The translations under genes and the position numbers were made by a program. The notes beneath the pieces were generated by a model. The model was not told the origin of the DNA, did no database searches, and worked only from the letters and a program-made list of their open reading frames with translations. From the NCBI GenBank assembly GCA_944389385.1, contig CALXMC010000001.1, positions 189,303 to 253,302 on the forward strand: DNA of 64,000 bases, read 5' to 3'. Numbering within the stretch: the first letter of the stretch is position 1; the number at the start of each line of letters is the position of its first letter. The stretch comes from an uncultured Alphaproteobacteria bacterium. Lineage in GTDB: Bacteria; Pseudomonadota; Alphaproteobacteria; Rs-D84. This document shows, one piece after another, positions 1 to 64,000 of this stretch.

Positions 1-593
1 TTTTGCACCCACAGACCAATATTCAACAGGCTTGAAACTTTCGATTTCGCGTTCGCGATCAACAACCAATTTAACCGCAACAGATTGCACACGTCCCGCA
101 CTGCGCCCCAAATTACGCCGCCACAGCAAAGGTGATATTCCAAAACCAATCAAATAATCCAACGCGCGCCGCACCAGATACGCATCAACCAAATTTTTAT
201 CTATCTCGCGCGGATGGGCGATTGCGTCCAGTACAGCGTTTTTAGTAATTTCATGAAATGCAACACGATAAACTTTTTTTCCATCCAACACATGTTTGGA
301 ATTTAATATATCCAGTATATGCCATGCGATAGCCTCGCCCTCGCGATCAGGGTCAGACGCCAGATATACCGCATCGGTTTTTTTTAATTCAGAAATAATT
401 TGTTTAATTTGTTTTTCTTTACCCGGCATGATTTGCCAACGCATTGCAAAATCGTGCGCTGTATCAACACTGCCGTTTTCAGGAACCAAATCGCGTACAT
501 GTCCAACCGACGCAATAACGCGCCACCCGGCCCCCAAGTATTTTTCAATCGTTTTTGCCTTTGACGGAGATTCAACAATAAGCAAATTCATGA
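1..593 (-). CDS. topA: DNA topoisomerase I, N-terminal (Toprim) part; gene continues beyond window start
   Basis: Reverse translation from 593 gives MNLLIVESPSKAKTIEKYLGAGWRVIASVGHVRDL...DPDREGEAIAWH, the classic TopA Toprim N-terminus; runs off the window edge at position 1. Confidence 0.85.
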
Positions 594-595
594 TA

Positions 596-1741
596 TTAAC
601 TTCCTTTGGCAGATAATTGTTGGTCTTTGTGAATATGCGCGTTCTGGCACAGGCCAAATCCAAACATCAGTGATAACAAACTGCTGCCGCCGTATGACAT
701 TAACGGTAACGGCACACCAACTGTTGGCATCAGCCCCAGAACCATGGATATATTTATAAAGTAATAAATAAAAAAGTTCAACATAAAACCAAAACACACC
801 AATTGCCCAAACCGATTTCGGCATGTTTTTGCACATCTGAATAATACCAAAATTATAATTGTGTAAATTAACAGTAATGAAAACGCGCCCATAAATCCGA
901 ATTCTTCACCAAGCATAGTGAATATAAAATCAGTCTGTTTTTCTGGCAAAAATGATTGTTGTGATTGTGTGCCTGCCATATACCCTTTGCCCAACATTCC
1001 ACCCGAACCGAACGCGATTTTTGCTTGGTTTATTTGATAACCTGCCCCGGTTGCGTCATGGTCTGGGTTGATAAACGTAATAATACGGTCTCGTTGATAG
1101 TCATGCAATCCCCCATACCACACCAAAGGCGCCGCCATCAGTCCCAAAATAATTGCGATAATAAACCATTTTTTTTGTGCCCCAACAATATAAAACATTC
1201 CAACTGTAATCATTCCCAATGACAATGCAGTTCCTAAATCTGGTTGGGCAACAATCAGCAAAAAAGGCACCAATAACATTGCCGCAGGTAAAGCATAATT
1301 TTTTAACTGCGATAATTCGACGGAATTCATCCACGCAAAATATCGCGCCAATGCCAACACCAGTGCTATTTTTATCAGTTCAGATGGTTGCACGTGAAAA
1401 AATCCCAGATTTAACCAACGTTGTGCCCCCATACCTGTATGTCCGACAAATGTAACCAAAATAATCAAAATCAGCGCCAACGCGTAAATCCAATATGCTG
1501 ATTTAATCCATGTTTTAATATTTGTGAATGCCGCAAAGAAAAACACGCCAAAACCCAAAATAATTTTTACCAATTGTGAAAAAGCAAACGGCCGCCATGC
1601 GCCACCACCCGCTGAATACAACACAACAATAGATATTGCACAAATTAAACAAATTGGAATAAATAAAGCCCAAGAAAAACGGTTAAGTTTTTCAGGAAAA
1701 CTCATCATATTGGCATTTGAAACGCGTGTTTGACGTGTTGC
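596..1741 (-). CDS. rodA: Rod shape-determining SEDS protein RodA (peptidoglycan glycosyltransferase)
   Basis: Multi-TM SEDS-family sequence (…GSGGMLGKGYMAGTQSQQSFLPEKQTDFIF…); directly downstream of mrdA/mreCD; start chosen at MATRQ just after the mrdA stop, the upstream ORF extension overlaps mrdA. Confidence 0.85.
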   Translation of the reverse strand, partial: ATRQTRVSNANMMSFPEKLNRFSWALFIPICLICAISIVVLYSAGGGAWRPFAFSQLVKIILGFGVFFFAAFTNIKTWIKSAYWIYALALILIILVTFVGHTGMGAQRWLNLGFFHVQPSELIKIALVLALARYFAWMNSVELSQLKNYALPAAMLLVPFLLIVAQPDLGTALSLGMITVGMFYIVGAQKKWFIIAIILGLMAAPLVWYGGLHDYQRDRIITFINPDHDATGAGYQINQAKIAFGSGGMLGKGYMAGTQSQQSFLPEKQTDFIFTMLGEEFGFMGAFSLLLIYTIIILVLFRCAKTCRNRFGQLVCFGFMLNFFIYYFINISMVLGLMPTVGVPLPLMSYGGSSLLSLMFGFGLCQNAHIHKDQQLSAKGS

Positions 1742-1745
1742 CATT

Positions 1746-3521
1746 TTATTTTTTATCCCCCAATAATACCCGCATAACTGTGGCCACAGTACGTCCAGCC
1801 ATACCGCTGCCACCGGAATGTTCGGTTATTGCGCATACAACGTATTTTGGTTTATTTGTTGGTGCGTATCCAACGAATAAACCATGGTTACGCATATTCC
1901 ATTTTAATTGTTCATTGGTTAAAACGCCACTTTCACGTTCGGCGCGTGAAATACTGCGAACTTGGGACGTACCAGTTTTACCCCCCATACGTGCACCATT
2001 AACATTTATTGCACTGCCTGCGGCGGTTCCCCCACGACGTGTAACCTGCTCTAAGCCGCGCAGGACTGCATCCACGTTCTTTTTTTGCAATCCCAAAGTT
2101 TCAAATTTTGGCGTGTCTGCGGTTAAAATTAAACGTGGCACAACAACACGATTTGATGCCGCGCGCGCCATCATGACCGCCAATTGCAAACAATTGGTTA
2201 AAATAAATCCCTGACCAATCCCAGATATAATTGTATCGCCGTGCATCCATCCATAACCAATGGCCTTTTCTTTCCAATATCTGTCTGGGATTATTCCCGG
2301 CATTTCCCGGGATAATATGCCATCCATATATTTTTGTGACAATCCCAGTTTAATTGCCATTTCTTTGATACAATCTATGCCGATACGCAATGCCAGTTGG
2401 TAAAAATAAATATCACAAGAATGTTTTAACGCACCGGCCAAATCCACCCATCCGTGTCCATGGTCTTCCCAACAATGGTAACGTCTGTCGCCATAATCCC
2501 AATATCCAGGACAGTGAATTTTTTCATTCGGTGTAATTGCCCCAGATTCCAACGCAGCCAACGCAACAACAATTTTGAATGTGGACCCAGGTGGATATAA
2601 TCCTTCGATTGTTTTATTCATAAAAGGTTTCATATAATCATTACGTAACGAAGCAATATATTCTTCACCATCATCCGTTCCAAACATATTTGCATCGAAA
2701 CTGGGTGCAGAAACCATCGCCAAAATATCACCATTTTCGATATCCAATGCAACCCCACATCCTGCGCGATGTTGCATCAAAGCATCATACATGGCCCTTT
2801 GAGCGGCATCATTTATGGTTGTTTGTAAATCCACCCCGGCAATTGCCGGCTTAAATTGTGTTTTATCTTCGCCTGTGATACGACCAACAGCATTTGTAAT
2901 CATAACTGTTTGACCGGGGATTCCGGCCAGTTGCTCGTTAAATCTGCGTTCCAGACCGGTAATACCCGTGGTAAAAAAAGGTGTATTTGCGACCGGTGTA
3001 TCTGGGTCGCCAACATATCCGAAAATCTGTGCGCCAGCCGGCCCCATTTCGTATTTGCGTGCATAACCATTACGAACATGTAACCCAGGTATATTTTTAG
3101 CCTGTAATTTCGCTAATTCATTCCAATCTGAATTTTCGCTGACCAAAATAGGTTGGAATGGTTGTTGCTTTTTTATACGTGCATAGATACGATCGATACG
3201 TTTTTTATTTAATTTTAATTCAGATGCGACAACAGATATAACATCATCTATATTTTTAACTTCTTCTGGGATTAAATAAATTCTGTATATTTGTGTATCG
3301 CGCGATATAGGTGTTCCGTTTTGGGATAAAATCCGTCCACGTTGCGGCATGTTAATTTGAATACGAAAAGAATTATTTTGGCTTTTTTTTGTATATTCAT
3401 GATAGTTAAATAATTGCATTTGCAACATACGTAACACCAATGCAGACGTCAGCACAGCCCCCGCCGTTAAAAACAGCGCGCTGCGTCGATCAAATGTGCG
3501 TGCAACTTCTTTATCTATCAT
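1746..3521 (-). CDS. mrdA: Penicillin-binding protein 2 (elongasome transpeptidase)
   Basis: About 590 aa PBP2-like (transpeptidase SxxK and KTG motifs present: STFK, KTGT); located between mreD and rodA; start at MIDKEVARTF. Confidence 0.88.
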   Translation of the reverse strand: MIDKEVARTFDRRSALFLTAGAVLTSALVLRMLQMQLFNYHEYTKKSQNNSFRIQINMPQRGRILSQNGTPISRDTQIYRIYLIPEEVKNIDDVISVVASELKLNKKRIDRIYARIKKQQPFQPILVSENSDWNELAKLQAKNIPGLHVRNGYARKYEMGPAGAQIFGYVGDPDTPVANTPFFTTGITGLERRFNEQLAGIPGQTVMITNAVGRITGEDKTQFKPAIAGVDLQTTINDAAQRAMYDALMQHRAGCGVALDIENGDILAMVSAPSFDANMFGTDDGEEYIASLRNDYMKPFMNKTIEGLYPPGSTFKIVVALAALESGAITPNEKIHCPGYWDYGDRRYHCWEDHGHGWVDLAGALKHSCDIYFYQLALRIGIDCIKEMAIKLGLSQKYMDGILSREMPGIIPDRYWKEKAIGYGWMHGDTIISGIGQGFILTNCLQLAVMMARAASNRVVVPRLILTADTPKFETLGLQKKNVDAVLRGLEQVTRRGGTAAGSAINVNGARMGGKTGTSQVRSISRAERESGVLTNEQLKWNMRNHGLFVGYAPTNKPKYVVCAITEHSGGSGMAGRTVATVMRVLLGDKK

Positions 3522-3972
3522 AATATACCTGTTTAATAACGGCTGTAATCGGTACGTACAGCGCGGATGTCCATGCAAATAACCATGTGGCGCGCATTAA
3601 ATTTGAAACACTGAACCCAACAAGAGTCAAAATCAGTAACGCTGCGCCAAAAAACATCATAAATATATACAAAGCATTTTTTTCATTATGCGTCAAATCA
3701 AAAAAGTTTTGAAATCCGTACGCAGCATAAAATATGCAATACAGCGCGGTCCAATAAACCAATGTATTTAACTTGTAATCTGTTAAAAAACAAAACAAAA
3801 TGGCAAACGGCACAAACCATGGTACAGGTCTTACAAACGAACAATAAAATATTGGGATAATCGCCAATATTCCGCCCGGGTTCCAAAAACTTGCAGACAA
3901 CCGCCACAAAATAATCACTGTGACAAAAGGGAAAATATTACGTAAAAATTTTATAATTTTATCCCGTTTCAT
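3511..3972 (-). CDS. mreD: Rod shape-determining protein MreD (small polytopic membrane protein)
   Basis: 153 aa hydrophobic protein located between mreC and mrdA; call is positional plus size and hydropathy. Confidence 0.6.
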   Translation of the reverse strand: MKRDKIIKFLRNIFPFVTVIILWRLSASFWNPGGILAIIPIFYCSFVRPVPWFVPFAILFCFLTDYKLNTLVYWTALYCIFYAAYGFQNFFDLTHNEKNALYIFMMFFGAALLILTLVGFSVSNLMRATWLFAWTSALYVPITAVIKQVYYDR

Positions 3973-4790
3973 TTATATTCTTTTGTCCCATCAAAATCCA
4001 ATACGATAACACGTGACAAAGTATTTGGTGTTACTATACGAACATCTGTATTTTCAATAATTTCACCAACACTGATGCCGTTTGGTAAAATTCCACTGAT
4101 ATTACTTGTAACCAATTTCAGACCAGGCGTTGGTTGAAAACCAGGGTCACTGAATAAACCAACTGTCGGTGTATTTGAACCATTACCCTGTAAAAAACCA
4201 TATACGTCCGTCCCAGCAATACGAACAGCGATATTTGTATTTGTATCAGTCAGTGCCCGCACACGTGAAAACCGTGATGCAACATCGAATATTATACCAA
4301 CCAAATGCCCATCAGTTGAAACAACGACCATACCCTTTTTTAATCCGTGCTGCGCACCTTTGTTGATAAAAAAAGTACTGTGATGAAATGCGGTATTATC
4401 GTATGTAACATCTGCGACAATTGCGCCATTTTGATAAGATTGAACAATGTTCAATTCCTGGGTTAATTTTTGATTTTCTGCAATCGCCACATCGCAAGCG
4501 TTTTTGTTACGCAAAGCCGCATCCAATTGTGCGCGCAGTTCTTCATTTTCAGTCCTTAAATTTGCCAATTCGCGCACATTTTCAATACCGTTACCAATGG
4601 CGCGTACAGGCCATGTTATAACATCACCAACCCAATTTGCGACCGGTAAAACAATATGCGCCAACCCATTCATCAACGCATAGTCAGGCTTTGCAATCAT
4701 TATATATATAAACAACACCGGCAGCACCGCCGCCGCGGCGGCAGATTTTATAATAGTTTTTAATCTGGCAGATGTTTTATTTTGGTTCAT
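3969..4790 (-). CDS. mreC: Rod shape-determining protein MreC
   Basis: 273 aa with N-terminal TM, coiled-coil (RELANLRTENEELRAQLDAALR) and C-terminal beta domain typical of MreC; overlaps mreD by 4 nt. Confidence 0.8.
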   Translation of the reverse strand: MNQNKTSARLKTIIKSAAAAAVLPVLFIYIMIAKPDYALMNGLAHIVLPVANWVGDVITWPVRAIGNGIENVRELANLRTENEELRAQLDAALRNKNACDVAIAENQKLTQELNIVQSYQNGAIVADVTYDNTAFHHSTFFINKGAQHGLKKGMVVVSTDGHLVGIIFDVASRFSRVRALTDTNTNIAVRIAGTDVYGFLQGNGSNTPTVGLFSDPGFQPTPGLKLVTSNISGILPNGISVGEIIENTDVRIVTPNTLSRVIVLDFDGTKEYK

Positions 4791-4865
4791 GGCGTGGTAA
4801 GTTTAGACGTTAAAATCCAGATATTCAATAAAAACTTGATTTTTCATTTAATTATGCCAAAATAA

Positions 4866-4911
4866 CACCTGTGTTAAACGCGCCGAAATGGCACAGGCAT
4901 GCCATCAGGTG
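4866..4911 (+). promoter_or_regulatory. Structured leader upstream of rpmI-rplT (candidate L20 autoregulatory RNA)
   Basis: Nested inverted repeats CACCTGTG…CACAGG, GGCATGCC, CAGGTG immediately upstream of the rpmI SD. Confidence 0.3.
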
Positions 4912-4930
4912 TAATAAAAAAGGATATAAA

Positions 4931-5134
4931 ATGCCAAAATTAAAAACCAAGTCGTACTTGAAAAAGCGCGCATCTATGACTGCGACCGGTAAAATCCGCG
5001 TTGCCAGAAATGCCCACAAAAAACTGTTGCGTAATAAATCCAAGCGTGCAAACAAGGCTGGATCAAAACCACAGTATTTGAACGATAACATGAAGGGACA
5101 GGCGAAAATCTTGGCCCCGTATGGTTTGAAATAA
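4931..5134 (+). CDS. rpmI: 50S ribosomal protein L35
   Basis: MPKLKTKSYLKKRASMTATGKIRVARNAHKKLLRNKSK… typical L35; ATG at 4931 with AAAAGGA SD. Confidence 0.9.
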   Translation: MPKLKTKSYLKKRASMTATGKIRVARNAHKKLLRNKSKRANKAGSKPQYLNDNMKGQAKILAPYGLK

Positions 5135-5150
5135 TTAAAGGGGGCAAGTT

Positions 5151-5519
5151 ATGGCAAGGGTTAAACGCGGTACAACCGTAAAACAAAAACACAATAAAAT
5201 ATTGGCACGTGCCAAGGGTTACCTGGGCCGTCATCATTCGACATATCGTGCCGCCCGTGAAAAAACTGAAAAAGCGGGTCAGTACGCATATCGCGATCGT
5301 CGTGTGAAAAAACGCGAATTTCGTGGTTTGTGGATTGTGCGTATCAACGCCGCAGCGCGTGCAAATGGTATGACATACAGCCAATTCATGAATGGCCTGA
5401 AACGGGCCGGTGTTGCATTGGATCGCAAAGTATTGGCCGAAATGGCGTATGCAGGCGATGCAAACTTTGCAAAATTGGTTGAAACAGCAAAACGATTTAC
5501 TGCCGCGGATGCTAAATAA
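5151..5519 (+). CDS. rplT: 50S ribosomal protein L20
   Basis: [24 protein letters not shown]…[29 protein letters not shown]… canonical L20. Confidence 0.95.
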
Positions 5520-5551
5520 GCCTTGGCGGTTGGTACTTTATTTTGTATTAT

Positions 5552-5583
5552 AAAGCCGTCAAACGACGGCTTTATGTTTTTAT
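5552..5583 (+). terminator. Hairpin plus T-tract between rplT and pheS (terminator or attenuator)
   Basis: AAAGCCGTCAAACGACGGCTTT followed by ATGTTTTT. Confidence 0.45.
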
Positions 5584-5599
5584 AACATGGGGTAATGTT

Positions 5600-6547
5600 A
5601 TGCAGAATCAGATAAAAAACGTAAAAACATTGGAAGAATTGCAGTCTTTATACACTGCAACTTTCGGAAAAAATGGCACTATGACGGCCAAATTAAAAAA
5701 TATGAAAAATTTGGATAATGATGCACGTGCCGAATTAAATCGTGAAAACGCTGAATTGCGCGAATTATTCAAATCGCGCCAGACGGAAATTGAAAATGCG
5801 GTTATGATGGCGGCATTGGAATCCCAGAAATTGGACGCGTCGTTAAATCCATTGCCTGAAAATCGTGGCACTTTGCACCCATTAACAACTGCGCTGGCGG
5901 ATATATCTTCTATCCTTGAATCTTTCGGATACGAAATGTGGGTCGGCCCAGAAATCGAAGATGATTGGCATAACTTTACGGCATTAAATACCCCGGAATA
6001 TCATCCTGCCCGTGATATGCAAGACTCGTTTTTCTTGGAAAACGGCAACGTTATGCGTACGCAAACATCCGCCATTCAAATCCGCAGTATGGAACGCGTT
6101 GGCGCACCAATAAAAATGTTTGGCATTGGTGCCACATATCGCAAAGAAATGGATGCGACACACGGCCCAATGTTTCATCAAATCGAAGGTTTATACATAG
6201 ATAAAAACATCACTATGTCTGATTTGTTTGCCGATGTGCGCGAATTTTTGAAACGATTTTTTGAAATGGATGATATTAAATTACGTATTCGGCCGTCTTA
6301 TTTCCCATTTACTGAACCCAGTATAGAAATCGATATGATGTGGCGTGATAATAAATGGTTGGAAATCATGGGTGCAGGTATGGTACATCCAAATGTGTTG
6401 CGTAATTGTGGTATAAATCCAGATGAGTATCAGGGTTTTGCTTTTGGTTTTGGTTTGGACAGACTTGCGATGTTAAAGTACGGCCTGAACGACATACGTC
6501 AATTGTATGATGGTGATGTGCGCTGGCTGCAAAAAACAGGTTTTTAA
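5600..6547 (+). CDS. pheS: Phenylalanine--tRNA ligase alpha subunit
   Basis: Class II aaRS motifs (…FPFTEPSIEIDMMW…GFAFGFGLDRLAMLKYG…); start at MQNQIKN; upstream ORF extension rejected. Confidence 0.93.
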   Translation: MQNQIKNVKTLEELQSLYTATFGKNGTMTAKLKNMKNLDNDARAELNRENAELRELFKSRQTEIENAVMMAALESQKLDASLNPLPENRGTLHPLTTALADISSILESFGYEMWVGPEIEDDWHNFTALNTPEYHPARDMQDSFFLENGNVMRTQTSAIQIRSMERVGAPIKMFGIGATYRKEMDATHGPMFHQIEGLYIDKNITMSDLFADVREFLKRFFEMDDIKLRIRPSYFPFTEPSIEIDMMWRDNKWLEIMGAGMVHPNVLRNCGINPDEYQGFAFGFGLDRLAMLKYGLNDIRQLYDGDVRWLQKTGF

Positions 6548-6562
6548 TTACGGGGGCGAAAA

Positions 6563-8866
6563 ATGAAATGGACTTATGATTGGTTAAAAGATTATCTGGA
6601 AACAGACATGTCGGCCCAGCAAATTGCCGATACATTAACCCGTACTGGATTGGAAGTCGAAGATTTATCCGTGCCAACTGCACCAATTGCGGCAAAAATC
6701 GTTGAATGTACACCAATGGACGGCAGTGACCATCTGCATATTTTACAGGTCGATGATGGTTCGGGTACATTGCGCCAGGTTGTCTGTGGCGCGCCAAACG
6801 CGCGTGTTGGGTTGGTGTCTGCGTTGGCTTTACCGGGCTGTATAATTGACGGGCATGAAATTCACGCCGGCAAATTGCGTGGCGTTATGTCAAACGGCAT
6901 GATGTGCAGCGCGCGTGAATTGGGCATCGGCGACGACCACAGCGGAATTATTGAATTGGACGCGAATACAAAAATCGGTTCGCCTGTATTGAATATGGAA
7001 ACGGTTTTTGATGCAGGAATAACGCCAAATCGGCCCGATTATTTGGCGGTGCGCGGGATTGCGCGTGACCTGGCGGCATGTGGGGCCGGCAAATACATTG
7101 CGCCGAATGATACCGAATTAAAACCGGTAAAATCGGCACGCAGTGTAAATATCAAAACGGATAAATGCCCCGTGTATCAGTTCTGTGAAATTCATGGAAT
7201 CACCGTTTCAGACAGCACACCGAAAATAAAATCGCGTCTGGGGGCAATTGGGATAAATCCGAAAAACGCGCCGGTCGATACAACAAATTATATTTGTTAT
7301 GACATGGGGCAGCCGATGCACTGTTTTGATGCAGACGAAATCCATGGCGATATAACTGTACGCATGGCGACATCTGGTGAAAAATTTACAGACTTGTTCG
7401 GTGCCGAACATACTTTGTGTGAAACCGATATGGTAATTGCCGACGATGCAGGTATATTGGCATTGGCGGGTGTGGTTGGTGGCGCACGCGGTATGACAAC
7501 CGAAAAAACAAAAAATATTATCTTGGAAAGTGCTTATTTTAACCCGGTATCAGTTCGTAAAACCGCAAAACGTTTGGGAATATTAACTGATTCTTCATAT
7601 CGTTATGAACGTGGTATTGACCCGACTATAACCGGGATTGCGCTGGCGCGCGCGGCGGATATTATAATGGATGCCTGTGGTGGCGAAATTGTTGGAACTG
7701 GATTGGGTGGCGAATTGCCAACTGAAAACCGCAGCATTGAATACACGCCTGATTTGTTCAAAATAAAAACAGGTGTTGATATGTCGGCTGAAACCCAACG
7801 TGAAATTTTGGAAAATTTGGGATTTGTTGTCACAACACATGGCGATGTGTGGAAAATAACACCCCGCCCTGCCCGCGTGGATGTTGTGATTGCAGAAAAT
7901 ATAATTTCCGAACTTATTCGTATTTACGGATATGATAACATTGCAAATACAGCCAAACACACACCATCGGATTCTGCGCCGTATAATGATTATTTTATGC
8001 GCTTTAAGCATGAATTGGCATCGCGTGGCTTGAACGAGGCAAAATCATTCGGGTTCGGAAATTCAGAAATTGAACAAATAGTGTCTGATAAACCAATTGT
8101 TCGTATATCAAACCCAATAACAAAAGATATGGATACTGCGCGTAATAATTTGTTGGGCAATATGTTGTTATTCGCGCGTAACAATGAAAAGCGCGGATAC
8201 CCAGATTTGAATTTGTTTGAATTGGGAACTGTGTTTGATGGGGATACGCCAAACGCGCAACATACACAAATTTGTATTGTTCGCACAGGCGATATTGCGC
8301 CACGCCATTGGACGCATCGTAATCGCGCCACAGACATTTATGATGTCAAAGCGGACTTGATTGCATTGCTGCATGGACAAAACTTTACAATTGCATCGGA
8401 TAACCCGCCACGTTGGGCGCATCCGTTCAGATATGGCGCGGTGATGCAGGGCAAAAAAAAGATTGCTGAATTTGGACAGTTACATCCGTCTGTTGCACGT
8501 GCGTTAAAGATAAAAACAAATGTTAATATCGCGATAGTTGATGATGTTGAAAACTTGCCGGGAATTCGCAAAGTTCATGAACCGAAATTGTCTGAATTTC
8601 AACCGATAACGCGTGATTTTGCGTTCGTTGTGGATTCGGCAACGCCGGCTGAAAAATTAACATCTGTCGCGCGATGTGCTGATTCGCGTATAACAGATGT
8701 TGTTGTATTTGACGCATTTGATTTGACGGATGGAAAAAAATCGATTGCATTTACTGTAACGATTACACCAACCGACAAAATGTCTGACACAGATTTGCAA
8801 AAATTACAAACAGATGTCATTGAAAATGTAGAAAAGAAATGTAACGCAAAAATTCGTGATAAATAA
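6563..8866 (+). CDS. pheT: Phenylalanine--tRNA ligase beta subunit
   Basis: 767 aa; N-terminal tRNA-binding domain (VVCGAPNARVGLV), B3/4 and B5 regions, FDX-ACB C-terminus; immediately follows pheS. Confidence 0.93.
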   Translation: MKWTYDWLKDYLETDMSAQQIADTLTRTGLEVEDLSVPTAPIAAKIVECTPMDGSDHLHILQVDDGSGTLRQVVCGAPNARVGLVSALALPGCIIDGHEIHAGKLRGVMSNGMMCSARELGIGDDHSGIIELDANTKIGSPVLNMETVFDAGITPNRPDYLAVRGIARDLAACGAGKYIAPNDTELKPVKSARSVNIKTDKCPVYQFCEIHGITVSDSTPKIKSRLGAIGINPKNAPVDTTNYICYDMGQPMHCFDADEIHGDITVRMATSGEKFTDLFGAEHTLCETDMVIADDAGILALAGVVGGARGMTTEKTKNIILESAYFNPVSVRKTAKRLGILTDSSYRYERGIDPTITGIALARAADIIMDACGGEIVGTGLGGELPTENRSIEYTPDLFKIKTGVDMSAETQREILENLGFVVTTHGDVWKITPRPARVDVVIAENIISELIRIYGYDNIANTAKHTPSDSAPYNDYFMRFKHELASRGLNEAKSFGFGNSEIEQIVSDKPIVRISNPITKDMDTARNNLLGNMLLFARNNEKRGYPDLNLFELGTVFDGDTPNAQHTQICIVRTGDIAPRHWTHRNRATDIYDVKADLIALLHGQNFTIASDNPPRWAHPFRYGAVMQGKKKIAEFGQLHPSVARALKIKTNVNIAIVDDVENLPGIRKVHEPKLSEFQPITRDFAFVVDSATPAEKLTSVARCADSRITDVVVFDAFDLTDGKKSIAFTVTITPTDKMSDTDLQKLQTDVIENVEKKCNAKIRDK

Positions 8867-8870
8867 ACAC

Positions 8871-8901
8871 AAAAAAACACCGGCATTTGCCGGTGTTTTT
8901 T
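8871..8901. terminator. Bidirectional intrinsic terminator, member of the CACCGGCAAATGCCGGTG hairpin family
   Basis: AAAAAAACACCGGCATTTGCCGGTGTTTTTT between convergent pheT and nth. Confidence 0.7.
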
Positions 8902-8910
8902 AATGTTTTT

Positions 8911-9573
8911 TTATACTGTTTTATCCGGCGCATTACACCAACGTGCAACCGGACATTCGCCGCATTTTGGTCGCAGTGCACGACAAATATAACGGCCATG
9001 TAAAACCATTACATGATTTACAATTGGATGATATTTTTTTGGAATGATTTTTAATAATTGTTCCTCGACTTTTTCTGGGGTATTTGCATCGGCCCCAACC
9101 CAAGCATACCGATGTGCATTGCGGAAAACGTGAGTATCAACACCTATGTTTGGCGCACCCCATAAAACATTCATTATAACATTTGCGGTTTTTTGCCCGA
9201 TGCCCGGCAATTTCATCAAAGCATCTCGATTATGATATTTTTTTGGAAATTTATAATTATCATCCGCACCATTTGTATCATTCATTAACGCCGCCGCCAA
9301 CCCCATGATACTTTTTGCCTTGTTGTTAAAGAAAGACAGTACACGAATGTGTCGCTTTAATCCATCTTCGCCCAATGCAATCATTTTAGCGGGCGACGGG
9401 GCGACGCGGAATAATTCGGGTGTGACCTCGTTTACTTTTTTATCGGTTGCCTGGGCGGATAAAATAACCGCCACAGCAAATGTGAATTCATTCACAGAAT
9501 ACAACTCCGACCGGATTGACATATCAACCACGGTCGGGACATGTGTGAAATAAATATCGGGCGTCAAAGTCAT
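8911..9573 (-). CDS. nth: Endonuclease III (DNA glycosylase/AP lyase, 4Fe-4S)
   Basis: HhH-GPD motif (LMKLPGIGQKTANVIMNVLWG) and C-terminal CX6CX2CX5C cluster; start at MTLTPDIYF (9573), long upstream extension rejected. Confidence 0.88.
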   Translation of the reverse strand: MTLTPDIYFTHVPTVVDMSIRSELYSVNEFTFAVAVILSAQATDKKVNEVTPELFRVAPSPAKMIALGEDGLKRHIRVLSFFNNKAKSIMGLAAALMNDTNGADDNYKFPKKYHNRDALMKLPGIGQKTANVIMNVLWGAPNIGVDTHVFRNAHRYAWVGADANTPEKVEEQLLKIIPKKYHPIVNHVMVLHGRYICRALRPKCGECPVARWCNAPDKTV

Positions 9574-9574
9574 T

Positions 9575-9958
9575 TTAATCCGCAAAAACAAACCCAGCCA
9601 AACGCCCTTCGCACAAAGTCTGGCAATTTGCCGAACATTCGTTACGAACTGCATCTTCACTGTCACCACTGATTTCGACGGTATCAACCCATACATTTTC
9701 ATGGGTTGCGTCGGACGCAAAGCATAAACAGCGTGATGTATATTGTTTTGATTCCTGGCGTTCGTCACGAACCACCTGGCCATCGACGGTTGCGAAACTG
9801 GCCGAATAACTTTCAGATACACCAATACCCGCACATTGTGATGTTATTACAACGTCGCGTTCTGCGGCATCCAATGTACCGACATAGAACCCAACCATGA
9901 ACACCAACAACATACCGATAACGCCTGCCATCCAATGCAACGAACTGTGTATATGCAT
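9575..9958 (-). CDS. Hypothetical small membrane-anchored Cys-rich protein (127 aa)
   Basis: Strong SD (AAGGAGG, 7 nt before ATG); N-terminal TM helix then a domain with 7 Cys (…RCLCF…ECSANCQTLCEG…); packed between ileS stop and nth start. Confidence 0.55.
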   Translation of the reverse strand: MHIHSSLHWMAGVIGMLLVFMVGFYVGTLDAAERDVVITSQCAGIGVSESYSASFATVDGQVVRDERQESKQYTSRCLCFASDATHENVWVDTVEISGDSEDAVRNECSANCQTLCEGRLAGFVFAD

Positions 9959-9972
9959 AATATCCTCCTTTT

Positions 9973-12900
9973 TTATGCTTTTTCGATATTAACAGACAAA
10001 TCATAACCCTCGATGGATGTATTATACACCCCGTTTTCATTTTGCGACATATTTTTTATCAACGCGTCACGCATAATACGATCACGGTGTTGTTCAATAG
10101 CCGCCGCCAAAGCAGGCGCAGCACTGTATGTCATGTTAATACGGTCAGACACATCCAAACCGATTGCTTTGCGCGTGTCTTGGATAAAACGCAACGCGTC
10201 ATTTGCCAAACCTTCGGCAACCAATTCAGAATTTATTTCTGTATCCAACACAACCACGGCGGTGTTGTCGGGCAACGATGCACCAGTCACACCATCGCGC
10301 ACAGTCAAGCGATTTTCAAATTCGTCCGCGTTCAATGTGTATTCACCGACATCCAGTGTATTGCCCGAAATCGTGTATTCACCGCGTTTTACCGCCGGTA
10401 TAATTTCGCGCAACGCCCCACCCAATCGCGCACCAATTTTTGGCGTAATCAGATATACGAACGCATCCGCGACATCACTGTAACTGTCCGTAAATTCGAC
10501 GGATTTAACATTTAATTCGTCGCGAATAATATCGCTGTACGCGGATAAATCAGTTCCCGCCACAGTCAATTTTGCCAACGGCAAACGATTACGCAATTTA
10601 TATTGTTCGCGCAATTGTTTTCCGACGGATACAATCATTTGTACGCGCCGCATATCATCAACAATTTTTTTGTCGTATTGCGCGGCGGTCGGGAACGATT
10701 GCAAATGTACACTTTCCCCGCCGGTTAAATTGCGATAAATATAATCAGATATAAACGGCGCAAACGGTGCCAACGCGCGGCATAAATTTGTCAAAACATG
10801 ATACAGTGTATCAAACGCATCCTGGTCTTCGTCCCAGAAACGCGCGCGCCCGCGGCGGATATACCAATTGTTTAACACATCCAGAAATCGTACGAATTCT
10901 TTTATCGCCGCGTCTGGTTTGTATTCGTCCAGCGCATTTCCAACAACGGCGACCAATTCGTTTAATTCTGCAATTATGTATTTATCCAGTGCATTATCGG
11001 ACGCGCCCGCATCGTGTGCGGTAATATTGCCCGCGTTCGCATACAGTGTAAAGAAATGGTACGCGTTCCACAATGGGGTCAAAATAGTTTTTGTTGATTC
11101 AGCAAAAACGCGGCCCTCTTTATCAACGGGAACTGGTTCGGCCTTCATAAAATTAGACCCCTGGATAAACAGACGAATTGCGTCCGCACCGAATTGTTCT
11201 ATTTGTTGTTCCGGGTTCACAAAGTTTTGCAATGATTTTGAAAACTTCTTTTTGTTTTCGTCAACAACCATACCGTTTGCGGAAACCGTCTTGAACGCCG
11301 GGCTGTCAAACAAAGCCGTCGCCAAGACCATCAAAGAATAAAACCAACCACGCGTTTGATCTTGGCCTTCGATAATATAATCTGCCGGGAAAGTATCTGC
11401 AAATTTATCGGCATTTTCGAACGGATAATGCAGTGACGCCCACGGCATAGACCCAGATTCCACCCAACAATCCAAAACATCTGGAATGCGTGTCCATCCG
11501 TCTTTGGTTAATTTATCCAACGTCGGCCGATGCAGGTCATCTACCTTTTCGCCAAAGAAATCTTCAATTTCCGCAACCGAACCAAACACTTTATATTCGC
11601 CGTCTTTTTCCCATATCGGCAGTGGCGTTCCCCAAAAACGATTGCGTGACACAGACCATGGGCGTGCGCCTTCTATCCACGTGCGGAAACGCTCGCCGGC
11701 CGAAGTCCAATGCACTTTGTTATTATTTGCAATCAGTTTTTCGCGGATTTTTGGCACATCTATATACCAAGAATCAGTCGCGCGATAAATTAACTTTTCC
11801 TTGCTGCGCGGGCTGTATGGATAACTGTGCTTGTGCTGTTCTTTTTTCACCAGATGTCCATTTTCACGCAGATGCTGGATTATTTTTGGATTGGCAACGA
11901 ATATATTTTCGCCGGCCCAATCACGCACAGTTTCATCAAAGTTTCCATAACTATCAACATTTAACAAAACCGGGAATTTTGGGTCGATATTTTTCGCCGC
12001 CCAAAAATCGTCTTCGCCGTACGCGGGCGCTATATGCACGATTCCGGTACCGTCCGCATCCGATACATAATCAGCGGGTATGATTTTATATAACAAATCA
12101 GACGTGCCCGCATAGTAATCAAACAACGGTGTATAACGCAAACCAACCAATTCAGTCCCCATAACTGTACCGATTTTTTCTGCGTTTTCGAATTGTTTTG
12201 CATACGCGGCCAGTCGCGATTCAGCAATGATATATACCGCGCCATCACTGTCACGCATACGCAGATATTTCATATTTGGATTTACCGCCAGCGCAGAATT
12301 TGCCGGCAATGTCCATGGCGTTGTTGTCCATGCCAACGCGCGATCGCCTGTTTCCAATTCAAACCAGACTGTAATTGCATCATCAACAACATCCATATAT
12401 TCACTGGATGCCTCGGAATTGGATAACACGGTCCCCAATTTCCAATCATATGGATTAACGCGAAAATCTTTGTATAACAGCCCGCGGTTATATAATTCTT
12501 TGACCGCCCATATAACAGATTCCATGTAATTTTTATCCATGGTGCGATAACCATAACCGTCACCCACATCAACCCAGCGACCTATGCGTTCGATAAAGCG
12601 TTCCCATTCATGTGTATAAGTCAAAACATCTTTGCGACACATATCGCAAAAAGCGGCAATTCCATCGGTTGCGACAATATCTTTGGCCTGGCGTCCTTGC
12701 TTTTTTTCAACCGAGATTTCGGCCGGCAAACCATGGCAATCCCACCCCAGTTCGCGCACAACATGGCGACCACGCATAGTTTGATAACGCCCAACCATAT
12801 CTTTGACGGCGGACACACCTAAATGCCCCCAGTGCGGCAAACCATTACCAAACGGTGGCCCGTCATAGAATGAAAACGGATGTCCCAATTTTGTTTTGTT

Positions 12901-12999
12901 CAAAGATTTATGAAAAGTATCGTCATTGCGCCAAAATTCCAACGTTTCACGTTCCAACGCTGGGAAATCTGCCTTGGGTTCTGTTTTTGGGTACGCCAT
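9973..12999 (-). CDS. ileS: Isoleucine--tRNA ligase (type 2, eukaryote-like bacterial form)
   Basis: About 1008 aa; HIGH-like (PHWGH) and KMSKS-like (KFSKS) motifs, editing domain; start at MAYPKTEPK with AAAGGAG SD. Confidence 0.93.
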   Translation of the reverse strand: MAYPKTEPKADFPALERETLEFWRNDDTFHKSLNKTKLGHPFSFYDGPPFGNGLPHWGHLGVSAVKDMVGRYQTMRGRHVVRELGWDCHGLPAEISVEKKQGRQAKDIVATDGIAAFCDMCRKDVLTYTHEWERFIERIGRWVDVGDGYGYRTMDKNYMESVIWAVKELYNRGLLYKDFRVNPYDWKLGTVLSNSEASSEYMDVVDDAITVWFELETGDRALAWTTTPWTLPANSALAVNPNMKYLRMRDSDGAVYIIAESRLAAYAKQFENAEKIGTVMGTELVGLRYTPLFDYYAGTSDLLYKIIPADYVSDADGTGIVHIAPAYGEDDFWAAKNIDPKFPVLLNVDSYGNFDETVRDWAGENIFVANPKIIQHLRENGHLVKKEQHKHSYPYSPRSKEKLIYRATDSWYIDVPKIREKLIANNNKVHWTSAGERFRTWIEGARPWSVSRNRFWGTPLPIWEKDGEYKVFGSVAEIEDFFGEKVDDLHRPTLDKLTKDGWTRIPDVLDCWVESGSMPWASLHYPFENADKFADTFPADYIIEGQDQTRGWFYSLMVLATALFDSPAFKTVSANGMVVDENKKKFSKSLQNFVNPEQQIEQFGADAIRLFIQGSNFMKAEPVPVDKEGRVFAESTKTILTPLWNAYHFFTLYANAGNITAHDAGASDNALDKYIIAELNELVAVVGNALDEYKPDAAIKEFVRFLDVLNNWYIRRGRARFWDEDQDAFDTLYHVLTNLCRALAPFAPFISDYIYRNLTGGESVHLQSFPTAAQYDKKIVDDMRRVQMIVSVGKQLREQYKLRNRLPLAKLTVAGTDLSAYSDIIRDELNVKSVEFTDSYSDVADAFVYLITPKIGARLGGALREIIPAVKRGEYTISGNTLDVGEYTLNADEFENRLTVRDGVTGASLPDNTAVVVLDTEINSELVAEGLANDALRFIQDTRKAIGLDVSDRINMTYSAAPALAAAIEQHRDRIMRDALIKNMSQNENGVYNTSIEGYDLSVNIEKA

Positions 13000-13125
13000 T
13001 TTAATATGCTCCTTTTGCGCGATTATAAAAAACGGGCGCCCATGCGCCCCAGCCACGTGCAGAAGCGCATGTGCCAGTTTATCTTATAATAATTATTGCC
13101 GTGTTATTCATGTTTATTTTATTCC

Positions 13126-13201
13126 TGGTGCCGGTTATAGGACTTGAACCTACGACCCCCTCATTACGAATGAGATGCTCTACCAGCTGAGCTAAACCGG
13201 C
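13126..13201 (-). tRNA. tRNA-Thr (anticodon CGU)
   Basis: Reverse complement folds as GCCGGTT-TA-GCTCAGCTGGTAGAGC-A-TCTCA TTCGTAA TGAGG-GGGTC-GTAGGTTCAAGTCCTAT-AACCGGC-A-CCA. Confidence 0.85.
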
Positions 13202-13408
13202 GCATGCGCATATCTTAGTATATGTTTTTATGGATTTCCAGTACTAAATTTATATAAGATTTCAATCTTGTTGATATATAACTTATGTATGCGTATAGAT
13301 GTAATATATAGATATACAACTACTTGTATTTGTGGATTTTTTCCTGCATAATAAATCCAGAACCCACGTTAATGTGGCGTTCGGACTGTGATAAGTCCAT
13401 ATCTGTTC

Positions 13409-13597
13409 GGTGCGAAAGCATCGTTATCTGGTGTAATGGTGTTTTTGCACCGTTATATCCCCGACATTTGGTCGGGGGGCCGTTGGTATACAACAGGTTT
13501 TACCAAAAACAGCGGAATCATCTAACAGATATGATTTATCAACTCCCCGACCGCCAAAAATATGTGGCGGTTTAACTTTTTTATAAAAGGAAAAAAT
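13409..13597 (+). ncRNA. Conserved multi-hairpin leader element, copy A (candidate cis-regulatory RNA or MITE)
   Basis: Shares an ordered series of hairpins with 41868-42056 (GGTGC-loop-GCAYC-GTTAT x2, CCCGAC-loop-GTCGGG, TGGTA-TACAACAGGTTT-TACCA, ATCAT-loop-ATGAT, CCGCC-loop-GGCGG); ends at the start codon of an OMP gene. Confidence 0.45.
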
Positions 13598-14185
13598 ATG
13601 AAAAAAATAATTCCTGTTGCATTATGTGCTGCATTTTTACCTGTGTATGGCTTTGCTGCGGACGCAACAACCAATACAACAAGTATATTTGATAATACCA
13701 GATTTTTTATTGAATACGGCGCATCGATATTTTCCAGCACTGGAACAAAAGAAAAACTGGATGGTGAAACGTTATCAGATGTTGATACAACATCGGTAAA
13801 TACTGGCACATCACTATCCATTGGTGCTGATTTTGATGGGATTCAATTGGCTTTTACTCCATCGTATTCAGATCAAGAAAGTATGTCGGTTACAGATTTA
13901 AGCTTGCAATTATTCGTTCCATTTATGGACACTAAATTACAACCATTTGTTTCATTATCTGCTGGTATTGGATTTGTCAGCATTGATTCATTAGATGTTG
14001 ATAATGAAATTGGTTTCAGTTATGGCATCGGTGCCGGAGTAAAGTACACATTTAATGACAATATGTATGTCAAGGTTGGTCTGGAATACGCTGGTGCATC
14101 ATTCAGTTTTGATGTATATGGGTATGATGCGGATATTAGTGCATCTGGATTCGGTTTAACGACCGGATTAGGGTACAGATTTTAA
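13598..14185 (+). CDS. Outer-membrane beta-barrel protein (OmpA/OmpW/Opa-like small barrel), signal peptide
   Basis: MKKIIPVALCAAFLPVYGFAADA signal peptide; alternating amphipathic beta strands; C-terminal …GLGYRF with terminal Phe. Confidence 0.7.
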   Translation: MKKIIPVALCAAFLPVYGFAADATTNTTSIFDNTRFFIEYGASIFSSTGTKEKLDGETLSDVDTTSVNTGTSLSIGADFDGIQLAFTPSYSDQESMSVTDLSLQLFVPFMDTKLQPFVSLSAGIGFVSIDSLDVDNEIGFSYGIGAGVKYTFNDNMYVKVGLEYAGASFSFDVYGYDADISASGFGLTTGLGYRF

Positions 14186-14188
14186 TAA

Positions 14189-14222
14189 TAAAAAACACCG
14201 GCATTTGCCGGCAAAAACCGGT
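14189..14222. terminator. Intrinsic terminator hairpin (CACCGGCATTTGCCGG family variant)
   Basis: AAAAAACACCGGCATTTGCCGGCAAAAACCGG after the OMP gene. Confidence 0.55.
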
Positions 14223-14262
14223 AAAAATGACGTATTATGAAAATTACATAAATATTATATGA

Positions 14263-14290
14263 AAAAGCCGGCATTTACCGGCTTTTTTTG
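14263..14290. terminator. Intrinsic terminator hairpin
   Basis: AAAAAGCCGGCATTTACCGGCTTTTTTT between OMP (+) and mnmG (-). Confidence 0.6.
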
Positions 14291-14296
14291 ATGTTT

Positions 14297-15946
14297 TTAA
14301 TTGCCGCATTTTATTTTGCGTAAAACAACCATTATGCCGGCCGGTGTCATACCCGGAATGCGCCCCAGGTCGGCGATATTTTCCGGCCGCGTGGCGGTTA
14401 ATTTTTCCACCAGTTCGTTGGTTAATCCCGGCAAACCCCGGTATTCAAAATTGACTGGTATTTTTAATTCTGCGTCACGCCGGTATGCCGCGATTTCGCG
14501 TTCGTTGCGCTGGATATACCCGGCATAGAATTTATCGTTTTCGCGAATTTTATCGGCGCGATATGCGTATTTTTCATCCCGCGCAGACGCATCCAACATC
14601 CCAAGTTCAACCGCCATATCCCCCAGTCGCGCAATTGCATTATCCGCCCGCAGACGTAACCGATATTCCGCACGTGATGTAAACATCCGATATGGTTCAT
14701 CCACCCCCAGTGTTGTAATATCGTCAATCAACACACCAATCATCGCGTTTGTTCTGTCCAGTTGCATCTGTGCCAACCCCAACGCACGCGCGGCGGCGTT
14801 ACAGCCCGCAACGATGCCTTGGGCGGCGGCCTCTTCATATCCAGATGTGCCGTTAATTTGCCCGGCAAAGAATAATCCCGGAATATCTTTGGATTCCAAT
14901 GTGTCGCGCAGCGCGCGTGCGTCAATTGTGTCATATTCAATCGCGTAACCATACCGCACGACGCGCGCGTTTTCCAATCCTGGAATTGTGCGAATCCACG
15001 CGTCTTGGACATCTGCGCCAAAACTTGTGGAAATACCGTTGGGGTAAATTAAATCACTGCGTATTCCCTCGGGTTCCAGAAAAACATGGTGCGATGTGTG
15101 TTCGGGAAAACGCATAACCTTGTCTTCTATACTGGGGCAATACCGCGGGCCAGTGCCACGAATGTCGCCGTTATACATCGGCGCATTAAGGATATTTTCA
15201 CGAATTAAATCATGCGTTTTTTGTGTCGTGTGCGTTATATAGCAAACGGCATCATAATTATTTGTCGGATTTGGTGCGCTGAACCAATCGTGTGGCGCGT
15301 CGCCCGGTTGCACTTCGCACACAGAATAATCTATGGACGATTTGTCGATACGCGCGGGTGTGCCTGTTTTCAGGCGCATAATTTTGAACCCGGCCGCCAC
15401 CAAAGCCCCCGATATATTTTCATCCGCCGCCTGGTATTCACCATCGTCCATGATGCGACCAGATGAAATTTTTTCGACCCCGCGTGTTACCAAGCCATTC
15501 AAAAAAGTCCCCGTGGTCAATACTATTGCGCGCGCGGCATATTCGCTGTTGATGCACATTTTCGCGACGTCCAGCGATTTAACTATTTCAAATTGCACGG
15601 TTAAATTCGGATAATCACGCAATATTTTAACGATTTCATTATGATATAATTCGCGATCGATTTGTGCGCGCAGTGCCTGGGTTGCCGCGCCATGTGATGC
15701 GTTTAACGTACGAAAATGAATTCCGGCCGCGTCCGCCGCGCGCCCCATAATTCCGCCCAGTGCGTCAATCTCAGCCACCATTTGTGATTTGCCCGGACCC
15801 CCGATAGACGGGTTGCACGACATAGCCCCCAAATCAGATTCGCGTTGGGTTATCAACAATGTACGCGCACCGCGCCGCGCAGATGCACATGCGGCCTCGA
15901 CCCCGGCATGTCCGCCACCAATAACGATTACATCAAATGATTTCAT
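14297..15946 (-). CDS. mnmG: tRNA uridine 5-carboxymethylaminomethyl modification enzyme MnmG (GidA)
   Basis: [24 protein letters not shown]… FAD-binding N-terminus, …[18 protein letters not shown]…, C-terminal [11 protein letters not shown]; 549 aa is shorter than typical. Confidence 0.88.
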
Positions 15947-15949
15947 TTA

Positions 15950-16678
15950 TTAAAAACGTCCCATACCGCCGTTAATATGTAATACCTGGCCATTTATGTA
16001 CGATGCATCGTCTGACGCCAAAAACACGCAAGCGGCCGCAATATCATCTGGTTCGCCAAAACGGCCGGCGGGTATTTGTGCCAAATAAGTCTTTTTCAAA
16101 TCATCGGACAAAACATCGGTCATAGGTGTTTTGATAAATCCCGGTGCGATACAGTTTGCTGTTATGCCACGGGATGCAACCTCGGCCGCGATGGATTTAG
16201 TCATCGCAATCATTCCGCCCTTGGACGCGGCATAATTCGCCTGACCTGGGCCGCCGATTGCACCGATAATGGACGCCATGTTGATAATACGCCCGTTGCG
16301 TTGTTTCATCATGGGCATAATAACCGCGCGACACATCTTGAAACAAGACCGCAGATTTGTGTTAATAACATCATCAAATTGCTCGTCCGTCATACGCATC
16401 AGTAATGTATCTTTGGTAATGCCGGCATTATTTACAACAATATCGATTTTTCCGGCCGCCTCTATTGCGGCATTAACCAAATCAACCGCGCCGTTATCAG
16501 CCGCCAAATCGATTGGAATTTTGACATAAGAATCATCGAATTGCGCATTTAATTTATCCATGCTGCGCCCAGACACAACGACCGTCGCGCCTGCATCTTT
16601 CATACGTTTTGCAATTGCGCCACCAATACCACCGGTTGCGCCAGTAATCAAAGCAACTTTGCCATTTAATTCAAACAT
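15950..16678 (-). CDS. fabG: 3-oxoacyl-[ACP] reductase
   Basis: SDR family: TGATGGIGGAIA…NNAG…YAASKGG…; adjacent to fabD. Confidence 0.88.
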   Translation of the reverse strand: MFELNGKVALITGATGGIGGAIAKRMKDAGATVVVSGRSMDKLNAQFDDSYVKIPIDLAADNGAVDLVNAAIEAAGKIDIVVNNAGITKDTLLMRMTDEQFDDVINTNLRSCFKMCRAVIMPMMKQRNGRIINMASIIGAIGGPGQANYAASKGGMIAMTKSIAAEVASRGITANCIAPGFIKTPMTDVLSDDLKKTYLAQIPAGRFGEPDDIAAACVFLASDDASYINGQVLHINGGMGRF

Positions 16679-16679
16679 T

Positions 16680-17555
16680 TTATATCTCCAATTTTCTTGA
16701 TGTCATATCGGGACAAATACGCGGTGTTAATCCAGTTAAGACGGAACCAGGTCCAACCTCGACGGTTTCGGTTATACCTAACTCGTGCATTTTTAACACA
16801 GATTCGCGCCAACGCACGCCATGTGTAATCTGATATACCAACACTTCTTTTATCTCAGCCGGGTCAGACATCGGCGCAGCGGTTTTATTCGAAATCAAAA
16901 TTGCGTTTGGTGTTTTGATTTCTATTTTTTCCAATGCTGCACGCATTTCATCCGCGGCAGGTGCCTGGATACGACAATGAACGGGTACAGACAAAGCCAA
17001 CGGCATTGCGCGTTTTGCGCCCGCCCCTTTGGCCAATTCCAGTGTTTTTTCAACAATATCTTTTGCGCCTGAAACAACAACCTGGCCGGGGGAATTATCA
17101 TTTGCAACATCGCAATCTGTTTGTGCGCAAATTTCGCGGACTTTTTCAATACCCAATCCCAATATAACTGCGGTCAGACCCGCGCCAACCGGCACTGCGC
17201 GCTGCATAGCATCACCACGCAGACGCAACAATCGCGCCGCATCGCCAACCGATAAAGCCCCCGCCGCACACAGCGCGGTATATTCACCCAACGAATGCCC
17301 CGCAACATATTGTGTTAATTCAACGTTTGATGCACGTAACATCGCAATGGATACGGCCATAATTGCAGGCTGGACATTGGTAGTTAATGTTAATTCATCC
17401 ATTGGCCCGTTAAAAATAATATCAGATAATTTTTGATTTAACGCGTCATCAACCTCGTCAAATACGGCGCGCGCGACTGGATTATTGTCGTATAAATCTT
17501 TGCCCATACCAACGGATTGAGAACCCTGGCCTGGGAAAACCAGCACAGAAGACAT
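16680..17555 (-). CDS. fabD: Malonyl CoA-ACP transacylase
   Basis: FPGQGSQSVGMGKDLY…GHSLGEYTAL active-site motifs. Confidence 0.9.
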   Translation of the reverse strand: MSSVLVFPGQGSQSVGMGKDLYDNNPVARAVFDEVDDALNQKLSDIIFNGPMDELTLTTNVQPAIMAVSIAMLRASNVELTQYVAGHSLGEYTALCAAGALSVGDAARLLRLRGDAMQRAVPVGAGLTAVILGLGIEKVREICAQTDCDVANDNSPGQVVVSGAKDIVEKTLELAKGAGAKRAMPLALSVPVHCRIQAPAADEMRAALEKIEIKTPNAILISNKTAAPMSDPAEIKEVLVYQITHGVRWRESVLKMHELGITETVEVGPGSVLTGLTPRICPDMTSRKLEI

Positions 17556-17616
17556 TTGTACTCCTTTTATTAAACGTCTGGGGTATTATAGAATTGAAAT
17601 GCGCCGTGCGCAAATA

Positions 17617-18186
17617 TTATCTGACGGGCACGATTTTGTCGATGTTTTTTACTTTGTCTGTATCGCGCCGCATTGAAAACTCGCACCCACAGTATTTTTG
17701 CCGATAAAAATCAGACGCACGATTTATCTCGCACCGCAACCCCTCGTCCCATTTAATGGGAATGTATTGGTCAGACAAAGCGGAATACCCTGCTCTATCT
17801 ACTTGGGATTGGTCTTTGTGGCGTGATACCCCGAATACAGACGTAACCGCATCATAACCATGCTCGGCCGCCCACCGGCGCGCGTATTCAAATCTGAATT
17901 TGAAACACGCGCTGCACCGCACACCGCGTTCGGGGGCATCTTCCATCCCGCGTACTGCGTCGCGCCATGCCGCGTGGTCATATTCGCCGATGGCATATTT
18001 TACCCCCATTTTTTCACAGTACCGTATTTGTTCTGCCAATCGTTTATCATATTCGGCGGCCGGGAAAATATTTGGGTTAAAAAACAACACAATAAAATCA
18101 TCCACCCCAGGGATTTGCCCGTCGGCCAGTTGTTTTATCGCGCCCGCGCTGCACGGCGCACAGCAAGACATTAAAACCAGTTTCAT
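17617..18186 (-). CDS. queH: Epoxyqueuosine reductase QueH (DUF208)
   Basis: MKLVLMSCCAPCS…FFNPNI…C..C…GCEFS Cys motifs typical of QueH; overlaps metG stop by 4 nt. Confidence 0.75.
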   Translation of the reverse strand: MKLVLMSCCAPCSAGAIKQLADGQIPGVDDFIVLFFNPNIFPAAEYDKRLAEQIRYCEKMGVKYAIGEYDHAAWRDAVRGMEDAPERGVRCSACFKFRFEYARRWAAEHGYDAVTSVFGVSRHKDQSQVDRAGYSALSDQYIPIKWDEGLRCEINRASDFYRQKYCGCEFSMRRDTDKVKNIDKIVPVR

Positions 18187-20192
18187 TTGTTGTTGTACAC
18201 CACGCCAATTTTTGTGTCTGTCGGCAATTCGATGATATTTTTATCATCGTCGCCCACGCCAACCTCGGCCGCACTGCATAACATGCCGAATGATTCAACA
18301 CCCGCAACCGTGCGTTGAACAATGGGCTTTTTTGCACCGGGTAATTTTGCACCAATTGGCGCCAAAACACCAACCAAGCCAACACGTACATTCGGCGCAC
18401 CACACACAATTTGCAAATCATGATGTTCGCCATCATCAACAGTCAGTATATGCAAATCATCGCGTGTCGGATGCGTTTTGACATCCACAATTTTTGCCAC
18501 GATTGGTTTTGGCGTGTCATTGGTTTTCGGTACGTATTTTTGTATTAAGTCCGCAACCGTTTCATCATCTATGCGTGAAAACAGGTTTTCAGGCACGACA
18601 AATCGCGTGCCATCGGCCACACGCGGCGCATATTCGTCCGGCCAAGATAAATCCAAATCCGAATCTGTGAATACGGCGCGGATTTTTTTCGCAGCGTTTG
18701 GTATAAACGGCACAGACACACGCGCATACAAATCAATCAGTTGGAAACACTGATTCAACACCGCGCCCGCCGCATCCATATCACCGCCTTTAACCAGCGC
18801 CCACGGTTCGCGCACGGTCATATATTCGTTGCCAATCGCATACAGCCCGCGCAGCGCAACAATTGCATTGCGGAATTCGCACTCATCCAGCGCATCGGTC
18901 AATTCGCGCAATTTTTCGTTTATTTGTTTTTCCAACGCCGCATCACGCGCACCGGCGTTTGGCACAGTATCGCCAAAGTTTTTATTTGTTAATTTGCAAA
19001 CGCGCGATACAAAATTGCCCAACATACCGTTCAAATCTTTATTCACAATATCTGCGAAACGTTCGAAAGTGAAATTAGTATCATCCGTTTCCGGTGCCGA
19101 TGCCATCAGCGCATATCGCCACGCGTCCGCCGGCGCGATTGAAATCGCATCATCCAAAAACACGCCGCGATTTTGTGATTTGGAAAACTTGCCGCCTTCA
19201 AAATTCAAGAAATTCATAGCCTTTAACTGATCGACAGTTTTCCAATTATCCGCCAAAGCCAATTGTTGTTCTGGGAATAAAACGGCGTGGAATTTCACGT
19301 TGTCTTTGCCCATAAATTGCGCATAATGACAATCTGGATTTTTCCACCAAGACGCCCAGTCATCGGTTGCGGCCTGGGATATAGAAACATAGCCCCACGG
19401 CGCATCAAACCATACATAGAATACTTTATTTTCATACCCCGGCTTATTTACCGGCACGCCCCACGATAAATCACGTGTAATGGAATAATCCAACAACCCT
19501 GTTTTTTGCCATCCGTACGCGATGCTTTTCGCAGTTTTTGACCATCCATCCGAATGAGTTTTTAACCAATCATCCCACAGTTTTTGTGCCTTGGCCGCCA
19601 AAAAGAATAAATTTTTTGTCGGGCGCAGTTCTATATTCGTGCTGCCTGATATAGTACTGCGTGGGTTTAATAATTCTTCGGCCTCGTACGTTGCGCCACA
19701 TTTATCGCATTGGTCACCACGCGCGTTTTCATAACCGCATTTCGGGCAAGTCCCCTCGATTTGTCGGTCGGCCAAAAACATATTGTCATCGACCGAGAAA
19801 GGCTGTAACGTTTCGCGTTCGTCGATCAAGCCCAATGTGTCCAGACGTGTAAATAAATCCTGGACCAATTTTTCTTGTAATTGGGTATGTGTGCGGCCGT
19901 ACAGGTCAAATGATAATTCAAAATCACGTACCGCGCGCAGATGCTTTTCGTAATATTTATCGGTGTATTCCAAAATGGGCATATTTTCTTTTATCGCGCC
20001 GACCGCGGCGGGGGTACCATGTTCGTCTGCGCCACAGACATATAATACATCGCGTCCGCGCGCACGGCAGAAACGTGCATATACATCGGACGGCAACCAA
20101 CATCCCACCAAATGCCCCAGGTGTAATTCACCATTCACATATGGTAATGCGGATGTAATTAAATATTTTTGTTTTTTGTTATTCGTTGTCAT
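18183..20192 (-). CDS. metG: Methionine--tRNA ligase with C-terminal tRNA-binding (EMAP/Trbp111-like) domain
   Basis: PYVNGELHLGHLVG (HIGH), KFSKSQNRG (KMSKS), C-terminal …VCGAPNVRVGLVGVLAPIGAKLPG…. Confidence 0.93.
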   Translation of the reverse strand: MTTNNKKQKYLITSALPYVNGELHLGHLVGCWLPSDVYARFCRARGRDVLYVCGADEHGTPAAVGAIKENMPILEYTDKYYEKHLRAVRDFELSFDLYGRTHTQLQEKLVQDLFTRLDTLGLIDERETLQPFSVDDNMFLADRQIEGTCPKCGYENARGDQCDKCGATYEAEELLNPRSTISGSTNIELRPTKNLFFLAAKAQKLWDDWLKTHSDGWSKTAKSIAYGWQKTGLLDYSITRDLSWGVPVNKPGYENKVFYVWFDAPWGYVSISQAATDDWASWWKNPDCHYAQFMGKDNVKFHAVLFPEQQLALADNWKTVDQLKAMNFLNFEGGKFSKSQNRGVFLDDAISIAPADAWRYALMASAPETDDTNFTFERFADIVNKDLNGMLGNFVSRVCKLTNKNFGDTVPNAGARDAALEKQINEKLRELTDALDECEFRNAIVALRGLYAIGNEYMTVREPWALVKGGDMDAAGAVLNQCFQLIDLYARVSVPFIPNAAKKIRAVFTDSDLDLSWPDEYAPRVADGTRFVVPENLFSRIDDETVADLIQKYVPKTNDTPKPIVAKIVDVKTHPTRDDLHILTVDDGEHHDLQIVCGAPNVRVGLVGVLAPIGAKLPGAKKPIVQRTVAGVESFGMLCSAAEVGVGDDDKNIIELPTDTKIGVVYNNK

Positions 20193-20218
20193 GTGTTTAT
20201 ACCTTTTATTAAAACAAT

Positions 20219-20242
20219 ATGGGCGCCCAACGGGGCGCCCAG
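20219..20242 (-). promoter_or_regulatory. GC-rich perfect hairpin in metG 5' leader
   Basis: TGGGCGCCC-AACG-GGGCGCCCA about 28 nt upstream of the metG ATG. Confidence 0.3.
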
Positions 20243-20320
20243 GAATCCCGTCAGAAATTTTGATTAAGATTATTTATACATTCGCATCATTTTTTATAAC
20301 TTTATTTTTTATTATACCTT

Positions 20321-20418
20321 GTGGCTTGCCACCCGAAGCATTCCGTGAATGGGCAACTTACAACCAAATAGCCCTGCGAATAGGTGGCTTGCCACCCGAA
20401 GCGTTTCGCGAAGGGTGG
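20321..20418. repeat. Two direct repeats of about 33 bp flanking or overlapping the 3' end of tRNA-Val(GAC)
   Basis: GTGGCTTGCCACCCGAAGCATTCCGTGAATGGG (20321-20353) and GTGGCTTGCCACCCGAAGCGTTTCGCGAAGGGTGG (20384-20418). Confidence 0.6.
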
Positions 20419-20492
20419 TGGGTGGTATTGGACTCGAACCAACGACCTTTACGATGTCAACGTAACGCTCTAACCAACTGAGCTAACCACCC
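20416..20492 (-). tRNA. tRNA-Val (anticodon GAC)
   Basis: Reverse complement GGGTGGT-TA-GCTCAGTTGGTTAGAGC-G-TTACG TTGACAT CGTAA-AGGTC-GTTGGTTCGAGTCCAAT-ACCACCC-A-CCA. Confidence 0.85.
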
Positions 20493-20526
20493 AAAACCGT
20501 TTCCTGGTGATTTGTCCATGAAACCA

Positions 20527-20577
20527 GCGACCTTTACGATGTCAACGTACGCGGCTTACCAACTGAGCTAACCACCC
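20527..20577 (-). pseudogene. Partial duplicate (5' about 50 nt plus upstream flank) of tRNA-Val(GAC)
   Basis: GGGTGGTTAGCTCAGTTGGTAAGCCGCGTACGTTGACATCGTAAAGGTCGC matches the intact tRNA through the anticodon arm and then diverges (no T-arm or acceptor 3' half). Confidence 0.6.
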
Positions 20578-20760
20578 AAAACTATTACAAAGCGCACAAA
20601 TTATACCAAACAAATTTCAGATTGCAATATTAAATTGTTTTTATTCGGCTTTATTCGATTAAAACACACATTTGACTTTGTCATTCCCAGGCGACGTGTC
20701 GCGTGGGTGATTGGGGCGTGTGTGTGGGGAAATACGTGACTAGTCACTTAGTCCCTTAAC

Positions 20761-20947
20761 TTGTCATTCCCGCGCCCGGGGTCCCCGCAAATACGAACGT
20801 ATTTGTGGGGTGGTTAAGGCGGGAATAGGGTCTATTAAATTTGTTATGTGGATTACATATAAATAAAAACACAACGCTGAATTATTCCCCTGATTAAATA
20901 ACTAATAACAACCCAAGCCCTATTCCCGCCTGCGCGGGAATGACAAA
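20761..20947. mobile_element. MITE-like element with 15-bp perfect terminal inverted repeats and nested internal palindromes
   Basis: TTGTCATTCCCGCGC … GCGCGGGAATGACAA termini; inner IR GGCGGGAATAGGG/CCCTATTCCCGCC; internal hairpin CCCCGCAAATAC-GAAC-GTATTTGTGGGG; right end reads ATTCCC-N8-GGGAAT. Confidence 0.5.
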
Positions 20948-20970
20948 CATAGTAAATACGTGATTATATT

Positions 20971-21291
20971 TTATACATCGACCATATTTTTTATATATTC
21001 ATCCAGCCCGACGGCCAAATCATCCCAATTGGGATTCATTGTTTCTATTAACCTATATTTCCAAGCGCGATTCCATTTTTTTAATATCTTTTCGCGTTTT
21101 ATAGCGTCGTCTATGTATTTGTAATGTTCAAAATATGCCAACTTATCAATTTTATGTGTTTTTGTATATCCGCGAATTAACCCCATTTTATGTTCTATCA
21201 TACGGCGTTCCAGATTATTTGTAACGCCAATATAGGTTGCCTTGGCGCGTTCATTAAATAATATATAAACCCAGAAATGATATTCTTTCAT
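20971..21291 (-). CDS. GIY-YIG nuclease family protein (YhbQ/UPF0213-like small endonuclease)
   Basis: …YHFWVYILFNERAKATYIGVTNNLERRMIEHKMG…YTKTHKIDKLAYFEHYKYIDDAIKREKILKKW… GIY-YIG pattern; an alternative upstream start at 21327 is possible. Confidence 0.65.
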   Translation of the reverse strand: MKEYHFWVYILFNERAKATYIGVTNNLERRMIEHKMGLIRGYTKTHKIDKLAYFEHYKYIDDAIKREKILKKWNRAWKYRLIETMNPNWDDLAVGLDEYIKNMVDV

Positions 21292-21363
21292 ATAATACAG
21301 AGTATAAAAAATACTCTTATATAACAATAATTTTAGTTCATAAATATAACGAAAATTTTTAAC

Positions 21364-21393
21364 AAAAACACCGGCGATTGCCGGTGTTTTTTT
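21364..21393. terminator. Bidirectional intrinsic terminator (CACCGGC…GCCGGTG family)
   Basis: AAAAACACCGGCGATTGCCGGTGTTTTTTT between the GIY-YIG gene and accC. Confidence 0.65.
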
Positions 21394-22750
21394 ATTTCTT
21401 TTCTTTTTCAGATTTCAAATAAGATTCCAACCAATGATTATCAAAATTCAGCGTTTTTACATCGCGATTTTTTAATAATTTTTGCTGTAACGGAATCGTT
21501 GTTTTTACGCCTTCGATAACAAATTCGTCCAACGCACGTGTTGCACGCATTATGCACGCCGGCCGCGACGGCGCATGCACAATCAATTTTGCAATCATAG
21601 AATCGTATGTCGGCGGAATAGTGTATCCTGTATAAACGGCACTATCCACGCGCACGCCCATCCCACCCGACGGCGCATACAGCGTTATTTTGCCCGGATT
21701 TGGGATAAAGTTTTCTGGGTCTTCGGCATTTATGCGGAATTCAATCGCATGACCGTGTGGAACGACATTAGATTGCGTATATCCCAATTTTTCACCGGCC
21801 GCGACGCGAATCTGTTCGCGCACCAAATCAACACCATAAACCATTTCAGTAACAGGATGTTCAACCTGCAAACGCGTATTCATTTCCAAGAAATAAAATT
21901 TGCCATCTTCGAACATAAATTCGAACGTACCCGCATTGACATATCCCATTTTTTTTGCGGCGTTTTTACAGATTTCAATCATATCGTCGCGCTGTTTCTG
22001 GGTCAGAATTGCGGCGGGGCATTCCTCCATAACTTTTTGATTTTTGCGTTGCAGCGAACAATCGCGTTCGCCAAAAATCACAACATTGCCATGTGTATCG
22101 CCCAATACCTGGAATTCAATATGACGCGGATGCAACAATAATTTTTCCATATACAGTGTATCATCGCCGAATCCAGATTTAGCCTCGTTCTTTGTCATTT
22201 GAAACGCTTCGGCCATCTGGTCGGCATTCATAACCGGACGAATGCCGCGCCCACCGCCACCTGCGGCGGCCTTTAACATAACGGGATAACCGATTTTTTC
22301 GGCCCACGCATACGCATCTTCCAACGTTTCAACCGCGCCATCAGACCCCGGCACAACGGGCAATCCGCATTCGATAGCGGTGCGTTTTGCATTAACTTTA
22401 TCGCCCATTTTTTCAATCATGGCGGCCGACGGCCCAATCCAGATTAAACCATGTTGTTCAACTTTCTGGGCAAAATCTGCACGTTCGGATAAAAATCCGT
22501 AACCCGGGTGAATTGCGTCCGAATTGGTCAATAACGCCGCGGTTAAAATCGCAGATTCATTCAGATAAGAATCCTTGCTGGGGCCCGGACCGATACACAC
22601 AGATTCGTCCGCCAATTGTACATGCATGGCGTTTTTATCGATGGTTGAATATACTGCAACCGTGCGAATACCCATATCGCGGCACGCGCGAATAATACGC
22701 AGCGCGATTTCCCCGCGATTGGCAATCAAGACTTTTTTTATTTGAGACAT
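21392..22750 (-). CDS. accC: Acetyl-CoA carboxylase biotin carboxylase subunit
   Basis: MSQIKKVLIANRGEIALRIIRACRDMGI… ATP-grasp, 452 aa. Confidence 0.93.
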   Translation of the reverse strand: MSQIKKVLIANRGEIALRIIRACRDMGIRTVAVYSTIDKNAMHVQLADESVCIGPGPSKDSYLNESAILTAALLTNSDAIHPGYGFLSERADFAQKVEQHGLIWIGPSAAMIEKMGDKVNAKRTAIECGLPVVPGSDGAVETLEDAYAWAEKIGYPVMLKAAAGGGGRGIRPVMNADQMAEAFQMTKNEAKSGFGDDTLYMEKLLLHPRHIEFQVLGDTHGNVVIFGERDCSLQRKNQKVMEECPAAILTQKQRDDMIEICKNAAKKMGYVNAGTFEFMFEDGKFYFLEMNTRLQVEHPVTEMVYGVDLVREQIRVAAGEKLGYTQSNVVPHGHAIEFRINAEDPENFIPNPGKITLYAPSGGMGVRVDSAVYTGYTIPPTYDSMIAKLIVHAPSRPACIMRATRALDEFVIEGVKTTIPLQQKLLKNRDVKTLNFDNHWLESYLKSEKEKK

Positions 22751-22758
22751 TTTTTTAA

Positions 22759-23211
22759 TTATTCAATAACAATAATCGGTTGATCGAATTCCACGGCTTG
22801 GCCATCGGAAACCAAGATTTCTTTTACCACGCCGTCTTTATCAGATTTAATCGGGTTAAATGTTTTCATGGCCTCGATTAAAGCGACCGTATCGCCGGCC
22901 TTGATTTGTGCGCCGACCGATGTAAATGGCTTTGCGCCGGGCTCCGGGGCCAAATAAGCAACGCCCACCATTGGCGATTTTAACGCATAACCATTAACGG
23001 CATTTTCGCCGCCGGCCGGTTCGCTGTTTGTGTTTTTGGATTCAGCCGCCACCGGAAAATTCGGCATAGCAACGGCGGCCGCCTGCTGTTTAGACAGGTG
23101 AATATGTTTGCGATAAACGCCAAACAAAAACTGGCGTTCCAAATCCAATTCAGTAATCCCCATTTCATCCATTATTTTCGACATAGACTCAACGGTTGCA
23201 CGAAATGACAT
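22759..23211 (-). CDS. accB: Acetyl-CoA carboxylase biotin carboxyl carrier protein
   Basis: C-terminal biotinyl domain …ALIEAMKTFNPIKSDKDGVVKEILV…; directly upstream of accC. Confidence 0.88.
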   Translation of the reverse strand: MSFRATVESMSKIMDEMGITELDLERQFLFGVYRKHIHLSKQQAAAVAMPNFPVAAESKNTNSEPAGGENAVNGYALKSPMVGVAYLAPEPGAKPFTSVGAQIKAGDTVALIEAMKTFNPIKSDKDGVVKEILVSDGQAVEFDQPIIVIE

Positions 23212-23306
23212 TTTTAATCCTTTGTTATATATCCATACTTTCTTTTATATCAGAATTTGTCCTGAATTTCAACGTAACTGAAATTCTAGCACAATCGGCG
23301 CGCATG

Positions 23307-23543
23307 TCAAGGAACGGGATCATACCCAAATCCACCGCCCGGTCGACAGCGTAAAATTCGTCGCAATCCCATAATTGTCCCGCGCCAAACACCATATTTT
23401 GCGATTGCAGTTGCGGTATATTCGCTGCACGTTGGGGTAAATCGGCACGCCGCGCGCCCACCAATAAATGGTGATATGCACAATTGGTACATTCGCACCA
23501 ACGATACAGCTATCTTTTGAAAAATGTTATTTTTTTGTCGCAT
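23307..23543 (-). CDS. yidD: Membrane protein insertion efficiency factor YidD
   Basis: …YQLCISPFIGGRAACRFTPTCSEYTATAIAKYG…RCRPGGGFGYDPVP DUF37 signature; overlaps rnpA 3' end. Confidence 0.85.
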   Translation of the reverse strand: MRQKNNIFQKIAVSLVRMYQLCISPFIGGRAACRFTPTCSEYTATAIAKYGVWRGTIMGLRRILRCRPGGGFGYDPVP

Positions 23544-23871
23544 TTAATTTTTTGATATATGCCAAAGCCTTGCGCATGGCGGTACGCCCCGCATCGCGGG
23601 TCGCATTCAATATGCCGTGACGTGCAACGAAAACATAATCCAGGTTGTCGCACAACAAATCTTCGTGATGCCGAATCCAATCACGCAGCAAACGTTTTGC
23701 CCGATTGCGATGCACCGCCAATTTGAACGTGCGCTTTGTCGCGGTAATTCCATATCGCGCGTCGCCTGGGAATTTAGTCGGCATTCCACGCACATAGAAA
23801 AATTCACTTTGCGCGTTTATATCATTTTCACCCAGCAAAAAATCTTCATGTTTTTTAATAGTATTTCGCAT
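23527..23871 (-). CDS. rnpA: Ribonuclease P protein component
   Basis: 114 aa basic protein with RnpA motif (…KLAVHRNRAKRLLRDWIR…); yidD immediately downstream; no rpmH seen upstream. Confidence 0.8.
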   Translation of the reverse strand: MRNTIKKHEDFLLGENDINAQSEFFYVRGMPTKFPGDARYGITATKRTFKLAVHRNRAKRLLRDWIRHHEDLLCDNLDYVFVARHGILNATRDAGRTAMRKALAYIKKLNATKK

Positions 23872-23912
23872 AACGACGGTAATATTACCATAATATCGGC
23901 ATAATCAAATAA

Positions 23913-25055
<1,143 letters not shown>

Positions 25056-25058
<3 letters not shown>

Positions 25059-25088
25059 AAAAAACACCGGCAAATGCCGGTGTTTTTT
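25056..25088. terminator. Bidirectional intrinsic terminator (AACACCGGCAAATGCCGGTGTT)
   Basis: A8-CACCGGCAAATGCCGGTG-T6 between convergent mreB and the ABC permease. Confidence 0.7.
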
Positions 25089-26304
25089 ATTCATAACGTA
25101 AACTGTCAATCGGGTTTAATTTTGCGGCCTTCATTGCCGGCATAACGCCGGACGCCAACCCGACAACCACTGCGACCGTAACGGATACTATTACCGGCCA
25201 CATACTGAACGGCACTTCGTAATCCATTATGAAACGCCCGACACCCTGGGACAGACCAACACCCAATACCAATCCAATCATAGACCCCATAAACGATATC
25301 AAAATCGCTTCGGACAAGAACTGGATGATGATATGTTTTTCGCGTGCGCCAATGGCTTTGCGTATGCCAATTTCGCGCGTGCGTTCCGCAACCGACACCA
25401 ACATCATATTCATAATGCCAATTGATCCCACCAACAGCGACACCGCCGCAATCGCGATTAACAGCATTGTCATATAACCGGTTACGGTATCCATGGCCTC
25501 CATAACTTGTTTCATATCCATAATTTGGAAATCATCGGCTTCGTCATCGGCCAATTTATGCCGGTCGCGCAGCAGTGCGGTTATCTGTTCAATTGCCAAC
25601 GCGTTATCTGCATTATCAGTCAGTTTCAATGTGACCATATTAACCGAGTTTGGAAAACGGCTGCCCTGCAAACGTTTTTTCAGTGTGGTAATTGGGATAA
25701 TAATCATATCGTCCTGGCTGCCCATTGTGGAATCGCCGCGTTCTTTTGTGACGCCGATAATGGTAAAGGGCATATTTTGCACGCGGATAATTTCGCCAAC
25801 TGGGTTTTCAGGCATTTGTAATTCTTCGGCCGTCTGGGGTCCGATAATGGCGTATGTTGAACCATTGCGCACGGCAGACTGATTAAAAAACGTGCCGTAT
25901 TTCATTTCCAGATTTTGCACTTGTTCATAACCTGGGTATGCACCAACCATGGACGTTGCCCAGTTTTGATTACCATAAATAACCTGGGCGGCGGCATTTT
26001 GTACGGGACTGAATGCGGCGACATCGGGCAATTGACCGATGAATTCAGCATCTTGGATAGTTAAAGTTTGTCGATTTCCCGTACGCACCCCCGCGCTTTG
26101 CGCCGCGCCTGCGCGAATCATAATTGTCCCAGTCCCCAAGGACGAAAACTGGTCGCTGATTTGTTTTGACACCGTTTCACCAACTGCAACCATTATCACC
26201 ACGGCCATAACGCCGATAATAATACCCAACACGGTTAAAAAAGAACGAACCTTATTCCCGCTGATGGACAGCCAAGATTCTTTGAAAATATCATTAAAAG
26301 TCAT
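25087..26304 (-). CDS. ABC transporter permease, MacB/FtsX family
   Basis: 405 aa; N-terminal TM, large periplasmic domain, C-terminal FtsX-like 3-TM bundle; downstream of cognate ATPase. Confidence 0.82.
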   Translation of the reverse strand: MTFNDIFKESWLSISGNKVRSFLTVLGIIIGVMAVVIMVAVGETVSKQISDQFSSLGTGTIMIRAGAAQSAGVRTGNRQTLTIQDAEFIGQLPDVAAFSPVQNAAAQVIYGNQNWATSMVGAYPGYEQVQNLEMKYGTFFNQSAVRNGSTYAIIGPQTAEELQMPENPVGEIIRVQNMPFTIIGVTKERGDSTMGSQDDMIIIPITTLKKRLQGSRFPNSVNMVTLKLTDNADNALAIEQITALLRDRHKLADDEADDFQIMDMKQVMEAMDTVTGYMTMLLIAIAAVSLLVGSIGIMNMMLVSVAERTREIGIRKAIGAREKHIIIQFLSEAILISFMGSMIGLVLGVGLSQGVGRFIMDYEVPFSMWPVIVSVTVAVVVGLASGVMPAMKAAKLNPIDSLRYE

Positions 26305-26327
26305 TTTACGCGTCCCCTGTTTTGAAA

Positions 26328-27071
26328 TTATTTTTGTAACACGCGCTCGTCACGTGGCACGCGTCCATCGTAAGTTATGCGTCCGTCATATATGTGAATC
26401 AAACGATTTGAATATTGGGCAATTTCAAATTCGTGGGTAATCATAACGATTGTAATGCCCATTTCTTGGTTTAATTTTTTGAAGAATGTTAAAATATCAT
26501 TTCCCATTTTACTGTCCAACGCACCAGTCGGCTCGTCCGCCAGAATCAGTTTGGGATTGCCCGCCAAAGCACGCGCGATGGCAACACGTTGTTTCATCCC
26601 ACCCGACAATTGCGTTGGCAAATAAGATTCAAAATTTTCCAATCCGACACGCTTTAACATCTCACGCGCACGTGATATACGTTCATCCATCGGCAAACCG
26701 CGATACATCAAAGGCAGCATCACATTATCCAACACACTGCGTTTGGCCAATAAATTAAATTGCTGGAACACAAACCCGATATATTCATTACGAACAACGG
26801 CCAATTCATCAGACGTCAAATGCGTTACGTCCCGCCCGTACAGTTCGTATGTGCCACTGGTTGGTGTATCCAACGCGCCGATTATGTTCATACAAGTGGA
26901 TTTACCACTGCCCGACGGGCCCATAATGGATACAAATTCACCCTGATGCACATCGAATGTTATATCGAATAAAACCTGCTGCTCGCCACCCATTTCAACC
27001 GGGAAACTTTTACAGATTTTCTTCATAGAAATAATTTTTACATCATCAGATTTTGTGGATTTTTTCTTCAT
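26328..27071 (-). CDS. ABC transporter ATP-binding protein (MacB-type ATPase)
   Basis: Walker A GPSGSGKST, signature LSGGMKQRVAIARAL, Walker B ILADEPTGALD; start at MKKKSTKS (27071), long upstream extension overlapping macA rejected. Confidence 0.85.
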   Translation of the reverse strand: MKKKSTKSDDVKIISMKKICKSFPVEMGGEQQVLFDITFDVHQGEFVSIMGPSGSGKSTCMNIIGALDTPTSGTYELYGRDVTHLTSDELAVVRNEYIGFVFQQFNLLAKRSVLDNVMLPLMYRGLPMDERISRAREMLKRVGLENFESYLPTQLSGGMKQRVAIARALAGNPKLILADEPTGALDSKMGNDILTFFKKLNQEMGITIVMITHEFEIAQYSNRLIHIYDGRITYDGRVPRDERVLQK

Positions 27072-27097
27072 ACTACATTCTCTTGCTTGTCCGGCAC

Positions 27098-27125
27098 ATT
27101 GTATCATTTTTTTACAAATTTGCAA
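27098..27125 (-). promoter_or_regulatory. Sigma70-like promoter for the ABC ATPase/permease genes
   Basis: On the minus strand TTGCAA-16 nt-TACAAT, about 20 nt upstream of the ATPase start and just after an internal terminator. Confidence 0.4.
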
Positions 27126-27146
27126 AGTTGTTACATGGTAAATAAT

Positions 27147-27175
27147 AAAAAAAACACCGGCAAATGCCGGTGTTA
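27147..27175. terminator. Intrinsic terminator hairpin (AACACCGGCAAATGCCGGTGTT) inside the efflux gene cluster
   Basis: On the minus strand the hairpin is followed by T8; located between the adaptor gene and the ATPase gene. Confidence 0.6.
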
Positions 27176-27180
27176 TAATA

Positions 27181-28362
27181 TTACCGTGGCGGTCCCATTC
27201 GTGCGGATCCGGTTGATGCCAATCCATACCGACCGAATATAATCCTGTCGCCATCCTGGATTTGGTCGGAAATAATCTCGGTCTCGGTTGCAGTAACCAA
27301 ACCTTTTTCGTATGGCACCAGTACAACGGTTTGCACACCATCAACCATGCGTTGGATTGCCAAATGGTCGGACGGTGTCGCATCACCTGCATTTTCGACA
27401 ATTCCGTCAAAATTGCGCAGTATTAACGCAGAATTTTGCACTTTCCATACGTCAATTTTTTCAGAGATTAAAATTGTCACGAACGCGGTCATACCGGGTT
27501 TCAGACGCAAATCAGAATTATCCACGTCAATGACCACGGTATATACCACAACGTTTGACGTAATTGTTGGTGACAAACGAACCTGGCGCACGGTGCCTTC
27601 GAACGTCTGGGTTGGATACGCATCAACCGTAAATGTCACGGGCAATCCTTCGGTAATCATACCAATGTCGGCCTCGGACACGGCGGTTTCAATTTGCATT
27701 TTCGATAAATCTTCGGCGATTTCGAACAAATCAGGCGTCTGGAACGATGCCGCAACGGTTTGCCCAACGTCAACCTGGCGTGAAATAACTGTGCCATCAA
27801 CGGGGGATGTAATCGTTGCATAACCCAAATTTGTTACCGCACGATCATATTGCGACTGCATACGTTTAACGGACTGTTCGGCTTGTTCGTATGTGGTCAA
27901 AGATTGTTCTAATTCGGCACGTGGAATAATATCGTCTTCGTATAATATTTTATTGCGTTCGTATTCACTTTTTGCATAGTTGCGTTGTGATTCTGCACTG
28001 ACCAGTGATGCCTTGGCTTCGTCCACTGATGCCTGTAATACGGACGGTTCGATTTCCAATAATACATCACCCTTTTTCACCTTGGAATTATAATCGACAT
28101 AAATCGCCTCGATGGTTCCACTGACCTGGGAACCAACGTTAATGGTGTTCAAAGGTTGAATTTCACCCGTTGCGGTCACAACCTGGCGCAGGTTTCCGCG
28201 CGATATTGTCGCAGTTGCAAATCCGGTGCCTTGGTTTTCACCACCACCCATAAAATACAGAAATCCACCCGCCACAACAATGAATAAAATAATCCACCAT
28301 TTACGACGCCGTACCCAGTTCCAAAATCTGTGTTGTTTCGGTTGTTTTTGTTCCTTATTCAT
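27181..28362 (-). CDS. Efflux periplasmic adaptor (HlyD/MacA family)
   Basis: N-terminal TM, biotinyl-lipoyl-like and coiled-coil hairpin regions, 393 aa; between TolC-like and ABC genes. Confidence 0.82.
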   Translation of the reverse strand: MNKEQKQPKQHRFWNWVRRRKWWIILFIVVAGGFLYFMGGGENQGTGFATATISRGNLRQVVTATGEIQPLNTINVGSQVSGTIEAIYVDYNSKVKKGDVLLEIEPSVLQASVDEAKASLVSAESQRNYAKSEYERNKILYEDDIIPRAELEQSLTTYEQAEQSVKRMQSQYDRAVTNLGYATITSPVDGTVISRQVDVGQTVAASFQTPDLFEIAEDLSKMQIETAVSEADIGMITEGLPVTFTVDAYPTQTFEGTVRQVRLSPTITSNVVVYTVVIDVDNSDLRLKPGMTAFVTILISEKIDVWKVQNSALILRNFDGIVENAGDATPSDHLAIQRMVDGVQTVVLVPYEKGLVTATETEIISDQIQDGDRIIFGRYGLASTGSARMGPPR

Positions 28363-29695
28363 CTGTCGATTCCCCCTCGTCCTTGATTAAGCCATCTTTT
28401 ATATCGCCTATTGACAACGCCAACGCGGCACGTTTGGTAAACAAATCATATTTGGCCGCATTATTTTGTTTATGCGCATCAGCCAGGTCAGCCAAAGCCT
28501 GCTGCCAATCCAACATGGTTGCTTTACCAACCTTGTACATACTGGCGGTAACGTTTTCTGTTTCGCGCGCAGACTCCAATAACGTTTCGGTTTGCTTTAA
28601 CACAGTTTGCGCAGTTTTATAATTCTGATACGCGCTGAACACGTCCAACATCGCGTTATCCACGGTTTGGCGTTCTTGTTCGATTGCGCGTTCATAATTT
28701 GCCTGGGCGGCGCGACTGCTGTAAAAATTGGAAAATCCAGTAAATATTGGCATAGATGCACGGATACCGATGCTGCCGCTCCATTGGTCAGATCCGGCGT
28801 TATACACATCGGAAGGCGTGTTGTTCCACGATAAACTGCCACTTGCAGAAATTGTCGGCAGATTTGATAAAAACGTGCTGTTTCTGCGGTGCCATGCGGC
28901 ATCTTTGTTTGCGGTTGCACGCAGTAAATCAGGCCGCCGTTCGCGTGCGATTTCGATTAACTCGTCAATACTTTTGTTTTCATCCGCACTGCCAAATTCA
29001 GCGGACATATCAGCGATTTTTATATCTTGGTCGGCCGGAAAAGCCAACTTAGCCAACAATGTGCCCTTGGCAATTTCGCGATTATTTTTGGCGCGTTCCA
29101 AATCCAATTCGCTGCTGGCCAATGTAACCTCGGCCTTTAATACATCAGCCTTGGCCACAACGCCAGCCTTGTACTTTGTATCGGCCATATCCTTGGCGGT
29201 TTGTGATACTCGTTGTACGGCGTGCGCCGTAAATACATCGGCATTGGCGTTTAACAACGCGTAATACGCCCCAATAACACCATAGACATAATTTTGGACA
29301 GATTCGCTGTAATCAAATCCGGTTGCACGCCAAGTATCTATTAACTGGTTTATATCCGACAACCGTTTACCAAAATCAAATATCAAATAAGATGCAGAAA
29401 TCGATGCGCCATACGACCAATCTGCAAATTCGTTGTTACGATAAGGCAAACTGGCGGATGCAGACGCGCTGACCGACGGTAAATATTGTGAATACCCGGC
29501 ATTTTTATTAAAACGCGCAGATTCCAACGATAAATACGCCGCCGCCGTTTCAGGATTCCGGCACAGCCCCAGTTCAATAACCTGTTGTAAAGTTAATTCG
29601 CCATCTGGCACGGTTGTCATTGTACGACAATTATCTTCGCCTGCCATGGCGGTAATTGGCAGTATTGCCGCCAAAACTGTAAATATTTTCTTCAT
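28355..29695 (-). CDS. Outer-membrane efflux channel, TolC family
   Basis: 446 aa, signal peptide, two repeat halves with long coiled-coil segments typical of TolC/OprM; overlaps the adaptor gene. Confidence 0.8.
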   Translation of the reverse strand: MKKIFTVLAAILPITAMAGEDNCRTMTTVPDGELTLQQVIELGLCRNPETAAAYLSLESARFNKNAGYSQYLPSVSASASASLPYRNNEFADWSYGASISASYLIFDFGKRLSDINQLIDTWRATGFDYSESVQNYVYGVIGAYYALLNANADVFTAHAVQRVSQTAKDMADTKYKAGVVAKADVLKAEVTLASSELDLERAKNNREIAKGTLLAKLAFPADQDIKIADMSAEFGSADENKSIDELIEIARERRPDLLRATANKDAAWHRRNSTFLSNLPTISASGSLSWNNTPSDVYNAGSDQWSGSIGIRASMPIFTGFSNFYSSRAAQANYERAIEQERQTVDNAMLDVFSAYQNYKTAQTVLKQTETLLESARETENVTASMYKVGKATMLDWQQALADLADAHKQNNAAKYDLFTKRAALALSIGDIKDGLIKDEGESTDE

Positions 29696-29794
29696 GAATC
29701 AAACTCTCTCGTGTCAATTATATCACGTATAATACAATTTTTATGTTGAATTACAATTTTTTTTTGCTTAGTATAGTTCCACACCTTTCAGATT

Positions 29795-29868
29795 GGCCTG
29801 GTGGCAGAGTGGTTATGCAGAGGACTGCAAATCCTTGTATGCCGGTTCGATTCCGACCCAGGCCTCCA
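29795..29868 (+). tRNA. tRNA-Cys (anticodon GCA)
   Basis: GGCCTGG-TG-GCAGAGTGGTTATGC-AGAGGA CTGCAAA TCCTTGT-ATGCCGGTTCGATTCCGAC-CCAGGCC-T-CCA. Confidence 0.85.
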
Positions 29869-30104
29869 AAAAATAAAACGCCCCTGTGGCGTTTTGTTTT
29901 TTGGAAATATGGGATGTCATCGAACCGGCCCGGTTCGCATATGAGTCAGATTTTTCAAGCGCCCTGCGCGCCGAAAAAGCCATACGAATGGTGAGTCAAG
30001 TTGCGCCAGCAACGGTTTTTGCCGCACATGCCGGCAAAAATGCGAACTTTCCGACCCAGGCCTCCAAAAAATAAAACGCCCTTGTGGCGTTTTGTTTTTT
30101 GGAA
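29851..30104 (+). repeat. 56-bp tandem direct repeat (tRNA-Cys 3' end plus its terminator) flanking a 141-bp spacer
   Basis: TTCCGACCCAGGCCTCCAAAAAATAAAACGCCCYTGTGGCGTTTTGTTTTTTGGAA at 29851-29906 and again at 30048-30104. Confidence 0.75.
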
Positions 30105-30147
30105 GCAATCAGTTGTTTTTTTTATGCACCCGGTGTATTATCGGGCT

Positions 30148-31236
30148 ATGATTGAAACGATTACCCTTACTGATTTTCGTAACCATACCGCGTCCAGGAT
30201 TCAAACCCATGGTCGGCATAATATCATAATTACCGGACCCAACGGCGCGGGTAAAACCGCAGTACTGGAGGCGGTATCCATGTTATCGGGCGATCGTGGC
30301 ATGCGCGGTGCCGCAATGCCAGATATTGCGCGTTTCGGCGGTATGGGCGGATTTTCAGTGTTCGCGCAATTAAATGACAGCACGGAAATATCTGTATCAT
30401 TTACATCGGCTGATACCAATCGTCGTGCACGCGTTGATGGCGATGCGGCGCCGTTATCTGATTTATCTGCACGGTTGCGCATGGTGTGGGTAACCCCGCG
30501 CGAAGACAGGTTATTTATCGACGCGGCGGCCGATCGCAGGGCTTTTTTTGATCGTTTGGCGGCCGGCTTTGATGCGTTGCATACTGGGCGTACGGCGCGA
30601 TTTTCAAAACTGATGTCTGAACGTGCATTCGCGTTAAAGAATGGGCGCGACGGGCGGTGGTTGGATGCGTTGGACGCGCAAATTGCGGGCGTGGCCGTAT
30701 CCATTGCAGATGCACGTATACGCTATGCGGGGCAATTAAATTATTTTTTACAAAATTGCGCGGTGACAGTATCGGGCATAATCGAAAAAATGTTAATAGA
30801 TGGCCTGACGGCTGCCACGGCAGAACGCGAGTATTTGAATTATCTGCATGGGGCGCGTGATTTGGTTGGTGATAAAATGGTGGTTGATGGCCCGCATAAA
30901 TCAGATTTTGGCGTGTTTAACAAAAAATTAAATTTACCGGCCGAGTTAACCAGTACCGGCCAACAAAAAATGACGTTACTGGATTTAATCCTGGCGCATG
31001 CAAAGTTAATTCATGAAAAAACACACAATCGCCCAATTATTTTATTGGACGAGGCCGCCGCCCATCTGGATTCTGATGCGCGTGCGCGCTTGTTTGCTGA
31101 TTTGGCCACATCCGAAGCCCAGGTTTGGGCGACGGGTTTGGATGCGAATGTTTTTGCCGATGTATCCGATGCAGTATTTGTCACTTGCATGGATGGCGCA
31201 ATAAATAATATACTGTTACCGGGATTGGAAAAATGA
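30148..31236 (+). CDS. recF: DNA replication and repair protein RecF
   Basis: MIETITLTDFRNH…ITGPNGAGKTAVLEAV (Walker A) … C-terminal LLDEAAAHLD; upstream ORF extension covers the tRNA-derived repeat and is rejected. Confidence 0.88.
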   Translation: MIETITLTDFRNHTASRIQTHGRHNIIITGPNGAGKTAVLEAVSMLSGDRGMRGAAMPDIARFGGMGGFSVFAQLNDSTEISVSFTSADTNRRARVDGDAAPLSDLSARLRMVWVTPREDRLFIDAAADRRAFFDRLAAGFDALHTGRTARFSKLMSERAFALKNGRDGRWLDALDAQIAGVAVSIADARIRYAGQLNYFLQNCAVTVSGIIEKMLIDGLTAATAEREYLNYLHGARDLVGDKMVVDGPHKSDFGVFNKKLNLPAELTSTGQQKMTLLDLILAHAKLIHEKTHNRPIILLDEAAAHLDSDARARLFADLATSEAQVWATGLDANVFADVSDAVFVTCMDGAINNILLPGLEK

Positions 31237-31703
31237 GTAAAATAGACTATCAAAATTTATTGGATAATGCGTTAAAATCTGTTGTGAAAGAGGCTCTTGT
31301 TTATGCACAAATAAACGGCCTGGGCGATGGCGCGCATTTTTATATCACATTCAAAACACGTGCGCCTGGCGTTGTTTTACCGGATTTTTTGCGCATACGT
31401 TATCCTGACACAATGACCATTGTGTTACAGTATTCGTATAACAATCTGAATGTATCGGACAAAGAATTCGGTGTTCAATTAACATTTGATGGCCGGCCGT
31501 TTTTTATTCGTGTGCCGTTTTCTGCGCTGGTCGAATTCAAAGATCCATCTGCGGATTTCATGTTATCGTTTCATCCACGTGGTGCTGCCGCTGCAACGGC
31601 CGATAATGATATGGAATTACCATTGGACGAAAAACCGGGTGTTGTTCCAGACCGCGGTCGCGTTGTTTCGTTGGATGAATTTCGCAAAAACAAAAAGCAA
31701 TAA
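31233..31703 (+). CDS. sspB: ClpXP adaptor SspB-like protein (stringent starvation protein B family)
   Basis: N-terminal fold pattern …LLDNALKSVVKEAL…HFYITFKTRAPGVVLPDFLRIRYPDTMTIVLQYSYNNL…FDGRPFFIRVPFSALVEF… followed by an acidic or disordered tail. Confidence 0.6.
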   Translation: MSKIDYQNLLDNALKSVVKEALVYAQINGLGDGAHFYITFKTRAPGVVLPDFLRIRYPDTMTIVLQYSYNNLNVSDKEFGVQLTFDGRPFFIRVPFSALVEFKDPSADFMLSFHPRGAAAATADNDMELPLDEKPGVVPDRGRVVSLDEFRKNKKQ

Positions 31704-31730
31704 AAACACCGGCAAATGCCGGTATTTTTT
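31703..31730. terminator. Bidirectional intrinsic terminator (CACCGGCAAATGCCGGTA variant)
   Basis: AAAAACACCGGCAAATGCCGGTATTTTTT between convergent sspB and gpsA. Confidence 0.65.
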
Positions 31731-31733
31731 ATA

Positions 31734-32600
31734 TTATTTTAATCCCATTTTTTTCTGCATTTCGATCAACAACGGCGTATCAACCCCAAGATTTTTTGCG
31801 CGCCGAATCAGTCCGTCCAGTGCGAATATACCCTCGACTGTGCCGGTGGGTGGGTTTCCGTTTGCGATTGCGGCGCCACCTGCAAAATTGCGACTGGTTG
31901 ATGATGTGGCGGATAAAACCAAATCGCCTATGCCACACAAATCCAAGAACGTGCGCATTTTTGCGCCACTGCGGATGCCCAGATCCATAACCTCGCCCCA
32001 GGTGCGTGTAAATATCATTGCGCGTTCATTTTCGCCGGCCGCAGTCACGGACGCATATCCACAAATCAACGCAACTGCATTTTTACCGACCCCACAAATT
32101 TGAGTTCCAATAACATCATCGGTTGGGCTGATGTATAATTTATTCAATATCGCCCTGCCCGCCTCTATTGCGCGCGGCGTGCCCGCCAGTGTCGAGCCAG
32201 TTGGAACCCCTCGTGCAACCTCGGCTGCGAATTGTGGACCGGACAACACACCAACATCGGTTGCCGTCGGCAATTCAGATGCGATAATTTCCGACATAAA
32301 ATCACCGGTTGCGCTTTCTGCGCCCTTGGTGCAGATAATAACAGGTTGGTTATTATAATATTGTGCTGCATTTCGCATTGTTGTCCGGAAAAAGGCGGCG
32401 GGTGTTACAATCAACCATGCCTCGCACGTTGACATTTGTGCCATGTCGCGTGTTATACGTAAATTTTGTGGCATATCAACACCATCAAAATTTTTATACT
32501 CGCCATCAAAAGACCAAAGAACAACATCCGCCCCGCCCTGTGCAGAAATAATTGCCAACGCTGTTCCCCATGCGCCTGCGCCAATTACACCGACTTTCAT
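31734..32600 (-). CDS. gpsA: Glycerol-3-phosphate dehydrogenase [NAD(P)+]
   Basis: MKVGVIGAGAWGTALA Rossmann N-terminus, …GKNAVALICG… 288 aa. Confidence 0.88.
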   Translation of the reverse strand: MKVGVIGAGAWGTALAIISAQGGADVVLWSFDGEYKNFDGVDMPQNLRITRDMAQMSTCEAWLIVTPAAFFRTTMRNAAQYYNNQPVIICTKGAESATGDFMSEIIASELPTATDVGVLSGPQFAAEVARGVPTGSTLAGTPRAIEAGRAILNKLYISPTDDVIGTQICGVGKNAVALICGYASVTAAGENERAMIFTRTWGEVMDLGIRSGAKMRTFLDLCGIGDLVLSATSSTSRNFAGGAAIANGNPPTGTVEGIFALDGLIRRAKNLGVDTPLLIEMQKKMGLK

Positions 32601-34213
32601 TTCAAATTCCTTATTTTCTTTTCTACTTTTTTAATAATTACCAATCCATCATCAGACAGTTCAATCGCACGCTGATATGCATCCAGAGCCAATTTTTCAT
32701 CGCCCAATGCAACGTATAAATCACCCAATTGTTCAAACAAAGATGAACAAGAATTTGATATTTCACCCACGCGCGCAATAACATCCAAAGCCGGTTGAGC
32801 ACCCTCGCGCACAGTGACAACACGCCCCAACGTATCCCATGCCATAATATCCGTTGGGTCTTGTCTGACCAGTGTCATGGCGTAATCGTATGCGTCTTCG
32901 ATATTTCGCCCCTGGGCGGCCCATATTTTCGCCTGTAACGCCAATATTTCACCATCCAACGGCAACGTTTCTGATGCGTCATGCAGGTCTGTTTGTGCGC
33001 TTTCAAAATCTTCGAACATGTAATAAATATGTGCACGACTTTTTACAAAAAAAGCATGCCCCAATTCATTCAGATTTTCGTCGTCCAATGCCGCATTAAC
33101 CACACGCAGTGCACCGCGCTTATCATTATTTTGAATGTTATATGCAATCAGTTTATTGACCGCCGGCACAAACAAAGGATTTTGTTCTGTGGCACGTTCC
33201 AATGTTTTTATATCGCCACTGCGTTCTGCGTCGCGCAACACAGCGAACAAATAAAACGGACTGTCAACCGGGATTTTATCGAAAAATGACCGGTAATTGC
33301 CGGTGTTATTATAAAAAAATTGCCCCAGGTAATAATTCACTGCGTCACTGGTTTGGCCGAATAATGGCGATGTAATTTGTGCGAATCGCAATAATAAAAT
33401 CGCCAAATCAGAATACATCATGATTTGTGTATGCGACACAGTTTGCACCAAACTGAATGCCAATTGGTTTTTGTATCCCGAAAACATCGACCAATCAGGA
33501 ATATTGTTGTAATCCAACATATACATACCGCCCGGACGTGCAGTAAAATCATTATGCAAACGTTCTGCATCATCCATTAAATCATGATGCTGATAAAACG
33601 ACATTAAATACATATAATCGTTTATATTCAAAAAATCCGTACTGACATTTGCGAATTCTTCTGCGGCACGATCGATTTTGCCGGTTTCCGCATAAATTTG
33701 TCCTGAAACGAAATGTTGCCATGATTCATTGGTCGGCAATTCCCGGATAAATTCCAATGTTTTTGTTATATGATTTGTTGCGATTCCAGACCAAATACGC
33801 AACGGTGCCGCCAATGCAGACGTATCTTTTTTATGGCGGGAATACATTTCGTCCCACTTGTCATTTTGCACCAAATACGCGTCATATATCAGCCGTGACG
33901 CAGTGTTTTTTTCTTCTTCCAGTACAATGATTTCGTCCGGCATGTGGCCGCTTAAAAATTCGGATAAAAATTTAGTTGATTGAACGGTCGCATATTCAAC
34001 ATCTGTTAATTTGCCGGCAAATTTGGCCGCCGAATCAAAATCATTGACATAGATAGCATGTTGAGCCGCCAAAAAAGCCCCAAATTGAGTTGTTGGATAT
34101 GTGTGTGTTTGTTGCGCCCGGTTAAAATGGTTGTGGCACAAATACGCACCACCAATCACAGCCATGATTGCAACCACCCCTGCGCCGATAAATAATGTTT
34201 GTGCTTTTTTCAT
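32597..34213 (-). CDS. Hypothetical TPR-repeat protein with N-terminal membrane anchor
   Basis: About 538 aa; N-terminal TM after MKKAQTLFIGAGVVAIMAV; C-terminal TPR-like helical repeats (…ALDAYQRAIELSDD…); 4-nt overlap with gpsA. Confidence 0.6.
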   Translation of the reverse strand: MKKAQTLFIGAGVVAIMAVIGGAYLCHNHFNRAQQTHTYPTTQFGAFLAAQHAIYVNDFDSAAKFAGKLTDVEYATVQSTKFLSEFLSGHMPDEIIVLEEEKNTASRLIYDAYLVQNDKWDEMYSRHKKDTSALAAPLRIWSGIATNHITKTLEFIRELPTNESWQHFVSGQIYAETGKIDRAAEEFANVSTDFLNINDYMYLMSFYQHHDLMDDAERLHNDFTARPGGMYMLDYNNIPDWSMFSGYKNQLAFSLVQTVSHTQIMMYSDLAILLLRFAQITSPLFGQTSDAVNYYLGQFFYNNTGNYRSFFDKIPVDSPFYLFAVLRDAERSGDIKTLERATEQNPLFVPAVNKLIAYNIQNNDKRGALRVVNAALDDENLNELGHAFFVKSRAHIYYMFEDFESAQTDLHDASETLPLDGEILALQAKIWAAQGRNIEDAYDYAMTLVRQDPTDIMAWDTLGRVVTVREGAQPALDVIARVGEISNSCSSLFEQLGDLYVALGDEKLALDAYQRAIELSDDGLVIIKKVEKKIRNLK

Positions 34214-34240
34214 ATTAAAAATGATGCTACAATAATATTT

Positions 34241-34798
34241 ATGAATAATAAAGGAAAATTTGTCAGATATGCTGAAATGTTGCGCGATTGGTCTGGGCGC
34301 ATGAATTTGGTTGCCCCCAGTACGTTGGACAACATCGAAACCCGTCATTTTGCAGACTGTGCGCAATTGGCGGATGTATTACCGCATGGCGCGCAAATAA
34401 TCGATTTGGGCAGTGGTGCGGGATTCCCAGGCGTTGTTTTGGCGATATTGGGTTGGGATGTTGTTTGTATCGAATCGATTGGGAAAAAAGTTGCGTTTTT
34501 GACCGCTGTTAAAGACGAATTAAAATTGGATAATCTTACGATTTATCACGGGCGCGTGGAAAATTATGTTGATGCCCTGCCCCGTGATGGAAAATATATT
34601 GTTACAGCGCGCGCATTTGCACCACTGGTTAAAATACTGGATTATGTTGCAAAAATAAATTGCCGGCTTTTTTTGTTAAAAGGCCGGGAAATACCGGCCG
34701 AGATTTCGGTCGCAAAACGTAAATATAAATTCAAATACGAACTGATTCCATCCAAGACCGGCGATGGATTTATAATAATTATACAAAAAGGCCGGTAA
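34241..34798 (+). CDS. rsmG: 16S rRNA (guanine527-N7)-methyltransferase RsmG (GidB)
   Basis: …LDLGSGAGFPGVVLAI… SAM-binding motif, about 185 aa; followed by parA-parB. Confidence 0.85.
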   Translation: MNNKGKFVRYAEMLRDWSGRMNLVAPSTLDNIETRHFADCAQLADVLPHGAQIIDLGSGAGFPGVVLAILGWDVVCIESIGKKVAFLTAVKDELKLDNLTIYHGRVENYVDALPRDGKYIVTARAFAPLVKILDYVAKINCRLFLLKGREIPAEISVAKRKYKFKYELIPSKTGDGFIIIIQKGR

Positions 34799-34930
34799 TT
34801 TCACATGAAATAACATGTAATCTTTTGAAATTACTCAAAAAGTAAAAAATAATAATTTTGCCGGCAAAAACGCACAAAAATGTCGTTTTGGCCGGCGGGT
34901 GTTTGTTGTGTGTTATTTCATGTGAAATAA
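34797..34930. repeat. Pair of 19-bp inverted repeats (TTTCACATGAAA core) flanking a long hairpin upstream of parA; parS-like sites or MITE termini
   Basis: AATTTCACATGAAATAACA (34797-34815) and its reverse complement TGTTATTTCATGTGAAATA (34911-34929); each core is a near-palindrome 1-3 mismatches from the parS consensus TGTTTCACGTGAAACA; central hairpin GCCGGCAAAAACG…CGTTTTGGCCGGC. Confidence 0.45.
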
Positions 34931-35038
34931 AAGATATCGTATTGTTTTTACTGTGTTTTTAATATATGAAATATTATTATCTTGACCGAATCGGTTGTTT
35001 TATTCTATTTTTATTCCGTAAAGGAATGGGAATATAAA

Positions 35039-35812
35039 ATGGTTCAGATAATTGCTTTTGCAAATCAAAAGGGTGGGGTTGGTAAAACGACAACGGCAAT
35101 AAACCTGGCGGCATCACTGGCGGCCATCAAGAAACGCGTGTTGTTGGTGGATTTGGATTCCCAGTGTAATGCCAGTACTGGATTGGGATTTGTTCGTGCT
35201 TCGCATCCACAAAGTGTTTATGGCGTTTTGGCCGGTCAAAGCCGGGCGGTGGATAATATTTTGACTACTGCGGTGCCAGGGTTACATTTAATGCCTTCTT
35301 CACCGGTTTTGGCCGGGGCAGAAAATTATCTAATGGATAATGATGGGGGTGCGTATTTATTGCGTAATGCTTTGGGGGCGGTTTATGAACATTATGATTA
35401 TATTTTATTGGATTGTCCGCCGGCATTGGGTGCGTTGACATTAAATGCGTTAACAACCGCAACGAATGTTATCATACCGTTACAGTGCGAATTTTTCGCA
35501 TTACAGGGGATTTCTGATTTGGTTACGAATATTCGCAGTATTCGTGAAAAATGGAATCCTGAATTGGAAATTTTGGGCATATTGTTAACTATGTATGACA
35601 AGCGTTATGGCCAAACACATCAGGCTGAAAAGGATGTTCGTGATACGTTTGGGGATGTGGTGTTCAAAACGGTAATCCCGCGCAATGTTCGTGTGTCCGA
35701 GGCACCCAGTCACGGCATTCCTGCGTTATTTTATGATTTCAAATCACCGGGCGCCCAGGCGTATGTTCGTGTCGCGACCGAGGTTGTAGAACGTTTGGAA
35801 CAAGGGGAATAA
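35039..35812 (+). CDS. parA: Chromosome partitioning ATPase ParA (Soj)
   Basis: MVQIIAFANQKGGVGKTTTAINLA deviant Walker A; 257 aa. Confidence 0.92.
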   Translation: MVQIIAFANQKGGVGKTTTAINLAASLAAIKKRVLLVDLDSQCNASTGLGFVRASHPQSVYGVLAGQSRAVDNILTTAVPGLHLMPSSPVLAGAENYLMDNDGGAYLLRNALGAVYEHYDYILLDCPPALGALTLNALTTATNVIIPLQCEFFALQGISDLVTNIRSIREKWNPELEILGILLTMYDKRYGQTHQAEKDVRDTFGDVVFKTVIPRNVRVSEAPSHGIPALFYDFKSPGAQAYVRVATEVVERLEQGE

Positions 35813-35815
35813 AAT

Positions 35816-36703
35816 ATGACGACTAAATTTGGAATGGGGCGCGGATTGGCGGATATTAAACAGGAAATGGGTAATATACCCGATATATCGGTATTAACCG
35901 GGGCAGGGCGCGTTGTTGTAAAACAAATCCCACTGGCGCAAATTGGCGCGAATCCGGACCAACCGCGTAAAACATTTACAGAATCGGAATTGGCGGATTT
36001 GACGGCGTCCATTCGCGAACGCGGTGTGTTACAACCGATTTTATTACGTGCCGTGACGGGACGTCCGTATATGTATGAAATTGTGGCGGGCGAACGCAGA
36101 TACCGCGCCAGTAAATTGGCGGGATTGACGGAAATTCCCGCGTTGGTTAAACAAATTACGCCTGAAAACGCGATGGAAATTGCGTTGATTGAAAATGTAC
36201 AACGTGAAAATTTGAACCCGGTCGAGGAATCTGCTGCGTATAAAAATATAATGGAAAAGTGTGGATATGAATTGGCGGATGTTGCCAGGTTAATAGGCAA
36301 ATCAGAAAGTTACATTCGCAATTTAATCCGTTTGGATGATTTGCCGGCCGATGTAAAGCAAATGGTGGCGCGTGGGGATATATCTGCGTCGCACGCGCGC
36401 ACGATTGCGGTTGCTGAAAATCCGACCGAATTGGCGCGTGCAATTGCGGAAAAACATTTATCGGTTGCAGATACTGAAAAAATGGTGCGCGCCGCGCCAC
36501 GTCGTGCTGCATCGCGTGCACATACATCAAAAACGATTGACGCGGCCACCGTTCGCGAAATAGAGGCCAAAATCAGCAACGTGTTTGGCGCACCTGTTAA
36601 ATTGCGCGAAAAGCGGGGTGGGGCGGGGCAGATAATTTTTGAATTTGCCACCCGCACACAAATGAATGAATTGGTTGATAAATTGGTTAATCATAACGCA
36701 TAA
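35816..36703 (+). CDS. parB: Chromosome partitioning protein ParB (Spo0J)
   Basis: ParB-N with GERRYRAS motif, HTH, C-terminal dimerisation domain; 295 aa. Confidence 0.92.
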   Translation: MTTKFGMGRGLADIKQEMGNIPDISVLTGAGRVVVKQIPLAQIGANPDQPRKTFTESELADLTASIRERGVLQPILLRAVTGRPYMYEIVAGERRYRASKLAGLTEIPALVKQITPENAMEIALIENVQRENLNPVEESAAYKNIMEKCGYELADVARLIGKSESYIRNLIRLDDLPADVKQMVARGDISASHARTIAVAENPTELARAIAEKHLSVADTEKMVRAAPRRAASRAHTSKTIDAATVREIEAKISNVFGAPVKLREKRGGAGQIIFEFATRTQMNELVDKLVNHNA

Positions 36704-36713
36704 AAAATATGTA

Positions 36714-36746
36714 AAAAGGCCGGCAAAAGCCGGCAATTTTTATATT
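36714..36746. terminator. Intrinsic terminator hairpin
   Basis: AAAAAGGCCGGCAAAAGCCGGCAATTTTTAT downstream of parB. Confidence 0.6.
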
Positions 36747-36770
36747 GTGAATCAGCGACGCAAAAATAAC

Positions 36771-36800
36771 AAAAAACACCGGCAATTACCGGTGTTTTTT
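36771..36800. terminator. Bidirectional terminator (CACCGGCAATTACCGGTG family member)
   Basis: AAAAAACACCGGCAATTACCGGTGTTTTTT between parB and pal. Confidence 0.65.
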
Positions 36801-36818
36801 GCATATTTTGAACAACAA

Positions 36819-37235
36819 TTATTTAACTGTTGTTGTGGCATTACGATTCCATTTCCAAACTTCTTCGCCAGTACCCTGGACCAACGGACGTTCTTTGCCG
36901 TATGAAATTGTGGAAATACGCGATGGTTCGATACCGTCGTCAACCAAGACGGCCTTGGCCGCATTGGCACGACGTGCGCCCAATGCCAAATTGTATTCCG
37001 ATGAACCACGTTCGTCGCAATTACCAGCAATCTGGATTTTTGTATCCGCGTGATTTTTCATATACAGCGATTGACCCAACAGGTTATCGCGTGCCTCGTC
37101 CGAGATTTCATATGAATCGAACGCAAAATATACGCGTTGATCGTTCAAATCAGCCGGTTCAACGATTGTAGAACCACCACAGGCGGCCAACAAACCCGCA
37201 ACACTAGCCAACATAGCAAAGTTTTTTATTTTCAT
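36819..37235 (-). CDS. pal: Peptidoglycan-associated lipoprotein Pal (OmpA-like domain)
   Basis: Lipobox LLAAC; OmpA-C domain (…FDSYEISDEARDNL…NCDERGSSEYNLALGARRANAAK…); 138 aa. Confidence 0.85.
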   Translation of the reverse strand: MKIKNFAMLASVAGLLAACGGSTIVEPADLNDQRVYFAFDSYEISDEARDNLLGQSLYMKNHADTKIQIAGNCDERGSSEYNLALGARRANAAKAVLVDDGIEPSRISTISYGKERPLVQGTGEEVWKWNRNATTTVK

Positions 37236-37313
37236 GAAAATACTCCCTTGAGTTTCTGTTACTCGTGTTCTATTGTAAATTAAGATGTTTGAAAAATCAA
37301 GGAAAAAGGCAGA

Positions 37314-38087
37314 ATGAACGATTTTGACTTGCGTGATTTATTATTGGCGGGCGTGCGTTGGGAATTGACCGATATGCCAACTGCAATGGCGGCGGCCGCA
37401 CGTGCGGCGACGGTGTCGAATGACGATGTGCCGGCATCTGGTGTGCAATCGCGCACCCAGACCGCAATTGTACCACCGATTGCACCACAACACGCTGTGT
37501 CCATTGAAACGGCTGTGGCGATGGCGGCGCGACCTGGGAACACAGATGCGTTGTTACGAATGGTGGCTGAATTTAATCATCCGCTGCGGGGCGGGGTGAC
37601 GAATGTAGTTTTGCCACATATTGCCCCAAATCCAAATGGTTTGGTTGTTGTAACAGACGTTCCATCCGGCGATGATGATGCGTCTGGACGAATTTTATCT
37701 GGGGCAGCCGGCGAATTATTTGATAAAATGTTGGCGGCGATTGGTCTGTCGCGTGAAAATGTATCTATTGTGCCGATGGTATTTTGGCGTACGCCGGGCG
37801 GTCGCACCCCGACGGCGGACGAATTAAAACTTGCGCGGCCATTTATGGACAAATTTATGGATTTTTTGCGTCCGAAATTTATTTTGACCCTGGGTACATT
37901 GGCGGCGACGGAAATAATTGGTGCCGCGTTGCCACGTGCGCATGGAATGACGACGATATTGCCAAATGGTGCAACGGCCATGCCGATTTATCATCCGAAT
38001 TATTTGATGTTAAAACCGGCCGCCAAAAGGGACGCATGGAACGCATTGCAAACCATGCAAAATTTGTTGAATTCGCCGGATAAATAG
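37314..38087 (+). CDS. Uracil-DNA glycosylase superfamily protein (family 4-like) with about 110-aa N-terminal extension
   Basis: C-terminal 150 aa fits the UDG family-4 fold (…VVVTDVPSGDDDASGRILSGAAGELFDKMLAAIGL…HPNYLM…). Confidence 0.65.
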   Translation: MNDFDLRDLLLAGVRWELTDMPTAMAAAARAATVSNDDVPASGVQSRTQTAIVPPIAPQHAVSIETAVAMAARPGNTDALLRMVAEFNHPLRGGVTNVVLPHIAPNPNGLVVVTDVPSGDDDASGRILSGAAGELFDKMLAAIGLSRENVSIVPMVFWRTPGGRTPTADELKLARPFMDKFMDFLRPKFILTLGTLAATEIIGAALPRAHGMTTILPNGATAMPIYHPNYLMLKPAAKRDAWNALQTMQNLLNSPDK

Positions 38088-38125
38088 ATAATAATTGCGT
38101 CATAATATATCAAAAGGAGCGTACA

Positions 38126-38674
38126 ATTAAACCGCAAATTAACCGTGATAATCGTCGGGATACGGGCCCGCGTGTAAACAATCGGATTTTTGCTAAATCC
38201 GTCCAGGTAATCGATGAAAATGGCCAAAATTTGGGCGTTATGCAGACGTCTGATGCGTTGAACATGGCGATGGATGCAGGGCTGGATTTGGTTGAGATCA
38301 GTTCAAATGGCACAACGCCGATTGTTAAAATAATGGATTTTGGCAAGTATAAGTACGAGCAGAAAAAACGTGCGTCCGAGGCCAGAAAGAATCAAAAAAC
38401 GGTCGGTATGAAGGAGGTTTGGGTAAAGCCTTTTATCGAAGAAAACGACCTGAATATAAAAATGAAAAAAGTTTTTGAATTTCTGGGGGATGGCAACAAA
38501 GTCAAAGTTGCTGTGATGACCCATGGTTCGAAAAAGGTTTTGGCACGGGGCAGGGATGCCGTACCGGAATTATTCGCGCGAATAATGGAAATTGTGGGCG
38601 ATCGTGGGACTTTGGAATCAAAATCAAAGCCCGATGAACGCACGAAATCCATTATAATTGCGCCTGCGAAATAA
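38126..38674 (+). CDS. infC: Translation initiation factor IF-3 with non-canonical AUU start codon
   Basis: In-frame translation from ATT at 38126 gives IKPQINRDNRRDTGPRVNNRIFAKSVQVIDENGQNLGVM…, the canonical IF3 N-domain, preceded by AAAAGGAG SD; the C-domain ORF (38231-) lacks this N-domain otherwise. Confidence 0.85.
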   Translation: MKPQINRDNRRDTGPRVNNRIFAKSVQVIDENGQNLGVMQTSDALNMAMDAGLDLVEISSNGTTPIVKIMDFGKYKYEQKKRASEARKNQKTVGMKEVWVKPFIEENDLNIKMKKVFEFLGDGNKVKVAVMTHGSKKVLARGRDAVPELFARIMEIVGDRGTLESKSKPDERTKSIIIAPAK

Positions 38675-38678
38675 AAAC

Positions 38679-38705
38679 GCCCGATTGGGCGTTTTTTTTA
38701 TGACC
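38679..38705 (+). terminator. Intrinsic terminator after infC
   Basis: AAAAACGCCCGATTGGGCGTTTTTTTT. Confidence 0.7.
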
Positions 38706-38716
38706 AACGAAAAAAT

Positions 38717-38744
38717 TTGCATCCAGTCGATTTTGAATTATAAT
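38717..38744 (+). promoter_or_regulatory. Sigma70-like promoter for pnp
   Basis: TTGCAT-16 nt-TATAAT. Confidence 0.45.
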
Positions 38745-38771
38745 GCCCAGGACGGCGAAGGATAAATTATT

Positions 38772-38807
38772 CATTCTTGCATTTTTTATGGAATGCAAAA
38801 ACGAATG
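38772..38807 (+). promoter_or_regulatory. Long hairpin in pnp 5' UTR (candidate RNase III/PNPase autoregulatory site)
   Basis: CATTC-TTGCATT-TTTTATGG-AATGCAA-AAAC-GAATG nested stem about 45 nt upstream of the pnp start. Confidence 0.4.
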
Positions 38808-38852
38808 ATTTTTCTTCGCGTTTAACAGTAACAAAAAAACATGGAGAAAAAT

Positions 38853-41021
38853 ATGTTATTTGGTTTATTTAACAAAGGTGAAAAAACTCACTTGAATAAC
38901 CCAGTTGCGGTTGAAATCCCGTATGGTGATGAAACACTGCGTCTGGAAACGGGTCGTATGGCCAAGCAGGCCAACGGCGCGGTTTTGGCAACAATGGGCG
39001 GAACAATGGTTTTGGCAACGGTCTGTGCAGAAAAGACCGCGGTCGAGGGTCAAGACTTTTTCCCATTAACCGTTGATTACCAGGAAAAATTTGCGTCTGC
39101 GGGCCGTATCCCAGGTTCGCGTGACCGGCGCGAGGGCAAGGCATCGACCGCAGAAACATTGACTGCGCGTTTGATTGACCGCCCAATTCGTCCGCTGTTT
39201 CCGGAAACATTCAAAAACAAAGTTCAAATTGTTGTCCAAGTGTTTTCGTATGACCGCAAAAACCAACCTGATATTTTGGCGATGATTGCTGCATCTGCGG
39301 CGTTGTCTTTGTCTGGTGTGCCGTTCGCAGGCCCGATTGGCGCGGCGCGTGTTGGTTATGCGGATGGGAAATATATCCTGAATCCGTCCAAACGTATGGT
39401 GGAAGATTCTGAAATGGATTTGGTTGTTGCTGCGACCAAAGACGGTGTGTTGATGGTCGAATCAGAAATTGGCGAATTGGATGAAAAAACGGTTCTGGGC
39501 GCGGTTAAATTCGGTTTTGATGCGCAACAGGATGTTATCCGTGCAATCAACGAATTGACGGATGCGGCCGGCAAAGAACGCTGGGCTGTGCCTGAAAAGT
39601 CGGCTGAATATGTCGCGATGGAAAAAGATTTCGAATCTTTCGCGGCTGAAATCGAATCAGCACTGCAAATCAAGGAAAAATTAACGCGTTTGGATACATT
39701 GGCCCAGATTCATGTCGCGGCCAAGGCGCGCATTCCTGAATTGTTCCCGGATACAACCGTGGCCACATCTACGTTGGAATCTGCGGCGGATGAAATTATC
39801 GAAAATATTACTGCGCGTATTATGCGTGGCAATATCTTGGCCGGCAAACCACGTATTGACGGCCGTGATACAAAGACAGTTCGTCCGATTGAAATCGAAT
39901 TGGGCGTATTGCCACGCGCACATGGATCTGCGTTATTCACACGTGGCGAAACCCAGGCGTTGGTGTCTTTGACATTGGGCGGCGGCAAAGATGCTTTGCC
40001 GATTGAAAGCCTGGATGGCGAAGAAGAACGCGATTTTATATTGAATTATAATTTCCCTGGATATTCGGTTGGCGAATGCAAAGGGTTAAAATCCCCGGGA
40101 CGTCGCGAAATTGGACACGGTAACCTGGCATGGCGTGCGTTGCATCCAATGGTGCCCAGCCGTGAAAAATTCGACTATGTTATCCGTGTAGTGTCCGATA
40201 TTTTGGAATCGAATGGGTCTTCGTCGATGGCGACAACATGCGGCGCAACGTTGGCGATGATGGATGGCGGTGTGCCATTGACTCGTCCGGTTGCGGGTAT
40301 CGCCATGGGCTTGATAAAAGAAGGCGATGATTACGCCATCTTGACCGATATTTTGGGTGATGAAGATCACTTGGGCGACATGGATTTCAAAGTAACCGGT
40401 ACCGACCAGGGTATTACCGCATTACAGATGGATATTAAAATCACATCCATTACATTTGAAATCATGGAACATGCACTGGCCCAGGCGCGCGATGGCCGTA
40501 TGCACATTTTGGGCAAAATTGAAAAGGCTATCAAGGCACCACGTGATCATGTGTCTGAATACGCGCCCCAGTTATATACCATGAAAATCAATCCTGAAAA
40601 AGTCCGCGATGTTATCGGCAAAGGTGGTTCTGTTATCCAGGCTTTGACGCGCGAAACAGATACCCAGATTGACTTGGAAGATGACGGAACGGTTAAAATC
40701 ATGGCCACAACGCGCGAAAACGCGGATGCAGCAATCGCACGTATCAAAGATATCGTGGCTGAACCCGAAGTCGGCATGATTTATCCGGGCGTTGTGTCTG
40801 GGGTCAAAGATTTCGGATTGTTTGTAAAGATTTTGAACGGCTTTGAATCCATGGTTCATATTTCTGAAATCACAGGTGACAGAATCGCAAAAATCGAAGA
40901 CACAAAAATCAAAGAAGGCGACAAAGTATTTGTCCGCTATCTGGGTGCCGACAAGCGTGGTAAAACACGTATGTCTATGGTTGGTATCGACCAGAAAACA
41001 GGTGCCGAAATCAAAAAATAA
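38853..41021 (+). CDS. pnp: Polyribonucleotide nucleotidyltransferase (PNPase)
   Basis: Two RNase PH domains, KH and S1 C-terminal domains (…GIYPGVVSGVKDFGLFVKI…); start at MLFGLF (38853, GGAG SD) or 12 nt upstream. Confidence 0.93.
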   Translation: MLFGLFNKGEKTHLNNPVAVEIPYGDETLRLETGRMAKQANGAVLATMGGTMVLATVCAEKTAVEGQDFFPLTVDYQEKFASAGRIPGSRDRREGKASTAETLTARLIDRPIRPLFPETFKNKVQIVVQVFSYDRKNQPDILAMIAASAALSLSGVPFAGPIGAARVGYADGKYILNPSKRMVEDSEMDLVVAATKDGVLMVESEIGELDEKTVLGAVKFGFDAQQDVIRAINELTDAAGKERWAVPEKSAEYVAMEKDFESFAAEIESALQIKEKLTRLDTLAQIHVAAKARIPELFPDTTVATSTLESAADEIIENITARIMRGNILAGKPRIDGRDTKTVRPIEIELGVLPRAHGSALFTRGETQALVSLTLGGGKDALPIESLDGEEERDFILNYNFPGYSVGECKGLKSPGRREIGHGNLAWRALHPMVPSREKFDYVIRVVSDILESNGSSSMATTCGATLAMMDGGVPLTRPVAGIAMGLIKEGDDYAILTDILGDEDHLGDMDFKVTGTDQGITALQMDIKITSITFEIMEHALAQARDGRMHILGKIEKAIKAPRDHVSEYAPQLYTMKINPEKVRDVIGKGGSVIQALTRETDTQIDLEDDGTVKIMATTRENADAAIARIKDIVAEPEVGMIYPGVVSGVKDFGLFVKILNGFESMVHISEITGDRIAKIEDTKIKEGDKVFVRYLGADKRGKTRMSMVGIDQKTGAEIKK

Positions 41022-41078
41022 TCGCATTATGGTGCGCCCATCGGGGCGCATCATGATATTTTTACGGGGGAAATACAA

Positions 41079-41375
41079 ATGGATATGGAATCTTTGATGG
41101 CCCAGGCCAGCGCACTGCAAGACAAAGTAACCGCAGCCCAGGAAAAATTGGCAACAATGCATGTCAAGGGCATTGCGGGCAATGGCGCGGTTGTTATCGA
41201 TATGTCGGGCAAATACGATATGAATTCGATACAAATCAGCGATGAATTGGCGTCGCGCGGTGGTGCGGCTGTGGCGGAAATGGTGGGTTTGGCGTATAAT
41301 GACGCCAAATCCAAAGCGGACGAGTTAATCGACCGTGTAATGGGTGAAGCCACCGCTGGTGTTCCGATGCCGTAA
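41079..41375 (+). CDS. ybaB: Nucleoid-associated protein YbaB/EbfC
   Basis: 98 aa: MDMESLMAQASALQDKVTAAQEKLATMHVKGIAGNGAVVIDMSG… matches the YbaB family layout. Confidence 0.8.
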   Translation: MDMESLMAQASALQDKVTAAQEKLATMHVKGIAGNGAVVIDMSGKYDMNSIQISDELASRGGAAVAEMVGLAYNDAKSKADELIDRVMGEATAGVPMP

Positions 41376-41426
41376 TAAAAAACTGGACAAGTGGTAAAAA
41401 ATCATTTAAGATTCAGCCACTGTTTC

Positions 41427-41503
41427 GGATGTTTAGCTCAGTTGATTAGAGCATCTCGTTTACACCGAGAGGGTCGGGGGTTTGAGTCCCTCAACATCCA
41501 CCA
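41427..41503 (+). tRNA. tRNA-Val (anticodon UAC)
   Basis: GGATGTT-TA-GCTCAGTTGATTAGAGC-A-TCTCG TTTACAC CGAGA-GGGTC-GGGGGTTTGAGTCCCTC-AACATCC-A-CCA. Confidence 0.85.
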
Positions 41504-41510
41504 CAAAATA

Positions 41511-41538
41511 CAATCGCCCAACGGGCGATTTTATTTTG
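41511..41538 (+). terminator. Intrinsic terminator after tRNA-Val(UAC)
   Basis: AATCGCCCAACGGGCGATTTTATTTTG (same stem as the terminator after rpsO at 63958). Confidence 0.6.
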
Positions 41539-41539
41539 T

Positions 41540-41776
41540 GCATGGGGATGTGGGACGAAAACCCCCGTCGGGGTGTTTGACAATGAGTCAGCGAGCGTTT
41601 TAATAAAACGCGAGTGCAGTACGCGCAAGCGTACGCGAACGAATGCCCCACAGCCGGCGTATCGGCGCCGTGCGAGGGAGTCCCGGGCATCCACCACAAA
41701 ATTTCGTTAGCGAACGCAGTGAGCTTAAGAAATTTTAGTGCCACACGAAGCCTTGTGCGAAGTGTGGCTTTTTTAT
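41540..41776 (+). ncRNA. Candidate small RNA or att-scar region: about 200 nt between two terminators, containing a second copy of the tRNA-Val 3' end
   Basis: CATCCACCACAAAAT (tRNA 3' end plus flank, 41495-41509) repeated at 41689-41703; region ends with hairpin GCCACACGAAGCCTTGTGCGAAGTGTGGC plus T6 (41740-41774); only short overlapping spurious ORFs. Confidence 0.3.
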
Positions 41777-41867
41777 TTCATATTCCTTGCCTTATTTTTA
41801 TTTATTGTTTATGATTGGTTTGAATTCACAGGGATGTGGGTTCGGGTCTTTCAAAACCCTTAACACG

Positions 41868-42056
41868 CGGTGCGATTTGCATCGTAATCCGTTTCGCAGA
41901 TGGTGCATTTCGCATCGTTATGCCCGACGTTTTGGTCGGGCGTCTGGTGTTATACAACAGGTTTTACCAAAAGCATCGGGATCATTCGTGTTATGATTTT
42001 GAAAACGCCCGACCGCCATTTCTGTGGCGGTTAATTTTTATAATGGGGTTAATATC
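41868..42056 (+). ncRNA. Conserved multi-hairpin leader element, copy B
   Basis: Same ordered hairpin series as 13409-13597 with identical TGGTR-TTATACAACAGGTTT-TACCA module; ends at the start codon of the glycosyltransferase gene. Confidence 0.45.
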
Positions 42057-42962
42057 ATGAAGATTTCGGTCATTATACCTGTGTATAATTGCGCGCGTTA
42101 CATTCGCCAAACATTGGATTTAATTCGGCTGCAAAATTTTGATTCACGTGAAATTGAAACGATTATTTACCTGGATGGTTGCACGGACACAACCGCCGAT
42201 GAGGTTGCAATATATGCAAAGCAATATCCAAAATTTAATCTGCGGGCGATTCGCGCGGATGTAAATATGGGGCCATCAAACGCGCGTAATGCGGCACTGG
42301 CCATCGCGCGCGGCGAATATATTCACTTTATGGATGCAGACGATGTAATAAATACTGATTTTTATAAAAGTTTATATGATGCCGCAACGCGCACTGATTC
42401 AGATGTTGCCGTGTCGTCTTTCTTTCATGAACGTTGGCCGAATGACAGTGTTATTTTCGACCAAGAAATTGTACTTGGCATGTTACAGGATAAAATGGAT
42501 GCAACACACGTGGATACAGCGGGATATTCATGGCGATATTTAATTCGACGCGCGTTTTGGGAACGTAACCATTTCGCGTTTCCAACCGATATGAAATATT
42601 GCGAAGATTTATTGTTAATGAACCGGGTTGTTTGTTATTCAAACCGCTTGGTGTTGGTTCCAGGTGCAAAATATTTGTATAAATTCAGACCGAATTCATT
42701 GCTGACCACGCACAGCACGCGAAAATTACAGAACGTATATTATAACCGTGCGCGCGCGGATGTATATGTCTTTTTGGCTCAATACGATTTAAGTCGTGGC
42801 GTTGTGACACGTGGGCGTACTTATTGGCGGTTGTTTGGCTTTATTCCCGTTGTTATTGCGCGACGCGATAAAAACCGCACAAAAACATGGTATTATTTAT
42901 TTGGCATAATTCCGTTTATGTGCGTACGCAATAAAAACATAACACGATTGTGGAAATTATGA
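42057..42962 (+). CDS. Glycosyltransferase family 2 protein
   Basis: MKISVIIPVYNCARYIRQTLDLIRLQNF… GT-A fold with DAD motif (FMDADD). Confidence 0.82.
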   Translation: MKISVIIPVYNCARYIRQTLDLIRLQNFDSREIETIIYLDGCTDTTADEVAIYAKQYPKFNLRAIRADVNMGPSNARNAALAIARGEYIHFMDADDVINTDFYKSLYDAATRTDSDVAVSSFFHERWPNDSVIFDQEIVLGMLQDKMDATHVDTAGYSWRYLIRRAFWERNHFAFPTDMKYCEDLLLMNRVVCYSNRLVLVPGAKYLYKFRPNSLLTTHSTRKLQNVYYNRARADVYVFLAQYDLSRGVVTRGRTYWRLFGFIPVVIARRDKNRTKTWYYLFGIIPFMCVRNKNITRLWKL

Positions 42963-43047
42963 TTTACCACATCAAGAAACGAATAAATTGCGCCGTCGAT
43001 AAAAATTTTATATAATTTCCACTTGGAAATCACACAAAGGGGAAAAT

Positions 43048-43695
43048 ATGAAAAAAATATCGGTTTTAATTGCGTCAATGTCTGTATTGGCGGCGTGTAC
43101 AACAATAAATCCATACACGGGTCAATCCCAAACTTCAAAGGCCGTTTGGGGCACTGCGATTGGTGCGGCGACCGGCGCGGCAACGGGTGCATTGGTGTCA
43201 AATAACCATGGTGCGGGCGCACTGGTTGGCGGCCTGGCGGGTGCGGCTGTTGGTGGCGGTGTTGGATACTATATGGATACGCAAGAGGCTGAATTGCGCG
43301 CTGAATTGGCGTCAACCGGTGTCAGTGTTATTCGTGATGGTGACAATATTCGTTTGGTTATGCCGGGAAATATTACTTTCAAAACAGATTCTGCGGATAT
43401 AAATGCAGGCTTTTATTCGACGTTAAATTCTGTGGCCAAAGTATTAAACAAATACGATAATTCCACGGTTATGGTTATGGGATTTACCGACAGTACTGGT
43501 GCAGACGCACATAATCAAATGCTGTCTCAAAGTCGTGCGAATGCGGTTGCTGCGTACTTGCAGGGCCAAGGCGTCAAATCGACACGATTTGAAATTTTGG
43601 CAATGGGCGCATCAAACCCAATTGCGGATAATTCAACCGCCACCGGTCGCCAACAAAACCGTCGTGTGGAAATCAAGATTATTCCAAACAAATAA
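43048..43695 (+). CDS. OmpA-family lipoprotein with glycine-zipper region
   Basis: Lipobox LAAC; Gly/Ala-rich glycine-zipper (GAATGAATGALV…GGLAGAAVGGGVGY); C-terminal OmpA domain (…GFTDSTGADAHNQMLSQSRANAV…NRRVEI). Confidence 0.82.
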   Translation: MKKISVLIASMSVLAACTTINPYTGQSQTSKAVWGTAIGAATGAATGALVSNNHGAGALVGGLAGAAVGGGVGYYMDTQEAELRAELASTGVSVIRDGDNIRLVMPGNITFKTDSADINAGFYSTLNSVAKVLNKYDNSTVMVMGFTDSTGADAHNQMLSQSRANAVAAYLQGQGVKSTRFEILAMGASNPIADNSTATGRQQNRRVEIKIIPNK

Positions 43696-43697
43696 AA

Positions 43698-43727
43698 TAA
43701 AACCCGCATCGCGGGTTTTATTTTTTG
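43698..43727. terminator. Bidirectional intrinsic terminator
   Basis: AAAACCCGCATCGCGGGTTTTATTTTTT between the OmpA-like gene and rlmN. Confidence 0.7.
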
Positions 43728-44815
43728 TTATTCAAACGTAATTGGCCACATGCGCTGCCTATATCATTGCCGCGTTCGCGCCGTATGCGTGTGTGGATTC
43801 CGTTTTTGATTAAAATATCTTGGAAACGATGAACTGCGTTGCCCGATGGTGATACAAAATCGCGTTCATCAACCGCATTCCACGGGATTAAATTCACCAT
43901 ACAGTTTTTGCCGCGCAACAAATCCGATAACTTTTCGGCATATTCAGGCGTGCAATTTAATAAAACAGGTTCGCCATTTTCGCCGCGCACCGCCAACAGT
44001 ATATATTCAATCATCAGTTGCCTATTATGCAGGCCTGAAAATTCAAACGCCGCATCCAACACCGCGCTCAGATGATATTTATTGTTAATCGGCATAATTT
44101 GACTGCGTAATTCGTCGGTTGGTGCATGCAGTGAAATCGCCAAGTTTATCGGCCGTCCCCATTCGGTCAGCGCGCGAATTCCCGGCACAATTCCGCATGT
44201 TGAAACAGTTATTTTTCGCCAACCGATTCCCATATCTGAATTGGCGCGTTCAATAAATCCGATAACATTTTCAACGTTTTGCAGTGGTTCGCCCGTGCCC
44301 ATAACGACTATGTGGGACACGTCGCCATTATTTGCATCGCCGTTTGGACGAATGGGGCGGGGTGACGTGTGGTCGTTGCGCAGTTCCCACTGGGCGACCA
44401 AAATTTGAGAATAAATTTCATTTACTGTTAAATTGCGCTTTAATCCCAATAACGTACTGGCGCAGAATTTACACCCCATGGCGCATCCAGCCTGGGAACT
44501 GACGCATACACTGTTTCCATAACTTGTGCGCATCAACACGCATTCGATTTGCTCGCCGTCCCCCAATTCCAATAAAAATTTAGTCGTCTGGCCATCGGAC
44601 GATTCCAGTTTTTTTACCACCCGAACAGGCAAAGTCTGGGCAGTCGCGTCCAAATCATGGCGCAACATGTCCGGCAAATTTTTCATAGATAAAAAATCAG
44701 GCGCACCACGATTTAACCAATCGCGAATTTGCTTTGCGCGAAATCGTGGCTGGCCCATTTGGGTAACATATTCGACCAATTCGGCATCTGTAAAATTAAA
44801 TAAAATCGGTTTCAT
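43718..44815 (-). CDS. rlmN: 23S rRNA/tRNA A2503/A37 C2-methyltransferase RlmN (radical SAM)
   Basis: CVSSQAGCAMGCKFCAST radical-SAM CxxxCxxC; 365 aa. Confidence 0.9.
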   Translation of the reverse strand: MKPILFNFTDAELVEYVTQMGQPRFRAKQIRDWLNRGAPDFLSMKNLPDMLRHDLDATAQTLPVRVVKKLESSDGQTTKFLLELGDGEQIECVLMRTSYGNSVCVSSQAGCAMGCKFCASTLLGLKRNLTVNEIYSQILVAQWELRNDHTSPRPIRPNGDANNGDVSHIVVMGTGEPLQNVENVIGFIERANSDMGIGWRKITVSTCGIVPGIRALTEWGRPINLAISLHAPTDELRSQIMPINNKYHLSAVLDAAFEFSGLHNRQLMIEYILLAVRGENGEPVLLNCTPEYAEKLSDLLRGKNCMVNLIPWNAVDERDFVSPSGNAVHRFQDILIKNGIHTRIRRERGNDIGSACGQLRLNNKK

Positions 44816-45633
44816 AATTCGTATCTGTCATCGTTGATAACAACAACGGCTTTGCGGCGCAGTTGTTTTAATTGTTGGTCTGCTATGAACATAGCCTGTT
44901 TGAATTTTGCGTTTTGTTCAATCGCGTCATCCAGTTTTCCATACTCGTCCGTGCGGCGCGTGTCACACACAAGTAACACAGACCTGTCAACCACCGGCGA
45001 CCATGTTAATTTTGCCAATCCCACAACGCGGTCGCGAATGTCCGCCGCCAGTTCGTACTGCACCGCCGTGAATTTTTGCGGTGCGCCACCCAAATCGCGC
45101 GCCATTTGCATCGCGTCATCGCATGATTTTGGCTTGGTTAATTTTGCGGCCACATCCGCGGGAATATCAACCAGACGCACGATTGTCATTTCGATTGGTA
45201 ACCCTTGTTCGCGTGCGATTTCGTTACGCATATTGGCAATATCAGAATCTGTTATTTCGACGGTTGGCAATACGGTGCGTGCGACAACAATTTGCCACGC
45301 GATTTCAGCCCGCAGTGCCGATTCTGCCATTGCGCGTTCGGTTGCCGACAATTCGCCCAGGTTCATTTTTTTTAATTCTGCATTCACGGTTTCGTCATCG
45401 GGCACCGCGCCAAAATTTTGTGCGTATGCAATTTTAACACTGTCGTCGATTATATTTTGCAACGCAATGCGGCGATTATTTGTTGATGTTTGACCTTGCT
45501 TATTCATCAGTGATACGCGCGCGGTTACATCTGCATCGGTAATGGGCGCACCATTAACAGATGCCACAACGGATGCGGCATACCCAGGCATACAAAATAT
45601 TATCCCCAACAATCCAACAAATAATTTTTTCAT
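44812..45633 (-). CDS. SurA N-terminal-domain periplasmic chaperone-like protein
   Basis: Signal peptide MKKLFVGLLGIIFCMPGYA; chaperone-like domain; sits downstream of lptD as surA does in many Proteobacteria; no clear PPIase domain. Confidence 0.6.
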   Translation of the reverse strand: MKKLFVGLLGIIFCMPGYAASVVASVNGAPITDADVTARVSLMNKQGQTSTNNRRIALQNIIDDSVKIAYAQNFGAVPDDETVNAELKKMNLGELSATERAMAESALRAEIAWQIVVARTVLPTVEITDSDIANMRNEIAREQGLPIEMTIVRLVDIPADVAAKLTKPKSCDDAMQMARDLGGAPQKFTAVQYELAADIRDRVVGLAKLTWSPVVDRSVLLVCDTRRTDEYGKLDDAIEQNAKFKQAMFIADQQLKQLRRKAVVVINDDRYEL

Positions 45634-45652
45634 ACAAAATCCTTTCCTTTTT

Positions 45653-47674
45653 TTAATATTGTTGGCCATCGATACTCATGCCGAATCTGAATTGGAACGA
45701 CGTCGTACCAACATAGTCATACTTTACAGCATTATCACGACGATATTCCAGTGACAAATAATAACAAGGATGGGTGTAAAACACGCCGCCTGCATGCCGT
45801 TGGAATTGTCCGTCTGTTATATTGTATATCGCATTAAATCGCAACGACCACCGGTCTGTCAATTGGACGCCAATCCCCGCCATCAGTTCATTTATATCGT
45901 CGTCCATGGTTTGTGCATCTATGAATTGCTGCGACCAGATGTGACCGATGTTGATAAAGTTTTTAGACGTTCCGATAATTGCGGATGTTTCCACGTGACG
46001 CGGCGCAAGGTTATCGCGTGACAATCTGAAACGAGTGGCAAAATCAATCCATTTTGAATTATCGTATTCTATACGTCCCACAAAGTCAGACGTTCCATTG
46101 TAAAATCCGCTGTTTGGATCGGTGTCGGCGCGTTCGGCAAAATCGTACGTTTGTCCCAAAAATACCTCTATCATGTGGCCTGATTGGTTAAACGCAGAAT
46201 ACCGCACGCCATAATCAGCGTATGTGCCATTTTCCCACAAATCCAACCCAGCAAATCGGTTGTCTGAAAACAGTGTCGCATCAGATAAAAATGTACCCGC
46301 AGAATCATTGTTCAATGTAAATTGTTCTTCGCCGGTACGCCGCATGACTGTCACCCGTGCACGTGGTTCAATAACGTGCGTCCAATTATCAGATGGGCGG
46401 AACAATGGCAATCCCCATTCAACATATCCACTGGGTAAAAAGCGGTCTTTTAATCCAGAAAATTCATTTGTATTTACCAATTGTGATTTATAAAAATTAT
46501 AAACATCATAACGTGCAGATACACTGGCTGTAATTCTGTTTCCGCCCCACAAAGTCCATGGCGATACAACACGCACATCCCCGACCAATCGTTGTGACGA
46601 TGTTCCATCGCCTGATACGCCCAAAACGTCTGCATTTAATTTCAAATAAGTTTCTTTGAATAAAGGCGCAGTCTGATATGTGGCGCGTACGTTTGGTAAA
46701 ATATTACCTGATGGTACGGAATACATACCGGTTGATGCGCGTAATTCTTGGAATATATGTGCGTCTGCAACCACATATCCAGATTCACCAAACAACTCGA
46801 TTTGGGCGCCTGAATCCAAATAAGGTTGGTCGTCATAAAATCCATATTTTTGCAGGAATGTTTTATCTGATGCGCGTTCCAAAAACACAGTCGCGCGTGC
46901 ATAGTTTCCCAATTCAATAACATCGTTGTTAAAAATATACCAACGATCTTCGCCATCACGATTATGGGTATACGCACCAGTTGTACGATATTGCGAATGA
47001 TTCAAATTTAACCTGTGTTCGATTTGAAACAACGGATTTTCTTCCGTCATAATCGATGTAGTAAATGTTAAATCATGCGTATCGGAAAAATTTATATACA
47101 GTGGTATGTTTATCTGGGTTCCCATATTATTTGTGGAACCAAAATCAGGCGTTAAAAACCCGCTTTTATATTTAACACCAGGGTCAGGCATCTCGAAAAA
47201 CGGCAACCAAAACACAGGAATGTCGTATGCGCGTAACACAGGACTGAAAAACCGCAACATGCGACTTTCCATATCGTGTGTTATTCTTTTTGTGGTAATT
47301 GTCCATGCGTCGCCATACGCATCACAGTTATCGCATGCGGTAAATGTCGCATCGTATGCGATTGTATCATCGCCATCGCGTATGATATTATCGGATTCTA
47401 CATACACATGGTCGCCCAGCCACAATTTTATGTCATTTCCAGACAGATTTTCCCCATTTTTCGATAAATAAGAATCGGTTAACGTAATACGTTGTCCCGA
47501 TTCATTTACGATTTCAGTATTCCCAGATGTTTTTATTGTTTTGGATTCTACATCATATTCGATTTTATCTGCGGTAATAGTTTTGGGTGTATCCGTATCC
47601 ACCGATAACGCGTATCCAGAAATCGGTATAAATAACAGCGGTAAAAATGGTACGAATTTTCTCATTTTTTGCAC
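45653..47674 (-). CDS. lptD: LPS-assembly protein LptD (OstA/Imp)
   Basis: 673 aa, signal peptide, N-terminal OstA-like domain and large C-terminal beta-barrel. Confidence 0.85.
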   Translation of the reverse strand: MQKMRKFVPFLPLLFIPISGYALSVDTDTPKTITADKIEYDVESKTIKTSGNTEIVNESGQRITLTDSYLSKNGENLSGNDIKLWLGDHVYVESDNIIRDGDDTIAYDATFTACDNCDAYGDAWTITTKRITHDMESRMLRFFSPVLRAYDIPVFWLPFFEMPDPGVKYKSGFLTPDFGSTNNMGTQINIPLYINFSDTHDLTFTTSIMTEENPLFQIEHRLNLNHSQYRTTGAYTHNRDGEDRWYIFNNDVIELGNYARATVFLERASDKTFLQKYGFYDDQPYLDSGAQIELFGESGYVVADAHIFQELRASTGMYSVPSGNILPNVRATYQTAPLFKETYLKLNADVLGVSGDGTSSQRLVGDVRVVSPWTLWGGNRITASVSARYDVYNFYKSQLVNTNEFSGLKDRFLPSGYVEWGLPLFRPSDNWTHVIEPRARVTVMRRTGEEQFTLNNDSAGTFLSDATLFSDNRFAGLDLWENGTYADYGVRYSAFNQSGHMIEVFLGQTYDFAERADTDPNSGFYNGTSDFVGRIEYDNSKWIDFATRFRLSRDNLAPRHVETSAIIGTSKNFINIGHIWSQQFIDAQTMDDDINELMAGIGVQLTDRWSLRFNAIYNITDGQFQRHAGGVFYTHPCYYLSLEYRRDNAVKYDYVGTTSFQFRFGMSIDGQQY

Positions 47675-48720
47675 AGCATAAACAATAATACACCGAATAC
47701 AGCAAATACGCCAGATGTCAATATTGCAAATTCAGACACACTGCCAATCATATTTGATAAAGACATGTACAGCGACATAACAACCGCCATTGCGGCGACT
47801 GCGGCAGCCGGTGCGAAACTGGCGCGACGACGCAACAAAGATGTTTTTAATAAAATCAACGTGCATAACATTGCCAATATCATATTCATCATTGGCCCCA
47901 GAAATCGACTGCTTAATTCAGCCAACACCATTTTATGTTGTTTTTCGGTTGGCGAATTCAAAATATATTCTATTAAATCATCGGTTGGCACGCGACGCAC
48001 CCGGAAAGACGTTTCGCCTTCTTTATCTGCGACATTCAAATCCATATCGAAACTGTCAAATGTGCCCGTTGTCAGTGTATCACCCGCCGCCTGCAAAGAA
48101 CCGTTTGTCATAACGATGGATAACCCGCGCGCTGTGGATACCAATTTACCCTTTTCTGCGAATATAGTAATTGGTGCATCTTCATCACGCATATCAGACA
48201 ACATAACTTGACTTAAATCATGACCAGACACTTTGTCGACATAGACAACCAATCCATCAGTTATTTGCGTAAAAGCAGACTCCTGCAATTTCATGTGCGC
48301 CAAACCATACCGCAAATTCCATTGGGTTGAATAAAATACAGCCTGGGTTTGCGGCACAATCCATAAATTCAGCACCAAATGAAGCACGGTTAACACCGCG
48401 GCCAACATTATCGCCGGCCGTGCAATTTGTCGTGGTGATAATCCTGTTGCCGCCATAACAGTGATTTCATTGTCAGAAATCAGTTTATTATAAACGAAAA
48501 TAATTGCGATAAATGTAACGAATGGCACGATTATCGACATGATGAACGGAATCATCAGTACGGTTAACCCCAAAAAACTGGATAATTCCACGCCATAGTT
48601 CAACAAGAATTTCATCATGGACATAATTTGCATCATCCATGCCAATCCCGTCAGAACCAACAACAGCATGACAAAAATCGCGACCAGTTGACGCGTAAAA
48701 TATCTGTTCAGTAATTTCAT
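47662..48720 (-). CDS. LPS export permease, LptF/LptG (YjgP/YjgQ) family
   Basis: About 352 aa, 6 predicted TM with central periplasmic domain; start at MKLLNRYFTRQLV; only one such gene is present here. Confidence 0.78.
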   Translation of the reverse strand: MKLLNRYFTRQLVAIFVMLLLVLTGLAWMMQIMSMMKFLLNYGVELSSFLGLTVLMIPFIMSIIVPFVTFIAIIFVYNKLISDNEITVMAATGLSPRQIARPAIMLAAVLTVLHLVLNLWIVPQTQAVFYSTQWNLRYGLAHMKLQESAFTQITDGLVVYVDKVSGHDLSQVMLSDMRDEDAPITIFAEKGKLVSTARGLSIVMTNGSLQAAGDTLTTGTFDSFDMDLNVADKEGETSFRVRRVPTDDLIEYILNSPTEKQHKMVLAELSSRFLGPMMNMILAMLCTLILLKTSLLRRRASFAPAAAVAAMAVVMSLYMSLSNMIGSVSEFAILTSGVFAVFGVLLFMLCKK

Positions 48721-48860
48721 ATTTCGCAGTATAAAGCCCAAAACCCACACCGTCAAATTATATTTATGAAAAAATCCCATGCAAAATCCGAAAATTTTCA
48801 GATTTTTCTTGCATTTATCCGATTCGGACTGAATAATACAGGTGTTCTTAAAGTTTTTTT

Positions 48861-48889
48861 AGGGGCGGGGTTGAAAAACCCCGCCCTTT
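48861..48889 (+). promoter_or_regulatory. GC-rich hairpin in nusA leader
   Basis: AGGGGCGGGG-TTGAAAAA-CCCCGCCCTTT about 45 nt upstream of the nusA start. Confidence 0.3.
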
Positions 48890-48934
48890 GAGTAAAAGCG
48901 ACATAAAAAACAAAATCAGAAGGAGAAAAACAAA

Positions 48935-50473
48935 ATGTCTTTTGTTTCTATGCCCCGCCAGGATTTGTTATTGGCCATTGACTCTTTGGCCCAAGAAAAA
49001 CAAATTGATCGCGAAATTGTTATTGAATCACTCGAGGCTGCAATCGCCAAAATCGCGAAACATAAATATGGCGAAGAATTTAATATCACGGCTGAAATTG
49101 ACCGTAAAGACGGTGCAATTCACGTAAAGCGCCTGTTTGAAGTGATTGAATCGCCTGAATCGCGCGGCGAAGAATATGATCCGAATACCATGTTGACGGT
49201 GGCCGAAGCGAAGAAATATTCTAAAAATCCCCAGGTTGGCGACACGGTCGAAGATGTATTGCCGGAACCTGAATTTGGACGCATGGCATTTCAAACTGCG
49301 CGTCAAATAATGACTGCGCGCGTTCGCGATGCTGAAAAGGGTCGTCAATACGAAGAATTCAAAGATAATATTGGCGATATCGTCAGTGGTGTTGTAAAAC
49401 GCATGGAATTTGGAAATGTATTTGTTGATATTAACGGCAAAGCCGAAGGCTATATCAAAAGCAGCGAGTTGATTCCAGGCGAACGTTTGGCGGTTGGTGA
49501 TCGTGTTCGTGCGTTAATTATGGATGTGACACGTTCAAACACAGGACCGCAAATTTTCCTGACGCGTACCCATCCAATGTTTATGGAAAAATTGTTTGTC
49601 CAAGAAGTGCCCGAAATTTACGAGGGGATTATTAAAATCAAATCAGTTGCACGTGCCCCCGGCAGTCACGCTAAAATTGCGGTTGAAACCCAAGATCCGT
49701 CCATTGACGCGGTTGGTATGACTGTTGGTATCAAGGGTACACGTATCCAGCCCGTGATTAACGAATGTCATGGTGAAAAAATCGACGTTATTTTGTATTC
49801 CGAAGATCCGGCTGTATTCATTGTAAACGCAATGCAACCGGCCAAAGTTGCAAAAATCATTGTTGATGAAGATACACGTACGGCCGCGGTTGTCGTGAAC
49901 GAAGATCAACAATCTTTGGCAATTGGTCGCCGCGGTCAAAATGTCCGTTTGGCGTCTCAATTAACGGGGTGGAATATCGATGTTATGAACGAACAAACCG
50001 AACAAGAACGTCGTGCCCGTGAAGTCAAAGAAAAAACAGAATTATTTATTTCTGCGCTGGACGTTGACGAAATGTTGGCACATCTGTTGATAACCGAAGG
50101 TTTCCGTACAATCGAAGAAATTGCCTTTGTTGACGCATCTGAATTGGAATCTATCCAGGGATTCAACGCAGAATTGGCAACTGAATTGCAAAACCGTGCC
50201 AAGGCGTATCTGCAAAAACAGCAAGAACAATATCGTGATGAAGGACACCAGATGGGTATGTCAGACGATTTGTTAAACTTTGATTTCATCAAACGTCCGA
50301 TTATAATGCAATTGGGTAATGCAGGAATCAAATCATTGTCTGATTTGGCGGATTTGTCCACGGACGAGTTAATCGAAATCCTGGGCGAAGACACAATGAG
50401 CCCACGCTTGGCCGGTCGTGTCATTATGAAGGCACGTGAACTGGCGTACGGCATAACCCAGGGTGACGAATAA
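48935..50473 (+). CDS. nusA: Transcription termination/antitermination factor NusA
   Basis: 512 aa; N-terminal, S1, KH1/KH2 domains and C-terminal acidic repeats. Confidence 0.93.
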   Translation: MSFVSMPRQDLLLAIDSLAQEKQIDREIVIESLEAAIAKIAKHKYGEEFNITAEIDRKDGAIHVKRLFEVIESPESRGEEYDPNTMLTVAEAKKYSKNPQVGDTVEDVLPEPEFGRMAFQTARQIMTARVRDAEKGRQYEEFKDNIGDIVSGVVKRMEFGNVFVDINGKAEGYIKSSELIPGERLAVGDRVRALIMDVTRSNTGPQIFLTRTHPMFMEKLFVQEVPEIYEGIIKIKSVARAPGSHAKIAVETQDPSIDAVGMTVGIKGTRIQPVINECHGEKIDVILYSEDPAVFIVNAMQPAKVAKIIVDEDTRTAAVVVNEDQQSLAIGRRGQNVRLASQLTGWNIDVMNEQTEQERRAREVKEKTELFISALDVDEMLAHLLITEGFRTIEEIAFVDASELESIQGFNAELATELQNRAKAYLQKQQEQYRDEGHQMGMSDDLLNFDFIKRPIIMQLGNAGIKSLSDLADLSTDELIEILGEDTMSPRLAGRVIMKARELAYGITQGDE

Positions 50474-50496
50474 TATTTTGAATGGAGTAAATTTAT

Positions 50497-52899
50497 ATGG
50501 CGACATTAACACTCGGAAAATCTGTAACAATTGATCAAGTGGCCAGCAAAAAGGGCGACGCTGTGTTTGTTGAACGGCGTCGTCGCGTTGTTGCCCCCGG
50601 CAGTAAAGAACTGCGTGAAGAGCCTGTCGCGCCCGCGCCAACCCATAATGCGGCCGATGAAAAATTGCGCGCTGTATTAGAGGCGGCCCGCGCCCGCGAA
50701 GAAGAACGCCGGCAAAAGGCTGCGGCCGAAGCTGCCGCAACTGCCGCGCGCGAAGCGGAAATTGCCCGCGAAAATCGCGAGTATGAACAGGTAAAAGAAC
50801 AATTGGCTGCGCGTGAAAATGTCGCCAACATACCGCCCGCCGAAGAAATTGACGTAATAAAATCCGTCCAACCGCAGAAAAAACAACATTCCCAGCAATC
50901 GTCGCGTGCGCGTCAAAACCGCGATGACGATGAAGATATGGGTATGTCGCGCGCGTCCAAATTTGGTAACGGTAAAAAAGAATTCAAAAAAACAGGCAAG
51001 ATTTCGTTGCACGACATTGTCATTGGCGGTGATGATGATGACGATGATGAAATCGGGCTGCGTGGTGCAAATCGCCGTCGTTCCGAAGCGTCACTGAAAC
51101 GTTTCCGTGAAAAAGCGCGCGCGGTATTTTCCGCCCCGCAAAAGGTTGAACGTGTTGTGACATTGGGCGATACGATAACCGTCAAAGATTTGGCATCTGC
51201 CATGGCTGAAAAGGTTGGCAATGTTATCAAAAAACTGATGGAAATGGGTATGATGGCATCACAAAATCAAACAATTGACGCCGATACAGCCGAACTGATT
51301 GCGGGCGAATTCGGGGCCAAGGTTAAACGTGTTGATGTAAAGCCTTACTCGGACCAATTGGAACGCCAACCAAATCCAGAAAACATGCAGCCCCGTCCGC
51401 CGGTTGTTACGGTTGTGGGGCATGTCGACCACGGAAAAACGTCATTGTTGGATGCGTTTCGTCATGCGAATGTTGCTGCGCGCGAAGCGGGTGGCATTAC
51501 CCAACATGTTTCTGCATACGAAGTTAAAACAAAATCTGGCGCGATGATTACGTTTTTGGATACACCGGGTCATGAAACATTTACCGCCATGCGTGCGCGT
51601 GGTGCGCAAATGGCGGATATTGTCGTTTTGGTCGTTGCGGCAAACGATTCCATTATGCCCCAGACAATCGAAGCCATTAACCACATTCGTGCCGCCAAAG
51701 TACCGTTTATTGTTGCAATTAACAAAATCGATTTGCCCGATGCCGATCCAACACGCGTCAAAACAGACCTGTTACAGCAAGAGGTCCAAGTCGAAGAACT
51801 GGGGGGTGATGTTCAGTGTGTTGAAATATCCGCCACAAAACATATCGGATTGGATAAACTGGAAGACGCGATTTTATTACAGGCCGGTATCATGGATTTA
51901 CGTGCAGATCCCGATATGCCCGCCGTTGCATACGTGGTCGAGGCGAAAATGGAACGTGGCCTGGGGGCAACGGCAACCATTTTAATGCGCCAAGGTACAT
52001 TAAGCATCGGCGATGTGTTTGTCGTGGGCGAAACGTATGGTCGTGTACGTGGTTTAATAAATTCTGGGGGTGAACGTGTAAAATCTGTCAAACCGGGTCA
52101 GCCTGCGGTTGTGTTGGGACTGAATGCCGTTGCGCGTGCGGGCGACGAATTGCATGTTATGGAAACCGAGGCTCAAACGCGCGAGGTTGCCGCATATCGC
52201 GTCCAGCAGGCCAAAGATCGTGCCAACGCAGTAAAACGTTCTTCGTTACAGGAATTGTTTGCCAAGCGCGACGAAACGAAAAAATTGGTATTGCCGATTG
52301 TTCTGCGCGCCGATGTCCAGGGCAGTGTCGAGGCCATCACAGATATGTTAAAAGACATCCATACGGACAAGGCTTCGGTCGATATTTTATCGTCTGGGGT
52401 TGGACAAATTACCGAAGGCGACATTCGTTTGGCGGCGGCATCGGGCGCAATTATAATCGCGTTTAATGTGCGCGCCGATTCTGTTGTGCGTGATATGGCG
52501 CGCAGTTCTGGTGTTGACATCCGTTATCACAGCGTTGTGTATCGTATCACAGACGAAGTCAAAGAAATCTTGTCCGGAAAATTGGCGCCTGAACGCAAAG
52601 AAAACTTTATCGGATACGCGGATGTTATTGCATTGTTCACTGTTGGCAAAGGCGTCCGTGTTGCGGGTTGCCGTGTGTCCGAGGGCGTAATTAAAAAAGA
52701 CGCCTTTGTGCGTTTGTTGCGCGACAACGTTGTTATTTACGATGGTAAGATTGGCGAACTGCGTCGTGAAAAGAACGAAGTTCGTGAAGTATCAGGTGCC
52801 GGGGTTGAATTCGGTATGTCATTTGATAAATATAATGACCTGAAAGAAGGCGATCGCGTCGAATGTTACGAGGTCGAAGAAATTCGTGCCCAGTTGTAA
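50497..52899 (+). CDS. infB: Translation initiation factor IF-2
   Basis: 800 aa; G-domain [16 protein letters not shown] … DTPGHETF … NKID; follows nusA. Confidence 0.95.
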
Positions 52900-52928
52900 T
52901 AAAAATACCGCCATTTGGCGGTATTTTT
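52900..52928. terminator. Bidirectional terminator (TACCGCCATTTGGCGGTA variant of the family)
   Basis: AAAAATACCGCCATTTGGCGGTATTTTTAT between convergent infB and der. Confidence 0.65.
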
Positions 52929-54267
52929 ATTTATCATCAAATGGATTTTCATCCTTTTTATACTCGACAATAATCGGTAAATGTTCCCATTTCAGTGCAT
53001 TTGCCAAACCACGACGCAGATAACGCGTGTACGATTCAGGAATATCAGACGCACCGCCCACATTTATGGTAATTTTCATCGGATGCCGCCCCGTTTGACG
53101 CGCAAATTTTATTTTCATGGGGCGTTTTAACCGCGACATAGGCGGTTGTCTGTCTGCAACCAGTTTTTCAACAATACGGTTGATTAAACTGGTTGGTGCA
53201 TCAGTATTTGATATATCCCATTGCTCGTATATCCGGCGGAACATATTTTTAACGCCACTGCCCATTTCGGCCGATATTGCCAATATCAGCGGTTTGATTA
53301 TTTGATGAAAAGAATTCGTAAATTGGTGTTTTAATTTTAACAATTTTTCGTCACGTAACTCGGGTGCGACCAAATCCCATTTGTTCAACGCGACGCATAA
53401 AATTTTGCCTGCATCATATACGCGTGCCGCGATTCCCAGTGCTTGGTTTTCGATATTGCGTGTGGCATCCACAACCAAAATAACAACGTCTGATTTTTCA
53501 ATTGCATCCAACGATTTTAACGCAGACAACGTTTCCACATCATCAGTCACGCCCGCTTTGCGCCGCAATCCAGCCGTATCCATTAACACAATATCGCGAC
53601 CATAAAAGTTGGTCGGGATTTTTACCGTGTCGCGTGTAACACCCGGCTTGTCAATAACAATTTGACGTTTTTGCCCCAGTACTTGGTTTACCAGTGTCGA
53701 TTTACCAACGTTTGGTTGACCCATAATTGCGATTTTTAATTTTTGTGTAGTGTTGGTTTTGGCGTCATTCTTTTTTGATTCGTTTGGACTTATTTTATCG
53801 ACAAATTCATATATTGCATCGAAACCGATTTTATGTTCAGCCGAAATCTGGACCGGTGCCCCAAAGCCCAATTTATAAAAATCACTTAAATCAGCCATAC
53901 GGCGGCCAGATTCGGATTTATTTGCAACCAACATAACGGGCGCGCGTGTTTTTCGGCGCACTGCGCGTGCCCAATCCATATCCGCAGGCATCAACCCCAC
54001 GCGTCCATCGACAACAAATAATATTGCATCTGCACCTGCGATGGCATCCATCGCCACATTTGTGGAATCTGCGGCAATCCCAGATTTTGCATTTTCCAAC
54101 CCCGCCGTGTCGACGATTTCCCACATTCGGTCGCGCATATTACCCACAATTGTGTCGCGTGTGACACCTGGGCGATCATGCACCAACGCATCGCGTGTCC
54201 CCGTCAGGGCATTAAACAAAGTCGATTTGCCGGTATTTGGCCGGCCTGCTATTATAAGTTTTTGCAT
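52927..54267 (-). CDS. der: GTPase Der (EngA), tandem GTP-binding domains
   Basis: Two G domains (GRPNTGKSTLFN … GQPNVGKSTLVN) plus KH-like C-terminus. Confidence 0.92.
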   Translation of the reverse strand: MQKLIIAGRPNTGKSTLFNALTGTRDALVHDRPGVTRDTIVGNMRDRMWEIVDTAGLENAKSGIAADSTNVAMDAIAGADAILFVVDGRVGLMPADMDWARAVRRKTRAPVMLVANKSESGRRMADLSDFYKLGFGAPVQISAEHKIGFDAIYEFVDKISPNESKKNDAKTNTTQKLKIAIMGQPNVGKSTLVNQVLGQKRQIVIDKPGVTRDTVKIPTNFYGRDIVLMDTAGLRRKAGVTDDVETLSALKSLDAIEKSDVVILVVDATRNIENQALGIAARVYDAGKILCVALNKWDLVAPELRDEKLLKLKHQFTNSFHQIIKPLILAISAEMGSGVKNMFRRIYEQWDISNTDAPTSLINRIVEKLVADRQPPMSRLKRPMKIKFARQTGRHPMKITINVGGASDIPESYTRYLRRGLANALKWEHLPIIVEYKKDENPFDDK

Positions 54268-54333
54268 AATTTTTTCCGTTGATTTTTTATAATTATAAAG
54301 CAAAAATATAAATAATCAAATTGGGGGAACAGG

Positions 54334-54930
54334 ATGATGAAAAAAATAAAAAATGGATTAAGAAAACTGCGTGATTTAATAATCAAACCGAAACGGTATT
54401 TTACCCGTATTGTTGCCGACGGCAATATGGAAGAGGCTATGTTAAAAGCCTTTATATACGGTCTGTTGGGTGGATGCTTGGTATTATTACTGCGGTTGAT
54501 TGGCGGGGCAACGATTACGATTGGGTCTGTATTTACAGCGTTAATAATTGTGCCGGTGTTGGCGGTGGCGTTATTGTTTGTGTTGGGCGGCCTGATGATG
54601 TTGGTGTCTGAAATCACGGGCGGGGAACGCGATTGGGAAATCGCCATCAAGGGTCTGGCGTCTGTGTTTTTTGTATATCCAGTTGTACTGGTTTTGAACG
54701 CATTGGCGTTTAATTGCACGTCGATATGGATAATCAGTTTATTGGTTGATGCGTACGTATTGTTCCTGTTTTACAATATTGCGCTGTACTGCATGCGCGG
54801 CAAACGCAGCAATGTTTTGATAGTGATTGCTATATTTGCGTTGTTTTTAATCACGATATACGCGACAGATTACCGTATTGGTTGGTTTATGTTGAAAAAC
54901 ACCAGTGCGACATTATCGTGCATGTTGTAA
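54334..54930 (+). CDS. Yip1-domain polytopic membrane protein (hypothetical)
   Basis: 198 aa, about 5 TM helices; sits between der and the tail-fibre gene on the strand opposite to the surrounding operon. Confidence 0.55.
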   Translation: MMKKIKNGLRKLRDLIIKPKRYFTRIVADGNMEEAMLKAFIYGLLGGCLVLLLRLIGGATITIGSVFTALIIVPVLAVALLFVLGGLMMLVSEITGGERDWEIAIKGLASVFFVYPVVLVLNALAFNCTSIWIISLLVDAYVLFLFYNIALYCMRGKRSNVLIVIAIFALFLITIYATDYRIGWFMLKNTSATLSCML

Positions 54931-54990
54931 TTGTATGCTTGATTTTTATTGCGTTTTGTGATACAATGCGCATACAGAATTAGGGGGGCG

Positions 54991-55052
54991 GGTTCACATG
55001 TTTGTGAACCTGTTTTTTTTTAACAGACGCGGCAATTTGCCGCATTTTTTTT
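54991..55052 (+). terminator. Two tandem intrinsic terminators after the Yip1-like gene
   Basis: GGTTCACATGTTTGTGAACC plus T8, then GCGGCAATTTGCCGC plus T8. Confidence 0.6.
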
Positions 55053-55075
55053 ATAAAAAACAAAAAGGATGATTC

Positions 55076-56059
55076 ATGTATAAAATAACGTACACAGGCG
55101 ACGGTGTTACGCGCGAATACGCGTTTACGTTTTCATATTTTCAATCGTCTGATATAAAGGTTTCAATAAATTCAGATTTATTGGCACCCGGCGGTTACAG
55201 CGTGATAAAAACACCCGACGCGCCGGTTGATGGCAAATACACTGGTGGACACATCATATTAAACACAGCACCCGCAATTGGCGCAACGATTGTTATATGG
55301 CGTAAAGTGGAATTGAATCGTATTGTTGATTATCAACCGACTTTGCCCATCAGTACCACCAGTTTGAATTCAGATTTTAATTTCATATTGGAATATTTGC
55401 GTGACATGTACGACATTGACGAACACGCGGCAAATATTGAAAACGGTATGCAGTTTTTGGATTCTATCCAGGCTCAAATTACACAAATCGGCAATTTAAG
55501 CGAATTGGCGCGCAAATCTGATTTGCCGGATTTAACCCAATATGCAAAAATCAGTGATATTCCAAATTCTGCTGATTTTGCACCAGTGACGCACACGCAT
55601 GATATGTCCAGTTACGTAACAAATTCTACATTTCAAACCGCAATTTCAGAAATATCAGAAGAATTGGAAAATATGCCGTCTGATTTCCCGTTACAGTTTG
55701 ACGAAGACGATGAACCTGATGTGATAGTCAAAACTCAATTACCAACGGCCGAAAATAACTACACTTGGTACCGAAAGTATAAATCAGGTTGGGTCGAGCA
55801 GGGCGGTATAGTTGATCCTGTGACACCAGGTTCTTTTGATTTTGCGTATATCACTTTGCCGATACAGATGCAAGGTACTAAGTTTACGGTGGTTGTATCC
55901 CCTATGATAGGCGCAACAGTGGAAGCATTTGATTCGTATAACACTATTTGTGTATCTATTACGTCTGCAACCGAAATCAAATTAGCCACCCTGGCCCAAA
56001 CTTTGGTTGGAATCTCGTGGTATGTCGCAGGAATGTCGGCATCCCAACAATCAAACTAA
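55076..56059 (+). CDS. Phage T7-type tail fibre protein (Phage_T7_tail N-terminal domain) – isolated phage-derived gene
   Basis: N-terminus MYKITYTGDGVTREYAFTFSYFQSSDIKVSINSDLLAPGGYSV…IVIWRKVELNRIVDYQPTLPISTTSLNSDFNFILEYLRD matches the spacing pattern of the T7 gp17 N-terminal domain (TY..DG…F.F.Y……I.V…..Y……I.l.R.T…..VDf.dGS.L.A.DLN); central coiled region and a distinct C-terminal tip; good SD. Confidence 0.65.
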   Translation: MYKITYTGDGVTREYAFTFSYFQSSDIKVSINSDLLAPGGYSVIKTPDAPVDGKYTGGHIILNTAPAIGATIVIWRKVELNRIVDYQPTLPISTTSLNSDFNFILEYLRDMYDIDEHAANIENGMQFLDSIQAQITQIGNLSELARKSDLPDLTQYAKISDIPNSADFAPVTHTHDMSSYVTNSTFQTAISEISEELENMPSDFPLQFDEDDEPDVIVKTQLPTAENNYTWYRKYKSGWVEQGGIVDPVTPGSFDFAYITLPIQMQGTKFTVVVSPMIGATVEAFDSYNTICVSITSATEIKLATLAQTLVGISWYVAGMSASQQSN

Positions 56060-56796
56060 TCTGAAATAATTGTGCCGTCTGTGGCATCAACGTGTATTTT
56101 TCCGACAGTTATAATTTTATTTTTATATGTTGGTGCCACTTGTTTATCAACTTGGGTGCGCCAATATATTGCCCCATCAGAATTGCGAATCGCATACAAA
56201 TTATTATCGGTTGCAACAACGAATGAAACATTATCAGTTACGATAAAAGGTACAGCAACACCAATATTTACACACCATTTTTTATCCCCAGACGATGTGT
56301 TAATACGACAAAACGCATCGCCCAAACCACCAACATATAACGCGCCATTATGGATTACCAACGGTGCAATAATATCAACAATTGCGGCGCCGCCGGTCAT
56401 ATTACTGCTGCGGAACACATCCGCAATCCAGATTATTTTGCGTGATTTTGGGGCAATTTTTACAACCTCGCCTGTGGTTAAACCTGCATACACATATCCC
56501 TTTGCGCACACAGGCGTCTGGTTGCTTTGCACAGAATTTTTTGTTGGAAATCCGCTGAAAATTTTTCTGTCCCCATCCCAAATTACATTGGCAGAATCCT
56601 GATGATAATGACAATCTGTCACGTCAGGTGTGGATATATTTTCCGGCAAATTTTTAATTTCTGTATTTAATACATTAACTTCATTCATGCTGAACACAGG
56701 TGTACGCACCCCGGGTAAAATCGGGTCGTGATCCGCGCATCCAACCAAAACAAAGGCGGCGATTGTACCAACAAAAAATTTGCACGTTTTTTTCAT
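56056..56796 (-). CDS. PQQ-repeat beta-propeller lipoprotein, BamB(YfgL)-like, apparently C-terminally truncated
   Basis: Lipobox VLVGC; PQQ-like blades (…GYVYAGLTTGEVV…, …HNGALYVGGLGDAF…, …NNLYAIRNSDGAIYW…); only 246 aa versus about 380-400 for BamB; its stop codon overlaps the stop of the convergent tail-fibre gene; sits between the yfgM-like gene and der as in the conserved yfgM-bamB-der cluster. Confidence 0.6.
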   Translation of the reverse strand: MKKTCKFFVGTIAAFVLVGCADHDPILPGVRTPVFSMNEVNVLNTEIKNLPENISTPDVTDCHYHQDSANVIWDGDRKIFSGFPTKNSVQSNQTPVCAKGYVYAGLTTGEVVKIAPKSRKIIWIADVFRSSNMTGGAAIVDIIAPLVIHNGALYVGGLGDAFCRINTSSGDKKWCVNIGVAVPFIVTDNVSFVVATDNNLYAIRNSDGAIYWRTQVDKQVAPTYKNKIITVGKIHVDATDGTIISD

Positions 56797-56800
56797 ATTT

Positions 56801-57451
56801 TTATCTTAATGATTGCGCTGTGGCCGAAATCATATCAGGCGCATCAGCATCGTTAATTATCACATCCAACCATTTGTTCGCATTTTCCCGATTTCCTTCC
56901 GCCAGATACTTTTGTGCGACCATTAACCGCGATGTGTAATAGTACGGCGATTTTTTTGTATTCAACGGACTTAAATAATCTTCGACGGCATCGGCGGTCA
57001 TATCATCACCACGCAATCCAACAATATGCAACCGTGCCAAATCACGAAAATCGCGTGCATGCCCATCGTTGGCCAAATTTTCCAGATGTTCAATATTTCC
57101 ATCCAGTAAATACGCTTGGAACAAAGCCAGGTCAGATGTTGCACCATTTGAATTGGCTGCGACCGCATTCAGCATATTGGTATCAACATTTTGAATTGCC
57201 AATTCATAGTTTTCAGCGATTGCCAATTTATGTGCGCGATATGTGCGTACACCGATAACTGTGGCCGTCGCTATAATCAGCACCATCAGTGCGCCTGCGA
57301 TGATATACCGTGAATATTTTTTGATAAAAGCGGTTGTTTTTTCATTATTAACCTCTTCCCATACTTCACGATACAGGGCGTCTTCGGCGTAATCAGCGCG
57401 AGTTTTCTTTTTGGGTGCGACTTTATTATTTCTTTCCAATATGGATGCCAT
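56801..57451 (-). CDS. YfgM-like membrane-anchored TPR-like protein (UPF0070)
   Basis: 216 aa; N-terminal TM then helical-repeat domain; immediately upstream of the bamB-like gene. Confidence 0.6.
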   Translation of the reverse strand: MASILERNNKVAPKKKTRADYAEDALYREVWEEVNNEKTTAFIKKYSRYIIAGALMVLIIATATVIGVRTYRAHKLAIAENYELAIQNVDTNMLNAVAANSNGATSDLALFQAYLLDGNIEHLENLANDGHARDFRDLARLHIVGLRGDDMTADAVEDYLSPLNTKKSPYYYTSRLMVAQKYLAEGNRENANKWLDVIINDADAPDMISATAQSLR

Positions 57452-57515
57452 TTGATAAATCTCCTGTATTAAGTTGGCTTGATAATTCTTATTTTGTTGC
57501 TATACTATAAAAGAT

Positions 57516-58424
57516 ATGAAAAAGCAAATCAAGAACGGTTTACCGGTTGTACAAAACCAAAATTTGGTCGAGGCTCGCGGTGTCAATGATGACACCAGTT
57601 TGTCTCAATACATCCAAAATATACAAAAGTTTCCGATTTTATCGGCCGAACAAGAATACGAGTATGCTAAAAAATGGACTGAATTCGGCGACAGTGATGC
57701 CGCGGAAAAACTGGTGGCCAGTCATTTGCGCATGGTTGTGTCGGTTGCGTATGATTTCAAAAATTACGGCGTGCCGTTTGCCGATTTGATTGCCAGTGGC
57801 AATATGGGTCTGATGCAGGCTTTACAAAAATTTGACCCAGATAAAGGCTTTCGTTTTTCCACGTATGCGATGTTTTGGATTCGCGCAGAAATATATGAAA
57901 CCATTTTGCAAAATTGGTCGATTGTAAAAATTGGTACGTCTGCAAATCAAAAACGCGTGTTTTTCGGGTTAAATCGTGCGCGGCGTGCGCTGGGGATAAT
58001 GGACGGAAATTTATCCGATGACCAGACAAAACAAATCGCGGATTATTTGAATGTGTCTGAAAATGATGTTAAACGTATGTCAACGCGTATGTCTGCGCGT
58101 GATGTGTCACTGAATTCGCCTGTTCGGTCGGATGAAAATTCAAATGACGTATTATCCAACATGCCGGATGAAAAAAATAACCCGGAAGATAATATGGAAC
58201 AAATTGAATTTCGGCGTCGCGGGTACGAATTATTAAAAAAGCATTTGAATGAATTGCCTGAACGTGACCGTGAAATTTTACGTGCGCGTCGATTGTCTGA
58301 CCCTGTTGTGACGTTGGAATCTTTGGCTCAGAAATATGGGATATCACGTGAACGCGTACGCCAGATAGAAGAACGCGCATACAACAAATTGCGCGATGCA
58401 ATATTAAAAGAAACCCAGGATTAA
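57516..58424 (+). CDS. rpoH: RNA polymerase sigma-32 factor RpoH
   Basis: Sigma70 regions 2-4; RpoH box (…NQKRVFFGLNRARRAL…); 302 aa. Confidence 0.9.
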   Translation: MKKQIKNGLPVVQNQNLVEARGVNDDTSLSQYIQNIQKFPILSAEQEYEYAKKWTEFGDSDAAEKLVASHLRMVVSVAYDFKNYGVPFADLIASGNMGLMQALQKFDPDKGFRFSTYAMFWIRAEIYETILQNWSIVKIGTSANQKRVFFGLNRARRALGIMDGNLSDDQTKQIADYLNVSENDVKRMSTRMSARDVSLNSPVRSDENSNDVLSNMPDEKNNPEDNMEQIEFRRRGYELLKKHLNELPERDREILRARRLSDPVVTLESLAQKYGISRERVRQIEERAYNKLRDAILKETQD

Positions 58425-58427
58425 GTT

Positions 58428-59456
58428 ATGAAACATATATGCAAAAATATTGTTGCCGCGGGCGTTATTGCGTTGTTTTCTGGGGCGGCGGCGCATGCGT
58501 TGGAATACAAAGCGGGCGATTTCGGGTTCAAGTTATCTGGATATGCAACCGGCGGGGCATTGGATTACGATTTTGATAATCCTGATTTTATTGGCGATTG
58601 GCGCGCGCGTGGCGAAGTGGATTGGCGTGCAAACGATTCGAATAAATTGGGATTGGTTTACTCGATTGACGCCGCCGCAGTTGATGAAGATAAATTTCTG
58701 CGCGAAGGATTTACATATTGGCAAAACAGGGATGTGGGTCGTTTTGAATTCGGGTTTACAGATTCAATTGCGCGAAAATTGGGGGTTGGATTGCCCGACG
58801 TTGGTGGGTTGCGCGTAAATGATAAACCACTGTTTTATAAAAAAATCACACCGAATGGCCCCGTTATTTCAGATACCACATTAACAACCGGGCGCAGCGC
58901 GCTGCGGTTAAATTATGCAACTATGCCGATTGGTATGGCACAATATGGATTGTCGGTTGCGGGTCTGACCGATCATTATGATTATGCAATTGACGGCGCG
59001 GTAAAAATCCGCCAACCATCGGGCAAAGTTAAAACTGCATATACGTTTGGCGCATCGTTTATGTCGCACCCCGATGGATATCGTACGGACGCATATACCC
59101 CACGCGTTTATGCGGATTGGCGCGCCCAGGTGTCTGGCGGCATAAACATTCAATACAACAGTTGGATGTTCGGCACAACAGCGCGGCTGATTTACGATGA
59201 AAATCCTATTGGCCCAATATCTGACGGATTGGCGGTTGGCACCGGCGTCAGTTACGATATTTTGAATTACAGCATATCATTAACATACATATTTTCCGAC
59301 ACAGGCGTATGGAATCGCGACGTGGATGATTATATGGATCATACGGCGATTGCTTCTTTCCGATATAAATACAGCGAAAATGTGGATATTTGGATGTCGG
59401 GCGGGCTTACCACAGAAACGCCGTTTATTGCGGTTGGATTACGTTTAACTCTGTAA
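58428..59456 (+). CDS. Hypothetical outer-membrane beta-barrel (porin-like) protein
   Basis: Signal peptide …AAAHA; 342 aa with alternating amphipathic strands; starts 4 nt after the rpoH stop. Confidence 0.55.
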   Translation: MKHICKNIVAAGVIALFSGAAAHALEYKAGDFGFKLSGYATGGALDYDFDNPDFIGDWRARGEVDWRANDSNKLGLVYSIDAAAVDEDKFLREGFTYWQNRDVGRFEFGFTDSIARKLGVGLPDVGGLRVNDKPLFYKKITPNGPVISDTTLTTGRSALRLNYATMPIGMAQYGLSVAGLTDHYDYAIDGAVKIRQPSGKVKTAYTFGASFMSHPDGYRTDAYTPRVYADWRAQVSGGINIQYNSWMFGTTARLIYDENPIGPISDGLAVGTGVSYDILNYSISLTYIFSDTGVWNRDVDDYMDHTAIASFRYKYSENVDIWMSGGLTTETPFIAVGLRLTL

Positions 59457-59518
59457 ATTTTTAATTGCGTTTTTGCAAAGGTTTTTGTATGTTTGTCGTG
59501 TGACAAAAGGGTGTTTTT

Positions 59519-59722
59519 ATGGACGAAAAAAAATTGTCTTTTGAAGAAGCATACAAACAATTAACTGAATTGGTAAAAAAAATGGAATCGGGCGAATTAC
59601 CGCTGGCGGATTCTGTTGCCGCGTACGAGCAGGGCATTAAACTGAAAGCGTACTGCGAACAATTGTTAAAAGAAGCCGAATTAAAAATCGAAACGTTAAA
59701 GGTTACCCCGGCGCAAGCATAA
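59519..59722 (+). CDS. xseB: Exodeoxyribonuclease VII small subunit
   Basis: 67 aa: MDEKKLSFEEAYKQLTELVKKMESGELPLADSVAAYEQGIKLKAYCEQLL… canonical XseB. Confidence 0.85.
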   Translation: MDEKKLSFEEAYKQLTELVKKMESGELPLADSVAAYEQGIKLKAYCEQLLKEAELKIETLKVTPAQA

Positions 59723-59732
59723 TGGATTTATC

Positions 59733-62273
59733 GTGGCGGAAAAAAGTAAATTAACCCCAGTTATGCAACAATACGTCGACATGCGGGCTGAAAATCCCGA
59801 CGCATTGTTGATGTTTCGTTTGGGCGATTTTTACGAGGCTTTCTTTGAAGATGCCAAAACAATCAGCGCGGCATTGGGGTTGGTTTTAACCCAACGTGGC
59901 ACGGATGGTGATGGTGAAAATATTCCTATGTGTGGGATTCCGTGGCATGCGGCGGATAATTATTTTGGCCGTTTGGTGCGTGCGGGTTATCGTGTTGCAT
60001 TGGTTGAACAAATGGAAACGCCCGCCCAGGCCAAGGCACGTGGTCACAAATTTATCGACAGACGTGTTGTTCGTGTTTTAACCCCCGGCACATTGACGGA
60101 TGAAAATTTATTAACGCCGAAAAATTCTAATTTTTTAATTGCGATTGTCCCGGTTGAAAAAAATCAGTTTGAAATCGCAGGTTGCGACATTTCAACGGGC
60201 GAGTTTTTTGTGGGGCGCACATCGGACATAATCGACGATATGGTGCGTATTTGCCCGGCCGAGGTTATTTACCCCGCCGCAACGGCTGAAAATGAAATCG
60301 TGATGCAGTTGCGCGATATGTTCAAAACAACGCCGGTGTATGAAAAACTGTATATGCGCGCGGACATAGAAAAAATCGTAACGTCTGTATTTGCGGGTGC
60401 GGTTGCGCCAAATGATGTAACGACTTCGAATTACGACAGCGCGATTAAATTATTGGCTGGATATTTGTTTAATACACAACGTGGCGCGGCGATAACTTTT
60501 CGTGCGCCGTATTTGTATAAATCAGGCCGCCAATTGTTAATAGATTCTGCAACATGGAAAAGTTTGGAAATAGACGCGCCAATTAACGACGGTGGTGTGT
60601 GCCTGGTGGATGTTTTGGATAATACGAAAACGGCGGCCGGTGCGCGAAAATTACGTGCGTTCTTGCGTACTTTATCCGCAGACACAAACGAAATTCGTTG
60701 CCGGCAAACTCATATTGGGCATTTGGTGTTAAATAACGATGTTCGCGCGGCTGTGGCGGATATGTTGTCGGTTGTGCCGGATGTGGGGCGCAGTTTATCG
60801 CGCCTGTTGTCGGGACGTGGCACGCCGCGTGATATGCGTCATATAACGGATTTTTTGATTGAATTACCAAATGCGAAAATCCAGGCCACACGTTTGGATG
60901 CCGAACTGGCGGCGCAATTTGAAGATATAAACACTCATGGCGATTTGGCGACCGAGTTAAATTCTGCATTAAACGATGAATTGCCCACGTTTTTCCGTGA
61001 TGGTGGTGTAATTCGCACGGGCTTTGATGCGGGGTTGGACAATATGCGCAAATTGGCGCACGGCGCCCAAGAAACAATCGCAGGCATGCAGTCTGAATAT
61101 GCCACGGCAACCGGCGTTCATAATCTGAAAATAAAATATAATAACATTCTGGGCTATTTTATCGAGGTTCCATCCGCCCGCGCAGATGCACTGATGGCGC
61201 CCGAGTCAGGATTTATTCATCGTCAAACAATGGCGGGCAATATGCGTTTTACCACAGCGCGGTTAATCGATTTGGATAACGATGTTCGCGCATCCGCAGA
61301 AAAATCCGCCGCTATCGAGGCTGAAATTATATCGCGTTTAATCGAGAAAATTCGTGCAGTTGCGGATGATATCTTACAGATTGCGGAATTATTGGCTGAA
61401 TTGGACGTATGGTATGCTTTGGCGGACGTGGCCGATAAGTATTCTTGGGTGCGCCCAAATGTCTCAGACGACACGGCATTCGATGTGGCGGGTGGCCGTC
61501 ACCCGGTCATAGATTATGTCCTGCGTGCCCGCGGCGACAGTTTTGTTAAAAACGATTGTAACCTGAATGCGAAATCAGTCGCTTTATTAACGGGGCCGAA
61601 TATGGCGGGTAAATCGACATATTTGCGTCAAAACGCGCTGTTGGTGGTGTTGGCCCAGTTGGGGTCGTTTGTGCCGGCTGTGTCCGCGACAATTGGCGTA
61701 TGCGACCAGTTATTCAGCCGGGTTGGTGCGTCTGATAATTTGGCGGCGGGGCAATCGACATTTATGGTTGAAATGACCGAGACCGCAAACATATTAAATC
61801 GCGCCACAAAGCAGTCTTTTATAATTTTCGATGAAATCGGTCGCGGCACATCAACATACGATGGTATGGCCATCGCCCAGGCTGTATTGGAATACGTCGA
61901 TGCGTTGCACGCGCGCACATTATTCGCGACGCATTACCATGAATTAACCGCACTGGTTGGGGAAAACGCGGGTCAGTTACAGAATGTAACATGTTTAACA
62001 ATTGACGTGCGCGAACATAACAATGAAATCATATTTATGCACAAAATAATCGCAGGCGTTGCCAATCGTTCGTATGGAATTGGGGTGGCAAAGATGGCGG
62101 GCATGCCGGCGTCTGTTGTGGCACGGGCGGAAACTGTATTGGCTGAGTTGGAATCGCGTGGCGCGCCAATGCAATCATCGCAGAATACGCCGCCACAAAA
62201 CACGCCAACATCGCAACAGGCGCGCGTCCAGCAGCCTAAATCGAACAAGGTTCAATTAAATTTGTTTGGATGA
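59733..62273 (+). CDS. mutS: DNA mismatch repair protein MutS
   Basis: 846 aa; N-terminal mismatch-binding domain (…GDFYEAFFEDA…), Walker A TGPNMAGKST, C-terminal HTH. Confidence 0.93.
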   Translation: MAEKSKLTPVMQQYVDMRAENPDALLMFRLGDFYEAFFEDAKTISAALGLVLTQRGTDGDGENIPMCGIPWHAADNYFGRLVRAGYRVALVEQMETPAQAKARGHKFIDRRVVRVLTPGTLTDENLLTPKNSNFLIAIVPVEKNQFEIAGCDISTGEFFVGRTSDIIDDMVRICPAEVIYPAATAENEIVMQLRDMFKTTPVYEKLYMRADIEKIVTSVFAGAVAPNDVTTSNYDSAIKLLAGYLFNTQRGAAITFRAPYLYKSGRQLLIDSATWKSLEIDAPINDGGVCLVDVLDNTKTAAGARKLRAFLRTLSADTNEIRCRQTHIGHLVLNNDVRAAVADMLSVVPDVGRSLSRLLSGRGTPRDMRHITDFLIELPNAKIQATRLDAELAAQFEDINTHGDLATELNSALNDELPTFFRDGGVIRTGFDAGLDNMRKLAHGAQETIAGMQSEYATATGVHNLKIKYNNILGYFIEVPSARADALMAPESGFIHRQTMAGNMRFTTARLIDLDNDVRASAEKSAAIEAEIISRLIEKIRAVADDILQIAELLAELDVWYALADVADKYSWVRPNVSDDTAFDVAGGRHPVIDYVLRARGDSFVKNDCNLNAKSVALLTGPNMAGKSTYLRQNALLVVLAQLGSFVPAVSATIGVCDQLFSRVGASDNLAAGQSTFMVEMTETANILNRATKQSFIIFDEIGRGTSTYDGMAIAQAVLEYVDALHARTLFATHYHELTALVGENAGQLQNVTCLTIDVREHNNEIIFMHKIIAGVANRSYGIGVAKMAGMPASVVARAETVLAELESRGAPMQSSQNTPPQNTPTSQQARVQQPKSNKVQLNLFG

Positions 62274-62292
62274 AATATAAAAAGGGGTAAAA

Positions 62293-62796
62293 ATGAAAAA
62301 TTCTTTACATCCAATGTTTGTTTTTAATACGCCGTGGCGCAGCAGTTTTTATGACAGTTATCATGAATGCCACAATGCCAAAGATTTGAAAAAATATTTA
62401 TCCCGATATGATTTTTCTGCGCCGTCTGTAATTCATGGTTACAGCGGCGTTTTACCAGAATTTCGTTTGGGAACCAAATATGATTTCACAATTAACGGAT
62501 ACGATTTCAAATCAGGGGTTAAATGGGGCCCCAGATTTTTATTTGCGCGCGATATACGATTTGATGGCAAGCGAATATTTATTAACGTGCCGATGGATGC
62601 GTCTGTGTCTGATGCTGATGGTGTTGATGTTCCGCGTGTTTGGCAATGGATGCCATTTCATCATGGTATGGCTGATGCGGTCATAGATTTATATAATTTG
62701 CGGCAATTATGGCCAAAATGTGAAGAATCGCGTTCTGAATTAAACAAATTTTTATCACGTATGTCGCGTGAAAGATTATCTGTACGGGTGCGGTAA
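62293..62796 (+). CDS. Hypothetical protein (167 aa) in the position usually occupied by rbfA
   Basis: Good SD (AAAAGGGGTAAAAATG); tightly packed between mutS and truB, its stop overlaps the truB start; no recognisable family. Confidence 0.55.
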   Translation: MKNSLHPMFVFNTPWRSSFYDSYHECHNAKDLKKYLSRYDFSAPSVIHGYSGVLPEFRLGTKYDFTINGYDFKSGVKWGPRFLFARDIRFDGKRIFINVPMDASVSDADGVDVPRVWQWMPFHHGMADAVIDLYNLRQLWPKCEESRSELNKFLSRMSRERLSVRVR

Positions 62797-63674
62797 TGAT
62801 GCACGACGGATGGATTATTTTGGACAAGCCGTCTGGGATGTTTTCACGCCGCGCGGCGGGGATAGTGGCGCGTATGTTTGGTGCGCGTACGTTTGGGCAC
62901 ATTGGTACATTGGATGAAATGGCGTCTGGGGTGCTGCCTGTTGCGCTGGGGAATGCGACCAAGATGATTCCATTTGTCGAAGAAATTCGTCCCACAATCA
63001 AAGAATATACTTTTTCATTAAAATTCGGATTTGAAACAGATACTTTGGATGCGTATGGTCGCACTTTGGTGCGTTCAGACGTTATTCCATCGCGCGATGT
63101 GGTTACGGGTATATTACCGACCCTGACGGGCGATGTCATGCAAACACCGCCCGCGTACAGTGCCGTGCATATTGACGGCCACCGTGCATACGACGTGGCG
63201 CGACGGGGCGGGGCTGTGGAATTGCCGGCGCGATGTGTGCATATTGAAACGTTGGAATTATTGGATACGCATGGCGATGAATGGACTTTTCGCACACGTT
63301 GCGGGCGCGGCACATACGTTCGCGCAATCGCACGTGATATTGCAAAAAAGTGTAATTCTGTTGCCACTGTCACCATGATTCGCCGCACAGAAAGCATTGG
63401 TTTTACAATAAAAGACGCTGTAAAACTTGATTTTTTGGAAAAACTGGTTAATAATGGTGGGGATTTTGGGGAATACCTGAAATCGGTTGATTTTGGACTG
63501 GGGGACATTCCGGTTCAGAATCTGGACGGTAAATCGGCCGAATTGTATAAAAACGGCGGGTTTATCGTGACATCGGGTGCGGACGGATTGCGTCGCGTAT
63601 ATTGCGGTTCTGAATTTATCGGAATTGGATACGTTGCGTCCAACACACTGCGCCCAAAACGAACAATTAAATAA
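62796..63674 (+). CDS. truB: tRNA pseudouridine(55) synthase TruB
   Basis: …ILDKPSGM…GHIGTLDEMASGVLPV… catalytic Asp motif; 292 aa. Confidence 0.9.
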   Translation: MMHDGWIILDKPSGMFSRRAAGIVARMFGARTFGHIGTLDEMASGVLPVALGNATKMIPFVEEIRPTIKEYTFSLKFGFETDTLDAYGRTLVRSDVIPSRDVVTGILPTLTGDVMQTPPAYSAVHIDGHRAYDVARRGGAVELPARCVHIETLELLDTHGDEWTFRTRCGRGTYVRAIARDIAKKCNSVATVTMIRRTESIGFTIKDAVKLDFLEKLVNNGGDFGEYLKSVDFGLGDIPVQNLDGKSAELYKNGGFIVTSGADGLRRVYCGSEFIGIGYVASNTLRPKRTIK

Positions 63675-63686
63675 AGGAAAATAACA

Positions 63687-63959
63687 ATGTCCATTACAAA
63701 AGAAAAGAAAAGCGAAATAATCAAAGCGTACAAAACAACCGATCAGGATAACGGCGGTTCTGCTGCGTCCCAGGTTGCGGTTTTAACTGAACGCATTCGC
63801 AATTTGACCGAACACATGAAAAATAATCACAAAGATTTGCATTCGCGTCGCGGTCTGACCCAGATGGTAAATCGTCGCAAGAAATTGTTGGCGTACATCA
63901 AACGTCGCAATGTGACCGAATACGAAGAACTGATTAAAAAACTCGGTCTGCGTAAATAA
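63687..63959 (+). CDS. rpsO: 30S ribosomal protein S15
   Basis: [57 protein letters not shown]…; 90 aa. Confidence 0.93.
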
Positions 63960-63986
63960 AAATCGCCCGTATGGGCGATTTTTTAT
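63958..63986 (+). terminator. Intrinsic terminator after rpsO
   Basis: AAAATCGCCCGTATGGGCGATTTTTT. Confidence 0.7.
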
Positions 63987-64000
63987 GACTATTTTTTCAC

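Follow-up and report, generated by a model that had tools for sequence, protein, structure and literature searches.

A probable family of compact bidirectional terminators shared across the Rs-D84 / Candidatus Enterousia lineage of gut Alphaproteobacteria

What is a G+C-rich palindrome that recurs nearly unchanged at one gene end after another: a dispersed repeat, a DNA uptake signal, or a terminator of transcription? This question is raised by a stretch of 64,000 nucleotides (hereafter the window) from an uncultured alphaproteobacterium of the gut that belongs to the Rs-D84 / Candidatus Enterousia group, in which genomes are reduced. The window comprises the replication-origin region, with parAB, mnmG, recF and the GC-skew minimum.

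Hairpin copies in the window

The window was searched on both strands with an 18-mer, allowing up to three mismatches, with 100 shuffles of the sequence as a control. This search gave 15 strand-hits against 0.17 expected, a number that none of the 100 shuffles matched. At seven intergenic sites the consensus is A5-8–CACCGGC–AWWT–GCCGGTG–T5-8, a palindromic unit of 28-30 nt with the core CCGGC-AWWT-GCCGG and a loop of AAAT or ATTT. The stem was first described as 9 bp long, which is correct if the AA/TT pairs are counted; the G+C stem is just 7 bp, 6 of them G-C pairs. As RNA with flanks included, the copies fold on both strands at -19 to -25 kcal/mol (z of -5 to -7), giving a stable hairpin of the kind found in intrinsic terminators. 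The 4-5 positions that follow the stem are T in 77-82 of 83 copies, mirrored by an A-run upstream, so that the U-tract of an intrinsic terminator is present as well. The sequence logo contains no conserved positions other than A5-stem-loop-stem-T5. The copies, subtype copies and one candidate are as follows.

8871-8901: canonical copy AAAAAAACACCGGCATTTGCCGGTGTTTTTT between the convergent pheT (6563-8866, +) and nth (8911-9834, -); RNA folds of -22.5 and -24.7 kcal/mol for the two strands (z about -6); canonical hairpins also at the pheT end in two related loci.
14190-14217, - strand: degenerate copy AAAAAACACCGGCATTTGCCGGCAAAAA with right arm GCCGGCA, downstream of mnmG; a G.U-containing hairpin followed by U6 on the - strand only; one canonical bidirectional hairpin at the orthologous junction of a related locus.
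14262-14289: GCCGG-subtype copy AAAAAGCCGGCATTTACCGGCTTTTTTT between a 207-aa ORF (13562-14185, +) and mnmG (14297-15946, -).
21364-21393: canonical stem, loop GATT, closing off the 3' side of accC (21392-22750, -), whose stop codon adjoins the T-run; kept in 5 other strains.
25057-25088: canonical copy between the convergent mreB (23997-25058, +) and macB (25087-26304, -), whose TAA stops both lie inside its A- and T-runs; mreB-end hairpin also in five related loci with different partner genes.
27147-27174, - strand: canonical copy within the tolC-macA-macB operon, after macA (27181-28362, -); U8 follows on the - strand, and the + strand lacks a T-run; canonical or near-canonical copies at the macA end in three related loci.
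31703-31730: copy with one arm mismatch (GCCGGTA) between the convergent sspB (31233-31703, +) and gpsA (31734-32600, -); the identical variant is still at sspB in a related locus, though the partner gene there is macB.
36719-36734, + strand: subtype hairpin GCCGGC-AAAA-GCCGGC, then a T-run, directly after parB (35816-36703, +); GCCGG-type hairpins at the parB end in nine related loci.
36771-36800: copy AAAAAACACCGGCAATTACCGGTGTTTTTT at the 3' end of an OmpA/Pal-like gene (36819-37235, -), with an innermost C/A mismatch that gives a 6-nt loop; the variant recurs in one related locus, and canonical copies stand at this gene end in at least 8 species.
52901-52928: candidate diverged copy AAAAATACCGCCATTTGGCGGTATTTTT (TACCGCC-ATTT-GGCGGTA) between the convergent infB (50497-52899, +) and der (52927-54303, -).

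The coordinates given originally were accurate to within 1 nt, and seven of the nine sites said to share a stem are canonical or near-canonical copies. The hairpin at 52901-52928 has the loop and architecture of the family and differs in 2 of 7 stem pairs, both changes being compensated; it is possibly a diverged member because other species carry canonical copies at the infB end (two loci) and the der end (one locus). The ninth site, 55029-55043 on the + strand (GCGGCA-ATT-TGCCGC followed by a T-run), is an unrelated, ordinary terminator with a different stem and loop. Conversely, the two CCGGC-core subtype copies at 14262-14289 and 36719-36734 had been overlooked. We also discarded two three-mismatch matches in coding DNA. 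The one at 33288-33305 falls in a TPR gene, within a conserved stretch that has no insertion relative to the orthologs, and is due to chance; the other, at 2833, is inside a PBP2 gene.

Three further hairpins with other stems need to be told apart from the family.

38673-38699, + strand: CGCCC-class terminator after infC.
41512-41530, + strand: AATCGCCC-AAC-GGGCGATT after tRNA-Val; orthologous copies in two related loci.
63958-63984: AAAAATCGCCC-GTAT-GGGCGATTTTTT after rpsO; stem as at 41512, loop different.

The last two are the second, smaller family that had been proposed. It does exist, with the correction that the loop at 41512 is the 3-nt AAC rather than four nucleotides, and it stretches loosely to 38673-38699 and to 29875-29895 / 30073-30093, with variable loops.

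In the window there is one copy every 7-9 kb; in clade loci, once the ascertaining copy is removed, the spacing is about one per 12-27 kb. As a rough estimate, a genome of ~1 Mb would hold 40-60 copies. Within the window the copies are confined to 8.9-36.8 kb, and 56% of the motif-ascertained loci are orthologous to the window. This regional clustering is outside the predictions of a plain terminator model. It suggested parS, the 16-bp palindrome TGTTNCACGTGAAACA found near parAB, an idea we rejected because a separate canonical-like parS, TATTTCATGTGAAATA, lies at 34914-34929, upstream of parA, and is conserved in related loci; the hairpin itself is unlike parS.

Placement at gene ends and the terminator reading

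The gene-orientation tally covered the window and 57 clade loci. Among 81 classifiable copies, 58 lie between convergent genes, 21 are tandem and 1 is nominally divergent (it marks the 3' end of an uncalled pal gene), against a background of 99 convergent, 258 tandem and 84 divergent gene pairs. The copies thus lie almost exclusively downstream of genes, not at promoters, as intrinsic terminators do. Convergent genes that share one ~30-nt unit are just 25-45 bp apart, with their TAA stops in or against the A/T-runs. At tandem sites both the A- and the T-run are mostly retained; a run of three or fewer occurs in 4 cases, and in 4/4 the loss is on the side that no gene reads into.

Three features support the terminator function proposed originally: the anatomy of the hairpin, its position at the 3' ends of convergent and tandem genes, and the restriction of T/A-run loss to the unused side. 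We conclude that the copies probably form a clade-wide family of compact bidirectional intrinsic (Rho-independent) terminators, their activity being predicted from sequence and position. The cassette A5-8 / CACCGGC / AAAT or ATTT / GCCGGTG / T5-8 would be the same terminator read on either strand. RNA polymerase arriving from either side would transcribe the 7-bp G+C stem and the tetraloop, then a U-tract, whereupon the transcript would be released; one 30-nt unit would thereby end two convergent genes. Bidirectional intrinsic terminators in general are alike in having a G+C-rich hairpin between an A-tract and a T-tract, a hairpin plus U-tract on both strands, and tail-to-tail genes. The strict Watson-Crick need of a two-way hairpin is part of the constraint on the sequence.

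Conservation across the clade and the origin of the copies

The palindrome, loop included, is present in at least 45 species genomes of the group, all from gut alphaproteobacteria, in which the local GC is 0.32-0.54. The hairpin is shared by orthologous ends of mreB, gpsA, pheT, pal, macA, sspB and infB in species with proteins that are 60-95% identical, even where the neighbour gene is different. The loop is AAAT or ATTT in 40 of 66 clade copies, both orientations being equally common relative to the transcript. We compared these with 62 copies of the same stem from unrelated bacteria, in which the loops are assorted and ATTT occurs once; for this reason the conserved loop marks the family. 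A dispersed repeat family, as originally proposed, is therefore supported by its spread over related species and by its loop. In a motif-independent sample, consisting of the window and 8 ParB-anchored loci (~231 kb), the CCGG core is present in 35 of 83 terminator-like hairpins, and AAAT/ATTT loops occur in 22 of these 35 vs 2 of the 48 hairpins of other classes. Ordinary terminators have no stem or loop sequence in common, whereas here one core and loop are common to about 40% of the terminator-like hairpins in these loci, in a family that extends over so many species.

These counts also bear on independent convergence, in which each site would have separately reached the optimal terminator for the RNA polymerase and genome composition of the lineage, with no family by descent. 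The stem is evidently workable in general, since with A/T-runs it serves as a single ordinary terminator in dozens of unrelated bacteria, and the requirement that a two-way terminator be fully Watson-Crick narrows the choices. However, the assorted loops of unrelated bacteria indicate that nothing general favors AAAT/ATTT, equally G+C-rich stems (CGCCC, CCCGC, CGGGG) with variable loops serve as putative terminators in the same genomes, and the association of core and loop indicates shared ancestry or a sequence-specific reader. We consider convergence highly unlikely.

For the terminator family that we favor, the copies would have spread in an ancestor of the Rs-D84 / Candidatus Enterousia lineage and then been inherited mainly vertically, because most copies are at orthologous gene ends. 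Slow erosion, chiefly of the outermost C-G pair, would have produced the TACCGGC, AACCGGC and AGCCGGC forms, and some copies would have been lost or replaced by hairpins with other stems. At the mreB end, the hairpin is CACCGGC here, CGGGG in loci L126 and L128 and GCCGGC in L127; the infC end has CGCCC here but CACCGGC in four other loci. The class at a gene end therefore sometimes differs between fairly close species, so that some replacement or copying beyond the present account is likely to be ongoing. In 5 other strains of ~98% identity the hairpins are invariant save for homopolymer length and one 1-nt change, a sample too small for measuring selection. We rejected an interpretation of lineage "dialects" as concerted evolution (AACCGGC is found at three sites of one locus), as parallel GC-to-AT erosion of the outermost pair could produce the pattern. 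Between species, gene blocks bounded by hairpins are inverted or permuted; recombination between copies is not supported as the source of the inversions, given that the junction hairpins differ between arrangements.

The original comparison with REP/BIME elements holds in part. Like the REP/BIME and REPIN-RAYT repeats of Proteobacteria, extragenic palindromes of 20-40 nt that follow transcription units at their 3' ends, the hairpin is ~30 nt long, palindromic, multi-copy and located at extragenic 3' ends. It could then be a non-autonomous element that a HUH/Y1 transposase acting in trans (RAYT or IS200/IS605 TnpA type) recognises by its hairpin and copies to new sites, with termination as a by-product or secondary co-option. 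The switching of hairpin class between species, the retention of the whole symmetric cassette even at one-way sites, the joint travel of core and loop, and the tandem pairs at 14190/14262 and 36719/36771 are all consistent with such copying. On the other hand, the logo lacks a GTAG-like end and any conservation beyond the A/T-runs, the hairpins are single, with no REPIN doublets of fixed spacing, and the A/T-run flanks, with their canonical U-tracts, make the family a canonical terminator. REPs are species-specific, whereas this sequence is common to a whole order with GC of 0.32-0.54, and many of its sites are orthologous between species, an indication of vertical inheritance. No Y1-transposase-like ORF or RAYT was found among 30 of the ~52 window ORFs scanned against NCBIfam/Pfam, nor did a tblastn search of 1.3 Mb of DNA with an E. 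coli RAYT query give a match, a weak test. A larger mobile element around the hairpin was rejected because conservation stops at the A/T-runs, as was carriage by phages, with 0 exact matches to the hairpin in viral contigs. Overall, a REP-like origin appears unlikely.

The hairpin had alternatively been likened to an uptake signal, a suggestion that did not survive the counting of half-sites. In such a USS/DUS-like system biased uptake and recombination would drive and maintain the sequence, and inverted pairs would double as terminators; this would account for an arbitrary sequence that is conserved clade-wide and concentrated in terminators, and the drive would explain the conserved loop without selection on RNA. 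Half-site counts for the window and for 432 kb of clade DNA were compared with a Markov expectation. Outside hairpins, AACACCGGC was observed 20 times vs 10.6 expected and ACACCGGCA 15 times vs 8.7 in the clade DNA, with 3 vs 1.3 and 2 vs 0.9, respectively, in the window. Single half-sites are thus at most ~2x expectation, nearly all of the excess being in complete palindromes, and the sole coding-region match, at 33288, is the chance match noted above. Competence genes were absent from the same 30 of ~52 window ORFs, and we know of no precedent for a palindrome-only uptake signal. The USS/DUS pairs of Pasteurellaceae and Neisseriaceae (Kingsford et al. 2007, PMC1852404; DUS dialects, PMC3630211) are alike in placing a clade-specific sequence in a large share of terminator stems, family- or order-wide, and the hairpin is indeed a clade-wide motif frequent in terminators as inverted pairs; DUS is found in ~55% of Neisseria terminators and USS in 17-29% of those of Pasteurellaceae (PMC1852404). 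They differ in that their 9-12-nt half-sites also occur singly and in genes, at least ten-fold above expectation (for the H. ducreyi USS 7-mer, 1371 observed vs 140 expected; PMC1852404), whereas here single half-sites are not enriched, the excess is limited to whole palindromes at gene ends and the loop is conserved too. In the published account of Rs-D84 genomes, type IV pili and competence genes come up only for a different lineage (PMC12306168). Taken together, an uptake signal seems barely plausible.

Sequence uniformity, related systems and significance

Purifying selection on structure alone explains neither the conserved loop nor why compensated stem variants are so rare at protein divergences that saturate neutral sites. 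One explanation is that a lineage-specific protein binds the element and, by recognising its sequence, keeps stem and loop constant. On DNA this could be a nucleoid, gyrase or recombination site; on RNA, the hairpin could be bound by a factor for termination or for protection of the 3' end, of the sort put forward for mycobacterial TRIT. The sequence of stem and loop is conserved beyond structural need and the copies are concentrated near the origin/parAB region, both of which would fit such a site, and the authors who described TRIT inferred extra machinery from sequence conservation (PMC3152330). However, the equal loop orientations argue against an asymmetric RNA-loop reader, and with canonical U-tracts an extra factor is unnecessary for termination; we regard this possibility as improbable. 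Put more broadly, a lineage-specific factor could read the palindrome by sequence and keep it uniform, be it a protein of RNA 3' ends or termination or an activity at the DNA level (copying, recombination or uptake). This is a tentative proposal, still rather unlikely, which if true would explain the constancy of the tetraloop despite saturated neutral sites, the switching of hairpin classes and the concentration near the replication origin.

Rickettsia palindromic elements (RPEs) are likewise dispersed palindromic repeats of reduced alphaproteobacterial genomes. RPEs are ~100-150 bp long and often inserted in frame into genes; the elements here measure 30 nt and lie strictly between genes, the single coding match being due to chance. 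A closer likeness is to TRIT of Mycobacterium (Gardner et al. 2011, PMC3152330), a genus-/order-restricted family of palindromic hairpins at gene termini that is conserved in sequence and structure, mostly bidirectional, tightly placed relative to stop codons and present in dozens to ~150 copies. TRIT differs in sequence and phylum, its motif is absent from our hairpins, and the copies here have canonical U-tracts on both sides. No Rfam family matched at the gathering threshold, sub-threshold matches to terminator parts of sRNA models being the only ones obtained, and the motif string had no match in the literature searched.

Together with TRIT and the USS/DUS terminators, the family would be a third case of lineage-wide conservation of terminator sequence beyond structure, and its lack of an uptake half-site signature makes it more pressing to ask which force maintains the uniformity of such families. 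The motif would be a ready marker of operon ends and gene orientation for the annotation of MAGs in the clade, as well as a candidate compact bidirectional terminator part. If our reading is correct, a whole order of uncultured reduced-genome gut bacteria punctuates many of its operons with one standard 30-nt two-way stop.

The hairpin family in the window and across the clade

The pattern A5-8–CACCGGC–N4–GCCGGTG–T5-8 is present at seven intergenic sites in the window, and two other hairpins have the same CCGGC core with different outer bases.

Hairpins with the CACCGGC stem or CCGGC core (window coordinates)
8871-8901, intergenic, A5-8–CACCGGC–N4–GCCGGTG–T5-8
14190-14217, intergenic, one arm degenerate
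14262-14289, CCGGC core, outer bases differ
21364-21393, intergenic, A5-8–CACCGGC–N4–GCCGGTG–T5-8
25057-25088, intergenic, TAA of both genes inside the runs
27147-27174, intergenic, one-way (tandem) site, run shrunk on the unread side
31703-31730, intergenic, one mismatch
36719-36734, CCGGC core, outer bases differ
36771-36800, intergenic, innermost pair broken

A search of the window with an 18-mer, allowing up to 3 mismatches, gave 15 strand-hits versus 0.17 expected, a count reached by no shuffle. A match at 33288 (3 mismatches) falls within a conserved part of the coding sequence for a TPR protein, where no insertion is seen relative to six orthologs, and was set aside as chance. The original prediction placed its nine sites correctly to within a base, and the seven with the CACCGGC stem stand. 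The site at 52901-52928 (TACCGCC-ATTT-GGCGGTA) has a loop identical to that of the family and two pair differences, both compensated; it may be a diverged member, because the infB and der ends bear canonical copies in other species. The site at 55029 was rejected as a different hairpin. The predicted second family, with an ATCGCCC stem at 41512 and 63958, does exist, and its hairpins belong to a CGCCC class that is looser and varies in its loops.

We scanned species-representative genomes for AACACCGGC-N4-GCCGGTGTT and obtained at least 119 stretches. Among those listed, 57 come from uncultured Alphaproteobacteria of the gut and rumen, in 45 different genomes labeled Candidatus Enterousia, 'uncultured Rickettsiales' or 'proteobacterium RUG'. 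The order Rs-D84, which includes Enterousia, has genomes reduced to about 0.75-1.6 Mb (PMC12306168). In the clade loci listed, 40 of 66 copies have AAAT or ATTT as their loop, and most of the others, among them 10 with GTTT/AAAC, are one step from these; this pattern holds across local GC from 0.32 to 0.54. The 62 unrelated bacteria among the matches listed carry the stem once each with assorted loops (ATTT once, AAAT never); their copies are ordinary terminators that share the stem by chance. Since unrelated bacteria pair the same stem with assorted loops, the conserved loop is the signature of the family. In a logo of 83 copies, A5-stem-loop-stem-T5 is conserved and nothing outside it, so the unit measures about 28-30 nt and is not part of a larger element.

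The association of core and loop was also seen in loci chosen independently of the motif, namely the window and eight ParB-anchored loci from species with 74-82% ParB identity, together about 231 kb. The CCGG core is found there in 35 of 83 terminator-like hairpins, and AAAT/ATTT loops in 22 of these 35, compared with only 2 of the 48 that belong to other classes. The dispersed family proposed originally is supported by a conserved loop in at least 45 gut and rumen alphaproteobacterial genomes.

Predicted termination and comparison with known systems

Both strands of the element are predicted to form the same stable RNA hairpin (-19 to -25 kcal/mol, z -5 to -7). Of the 81 copies that could be classified, 58 are flanked by convergent genes and 21 by tandem genes, and one is in a nominally divergent position, which is actually the 3' end of a pal gene overlooked by the crude gene caller; background gene pairs number 99 convergent, 258 tandem and 84 divergent. 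The median distance from stop codon to stem is about 13-14 nt (approximate, read by eye), so that the stop codon abuts or falls within the A/T-run. Both runs are usually retained at one-way (tandem) sites, and a run shrunk to 3 or fewer was in 4 of 4 cases, 27147-27174 included, on the side read by no gene. From the fold, the 3'-end siting and the run loss we infer that the hairpins act as terminators, in agreement with the original reading, and we conclude that they are a real clade-wide family of compact, bidirectional, putatively intrinsic terminators.

An uptake signal (USS/DUS) that doubles as a terminator had been suggested as well. Outside palindromes, AACACCGGC occurs 20 times in 432 kb versus 10.6 expected from a third-order Markov model, and 3 times versus 1.3 in the window; this excess of at most about two-fold, compared with the roughly ten-fold excess of USS half-sites (PMC1852404), argues against such a signal. 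The other suggestion, a REP/BIME-like repeat, holds for size and extragenic 3' location; however, the element has no GTAG-like end or doublet organization, its sequence is conserved order-wide, and it has canonical U-tracts. No RAYT was detected among the scanned ORFs of the window, nor by weak tblastn of 1.3 Mb. Viral contigs gave zero matches to the element, no Rfam family matches it, and the motif is not mentioned in the literature searched. A role as parS is ruled out by a canonical-like parS palindrome, TATTTCATGTGAAATA at 34914-34929 between rsmG and parA, which occupies the same place in related species.

A separate structured element is present in two copies, 13470-13560 (+) and 41934-42022 (+), that share 84% identity; a change between them in the outer helix is compensated. 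Both match Rfam sRNA-Xcc1 (RF02221) below threshold (38.8 and 42.3 bits, the gathering score being 53; the copy at 41934-42022 has E = 4e-6), and each lies immediately upstream of an ORF, for an uncharacterized 207-aa protein in one case and a GT2 glycosyltransferase in the other.

Inheritance, class replacement and rearrangement

The hairpin is found at orthologous ends of mreB, gpsA, pheT, pal, macA, sspB and infB in species with proteins 60-95% identical, and it is kept even with a different convergent partner gene. A GCCGGTA variant accompanies sspB in the related locus L128, where the partner is macB, a CAATTA variant accompanies pal in L127, and the GCCGGC subtype accompanies parB in many species. 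That particular variants travel with particular genes indicates mainly vertical inheritance. Drift most commonly affects the outermost C-G pair, whose erosion yields TACCGGC and AACCGGC.

Fairly close relatives differ in hairpin class at some gene ends, so replacement, or terminator sharing after rearrangement, also occurs. At the mreB end the window has CACCGGC, both L126 and L128 have CGGGG, and L127 has GCCGGC; at the infC end the window has CGCCC and four other species have CACCGGC. Hairpin-bounded gene blocks (mreB-rnpA-accBC, macAB, tolC-macA, recF-sspB) are permuted and inverted between species of about 75-82% ParB identity (L126-L133 versus window 21-37 kb), and in L128 the entire mreB..macB block, which lies between sspB and gpsA, has the opposite orientation to that in L127. 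Inversion by recombination between hairpin copies is without support, as the junction hairpins differ between arrangements.

Several inserts and duplications were observed in these regions. A strain-specific insertion of about 725 bp (20635-21359), with a GIY-YIG nuclease ORF at 20971-21327 (-), begins 4 nt beyond the hairpin at 21364-21393; L003, a human-gut metagenome scaffold of 236 kb with 100% identity to the window over 21 kb, has this insertion, and five other strains about 98% identical to the window lack it. A 56-bp direct repeat (29851-29906 and 30049-30104, 198 bp apart), consisting of the last 16 nt of tRNA-Cys and a CGCC-type terminator, looks like a putative att scar of an integrated element. 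Locus L108 has a similar duplication of a tRNA end and a canonical hairpin, 1.3 kb apart. Long G+C-rich structured intergenic inserts with CCCCTCC...GGAGGGG-type inverted repeats occur in some species only (L126 12839-13248; L128 18889-19385, which also has a short tandem repeat, GAGTAAC) and not in the window.

Genomic setting, clustering and uniformity

The window carries parA, parB, rsmG, mnmG, recF, rnpA, mreB, accBC, pheST, infB, nusA, pnp and other housekeeping genes, and its GC-skew minimum near 28-32 kb places it over the replication origin region, which this minimum and the parS-like site mark. Immediately past the right edge of the window, rpsO is adjoined in this reduced genome by a VirD4/TraG-like coupling protein of type IV secretion, 740 aa long (L134 11194-13416). 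QueH (17617-18186) has 189 aa in the window; other strains of the species have it fused to a DUF559/MTES_1575 nuclease-like domain in a protein of 362 aa.

CCGG-core copies in the window are confined to 8.9-36.8 kb, with none in 37-64 kb or in the 9.7 kb past its right end. Orthologs of window genes are carried by 32 of the 57 motif-ascertained clade loci among the matches listed, the expectation for 64 kb out of a 1-Mb genome being roughly 7%, and the other 25 are spread over about 20 different sites. Part of this clustering is due to sites near the origin being better conserved. Extra copies occur about once per 12 kb in loci orthologous to the window and about once per 27 kb in the other loci, densities that point to roughly 40-60 copies in each genome.

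AAAT and ATTT are equally frequent and AATT or ATAT intermediates are few, a balance that would fit loop inversion across the palindrome, although this is conjecture. G.U pairs are barred in a two-way hairpin, so the stem is more tightly constrained, but this leaves the tetraloop unaccounted for. The closest precedent in kind is the mycobacterial TRIT, a sequence-conserved, mostly bidirectional palindrome at gene ends with 147 copies, from whose conservation its authors inferred possible extra machinery (PMC3152330). In the present family, loop and stem are conserved beyond structural need.

Follow-up and report, generated by a model that had tools for sequence, protein, structure and literature searches.

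The window analysed here, a 64,000-nt stretch of a contig from an uncultured Alphaproteobacteria bacterium, carries two copies of a structured element, copies A and B (Table 1). Copy A precedes a gene for a 195-aa outer-membrane beta-barrel protein (OMP_b-brl) and copy B a gene for a 301-aa family-2 glycosyltransferase (GT2), after which comes an OmpA-family lipoprotein gene (43048-43695). An earlier note on this DNA had described a repeat of roughly 190 nt at 13409-13597 and 41868-42056. These two stretches are homologous, with a mean column identity of 78% over the aligned stretch; a repeat search and a covariance model run with filters off found these two copies in the window and no more, scoring 132 and 128 bits with the next best hit at 15 bits. 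Both copies fold much more stably than shuffled versions do (z = -5.4 and -4.6). The boundaries had been drawn too short, since homology and structure reach upstream to about 13325 in copy A and 41787 in copy B, so that two further hairpins and a conserved promoter belong to the element. The whole unit of about 240 nt comprises the promoter, some eight helices, an intrinsic terminator, a Shine-Dalgarno (SD) sequence and the ATG of a gene, the last two standing at the end of both copies as the note had it. Five of its six hairpins are supported by comparative data: the two GGTGC..GCAYC units (H1 and H2), CCCGAC/GTCGGG (P0), ATCAT/ATGAT (P3) and CCGCC/GGCGG (the terminator). The other, TGGTR-loop-TACCA, cannot form in some homologues, L012 among them; there the conserved loop sits within a different, covarying helix, P2 (CYGNNGNU/ANCNNCRG). 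The placement just downstream of tRNA genes did not hold up: tRNA-Thr (13126-13201) is encoded on the minus strand and points away from copy A, tRNA-Val-UAC stops 365 nt short of copy B, an interval that contains terminator-like hairpins, and at homologous loci the tRNA is 100-1200 nt distant on either strand. Association with tRNA genes is not supported as a property of the family.

Table 1. Features of the two copies of the element in the window.
Feature	Positions	Strand	Description
Copy A putative promoter	13325-13352	+	-35 TTGTAT 13325-13330, 16-nt spacer, -10 CATAAT 13347-13352, TG before -10
Copy A Hm1, 5'-terminal hairpin	13360-13382	+	GAACCCAC..GUGG.GUUC
Copy A segment X	13381-13408	+	H0 GGACU 13383-13387 / AGUCC 13394-13398, plus linker
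Copy A H1 and H2	13408-13453	+	H1 CGGUGC-GAAA-GCAUCG 13408-13423; H2 AUGGUG..CACCGU 13436-13453
Copy A P0	13459-13477	+	seg1 CCCCGAC 13459-13465 : seg2 GUCGGGG 13471-13477
Copy A Xcc1-like three-way junction	13470-13552	+	Rfam RF02221 match, covariation; P1 13470-13479/13543-13552; P2 13480-13487/13508-13515; P3 13516-13521/13531-13536; J3/1 13537-13542
Copy A P2 internal loop	13488-13495 / 13505-13507	+	AUACAACA / AAA; apical GGU-UUU-ACC
Copy A segment Y	13522-13551	+	P3 loop and 3' arm, J3/1, CCCGA of seg3; complementary to X
Copy A predicted intrinsic terminator	13549-13583	+	GACCGCCA-loop-UGGCGGUU, then U tract; terminator scan
Copy A SD and gene	13587-14185	+	SD AAGGA 13587-13591, ATG 13598
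Copy B promoter	41787-41815	+	TTGCCT, 17-nt spacer, TATGAT; promoter scan and conserved -10 column
Copy B Hm1, 5'-terminal hairpin	41822-41843	+	GAAUUCACA-GGGA-UGUGGGUUC; covariation, MFE
Copy B segment X	41842-41868	+	H0 GGGU 41844-41847 / ACCC 41856-41859, plus linker
Copy B H1 and H2	41868-41918	+	H1 41868-41884; H2 41900-41918; direct repeat D2
Copy B P0	41922-41941	+	GCCCGAC 41922-41928 : GUCGGGC 41935-41941
Copy B Xcc1-like three-way junction	41934-42014	+	Rfam RF02221 match, covariation; P1 41934-41942/42006-42014; P2 41944-41951/41972-41979; P3 41980-41985/41993-41998; J3/1 41999-42005
Copy B P2 internal loop	41952-41959 / 41969-41971	+	AUACAACA / AAA
Copy B segment Y	41987-42012	+	complementary to X
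Copy B predicted intrinsic terminator	42011-42039	+	GACCGCCA-UUUCUG-UGGCGGUU, then AAUUUUU; terminator scan
Copy B SD and gene	42045-42962	+	SD GGGG 42045-42048, ATG 42057

With covariance model R1 and a cut-off of E <= 1e-3, we collected at least 46 homologues from Candidatus Enterousia and other gut metagenomes. In all homologues aligned, a TAnnnT -10 box occupies the same alignment column at a constant distance 5' of the first hairpin. Transcription would start at about 41822 in copy B and at about 13359-13361 in copy A, where the promoter assignment is itself putative because a simple promoter scan missed it. The downstream ORF was scored for 38 of the 46 homologues; 32 had a same-strand ORF starting 8-33 nt past the U tract, a gap too short to hold another promoter for the gene. 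The downstream genes are diverse, mainly encoding surface or exported proteins, and the orientation of the element is fixed. One homologue, L011, had neither a recognisable terminator nor an adjacent ORF.

The 3' part of the element contains a three-way junction and a terminator. Its junction matches the Rfam family sRNA-Xcc1 (RF02221) at 38.8 bits in copy A (E = 2e-5, model positions 1-87) and 42.3 bits in copy B (E = 4e-6), both below the gathering score of 53; scores for the family of the window copies are 35-42 bits. The earlier statement that the element matches no recognised family thus needs some qualification. Covariation analysis, one of the checks that the earlier note had suggested, gave strong support: in the core of junction and terminator, 95.1% of cells were paired compared to 32-54% in slid controls, with compensatory changes at 22 of 30 pairs (including 8/8 in P2). 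These figures carry a bias, since collecting the alignments by constant sequence anchors and fitting them to the model makes the anchored segments look more conserved than they are and raises the pair counts somewhat. The terminator hairpin was paired in 93-98% of cells, with CG/UA swaps, and a U tract (at least five U in eight positions) follows in 42 of 46 members. P1 shares 2 nt of its 3' strand with the 6-bp core of the terminator, or 4 nt counting outer A-U and G-U pairs, an overlap small enough that a slightly frayed P1 could coexist with the terminator.

The 5' strand of P1 is sequestered by P0. With the P0 columns left unpaired in the covariance model, about 94-95% of P0 cells were paired compared to 24-67% in slid controls, and three of seven pairs covaried. 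In a diverged variant (L033:3227-3334), seg1, seg2 and seg3 have changed jointly to CUCCAAC/GUUGGAG/CUCCAACC. Four members (L202, L230, L205 and L237) are without the P2 arm and retain P0, P1, X:Y and the terminator. The abundance of G-U pairs indicates that the plus-strand RNA is the functional form.

The 5' domain begins with Hm1, in which four of five pairs show changes on both sides (alignment A2) and which in copy A was also seen in the full-length minimum free energy (MFE) structure. GUUAU follows each of H1 and H2 in copy A; H2 is 93% paired, with covariation at four of seven pairs. RNAalifold favours pairing between the H1 and H2 units, which may form two hairpins or a single long one. 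Segment X, underlain by inverted repeats (I2 and I9 in copy A, I1 and I2 in copy B), has alternative pairings, either locally as H0 or over a long range with segment Y. The X:Y helix is an imperfect, locus-specific duplex of about 22-26 bp that sequesters the 3' strand of P1. Duplex energies were -24.7 kcal/mol with its own partner versus -12.9 kcal/mol with another for copy A and -23.5 versus -14.4 kcal/mol for copy B, with means among members of -30.3 (own) versus -18.7 kcal/mol (non-cognate); for every one of 40 distinct members, the cognate partner was among the best 10%. For both copies, the full-length MFE structure combines Hm1, X:Y, P0, P2 and the terminator (-93.6 and -91.4 kcal/mol), and the fold with the P1 junction and H0 (-79.7 and -82.2 kcal/mol) lies 8-14 kcal/mol uphill. 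For 15 of 16 sequences folded as the core alone, P0 plus the terminator was more stable than the P1 state. The P0 and X:Y helices, both covarying, thus compete with the junction, and the two folds are mutually exclusive.

These mutually exclusive folds make it most likely that the leader gates the downstream genes, switching them on or off. We favour, with a probability of roughly 0.6, the model that the element is a switchable cassette before surface genes, namely a default-off transcription attenuator that is turned on by a factor stabilising the junction. A sigma-70-type promoter would drive a structured leader of about 225 nt that ends in an intrinsic terminator, behind which an accessory surface gene begins with its SD and ATG. 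The OFF fold would be the thermodynamic ground state: X:Y, some 25 bp long, would connect the P3 loop, J3/1 and seg3 with the 5' domain, while P0 would hold seg2 and leave the terminator hairpin intact, so that RNA polymerase would stop 15-25 nt ahead of the start codon. In the ON fold, X would form H0 locally and seg2 would pair with seg3 as P1, closing the P1/P2/P3 junction at the expense of 2-4 nt of the terminator stem and thereby favouring read-through. With a competitor for each strand of this antiterminator and an ON fold less stable by the above margin, the cassette would be off by default. The ON fold would probably be stabilised by a junction-binding factor, be it a small molecule, protein or RNA. 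The P2 internal loop AUAnnAYA/RAA is the most conserved element of the junction, and we propose the P2 arm as the sensor. Against the model stand the small overlap of P1 with the terminator, the four members that lack the P2 arm, the state of L011 and the energy cost of the ON fold. This model is in line with the earlier suggestion of a structured cis-regulatory 5' UTR of envelope genes, which is supported by strand-specific covariation and G-U pairs, as well as by the fixed orientation, the 8-33-nt spacing, the element's own promoter and the terminator directly before the SD.

The promoter and terminator within the unit would also suit a stand-alone gene for a trans-acting sRNA of about 225 nt, with downstream expression as leaky read-through. 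Such a gene has a precedent in sRNA-Xcc1, detected as a discrete 88-nt RNA with ends at the P1 boundaries (PMC2996969), and in its ground state the RNA folds into a closed, stable rod. We nevertheless consider it rather unlikely, as one would not expect an independent sRNA gene to keep a fixed orientation and 8-33-nt spacing to the start codons of many genes that are unrelated, the downstream genes have no space for promoters of their own, and the elaborate competing helices would be needless; moreover, a search of the window for complements of the conserved P2 loop gave no target beyond the chance level.

The element could otherwise be a C4-like self-targeting antisense RNA or an RNase III-processed leader, in which X:Y would govern mRNA processing or stability and not termination. 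The duplex would arise either intramolecularly or when a processed junction RNA meets nascent transcripts from its own locus. The locus-specific pairing in 40/40 members, of a size (~22-26 bp) suited to RNase III, fits this reading, as do the loops of canonical Xcc1, which pair with the ribosome-binding region of their own transcript in a manner resembling the phage P1 c4/ant arrangement that Citron and Schuster are said to have described in 1990. However, the complementary site in the window family is upstream and not at the ribosome-binding site, a search for pairing to the SD region found none, and the conserved U-tract terminator is left unexplained, making this reading improbable.

Processive antitermination, in which the folded leader would modify RNA polymerase in cis for read-through of the terminator, is suggested by the layout of promoter, structured RNA, terminator and envelope genes. 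In HK022 put and the Bacillus eps-associated RNA (EAR), a structured RNA is likewise followed by surface-polysaccharide or envelope genes. We found no sequence or Rfam similarity to the put/EAR families, the regulated units are mostly single genes behind only one terminator, and the two competing folds would go unexplained, so this mechanism seems very unlikely.

Also very unlikely is a MITE-like mobile repeat carrying a promoter, as the earlier note had alternatively offered, or a DNA-level protein-binding array: the cassette precedes unrelated, often accessory genes and H1/H2 are direct repeats of a palindromic unit, but terminal inverted repeats and target-site duplications were not found, the 64 kb hold two copies with none inside a gene or reversed relative to its gene, and the strand-specific compensatory changes and G-U pairs point to RNA, so that this reading is largely refuted. 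A small protein-coding gene is practically negligible, as the same-frame ORFs that run through the conserved loop in both copies (83 aa, 13324-13575; 74 aa, 41836-42060; peptide ..LVYNRFYQK..) carry 1- and 2-nt indels among homologues, show compensatory stem variation, have no conserved start codon or SD and in L033 enter the GT2 gene in frame; the indel and covariation pattern led us to reject it.

The proposed attenuator shares features with several known systems. Like HK022 put and Bacillus EAR, it would place a promoter-proximal structured RNA and then a terminator before envelope or polysaccharide genes, but it differs in sequence and structure, in its single-gene units and in its bistable architecture. 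Phage P1/P7 c4 RNA and its ant target (Rfam C4, RF01695) similarly have a structured RNA at the transcript 5' end whose loops are complementary to sites elsewhere in the transcript, with complementarity covarying locus by locus; in the window family, the target lies upstream and leaves the ribosome-binding site uncovered, and the element has no Rfam C4 match. With terminator/antiterminator attenuators and transcriptional riboswitches (the four-segment trp leader, purine and T-box leaders), it shares successive pairings 1:2, 2:3 and 3:4, of which 3:4 is an intrinsic terminator directly upstream of the ORF, and a conserved, structured domain inside the 2:3 helix. Unlike these, it has no leader peptide, known ligand or riboswitch-model match, and its antiterminator is opposed by two helices (P0 and X:Y) and overlaps the terminator by 2-4 nt.

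Another such system is sRNA-Xcc1, which was first reported from Xanthomonas campestris as a trans-acting sRNA encoded by an integron; the core of the element is a distant version of its three-way junction. Both have P2 and P3 enclosed by P1, the same P2 internal loop (AAUACAAUA/GAAUA in Xcc1, UAUACAACA/AAA in the window copies, AUAnnAYA/RAA in the wider family), a hairpin directly 3' of P1, a same-strand ORF just downstream and a competitor-pairing strand made up of the P3 loop and J3/1. They differ in the apical P2 stem (CCC-GNRA-GGG in Xcc1, GGU-UUU-ACC in the window copies), and the window family has about 110 nt of extra 5' domain (Hm1, H0, H1, H2 and P0), its competitor upstream (X) and not at the ribosome-binding site, and its 3' hairpin turned into a U-tract terminator. 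Whereas the window family precedes chromosomal surface genes of gut Alphaproteobacteria, Xcc1 precedes phage antirepressor genes. In a side observation, canonical Xcc1 is a common leader of such genes (AntA, KilA-N, Bro-N, Rha, P22_AR_N), and in phages its P3/J3-1 region has an alternative partner in the ribosome-binding site of the gene that follows (-17.2 versus -9.8 kcal/mol, p = 6e-9). In a Xylella prophage, Xcc1 adjoins C4/IsrK (PMC12189769). Canonical Xcc1 follows the same logic of junction versus competitor with another output, a parallel that favours the attenuator model.

A repeat search over the window recovered a single pair of such elements (family D10), and pairwise alignment of the two stretches gave 78% mean column identity; the two elements proposed from first inspection are therefore real homologues. 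Copy A, before the OMP gene, and copy B, before the GT2 gene, fold far more stably than shuffled sequence (z = -5.4 and -4.6, respectively). When the covariance model was run over the whole window with filters off, copies A and B scored 132 and 128 bits and the next best site 15 bits, and no further diverged copies were found in the window. Both copies directly abut a gene start, as the earlier note had described (see table). The boundaries it gave were too short: alignment of homologues places the start of the unit further 5', at a promoter whose -10 box is a conserved column at constant distance from the first hairpin, and adds two hairpins (Hm1 and H0) between this promoter and the first GGUGC..GCAYC unit. 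Nor does the element keep a fixed place immediately after a tRNA gene, since both strand and distance vary among homologous loci, where the nearest tRNA lies 100-1200 nt away on either strand. In the window, the tRNA-Thr near copy A is on the minus strand and is therefore divergent from it, and 365 nt containing terminator-like hairpins separate the end of tRNA-Val-UAC from copy B.

Coordinates of the leaders, their genes and other repeated or tRNA-derived features in the window
Feature	Position (nt)	Description
Copy A promoter	13325-13352	TTGTAT-16-CATAAT
Copy A downstream gene	ATG 13598	195-aa OMP_b-brl protein
Copy B promoter	41787-41815	TTGCCT-17-TATGAT
Copy B downstream gene	ATG 42057	301-aa GT2 glycosyltransferase; followed by an OmpA-family lipoprotein gene
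tRNA-Thr	13126-13201	minus strand
tRNA-Val-GAC partial duplicate	20437-20497 and 20522-20582	89% identity
tRNA-Cys 3' end and terminator, duplicated	29851-29906 and 30049-30104	98% identity, 198 nt apart
Non-coding stretch after tRNA-Val-UAC	41504-41790
tRNA-3'-end-like sequence in that stretch	~41678-41697	GAGTCCCGGGCATCCACCA
Strong terminator in that stretch	~41741-41775
Bidirectional terminator sites	8866-8919, 14184-14215, 14259-14307, 21357-21410, 25053-25106, 27143-27174, 31695-31748, 33276-33307, 36765-36818, 52894-52947	AAAAACACCGGCAAATGCCGGTGTTTTT

The window holds partial duplicates of two tRNA genes, tRNA-Val-GAC and tRNA-Cys, each beside the intact gene; they have the look of att sites left behind by integrated elements. 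The non-coding stretch following tRNA-Val-UAC is conserved in a locus from a related species (L033, 3551-3781) and gave no Rfam or ARAGORN match; it may represent one more att-type remnant, or else an RNA that lacks annotation. A near-identical bidirectional terminator occurs at least 10 times in the 64 kb, a uniformity well above that usual for independent terminators.

Homologues were collected in two scans. An 18-mer common to copies A and B retrieved 30 loci from the genome collection, about 15 of them true homologues that all belong by taxonomy to Candidatus Enterousia or unnamed alphaproteobacterial gut MAGs; the remainder were chance matches at the expected rate. A metagenome scan with the anchor CCCGACCGCCA N4-10 TGGCGGTT, which leaves the P2 loop free, added approximately 30 further distinct members from metagenome contigs. 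Covariance model R1 finds 46 members in all at E <= 1e-3, a collection biased by its anchors, as one scan fixed the P2 loop and the other fixed seg3 and the terminator. Phage copies of the Enterousia-type loop were also considered and rejected, all seven viral matches (7/7) being due to chance. The OMP protein encoded behind copy A is found on gut-metagenome contigs as well. One contig labelled 'Bacteroides fragilis isolate' (L019, CAVGNU010000002.1) carries an Enterousia-type leader and GT2 gene nearly identical to the alphaproteobacterial MAG versions; the label is probably a binning or labelling error.

From 5' to 3', the leader comprises the hairpin Hm1 at its 5' end, H0, H1 and H2, P0, a three-way junction of P1, P2 and P3, a terminator hairpin with U tract, the SD and the ATG. 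Of the hairpins listed in the earlier note, the GGUGC..GCAYC units (H1, H2) and CCCGAC/GUCGGG (P0) stand, but the fourth, TGGTR..TACCA, is broken in homologues and covariation fits P2 instead. H1 and H2 could be either two hairpins or one long hairpin, since both arrangements fit the data. In copies A and B, P2 surrounds the internal loop AUACAACA/AAA along with a small hairpin at its apex.

Covariation bears out the proposal of a structured RNA. Across the 46 sequences, in alignments fitted to the model, the junction and terminator core is 95.1% paired, compared with 32-54% when partners were slid, and 22 of its 30 pairs show changes on both sides. Paired cells and pairs changed on both sides amount to 97% and 5/9 for P1, 96% and 8/8 for P2, 99% and 3/3 for P2b, and 87% and 4/6 for P3. 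P0 is 93.8% paired versus 33-67% in the slid controls, even though the model did not pair its columns, and the terminator stem likewise covaries across members. The frequency of G-U pairs shows that the functional form is the plus-strand RNA. In four homologous loci (L202, L230, L205 and L237), the P2 arm is missing in part or in full, while P0, P1, P3, X:Y (the long-range helix described below) and the terminator are kept. An NCCA after P1, considered as a tRNA likeness, merely belongs to the next hairpin as its 5' arm; ARAGORN finds nothing there and no tRNA-like structure at the element.

An intrinsic terminator, i.e., a GC-rich hairpin followed by a U tract, is predicted between leader and ORF at both copies. 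At least five U are present in the 8 nt past the terminator stem in 42 of the 46 members, and one locus (L011) is without a terminator. In a relative (L014, 4500-4583), the terminator after tRNA-Val (AACCGCCATATCTATGGCGGTTTAATTTTT) has almost the same sequence as the leader terminator, a likeness that gave a weak model match (18.8 bits). In the Enterousia set, the genes downstream of the leaders encode GT2, OMP, Cys-rich secreted proteins and small XRE HTH proteins; those of the wider set are mostly signal-peptide or lipoprotein genes and genes for OMP-like proteins, together with a superinfection-immunity protein, an MmeI-like methyltransferase and a recombinase-like protein. At L033 (2830-3607), the GT2 leader lies head to head with a diverged leader of the same type (3227-3334) upstream of an XRE-family HTH gene of 83-88 aa that is absent from the window, and the leader at L029 likewise precedes a small HTH gene.

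Two sets of mutually exclusive helices can form in the leader. The segments seg1 (CCCGAC), seg2 (GUCGGG) and seg3 (CCCGACC) pair either 1:2 as P0 or 2:3 as P1, and seg3 also contributes 2-4 nt at the start of the terminator stem, an overlap of P1 with the terminator. In the diverged L033 variant (3227-3334), all three segments have changed together, to CUCCAAC, GUUGGAG and CUCCAACC, respectively; an alternative pairing of UCGGG in H0 with seg1 is not supported by this variant. An inverted-repeat search further showed that X (the 5' arm and loop of H0 and the next linker) is complementary over approximately 22-26 bp to Y, which comprises the loop and 3' arm of P3, J3/1 and the CCCGA part of seg3. 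X and Y covary from one locus to the next: cognate X:Y duplexes average -30.3 kcal/mol compared to -18.7 kcal/mol for non-cognate partners, and the cognate partner ranks in the top 10% for all 40 distinct members. P1 can clearly form neither alongside P0 nor alongside X:Y.

The full-length minimum free energy structures of copies A and B combine Hm1, X:Y, P0, P2 and the terminator (-93.6 and -91.4 kcal/mol, respectively), and that of copy B, computed without constraints, is the OFF fold, i.e., X:Y, P0 and the terminator. The alternative fold with H0 and the three-way junction reaches -79.7 and -82.2 kcal/mol, and a gap of 8-9 kcal/mol is still present before the 3' arm of the terminator is made. 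In 15 of 16 sequences, folding of the core alone favours P0 plus terminator over the P1 state.

The best-supported reading is that the leader acts as a default-off transcription attenuator. The intrinsic terminator between leader and regulated ORF is a feature of such attenuators, and Rfam matched no known aptamer to copies A and B. In the OFF state, local hairpins, or the more stable fold of X:Y and P0, would leave the terminator intact; in the ON state, formation of the junction through P1 would take part of the terminator stem and allow read-through. Since P1 is opposed on both strands and energetically uphill, we infer a factor that stabilises it, for which the shared P2 internal loop would be an obvious candidate site. 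The weak points of this reading are the small overlap between P1 and the terminator, the four members lacking P2 and the absence of a terminator from L011.

Among the rivals to attenuation is a stand-alone sRNA. For 32 of the 38 members in which the downstream ORF was scored (38 of 46), a same-strand ORF begins 8-33 nt after the U tract, a gap too short for another promoter, and a search of the window for trans targets matching the conserved P2 loop gave only chance-level 9-11-mers. A C4-like RNA or RNase III processing was also considered. Like C4-type antisense RNAs, the family has loops complementary to its own transcript that covary by locus (X:Y, 40/40 members), but unlike them it does not pair with its SD: neither P2 nor P3/J3-1 gave a signal against the ribosome-binding/SD region, with a median cognate rank of ~0.5 among non-cognate partners. 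An antitermination RNA of the put/EAR type was named as a further rival. A MITE-like repeat, raised in the earlier note, is not supported, as no terminal inverted repeats, target-site duplications, or intragenic or either-orientation insertions were found. A small ORF is rejected by frame-breaking indels and the lack of a conserved start codon, and a leader-peptide attenuator fails similarly, with no conserved start codon or frame among homologues and with indel lengths not divisible by three.

The observation thus stands and proves more interesting than a simple repetition of sequence, being a well-supported new form of a known type of RNA. It constitutes a sizeable family of structured leaders, with strong covariation and at least 46 members, in a barely studied lineage of uncultured gut Alphaproteobacteria. 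The family precedes genes that shape the cell surface (outer-membrane protein, glycosyltransferase, lipoproteins, Cys-rich secreted proteins and superinfection-immunity protein), which matter to interactions with phage and host, and its competing helices are explicit enough for mutational testing.

That the element belongs to no known family is correct at Rfam gathering thresholds, which recover only the four tRNAs, but not in E-value mode, where copies A and B match the whole sRNA-Xcc1 model (RF02221, positions 1-87) with scores of 38.8 and 42.3 bits (E = 2e-5 and 4e-6). Among homologues, some reach 34.9-39.8 bits and others do not pass E = 0.1; canonical Xcc1 examples score 69-73 bits. The published accounts consulted describe Xcc1 as a trans-acting sRNA and mention its position upstream of a symE or ORF6N gene only in passing. 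sRNA-Xcc1 is very common in temperate phages: we found an exact core motif on at least 120 viral contigs (L048-L167, IMG/VR; L037-L040 were also examined). Canonical examples precede antirepressor-type genes (AntA, KilA-N, Bro-N, Rha, P22_AR_N) by 34-64 nt. Their P3/J3-1 strand is specifically complementary to, and covaries with, the 30 nt before the downstream ATG (own duplex -17.2 versus -9.8 kcal/mol for non-own; cognate partner in the top 10% in 35/43; p = 6e-9). These sequence comparisons suggest that canonical Xcc1, which annotation pipelines label a trans-acting sRNA, is a cis-acting leader module and works as a cis-acting or C4-like translational switch, not as a generic trans-acting sRNA. 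In Neisseria gonorrhoeae (L037, 1571-1620 and 1710-1780), a canonical copy is followed by a perfect TTGACA-17-TATAAT promoter and then by a second, weaker Xcc1-like match (33.9 bits).

A bolder and rather doubtful extension is that the AUAnnAYA/RAA three-way junction serves as the sensing domain in an orphan class resembling riboswitches, to which both phage antirepressor leaders and surface-gene leaders would belong. The phage leaders, now annotated as the trans-acting 'sRNA-Xcc1', would carry a translational platform that sequesters the ribosome-binding site. In gut Alphaproteobacteria, the leaders of surface genes would instead use a terminator platform equipped with a double anti-antiterminator. 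If so, a single cellular signal would activate prophage antirepressors together with surface genes of host or moron origin. Should a ligand or binding protein exist, it would connect the control of prophage induction with surface remodelling.

Both families have a three-way junction with an outer stem P1 around two hairpins, a hairpin directly after P1, and a strand of P3 loop and J3/1 that pairs with the competitor. The P2 internal loops are also alike, AUACAA(U)A opposite GAA in Xcc1 and AUACAACA/AAA in the window copies, and the consensus AUA[CAU][AC]A[CU]A/[GA]AA is present in 28 of 34 members found with the anchor that leaves this loop free. The apical P2 hairpin differs, being CCC-GNRA-GGG in Xcc1 and GGU-UUU-ACC in the window copies; some members of the wider family have GGG-GUAA-CCC or GG-UUCG-CC. 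Since both copies score below the gathering score of 53 bits, the window family is not sRNA-Xcc1 by the Rfam criterion, and we consider it a distantly related variant whose expression platform differs. Its competitor lies upstream (X) and that of canonical Xcc1 at the ribosome-binding site, its 3' hairpin has become a terminator, it has gained a large 5' domain, and its leaders precede GT2, OMP and similar genes in place of the antirepressor-type genes of canonical Xcc1.

Follow-up and report, generated by a model that had tools for sequence, protein, structure and literature searches.

Results

Organization of the locus

The window analysed here, a 64-kb stretch of DNA from an uncultured gut alphaproteobacterium, carries side by side a tRNA-Val transcription unit with repeated segments at both ends and a 725-bp module that holds a GIY-YIG nuclease gene together with palindromic hairpin units (Table 1). 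In relatives, the locus sits at synteny breakpoints. A sequence-only reading had taken these features together as a sign of repeated insertion and excision at the tRNA gene.

Table 1. Features of the tRNA-Val and ssn locus, in window coordinates
Feature	Position	Strand	Basis or remark
Tandem trailer hairpin repeats, ~32 nt, two good copies and a degenerate one between	20321-20415	minus	each ends CCAC(C), like the tRNA 3′ end
tRNA-Val(GAC), intact	20416-20492	minus	ARAGORN; Rfam 71.4 bits
Pseudo-tRNA leader unit, 85 nt, plus 5 nt of upstream flank	20493-20582	minus	separate from the ssn module
tRNA promoter: TTGCAA, 16-nt spacer, TG-n-TATAAT	20600-20627	minus	conserved in relatives
725-bp module: ssn gene and all hairpin units	20635-21359		absent from the close strain L008
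Degenerate fourth unit: TTTGTCATTCCC, then a divergent hairpin	20677-20711	plus	fold −9.8 kcal/mol, z = −3.6
Hairpin unit B*, unit A type in opposite orientation	20761-20830	plus	arms 20761-20775 and 20817-20830
AT-rich core, 87 bp, between inverted units	20831-20917		alignment and blastn orientation
Hairpin unit A, TTTGTCATTCCCGCGCAGGCGGGAATAGGG on the minus strand	20918-20947	minus	23-nt core as in Neisseria NTS; 3′ flank A, not C
ssn-type gene, single-domain GIY-YIG nuclease, 106 aa	20971-21291	minus	ORF list; PF01541 E = 1.2e-16
accC terminator hairpin	21364-21391		left module boundary lies just past it

The tRNA-Val unit and its repeats

Both ARAGORN and Rfam confirmed the intact tRNA-Val(GAC) gene; at gathering thresholds, Rfam found four tRNAs and no other family in the window. 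The partial tRNA duplicate described earlier is real and does represent the 5′ part, but it measures 61 nt (20522-20582, 89% identical to 20437-20497) rather than 50 nt, and reaches from 5 nt upstream of the tRNA to the start of the T arm. In the resulting pseudo-tRNA leader the D stem is broken and a different hairpin replaces the T arm; neither ARAGORN nor Rfam called it a tRNA, and its fold is no better than that of shuffled sequences (z = −0.7). Relatives have 0, 1 or 2 copies of the leader, which is present even at ~80-84% MetRS identity to the window. The direct repeats at the tRNA 3′ end likewise exist, but they are 32 nt long rather than 33 (20321-20352 and 20384-20415, 88% identical), and the second abuts the tRNA instead of overlapping it. 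Tandem Repeats Finder called no array in 20200-21000.

We conclude that the pseudo-tRNA leader and the trailer repeats are tandem modules of the tRNA-Val transcription unit, unrelated to the ssn module; their variation in copy number was probably caused by unequal exchange between repeated copies. A known counterpart is rtT of E. coli tyrT, a set of 178-bp tandem repeats located immediately 3′ of the tRNA gene, each of which contains the 3′-terminal bases of the tRNA. The trailer repeats of the window are likewise tandem, lie 3′ of the tRNA and copy its 3′-terminal bases; unlike rtT, their units are ~32 nt long rather than 178 bp, they match no Rfam family, and they occur in 0-3 copies in relatives (one in L014, three clear tandem copies in L005). 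Separately, at the other tRNA-Val gene in the window lies an insert of ~190 bp with a 15-nt repeat of the tRNA 3′ end on either side.

A probable nuclease gene of the Ssn family

The product of the nuclease gene probably starts at the ATG at 21291, which gives 106 aa; the open reading frame could be extended to a TTG at 21327. The GIY-YIG domain (PF01541) spans residues 18-91, and the second Pfam match, T5orf172 (E = 1.8e-4), falls on the same residues, with no further domain, so that the protein consists of the single domain of ~90-110 aa typical of the Ssn family. It also carries the catalytic Tyr/Tyr/Glu triad of that family: comparison of the translation with the catalytic residues Y6, Y17 and E64 of N. 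meningitidis SsnA placed Y9, Y20 and E67 at the same 11/47 spacing (PMC11893778). The gene for a homolog at L059, with 48% identity to the window protein (E = 9e-25), has an exact 28-nt NTS repeat on each side, the two being inverted relative to each other. Judged by these sequence features, the gene is most probably a member of the Ssn nuclease family (cd10448), which was first described in 2025 by Chenal et al. in Nat Commun (PMC11893778).

The gene had thus been recognized correctly as a GIY-YIG nuclease gene, but the epithet "YhbQ-like" is imprecise: the sole solved-structure match is a UPF0213 protein, at a weak E of 0.0016, and we therefore dropped the label. In NCBIfam the protein matched only a group I intron endonuclease, below threshold (20 bits vs. 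a cut-off of 56). Identity of Ssn to relatives is 85-86%, close to the ~80-84% identity of MetRS in the same relatives, which fits vertical descent.

The 187-bp element consists of two inverted hairpin units

The palindromic element (20761-20947) had been described as a MITE with perfect 15-nt terminal inverted repeats and nested inner palindromes, and both properties hold: the terminal repeats are TTGTCATTCCCGCGC; an inner perfect inverted repeat of 14 nt is formed by 20817-20830 and 20918-20931; and an inner hairpin lies at 20783-20810. In structure, this "MITE" is a pair of inverted hairpin units with an 87-bp core between them, and over its full length it folds at −42.4 kcal/mol (z = −6.5). 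As ssDNA, unit A folds at −9.1 kcal/mol (z = −3.4). In unit B*, a 41-nt insert (20776-20816), which forms a hairpin of its own, separates the two arms at the tip; the fold of this unit reaches −17.5 kcal/mol (z = −3.3). A local deletion that fused two units was considered as the origin of the split unit and dropped as the sole reading, because the B* form occurs in other genomic copies as well (L149, L163 and L191). A search for a promoter-like site in the core found none. The element combines terminal inverted repeats with several dispersed copies, as a MITE does, and its unit-core-unit doublet has the properties that define a REPIN: an inverted pair of REP units less than 130 bp apart that forms a hairpin and occurs in many copies.

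The proposed likeness to dRS3 repeats was borne out. The sequence ATTCCCGCCTGCGCGGGAAT at 20922-20941 is the sole ATTCCC-N8-GGGAAT in the 64 kb (0 in 100 shuffles), and the palindrome is the dRS3/NTS sequence of Neisseria. The 23-nt core of the unit, GTCATTCCCGCGCAGGCGGGAAT, equals the core of the published NTS (consensus from PMC11893778). Aligned by hand with the full NTS, CGTCATTCCCGCGMAVGCGGGAATCYRG, unit A has three mismatches (positions 1, 25 and 26) and an identical central 23 nt. A search of the window for this NTS, at no more than one mismatch, gave 0 matches, as did a search for the published degenerate SRM pattern. Without its 3′ flank, the SRM pattern matches unit A; the full pattern fails solely because A replaces C after the palindrome, and C at this position is the most important base for SsnA binding (PMC11893778). 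Owing to this A, the published NTS and SRM search patterns miss the window units. Strict SRM matches numbered 24 in 109 related stretches, and the AGGG flank was found in 0 of 180 canonical instances from viral contigs.

The doublet is dispersed, and the units accompany ssn

The element is not confined to this locus. In BRZ_AB__bin14, a MAG of the window's species with 96.5-98% nucleotide identity to the window, copies of the whole element lie in at least 6 stretches; in the related MAG BRZ_PP__bin55 they lie in 11. A unit together with a homologous 87-bp core was found in every one of these stretches (6/6 and 11/11, respectively). The dispersed cores share 76-89% identity with that of the window, and they lie at many unrelated loci. 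In the window's species and its relatives, the unit-core-unit doublet is dispersed as a repeat that resembles a MITE or a REPIN.

We surveyed 109 unit-carrying stretches in species-representative genomes, covering 30 assemblies. Twenty of these stretches contain an ssn homolog, one locus each in 20 of the 30 assemblies, usually 30-230 bp from a unit; by our estimate, which assumes genomes of ~1.5-2 Mb, chance would give fewer than one. Both layouts, unit-ssn-unit and ssn-unit-core-unit, were found, and the palindromes accompany the ssn gene across differing genomic contexts. GIY-YIG genes are thus recurrent neighbours of such elements, as the sequence-only reading had proposed to check, and the same gene-repeat association has been published for 71% of homologs (PMC11893778). 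That reading had not linked the nuclease gene to the palindromes as its functional partners. The hairpin units showed no significant enrichment near tRNAs: 10 of 150 lie within 300 bp of one, where 5.05 would be expected and 200 randomizations reached up to 13.

Inversion and deletion isomers among strains

The locus is structurally variable among related strains, as had been predicted. Five arrangements of the hairpin array occur among strains whose Ssn proteins are identical or 99% identical; they differ by a flip of the 87-bp core, a flip of a 205-bp segment, or a deletion of ~49 bp. The core is the exact reverse complement in L010, L012, L015 and L176; the 205-bp inversion, found in L252-L255, is bounded by the outer half-arms, with 197 of 206 positions identical after reverse-complementing. 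L012 and L013 have opposite core orientations and flanks that differ at only 7/1800 and 12/1000 positions. Core orientation relative to ssn also varies between species of a second clade. Flips among strains with ~1-2% flank difference record at least three events between inverted units. Each isomer is tied to a strain haplotype, and several samples yielded it in identical form. The isomers are fixed within strain lineages, and the inversions resemble evolutionary rearrangements more than phase variation. Neither a locus-specific 40-mer nor a unit-core 35-mer gave a match in scans of JGI metagenome contigs.

The whole module can also be missing. In L008, 21 unrelated nucleotides stand in place of the 725 bp. 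L008 is nested among module-bearing strains, and its flank is closest to those of L012 and L013 (9 and 13 differences), which suggests that the module was lost rather than gained. The site shows no clean insertion footprint (the 21 nt and the 725 bp share no 8-mer), no target-site duplication was found at the module boundary, and L008 offers no clean empty site there that would support transposition. No transposase parent of the element was seen in the sequence examined.

Discussion

Our analysis makes it likely that the GIY-YIG gene and the palindromic "MITE" are one functional pair of the Ssn type. It shows that the doublet is a dispersed repeat and that DNA between inverted units has been flipped or deleted among strains. 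The window agrees with the published Ssn and NTS/SRM system in several respects: a protein of ~100 aa that consists of one GIY-YIG domain and spaces its Tyr, Tyr and Glu residues alike; a 23-nt core equal to that of NTS, including the cleavage-governing GTC just upstream of the palindrome; and repeats that directly flank the gene, with the NTS-ssn-NTS layout present in the relatives L142, L152, L184 and others (PMC11893778). Many of the bacteria richest in NTS/SRM repeats are plant or animal symbionts (PMC11893778). The window differs from that system in its AGGG flank, where A replaces the binding-critical C; in the position of both units downstream of ssn, around a conserved 87-bp core; in the 41-nt hairpin insert at the tip of one unit; and in that the dispersed repeat is a doublet with a core. 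Moreover, the window protein is known from its sequence alone, whereas SsnA is known from biochemistry.

The Neisseria repeats invite a second comparison. Neisseria intergenic mosaic elements (NIMEs) are RS segments bounded by dRS3. As in dRS3, the window palindrome is ATTCCC-N8-GGGAAT with the identical N8 sequence, and as in NIMEs, short intergenic segments bracketed by palindromes lie at rearrangement breakpoints. The host, however, belongs to the Alphaproteobacteria, a different phylum-level lineage; copy number is low (one site in the whole 64-kb window, and 6 or more stretches in the MAG, vs. hundreds in Neisseria); and nothing seen here connects the palindromes with the integration of filamentous prophages.

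The doublets could also be REPINs copied by a single-copy RAYT (an HUH/Y1 transposase) encoded elsewhere, with the GIY-YIG gene as a mere neighbour. They fit the definition well: two inverted, hairpin-forming REP units less than 130 bp apart, extragenic, in diverged multi-copy populations; and as in REPIN-RAYT systems, a single-copy, apparently vertically inherited gene lies next to them, flanked by the same units. In the work of Bertels and co-workers, furthermore, this Neisseria sequence, as the 21-mer ATTCCCGCGCAGGCGGGAATC, serves as the REP in REPINs that the RAYT NMAA_0235 mobilizes. However, the adjacent gene encodes a GIY-YIG nuclease instead of an HUH/Y1 transposase, and the copies of the doublet share a conserved spacer, the core, while those of REPINs have been described as variable. 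No RAYT was found by tblastn with IS200 TnpA and E. coli RAYT in ~2.1 Mb of loci, which included the window and 720 kb from relevant MAGs (best E = 0.1), which is a weak test. Given also that an ssn homolog lies beside the units in 20 of 30 assemblies and that SsnA binds the NTS sequence biochemically (PMC11893778), we regard RAYT-driven copying beside an uninvolved nuclease gene as improbable; the Ssn and REPIN-RAYT readings are nevertheless not mutually exclusive. Invertons and small hairpin-loop inversions are DNA segments flipped between short inverted repeats, and a programmed switch of this kind, in which a recombinase would turn a gene on and off, is suggested by a segment that is bounded by perfect 14-29-bp inverted repeats and occurs in both orientations among close relatives, by three different inversions between three inverted units among near-identical strains, and by the variable orientation in the second clade. 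Yet the segment contains neither a promoter-like site nor a coding end, no dedicated recombinase gene lies nearby, the neighbouring genes carry their own promoter, the core recurs at many unrelated loci, and each isomer follows its strain haplotype identically across samples; a programmed inverton or shufflon is therefore very unlikely.

Insertion at the tRNA explains the locus even less well. If tRNA-Val were an integration hotspot, the repeats, the tRNA fragment and the nuclease gene would be scars of site-specific insertion and excision, as the sequence-only reading proposed; the presence or absence of the 725-bp module among close strains, the synteny breakpoints in relatives and the insert at the other tRNA-Val gene, bounded by tRNA 3′-end repeats, all speak for it. 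Against it, no integrase or recombinase gene was called within 10 kb; the module stops short of the tRNA promoter, on its upstream side, and its boundary carries no att-like repeats; the duplicated tRNA piece is the 5′ part rather than a 3′ att-type fragment and is present in 0-2 copies, even at ~80-84% MetRS identity; the 32-nt repeats are tandem and enclose nothing; and units are not significantly enriched near tRNAs. The hallmark of a tRNA-targeting integrative element, an integrase with tRNA 3′ direct repeats that bracket an insert, is thus absent from the locus, and the hotspot reading for this tRNA-Val gene is largely refuted; we consider it highly improbable. We find it harder still to credit a free-standing GIY-YIG homing endonuclease gene whose product cuts double-stranded DNA at empty sites, with the palindromes as unrelated terminators. 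Such a gene would account for the polymorphism between strains and for the weak group I intron endonuclease and T5orf172 matches, but the protein is a bare catalytic domain of 106 aa that lacks a DNA-binding extension, the flank SNPs of L008 suggest loss rather than gain, Ssn identity close to that of MetRS fits vertical descent, and the palindromes travel with ssn from one genomic context to another.

For the Ssn-type pair, homology to SsnA allows a mechanism to be proposed. Ssn would bind the hairpin repeat that is its cognate in single-stranded DNA only, and would cut a few nucleotides upstream of the hairpin; the predicted cut site lies a few nucleotides 5′ of GTCATTCCC, on one strand. Cleavage of ssDNA by the window protein is thus expected by analogy. 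The cognate repeats directly downstream of ssn, two inverted units around the 87-bp core, fold into a long hairpin. Any two units form a near-perfect inverted repeat, and this probably explains why the DNA that separates them is flipped or deleted; the whole module can be lost as well, and such events would yield the strain isomers. The flips probably arose by recombination or template switching between inverted arms. The Ssn protein may play a causal role in dispersal or inversion; published SsnA, however, cuts outside the unit (PMC11893778), whereas the crossovers behind the inversions must have taken place in the arms; the nuclease is therefore no obvious explanation of the flips. That Ssn nicks at single-stranded hairpin units drive doublet copying, shufflon-like flipping and module excision, as a GIY-YIG counterpart of REPIN-RAYT, is a speculative extension that we consider unlikely.

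The Ssn system itself is already known, and its authors noted the IS-like layout of a gene between repeats, without evidence of mobility (PMC11893778). What is new here is the set of natural inversion and deletion isomers, which that paper does not describe. For annotation, our results indicate that the published SRM search pattern overlooks a whole clade of such repeats, and the A-for-C variant, which alters the binding-critical base, provides material for studies of specificity. The locus represents a natural rearrangement series in one uncultured gut species, comprising a dispersed doublet, presence and absence of the module, and flips; with this series of isomers, the question whether Ssn repeats promote local genome rearrangement becomes testable.

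Locus layout and folding of the element

All the features that a sequence-only reading had claimed at this locus (tRNA, partial tRNA copy, direct repeats, element, palindrome and GIY-YIG ORF) are found in the sequence. On the minus strand the gene order is accB, accC, the GIY-YIG gene, the element, the tRNA fragment, tRNA-Val, metG and queH. The ORF beside the element encodes a GIY-YIG domain (E=1.2e-16) and, with the ATG start chosen by gene callers on identical contigs, a protein of 106 aa. ATTCCC-N8-GGGAAT has a single site in the window and none in 100 shuffles.

Features of the locus and of two further sites in the window
Feature	Position	Strand	Remarks
tRNA-Val(GAC)	20416-20492	minus	
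Partial tRNA-Val(GAC) copy	20522-20582		61 nt: 5' part + 5 nt of upstream flank; 89% identical
Pseudo-tRNA leader unit	20493-20582		85 nt, plus 5 nt of upstream flank; between promoter and tRNA-Val(GAC)
Direct repeats	20321-20352, 20384-20415		2 x 32 nt, 88% identical; second adjoins tRNA 3' end
187-bp element	20761-20947		perfect 15-nt terminal inverted repeats, perfect inner 14-nt inverted repeat, internal hairpin
ATTCCC-N8-GGGAAT	20922-20941		ATTCCCGCCTGCGCGGGAAT
Fourth unit, degenerate	20677-20711		after B* in gene direction
metG-leader hairpin	20220-20241	minus	28 nt upstream of metG start; GC-rich hairpin + T-rich tail, TGGGCGCCCCGTTGGGCGCCCA TATTGTTTTA
tRNA-Val(TAC)	41427-41503		
Insert 3' of tRNA-Val(TAC)	41489-41700		~190 bp, no gene inside

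Read in gene direction, the element consists of unit A (TTTGTCATTCCCGCGCAGGCGGGAATAGGG), an 87-bp AT-rich core and unit B* in inverse orientation; B* is the sequence of unit A inverted, its hairpin tip interrupted by a 41-nt insert that forms a hairpin of its own. As ssDNA, single units are predicted to form an 8-bp stem with a 4-nt loop (-8.8 to -9.1 kcal/mol, z -3.4 to -4.1), B* a fold of -17.5 kcal/mol, and the whole element one long hairpin (-42.4 kcal/mol, z=-6.5).

Probable identity of the nuclease and its repeat

The palindrome was traced in the literature to Chenal et al. 2025 (PMC11893778), who describe SsnA of N. meningitidis as a GIY-YIG protein with a single domain and 94 aa, belonging to CDD family cd10448: SsnA targets a 28-nt repeat, NTS (CGTCATTCCCGCGMAVGCGGGAATCYRG), within which dRS3 lies; it binds ssDNA only and cleaves a few nt upstream; the C just after the palindrome is the top base for binding in their assays; and homologs across bacteria have related hairpins (SRM) alongside, frequently to the left and right of the gene. 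Over the central 23 nt, the window unit is identical to NTS, including the GTC that governs cleavage, and the catalytic Y6, Y17 and E64 of SsnA correspond to Tyr9, Tyr20 and Glu67 of the window protein, with the same 11/47 spacing. Indirectly, a protein on a viral contig (L059, 66% G+C) bridges the window protein and NTS: it is 48% identical to the former (E=9e-25) and has an exact 28-nt NTS repeat on either side, the two being inverted relative to each other. The window nuclease and its repeat are probably an Ssn/SRM system.

The window unit differs from NTS in having A after the palindrome (flank AGGG), whereas the base critical for SsnA binding is C; because of this substitution, the published NTS and SRM patterns find no match in the window. 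The AGGG flank was found in 0 of 180 instances of the 23-mer on viral contigs.

Clade distribution and dispersal

Scanning species-representative genomes with a 26-mer that includes AGG identified at least 109 stretches in 30 assemblies. Among the matches listed, nearly all MAG titles name Alphaproteobacteria, Rickettsiales or Candidatus Enterousia, the rest merely "proteobacterium", "Proteobacteria bacterium" or "bacterium", and several isolate names (Hadza human, roe-deer cecum) indicate gut origin. The AGGG variant is clade-specific.

An ssn homolog is present in 20 of the 109 listed stretches, each from a different one of the 30 assemblies, and its distance to a unit is mostly 30-230 bp; we estimate the chance expectation at <1, for stretches of <=8 kb and an assumed genome size of ~1.5-2 Mb. 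Two layouts recur: ssn between a unit and an inverted unit, spanning ~400 bp (L152, L184, L222, L228, L237, L240 and L250, and within larger arrays in L142), and the window type, ssn followed by unit-core-unit (L136, L159, L201, L206, L211 and L251). Across the hairpin units, gene callers lengthen ORFs or create spurious ones, as in the tail ...CHSREGGN of the Ssn homolog P0141 or a 43-aa ORF at L254 1842-1973; such peptides are annotation artefacts that mark the repeat family.

The whole element is also dispersed. One locus of the MAG BRZ_AB__bin14 (L176) shares 96.5-98% identity with the window along 7.5 kb and thus belongs to the same species; in 6/6 stretches of this MAG, unit A and a homologous 87-bp core are followed by B or B*, in a 145-bp form with plain unit B or a 187-bp form with the 41-nt insert, as in the window. 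In BRZ_PP__bin55 the core is present in 11/11 stretches. As copies are 76-89% identical to that of the window, they are old and do not stem from a recent burst.

Rearrangement, relocation and loss

On contigs with identical or 99%-identical Ssn, the gene always lies between accC and tRNA-Val, beside one of five forms of the hairpin array.

Forms of the hairpin array among strains
Form	Arrangement	Carriers
S1	A, core, B, 24-nt spacer, C* (unit with insert)	L013, L014
S2	as S1, core reverse-complemented	L012
S3	outer half-arms of A and C*, all between inverted	L252-L255
S4	A, core, B*	window, L011
S5	as S4, core reverse-complemented	L010, L015, L176

The S3 array matches the reverse-complemented S1 segment at 197/206 positions; the flanks of L013 (S1) and L012 (S2) differ at 7/1800 positions upstream and 12/1000 downstream; and S3, S4 and S5 all occur within one haplotype group. 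The five forms require at least three inversions and one ~49-bp deletion. A second clade, whose Ssn is 85% identical, also has species that differ in how the core is oriented with respect to ssn. Same-species contigs L003, L004, L254 and L256 end in the tRNA/pseudo-tRNA repeat or in a hairpin unit, and the exact Ssn protein is mostly on contigs <2 kb (the longest carrier is <2 kb in 61/145 collection blocks listing Ssn), which fits assembly breaks at dispersed or duplicated sequences.

The module of ssn and all units can be missing altogether. L008, whose MetRS is 98% identical to that of the window, is without 725 bp (window ~20635-21359); 21 unrelated nt, with the accC terminator on one side and the tRNA promoter on the other, take their place, and no target duplication was found at this site. 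Its accC flank is nearest to those of the module-bearing L012 and L013 (9 and 13 differences), which points to module loss. The module is also missing from L005 (MetRS 92%), where the mreB-accC block is inverted. This block (mreB-rnpA-accB-accC; L005 4000-10000 vs window 20200-26000) neighbours infC, a UDG-family gene and an OmpA-family gene in L005, and ABC transporter and macB genes in the window; a terminator hairpin, AAAAACACCGGCAA(T/A)CGCCGGTGTTTTT, follows mreB in L005 and accC in the window.

In other species, the module is found elsewhere, repeatedly at synteny breakpoints: it lies between tRNA-Cys and tRNA-Val(TAC) in L136 and between tsaE and yebC in L142, adjoins tRNA-Thr in L198 and L222, and is inverted relative to tRNA-Val/metG in L201 and L206. 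Ssn identity to these relatives is 85-86% and MetRS identity ~80-84%; values so alike fit a module that has long been inherited vertically and has been rearranged locally. The neighbourhood has another small nuclease gene that is variably present: within the species, queH encodes 189 aa in the window and 362 aa in L010, L011, L014 and L176, owing to a 536-bp indel at about 17770-17786 (queH 3' end), and the additional residues give matches to two Vsr-like endonuclease domains, DUF559 and MTES_1575.

The tRNA features

The tRNA features are separate from the ssn module. The pseudo-tRNA leader is present in the module-less L008, so leader and module are independent. Leaders (e.g. L136 8633-8717, L211) keep their own diagnostic differences from the true tRNA down to ~80% MetRS identity; there is one copy in the window species, L136 and L201, two in L211 and none in L005, L137, L138, L159 and L251; and the predicted fold is no better than that of shuffled sequence. 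The leader may be a decaying duplicate that unequal exchange keeps in step, or else a functional leader that undergoes processing. Trailer repeats number 0-3 copies among relatives and form a hairpin in which a CCACC-like 3' segment pairs with GGGTGG. In L251, tRNA-Val(GAC) apparently lacks its 3' acceptor strand, reading ...TCCAATACCAGCGTAAAAAAT, and the trailer repeats are missing; this is either a truncated tRNA or a wrong assembly. The metG-leader hairpin is kept in all relatives examined, including L005, L136 and L201, and may be an attenuator or the terminator of the tRNA transcript.

The insert at tRNA-Val(TAC) lies between 15-nt direct repeats (CATCCACCACAAAAT), of which the first is the 3' end of the tRNA itself; the window and L138 carry the insert, and the L136 sequence is uninterrupted. 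Such a footprint is classic for site-specific integration at a tRNA 3' end, though the insert is tiny.

Discussion

The nuclease-palindrome pair is probably an additional member of the Ssn family, which was published in 2025; its repeat has a variant 3' flank and REPIN-like packaging. The sequence-only reading, which saw tRNA-Val(GAC) as a mobile-DNA hotspot with a MITE and a GIY-YIG gene, is partly supported. Its MITE-like part holds, the terminal repeats recurring with the whole element throughout the BRZ_AB__bin14 stretches. Targeting of tRNA genes by the units finds no support: 10/150 units lie <=300 bp from a tRNA, vs 5.05 expected from random positions inside the same stretches (maximum 13 in 200 trials), and no integrase gene is called within 10 kb.

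Our explanation is based on protein homology, repeat-core identity, recurrent gene-repeat adjacency, element dispersal and strain rearrangements, all of which are documented here. Ssn would bind unit hairpins formed in ssDNA during replication, repair or DNA uptake, and would nick immediately 5' of these. Recombination or template switching between near-identical arms is the probable source of the flips and of the 49-bp deletion, because crossovers must fall within the arms, but the cuts of SsnA lie outside the unit; that Ssn itself drives mobility and inversion seems quite unlikely to us. Every array form goes with a strain haplotype and turned up in independent samples, which argues against assembly error and equally against rapid phase switching. 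Mobilisation by a RAYT transposase is a further, rather unlikely candidate: the element structure fits the REPIN definition, and the Neisseria palindrome sequence has elsewhere been treated as a REPIN mobilised by RAYT. A weak search, covering ~2.1 Mb of sequence from the loci analysed and with an incomplete genome, found no RAYT-like gene.

In conclusion, the locus clearly records how inversions, deletions and loss have occurred in nature around probable Ssn repeats, and is relevant mainly for work on Ssn, REP-like repeats and bacterial microevolution.
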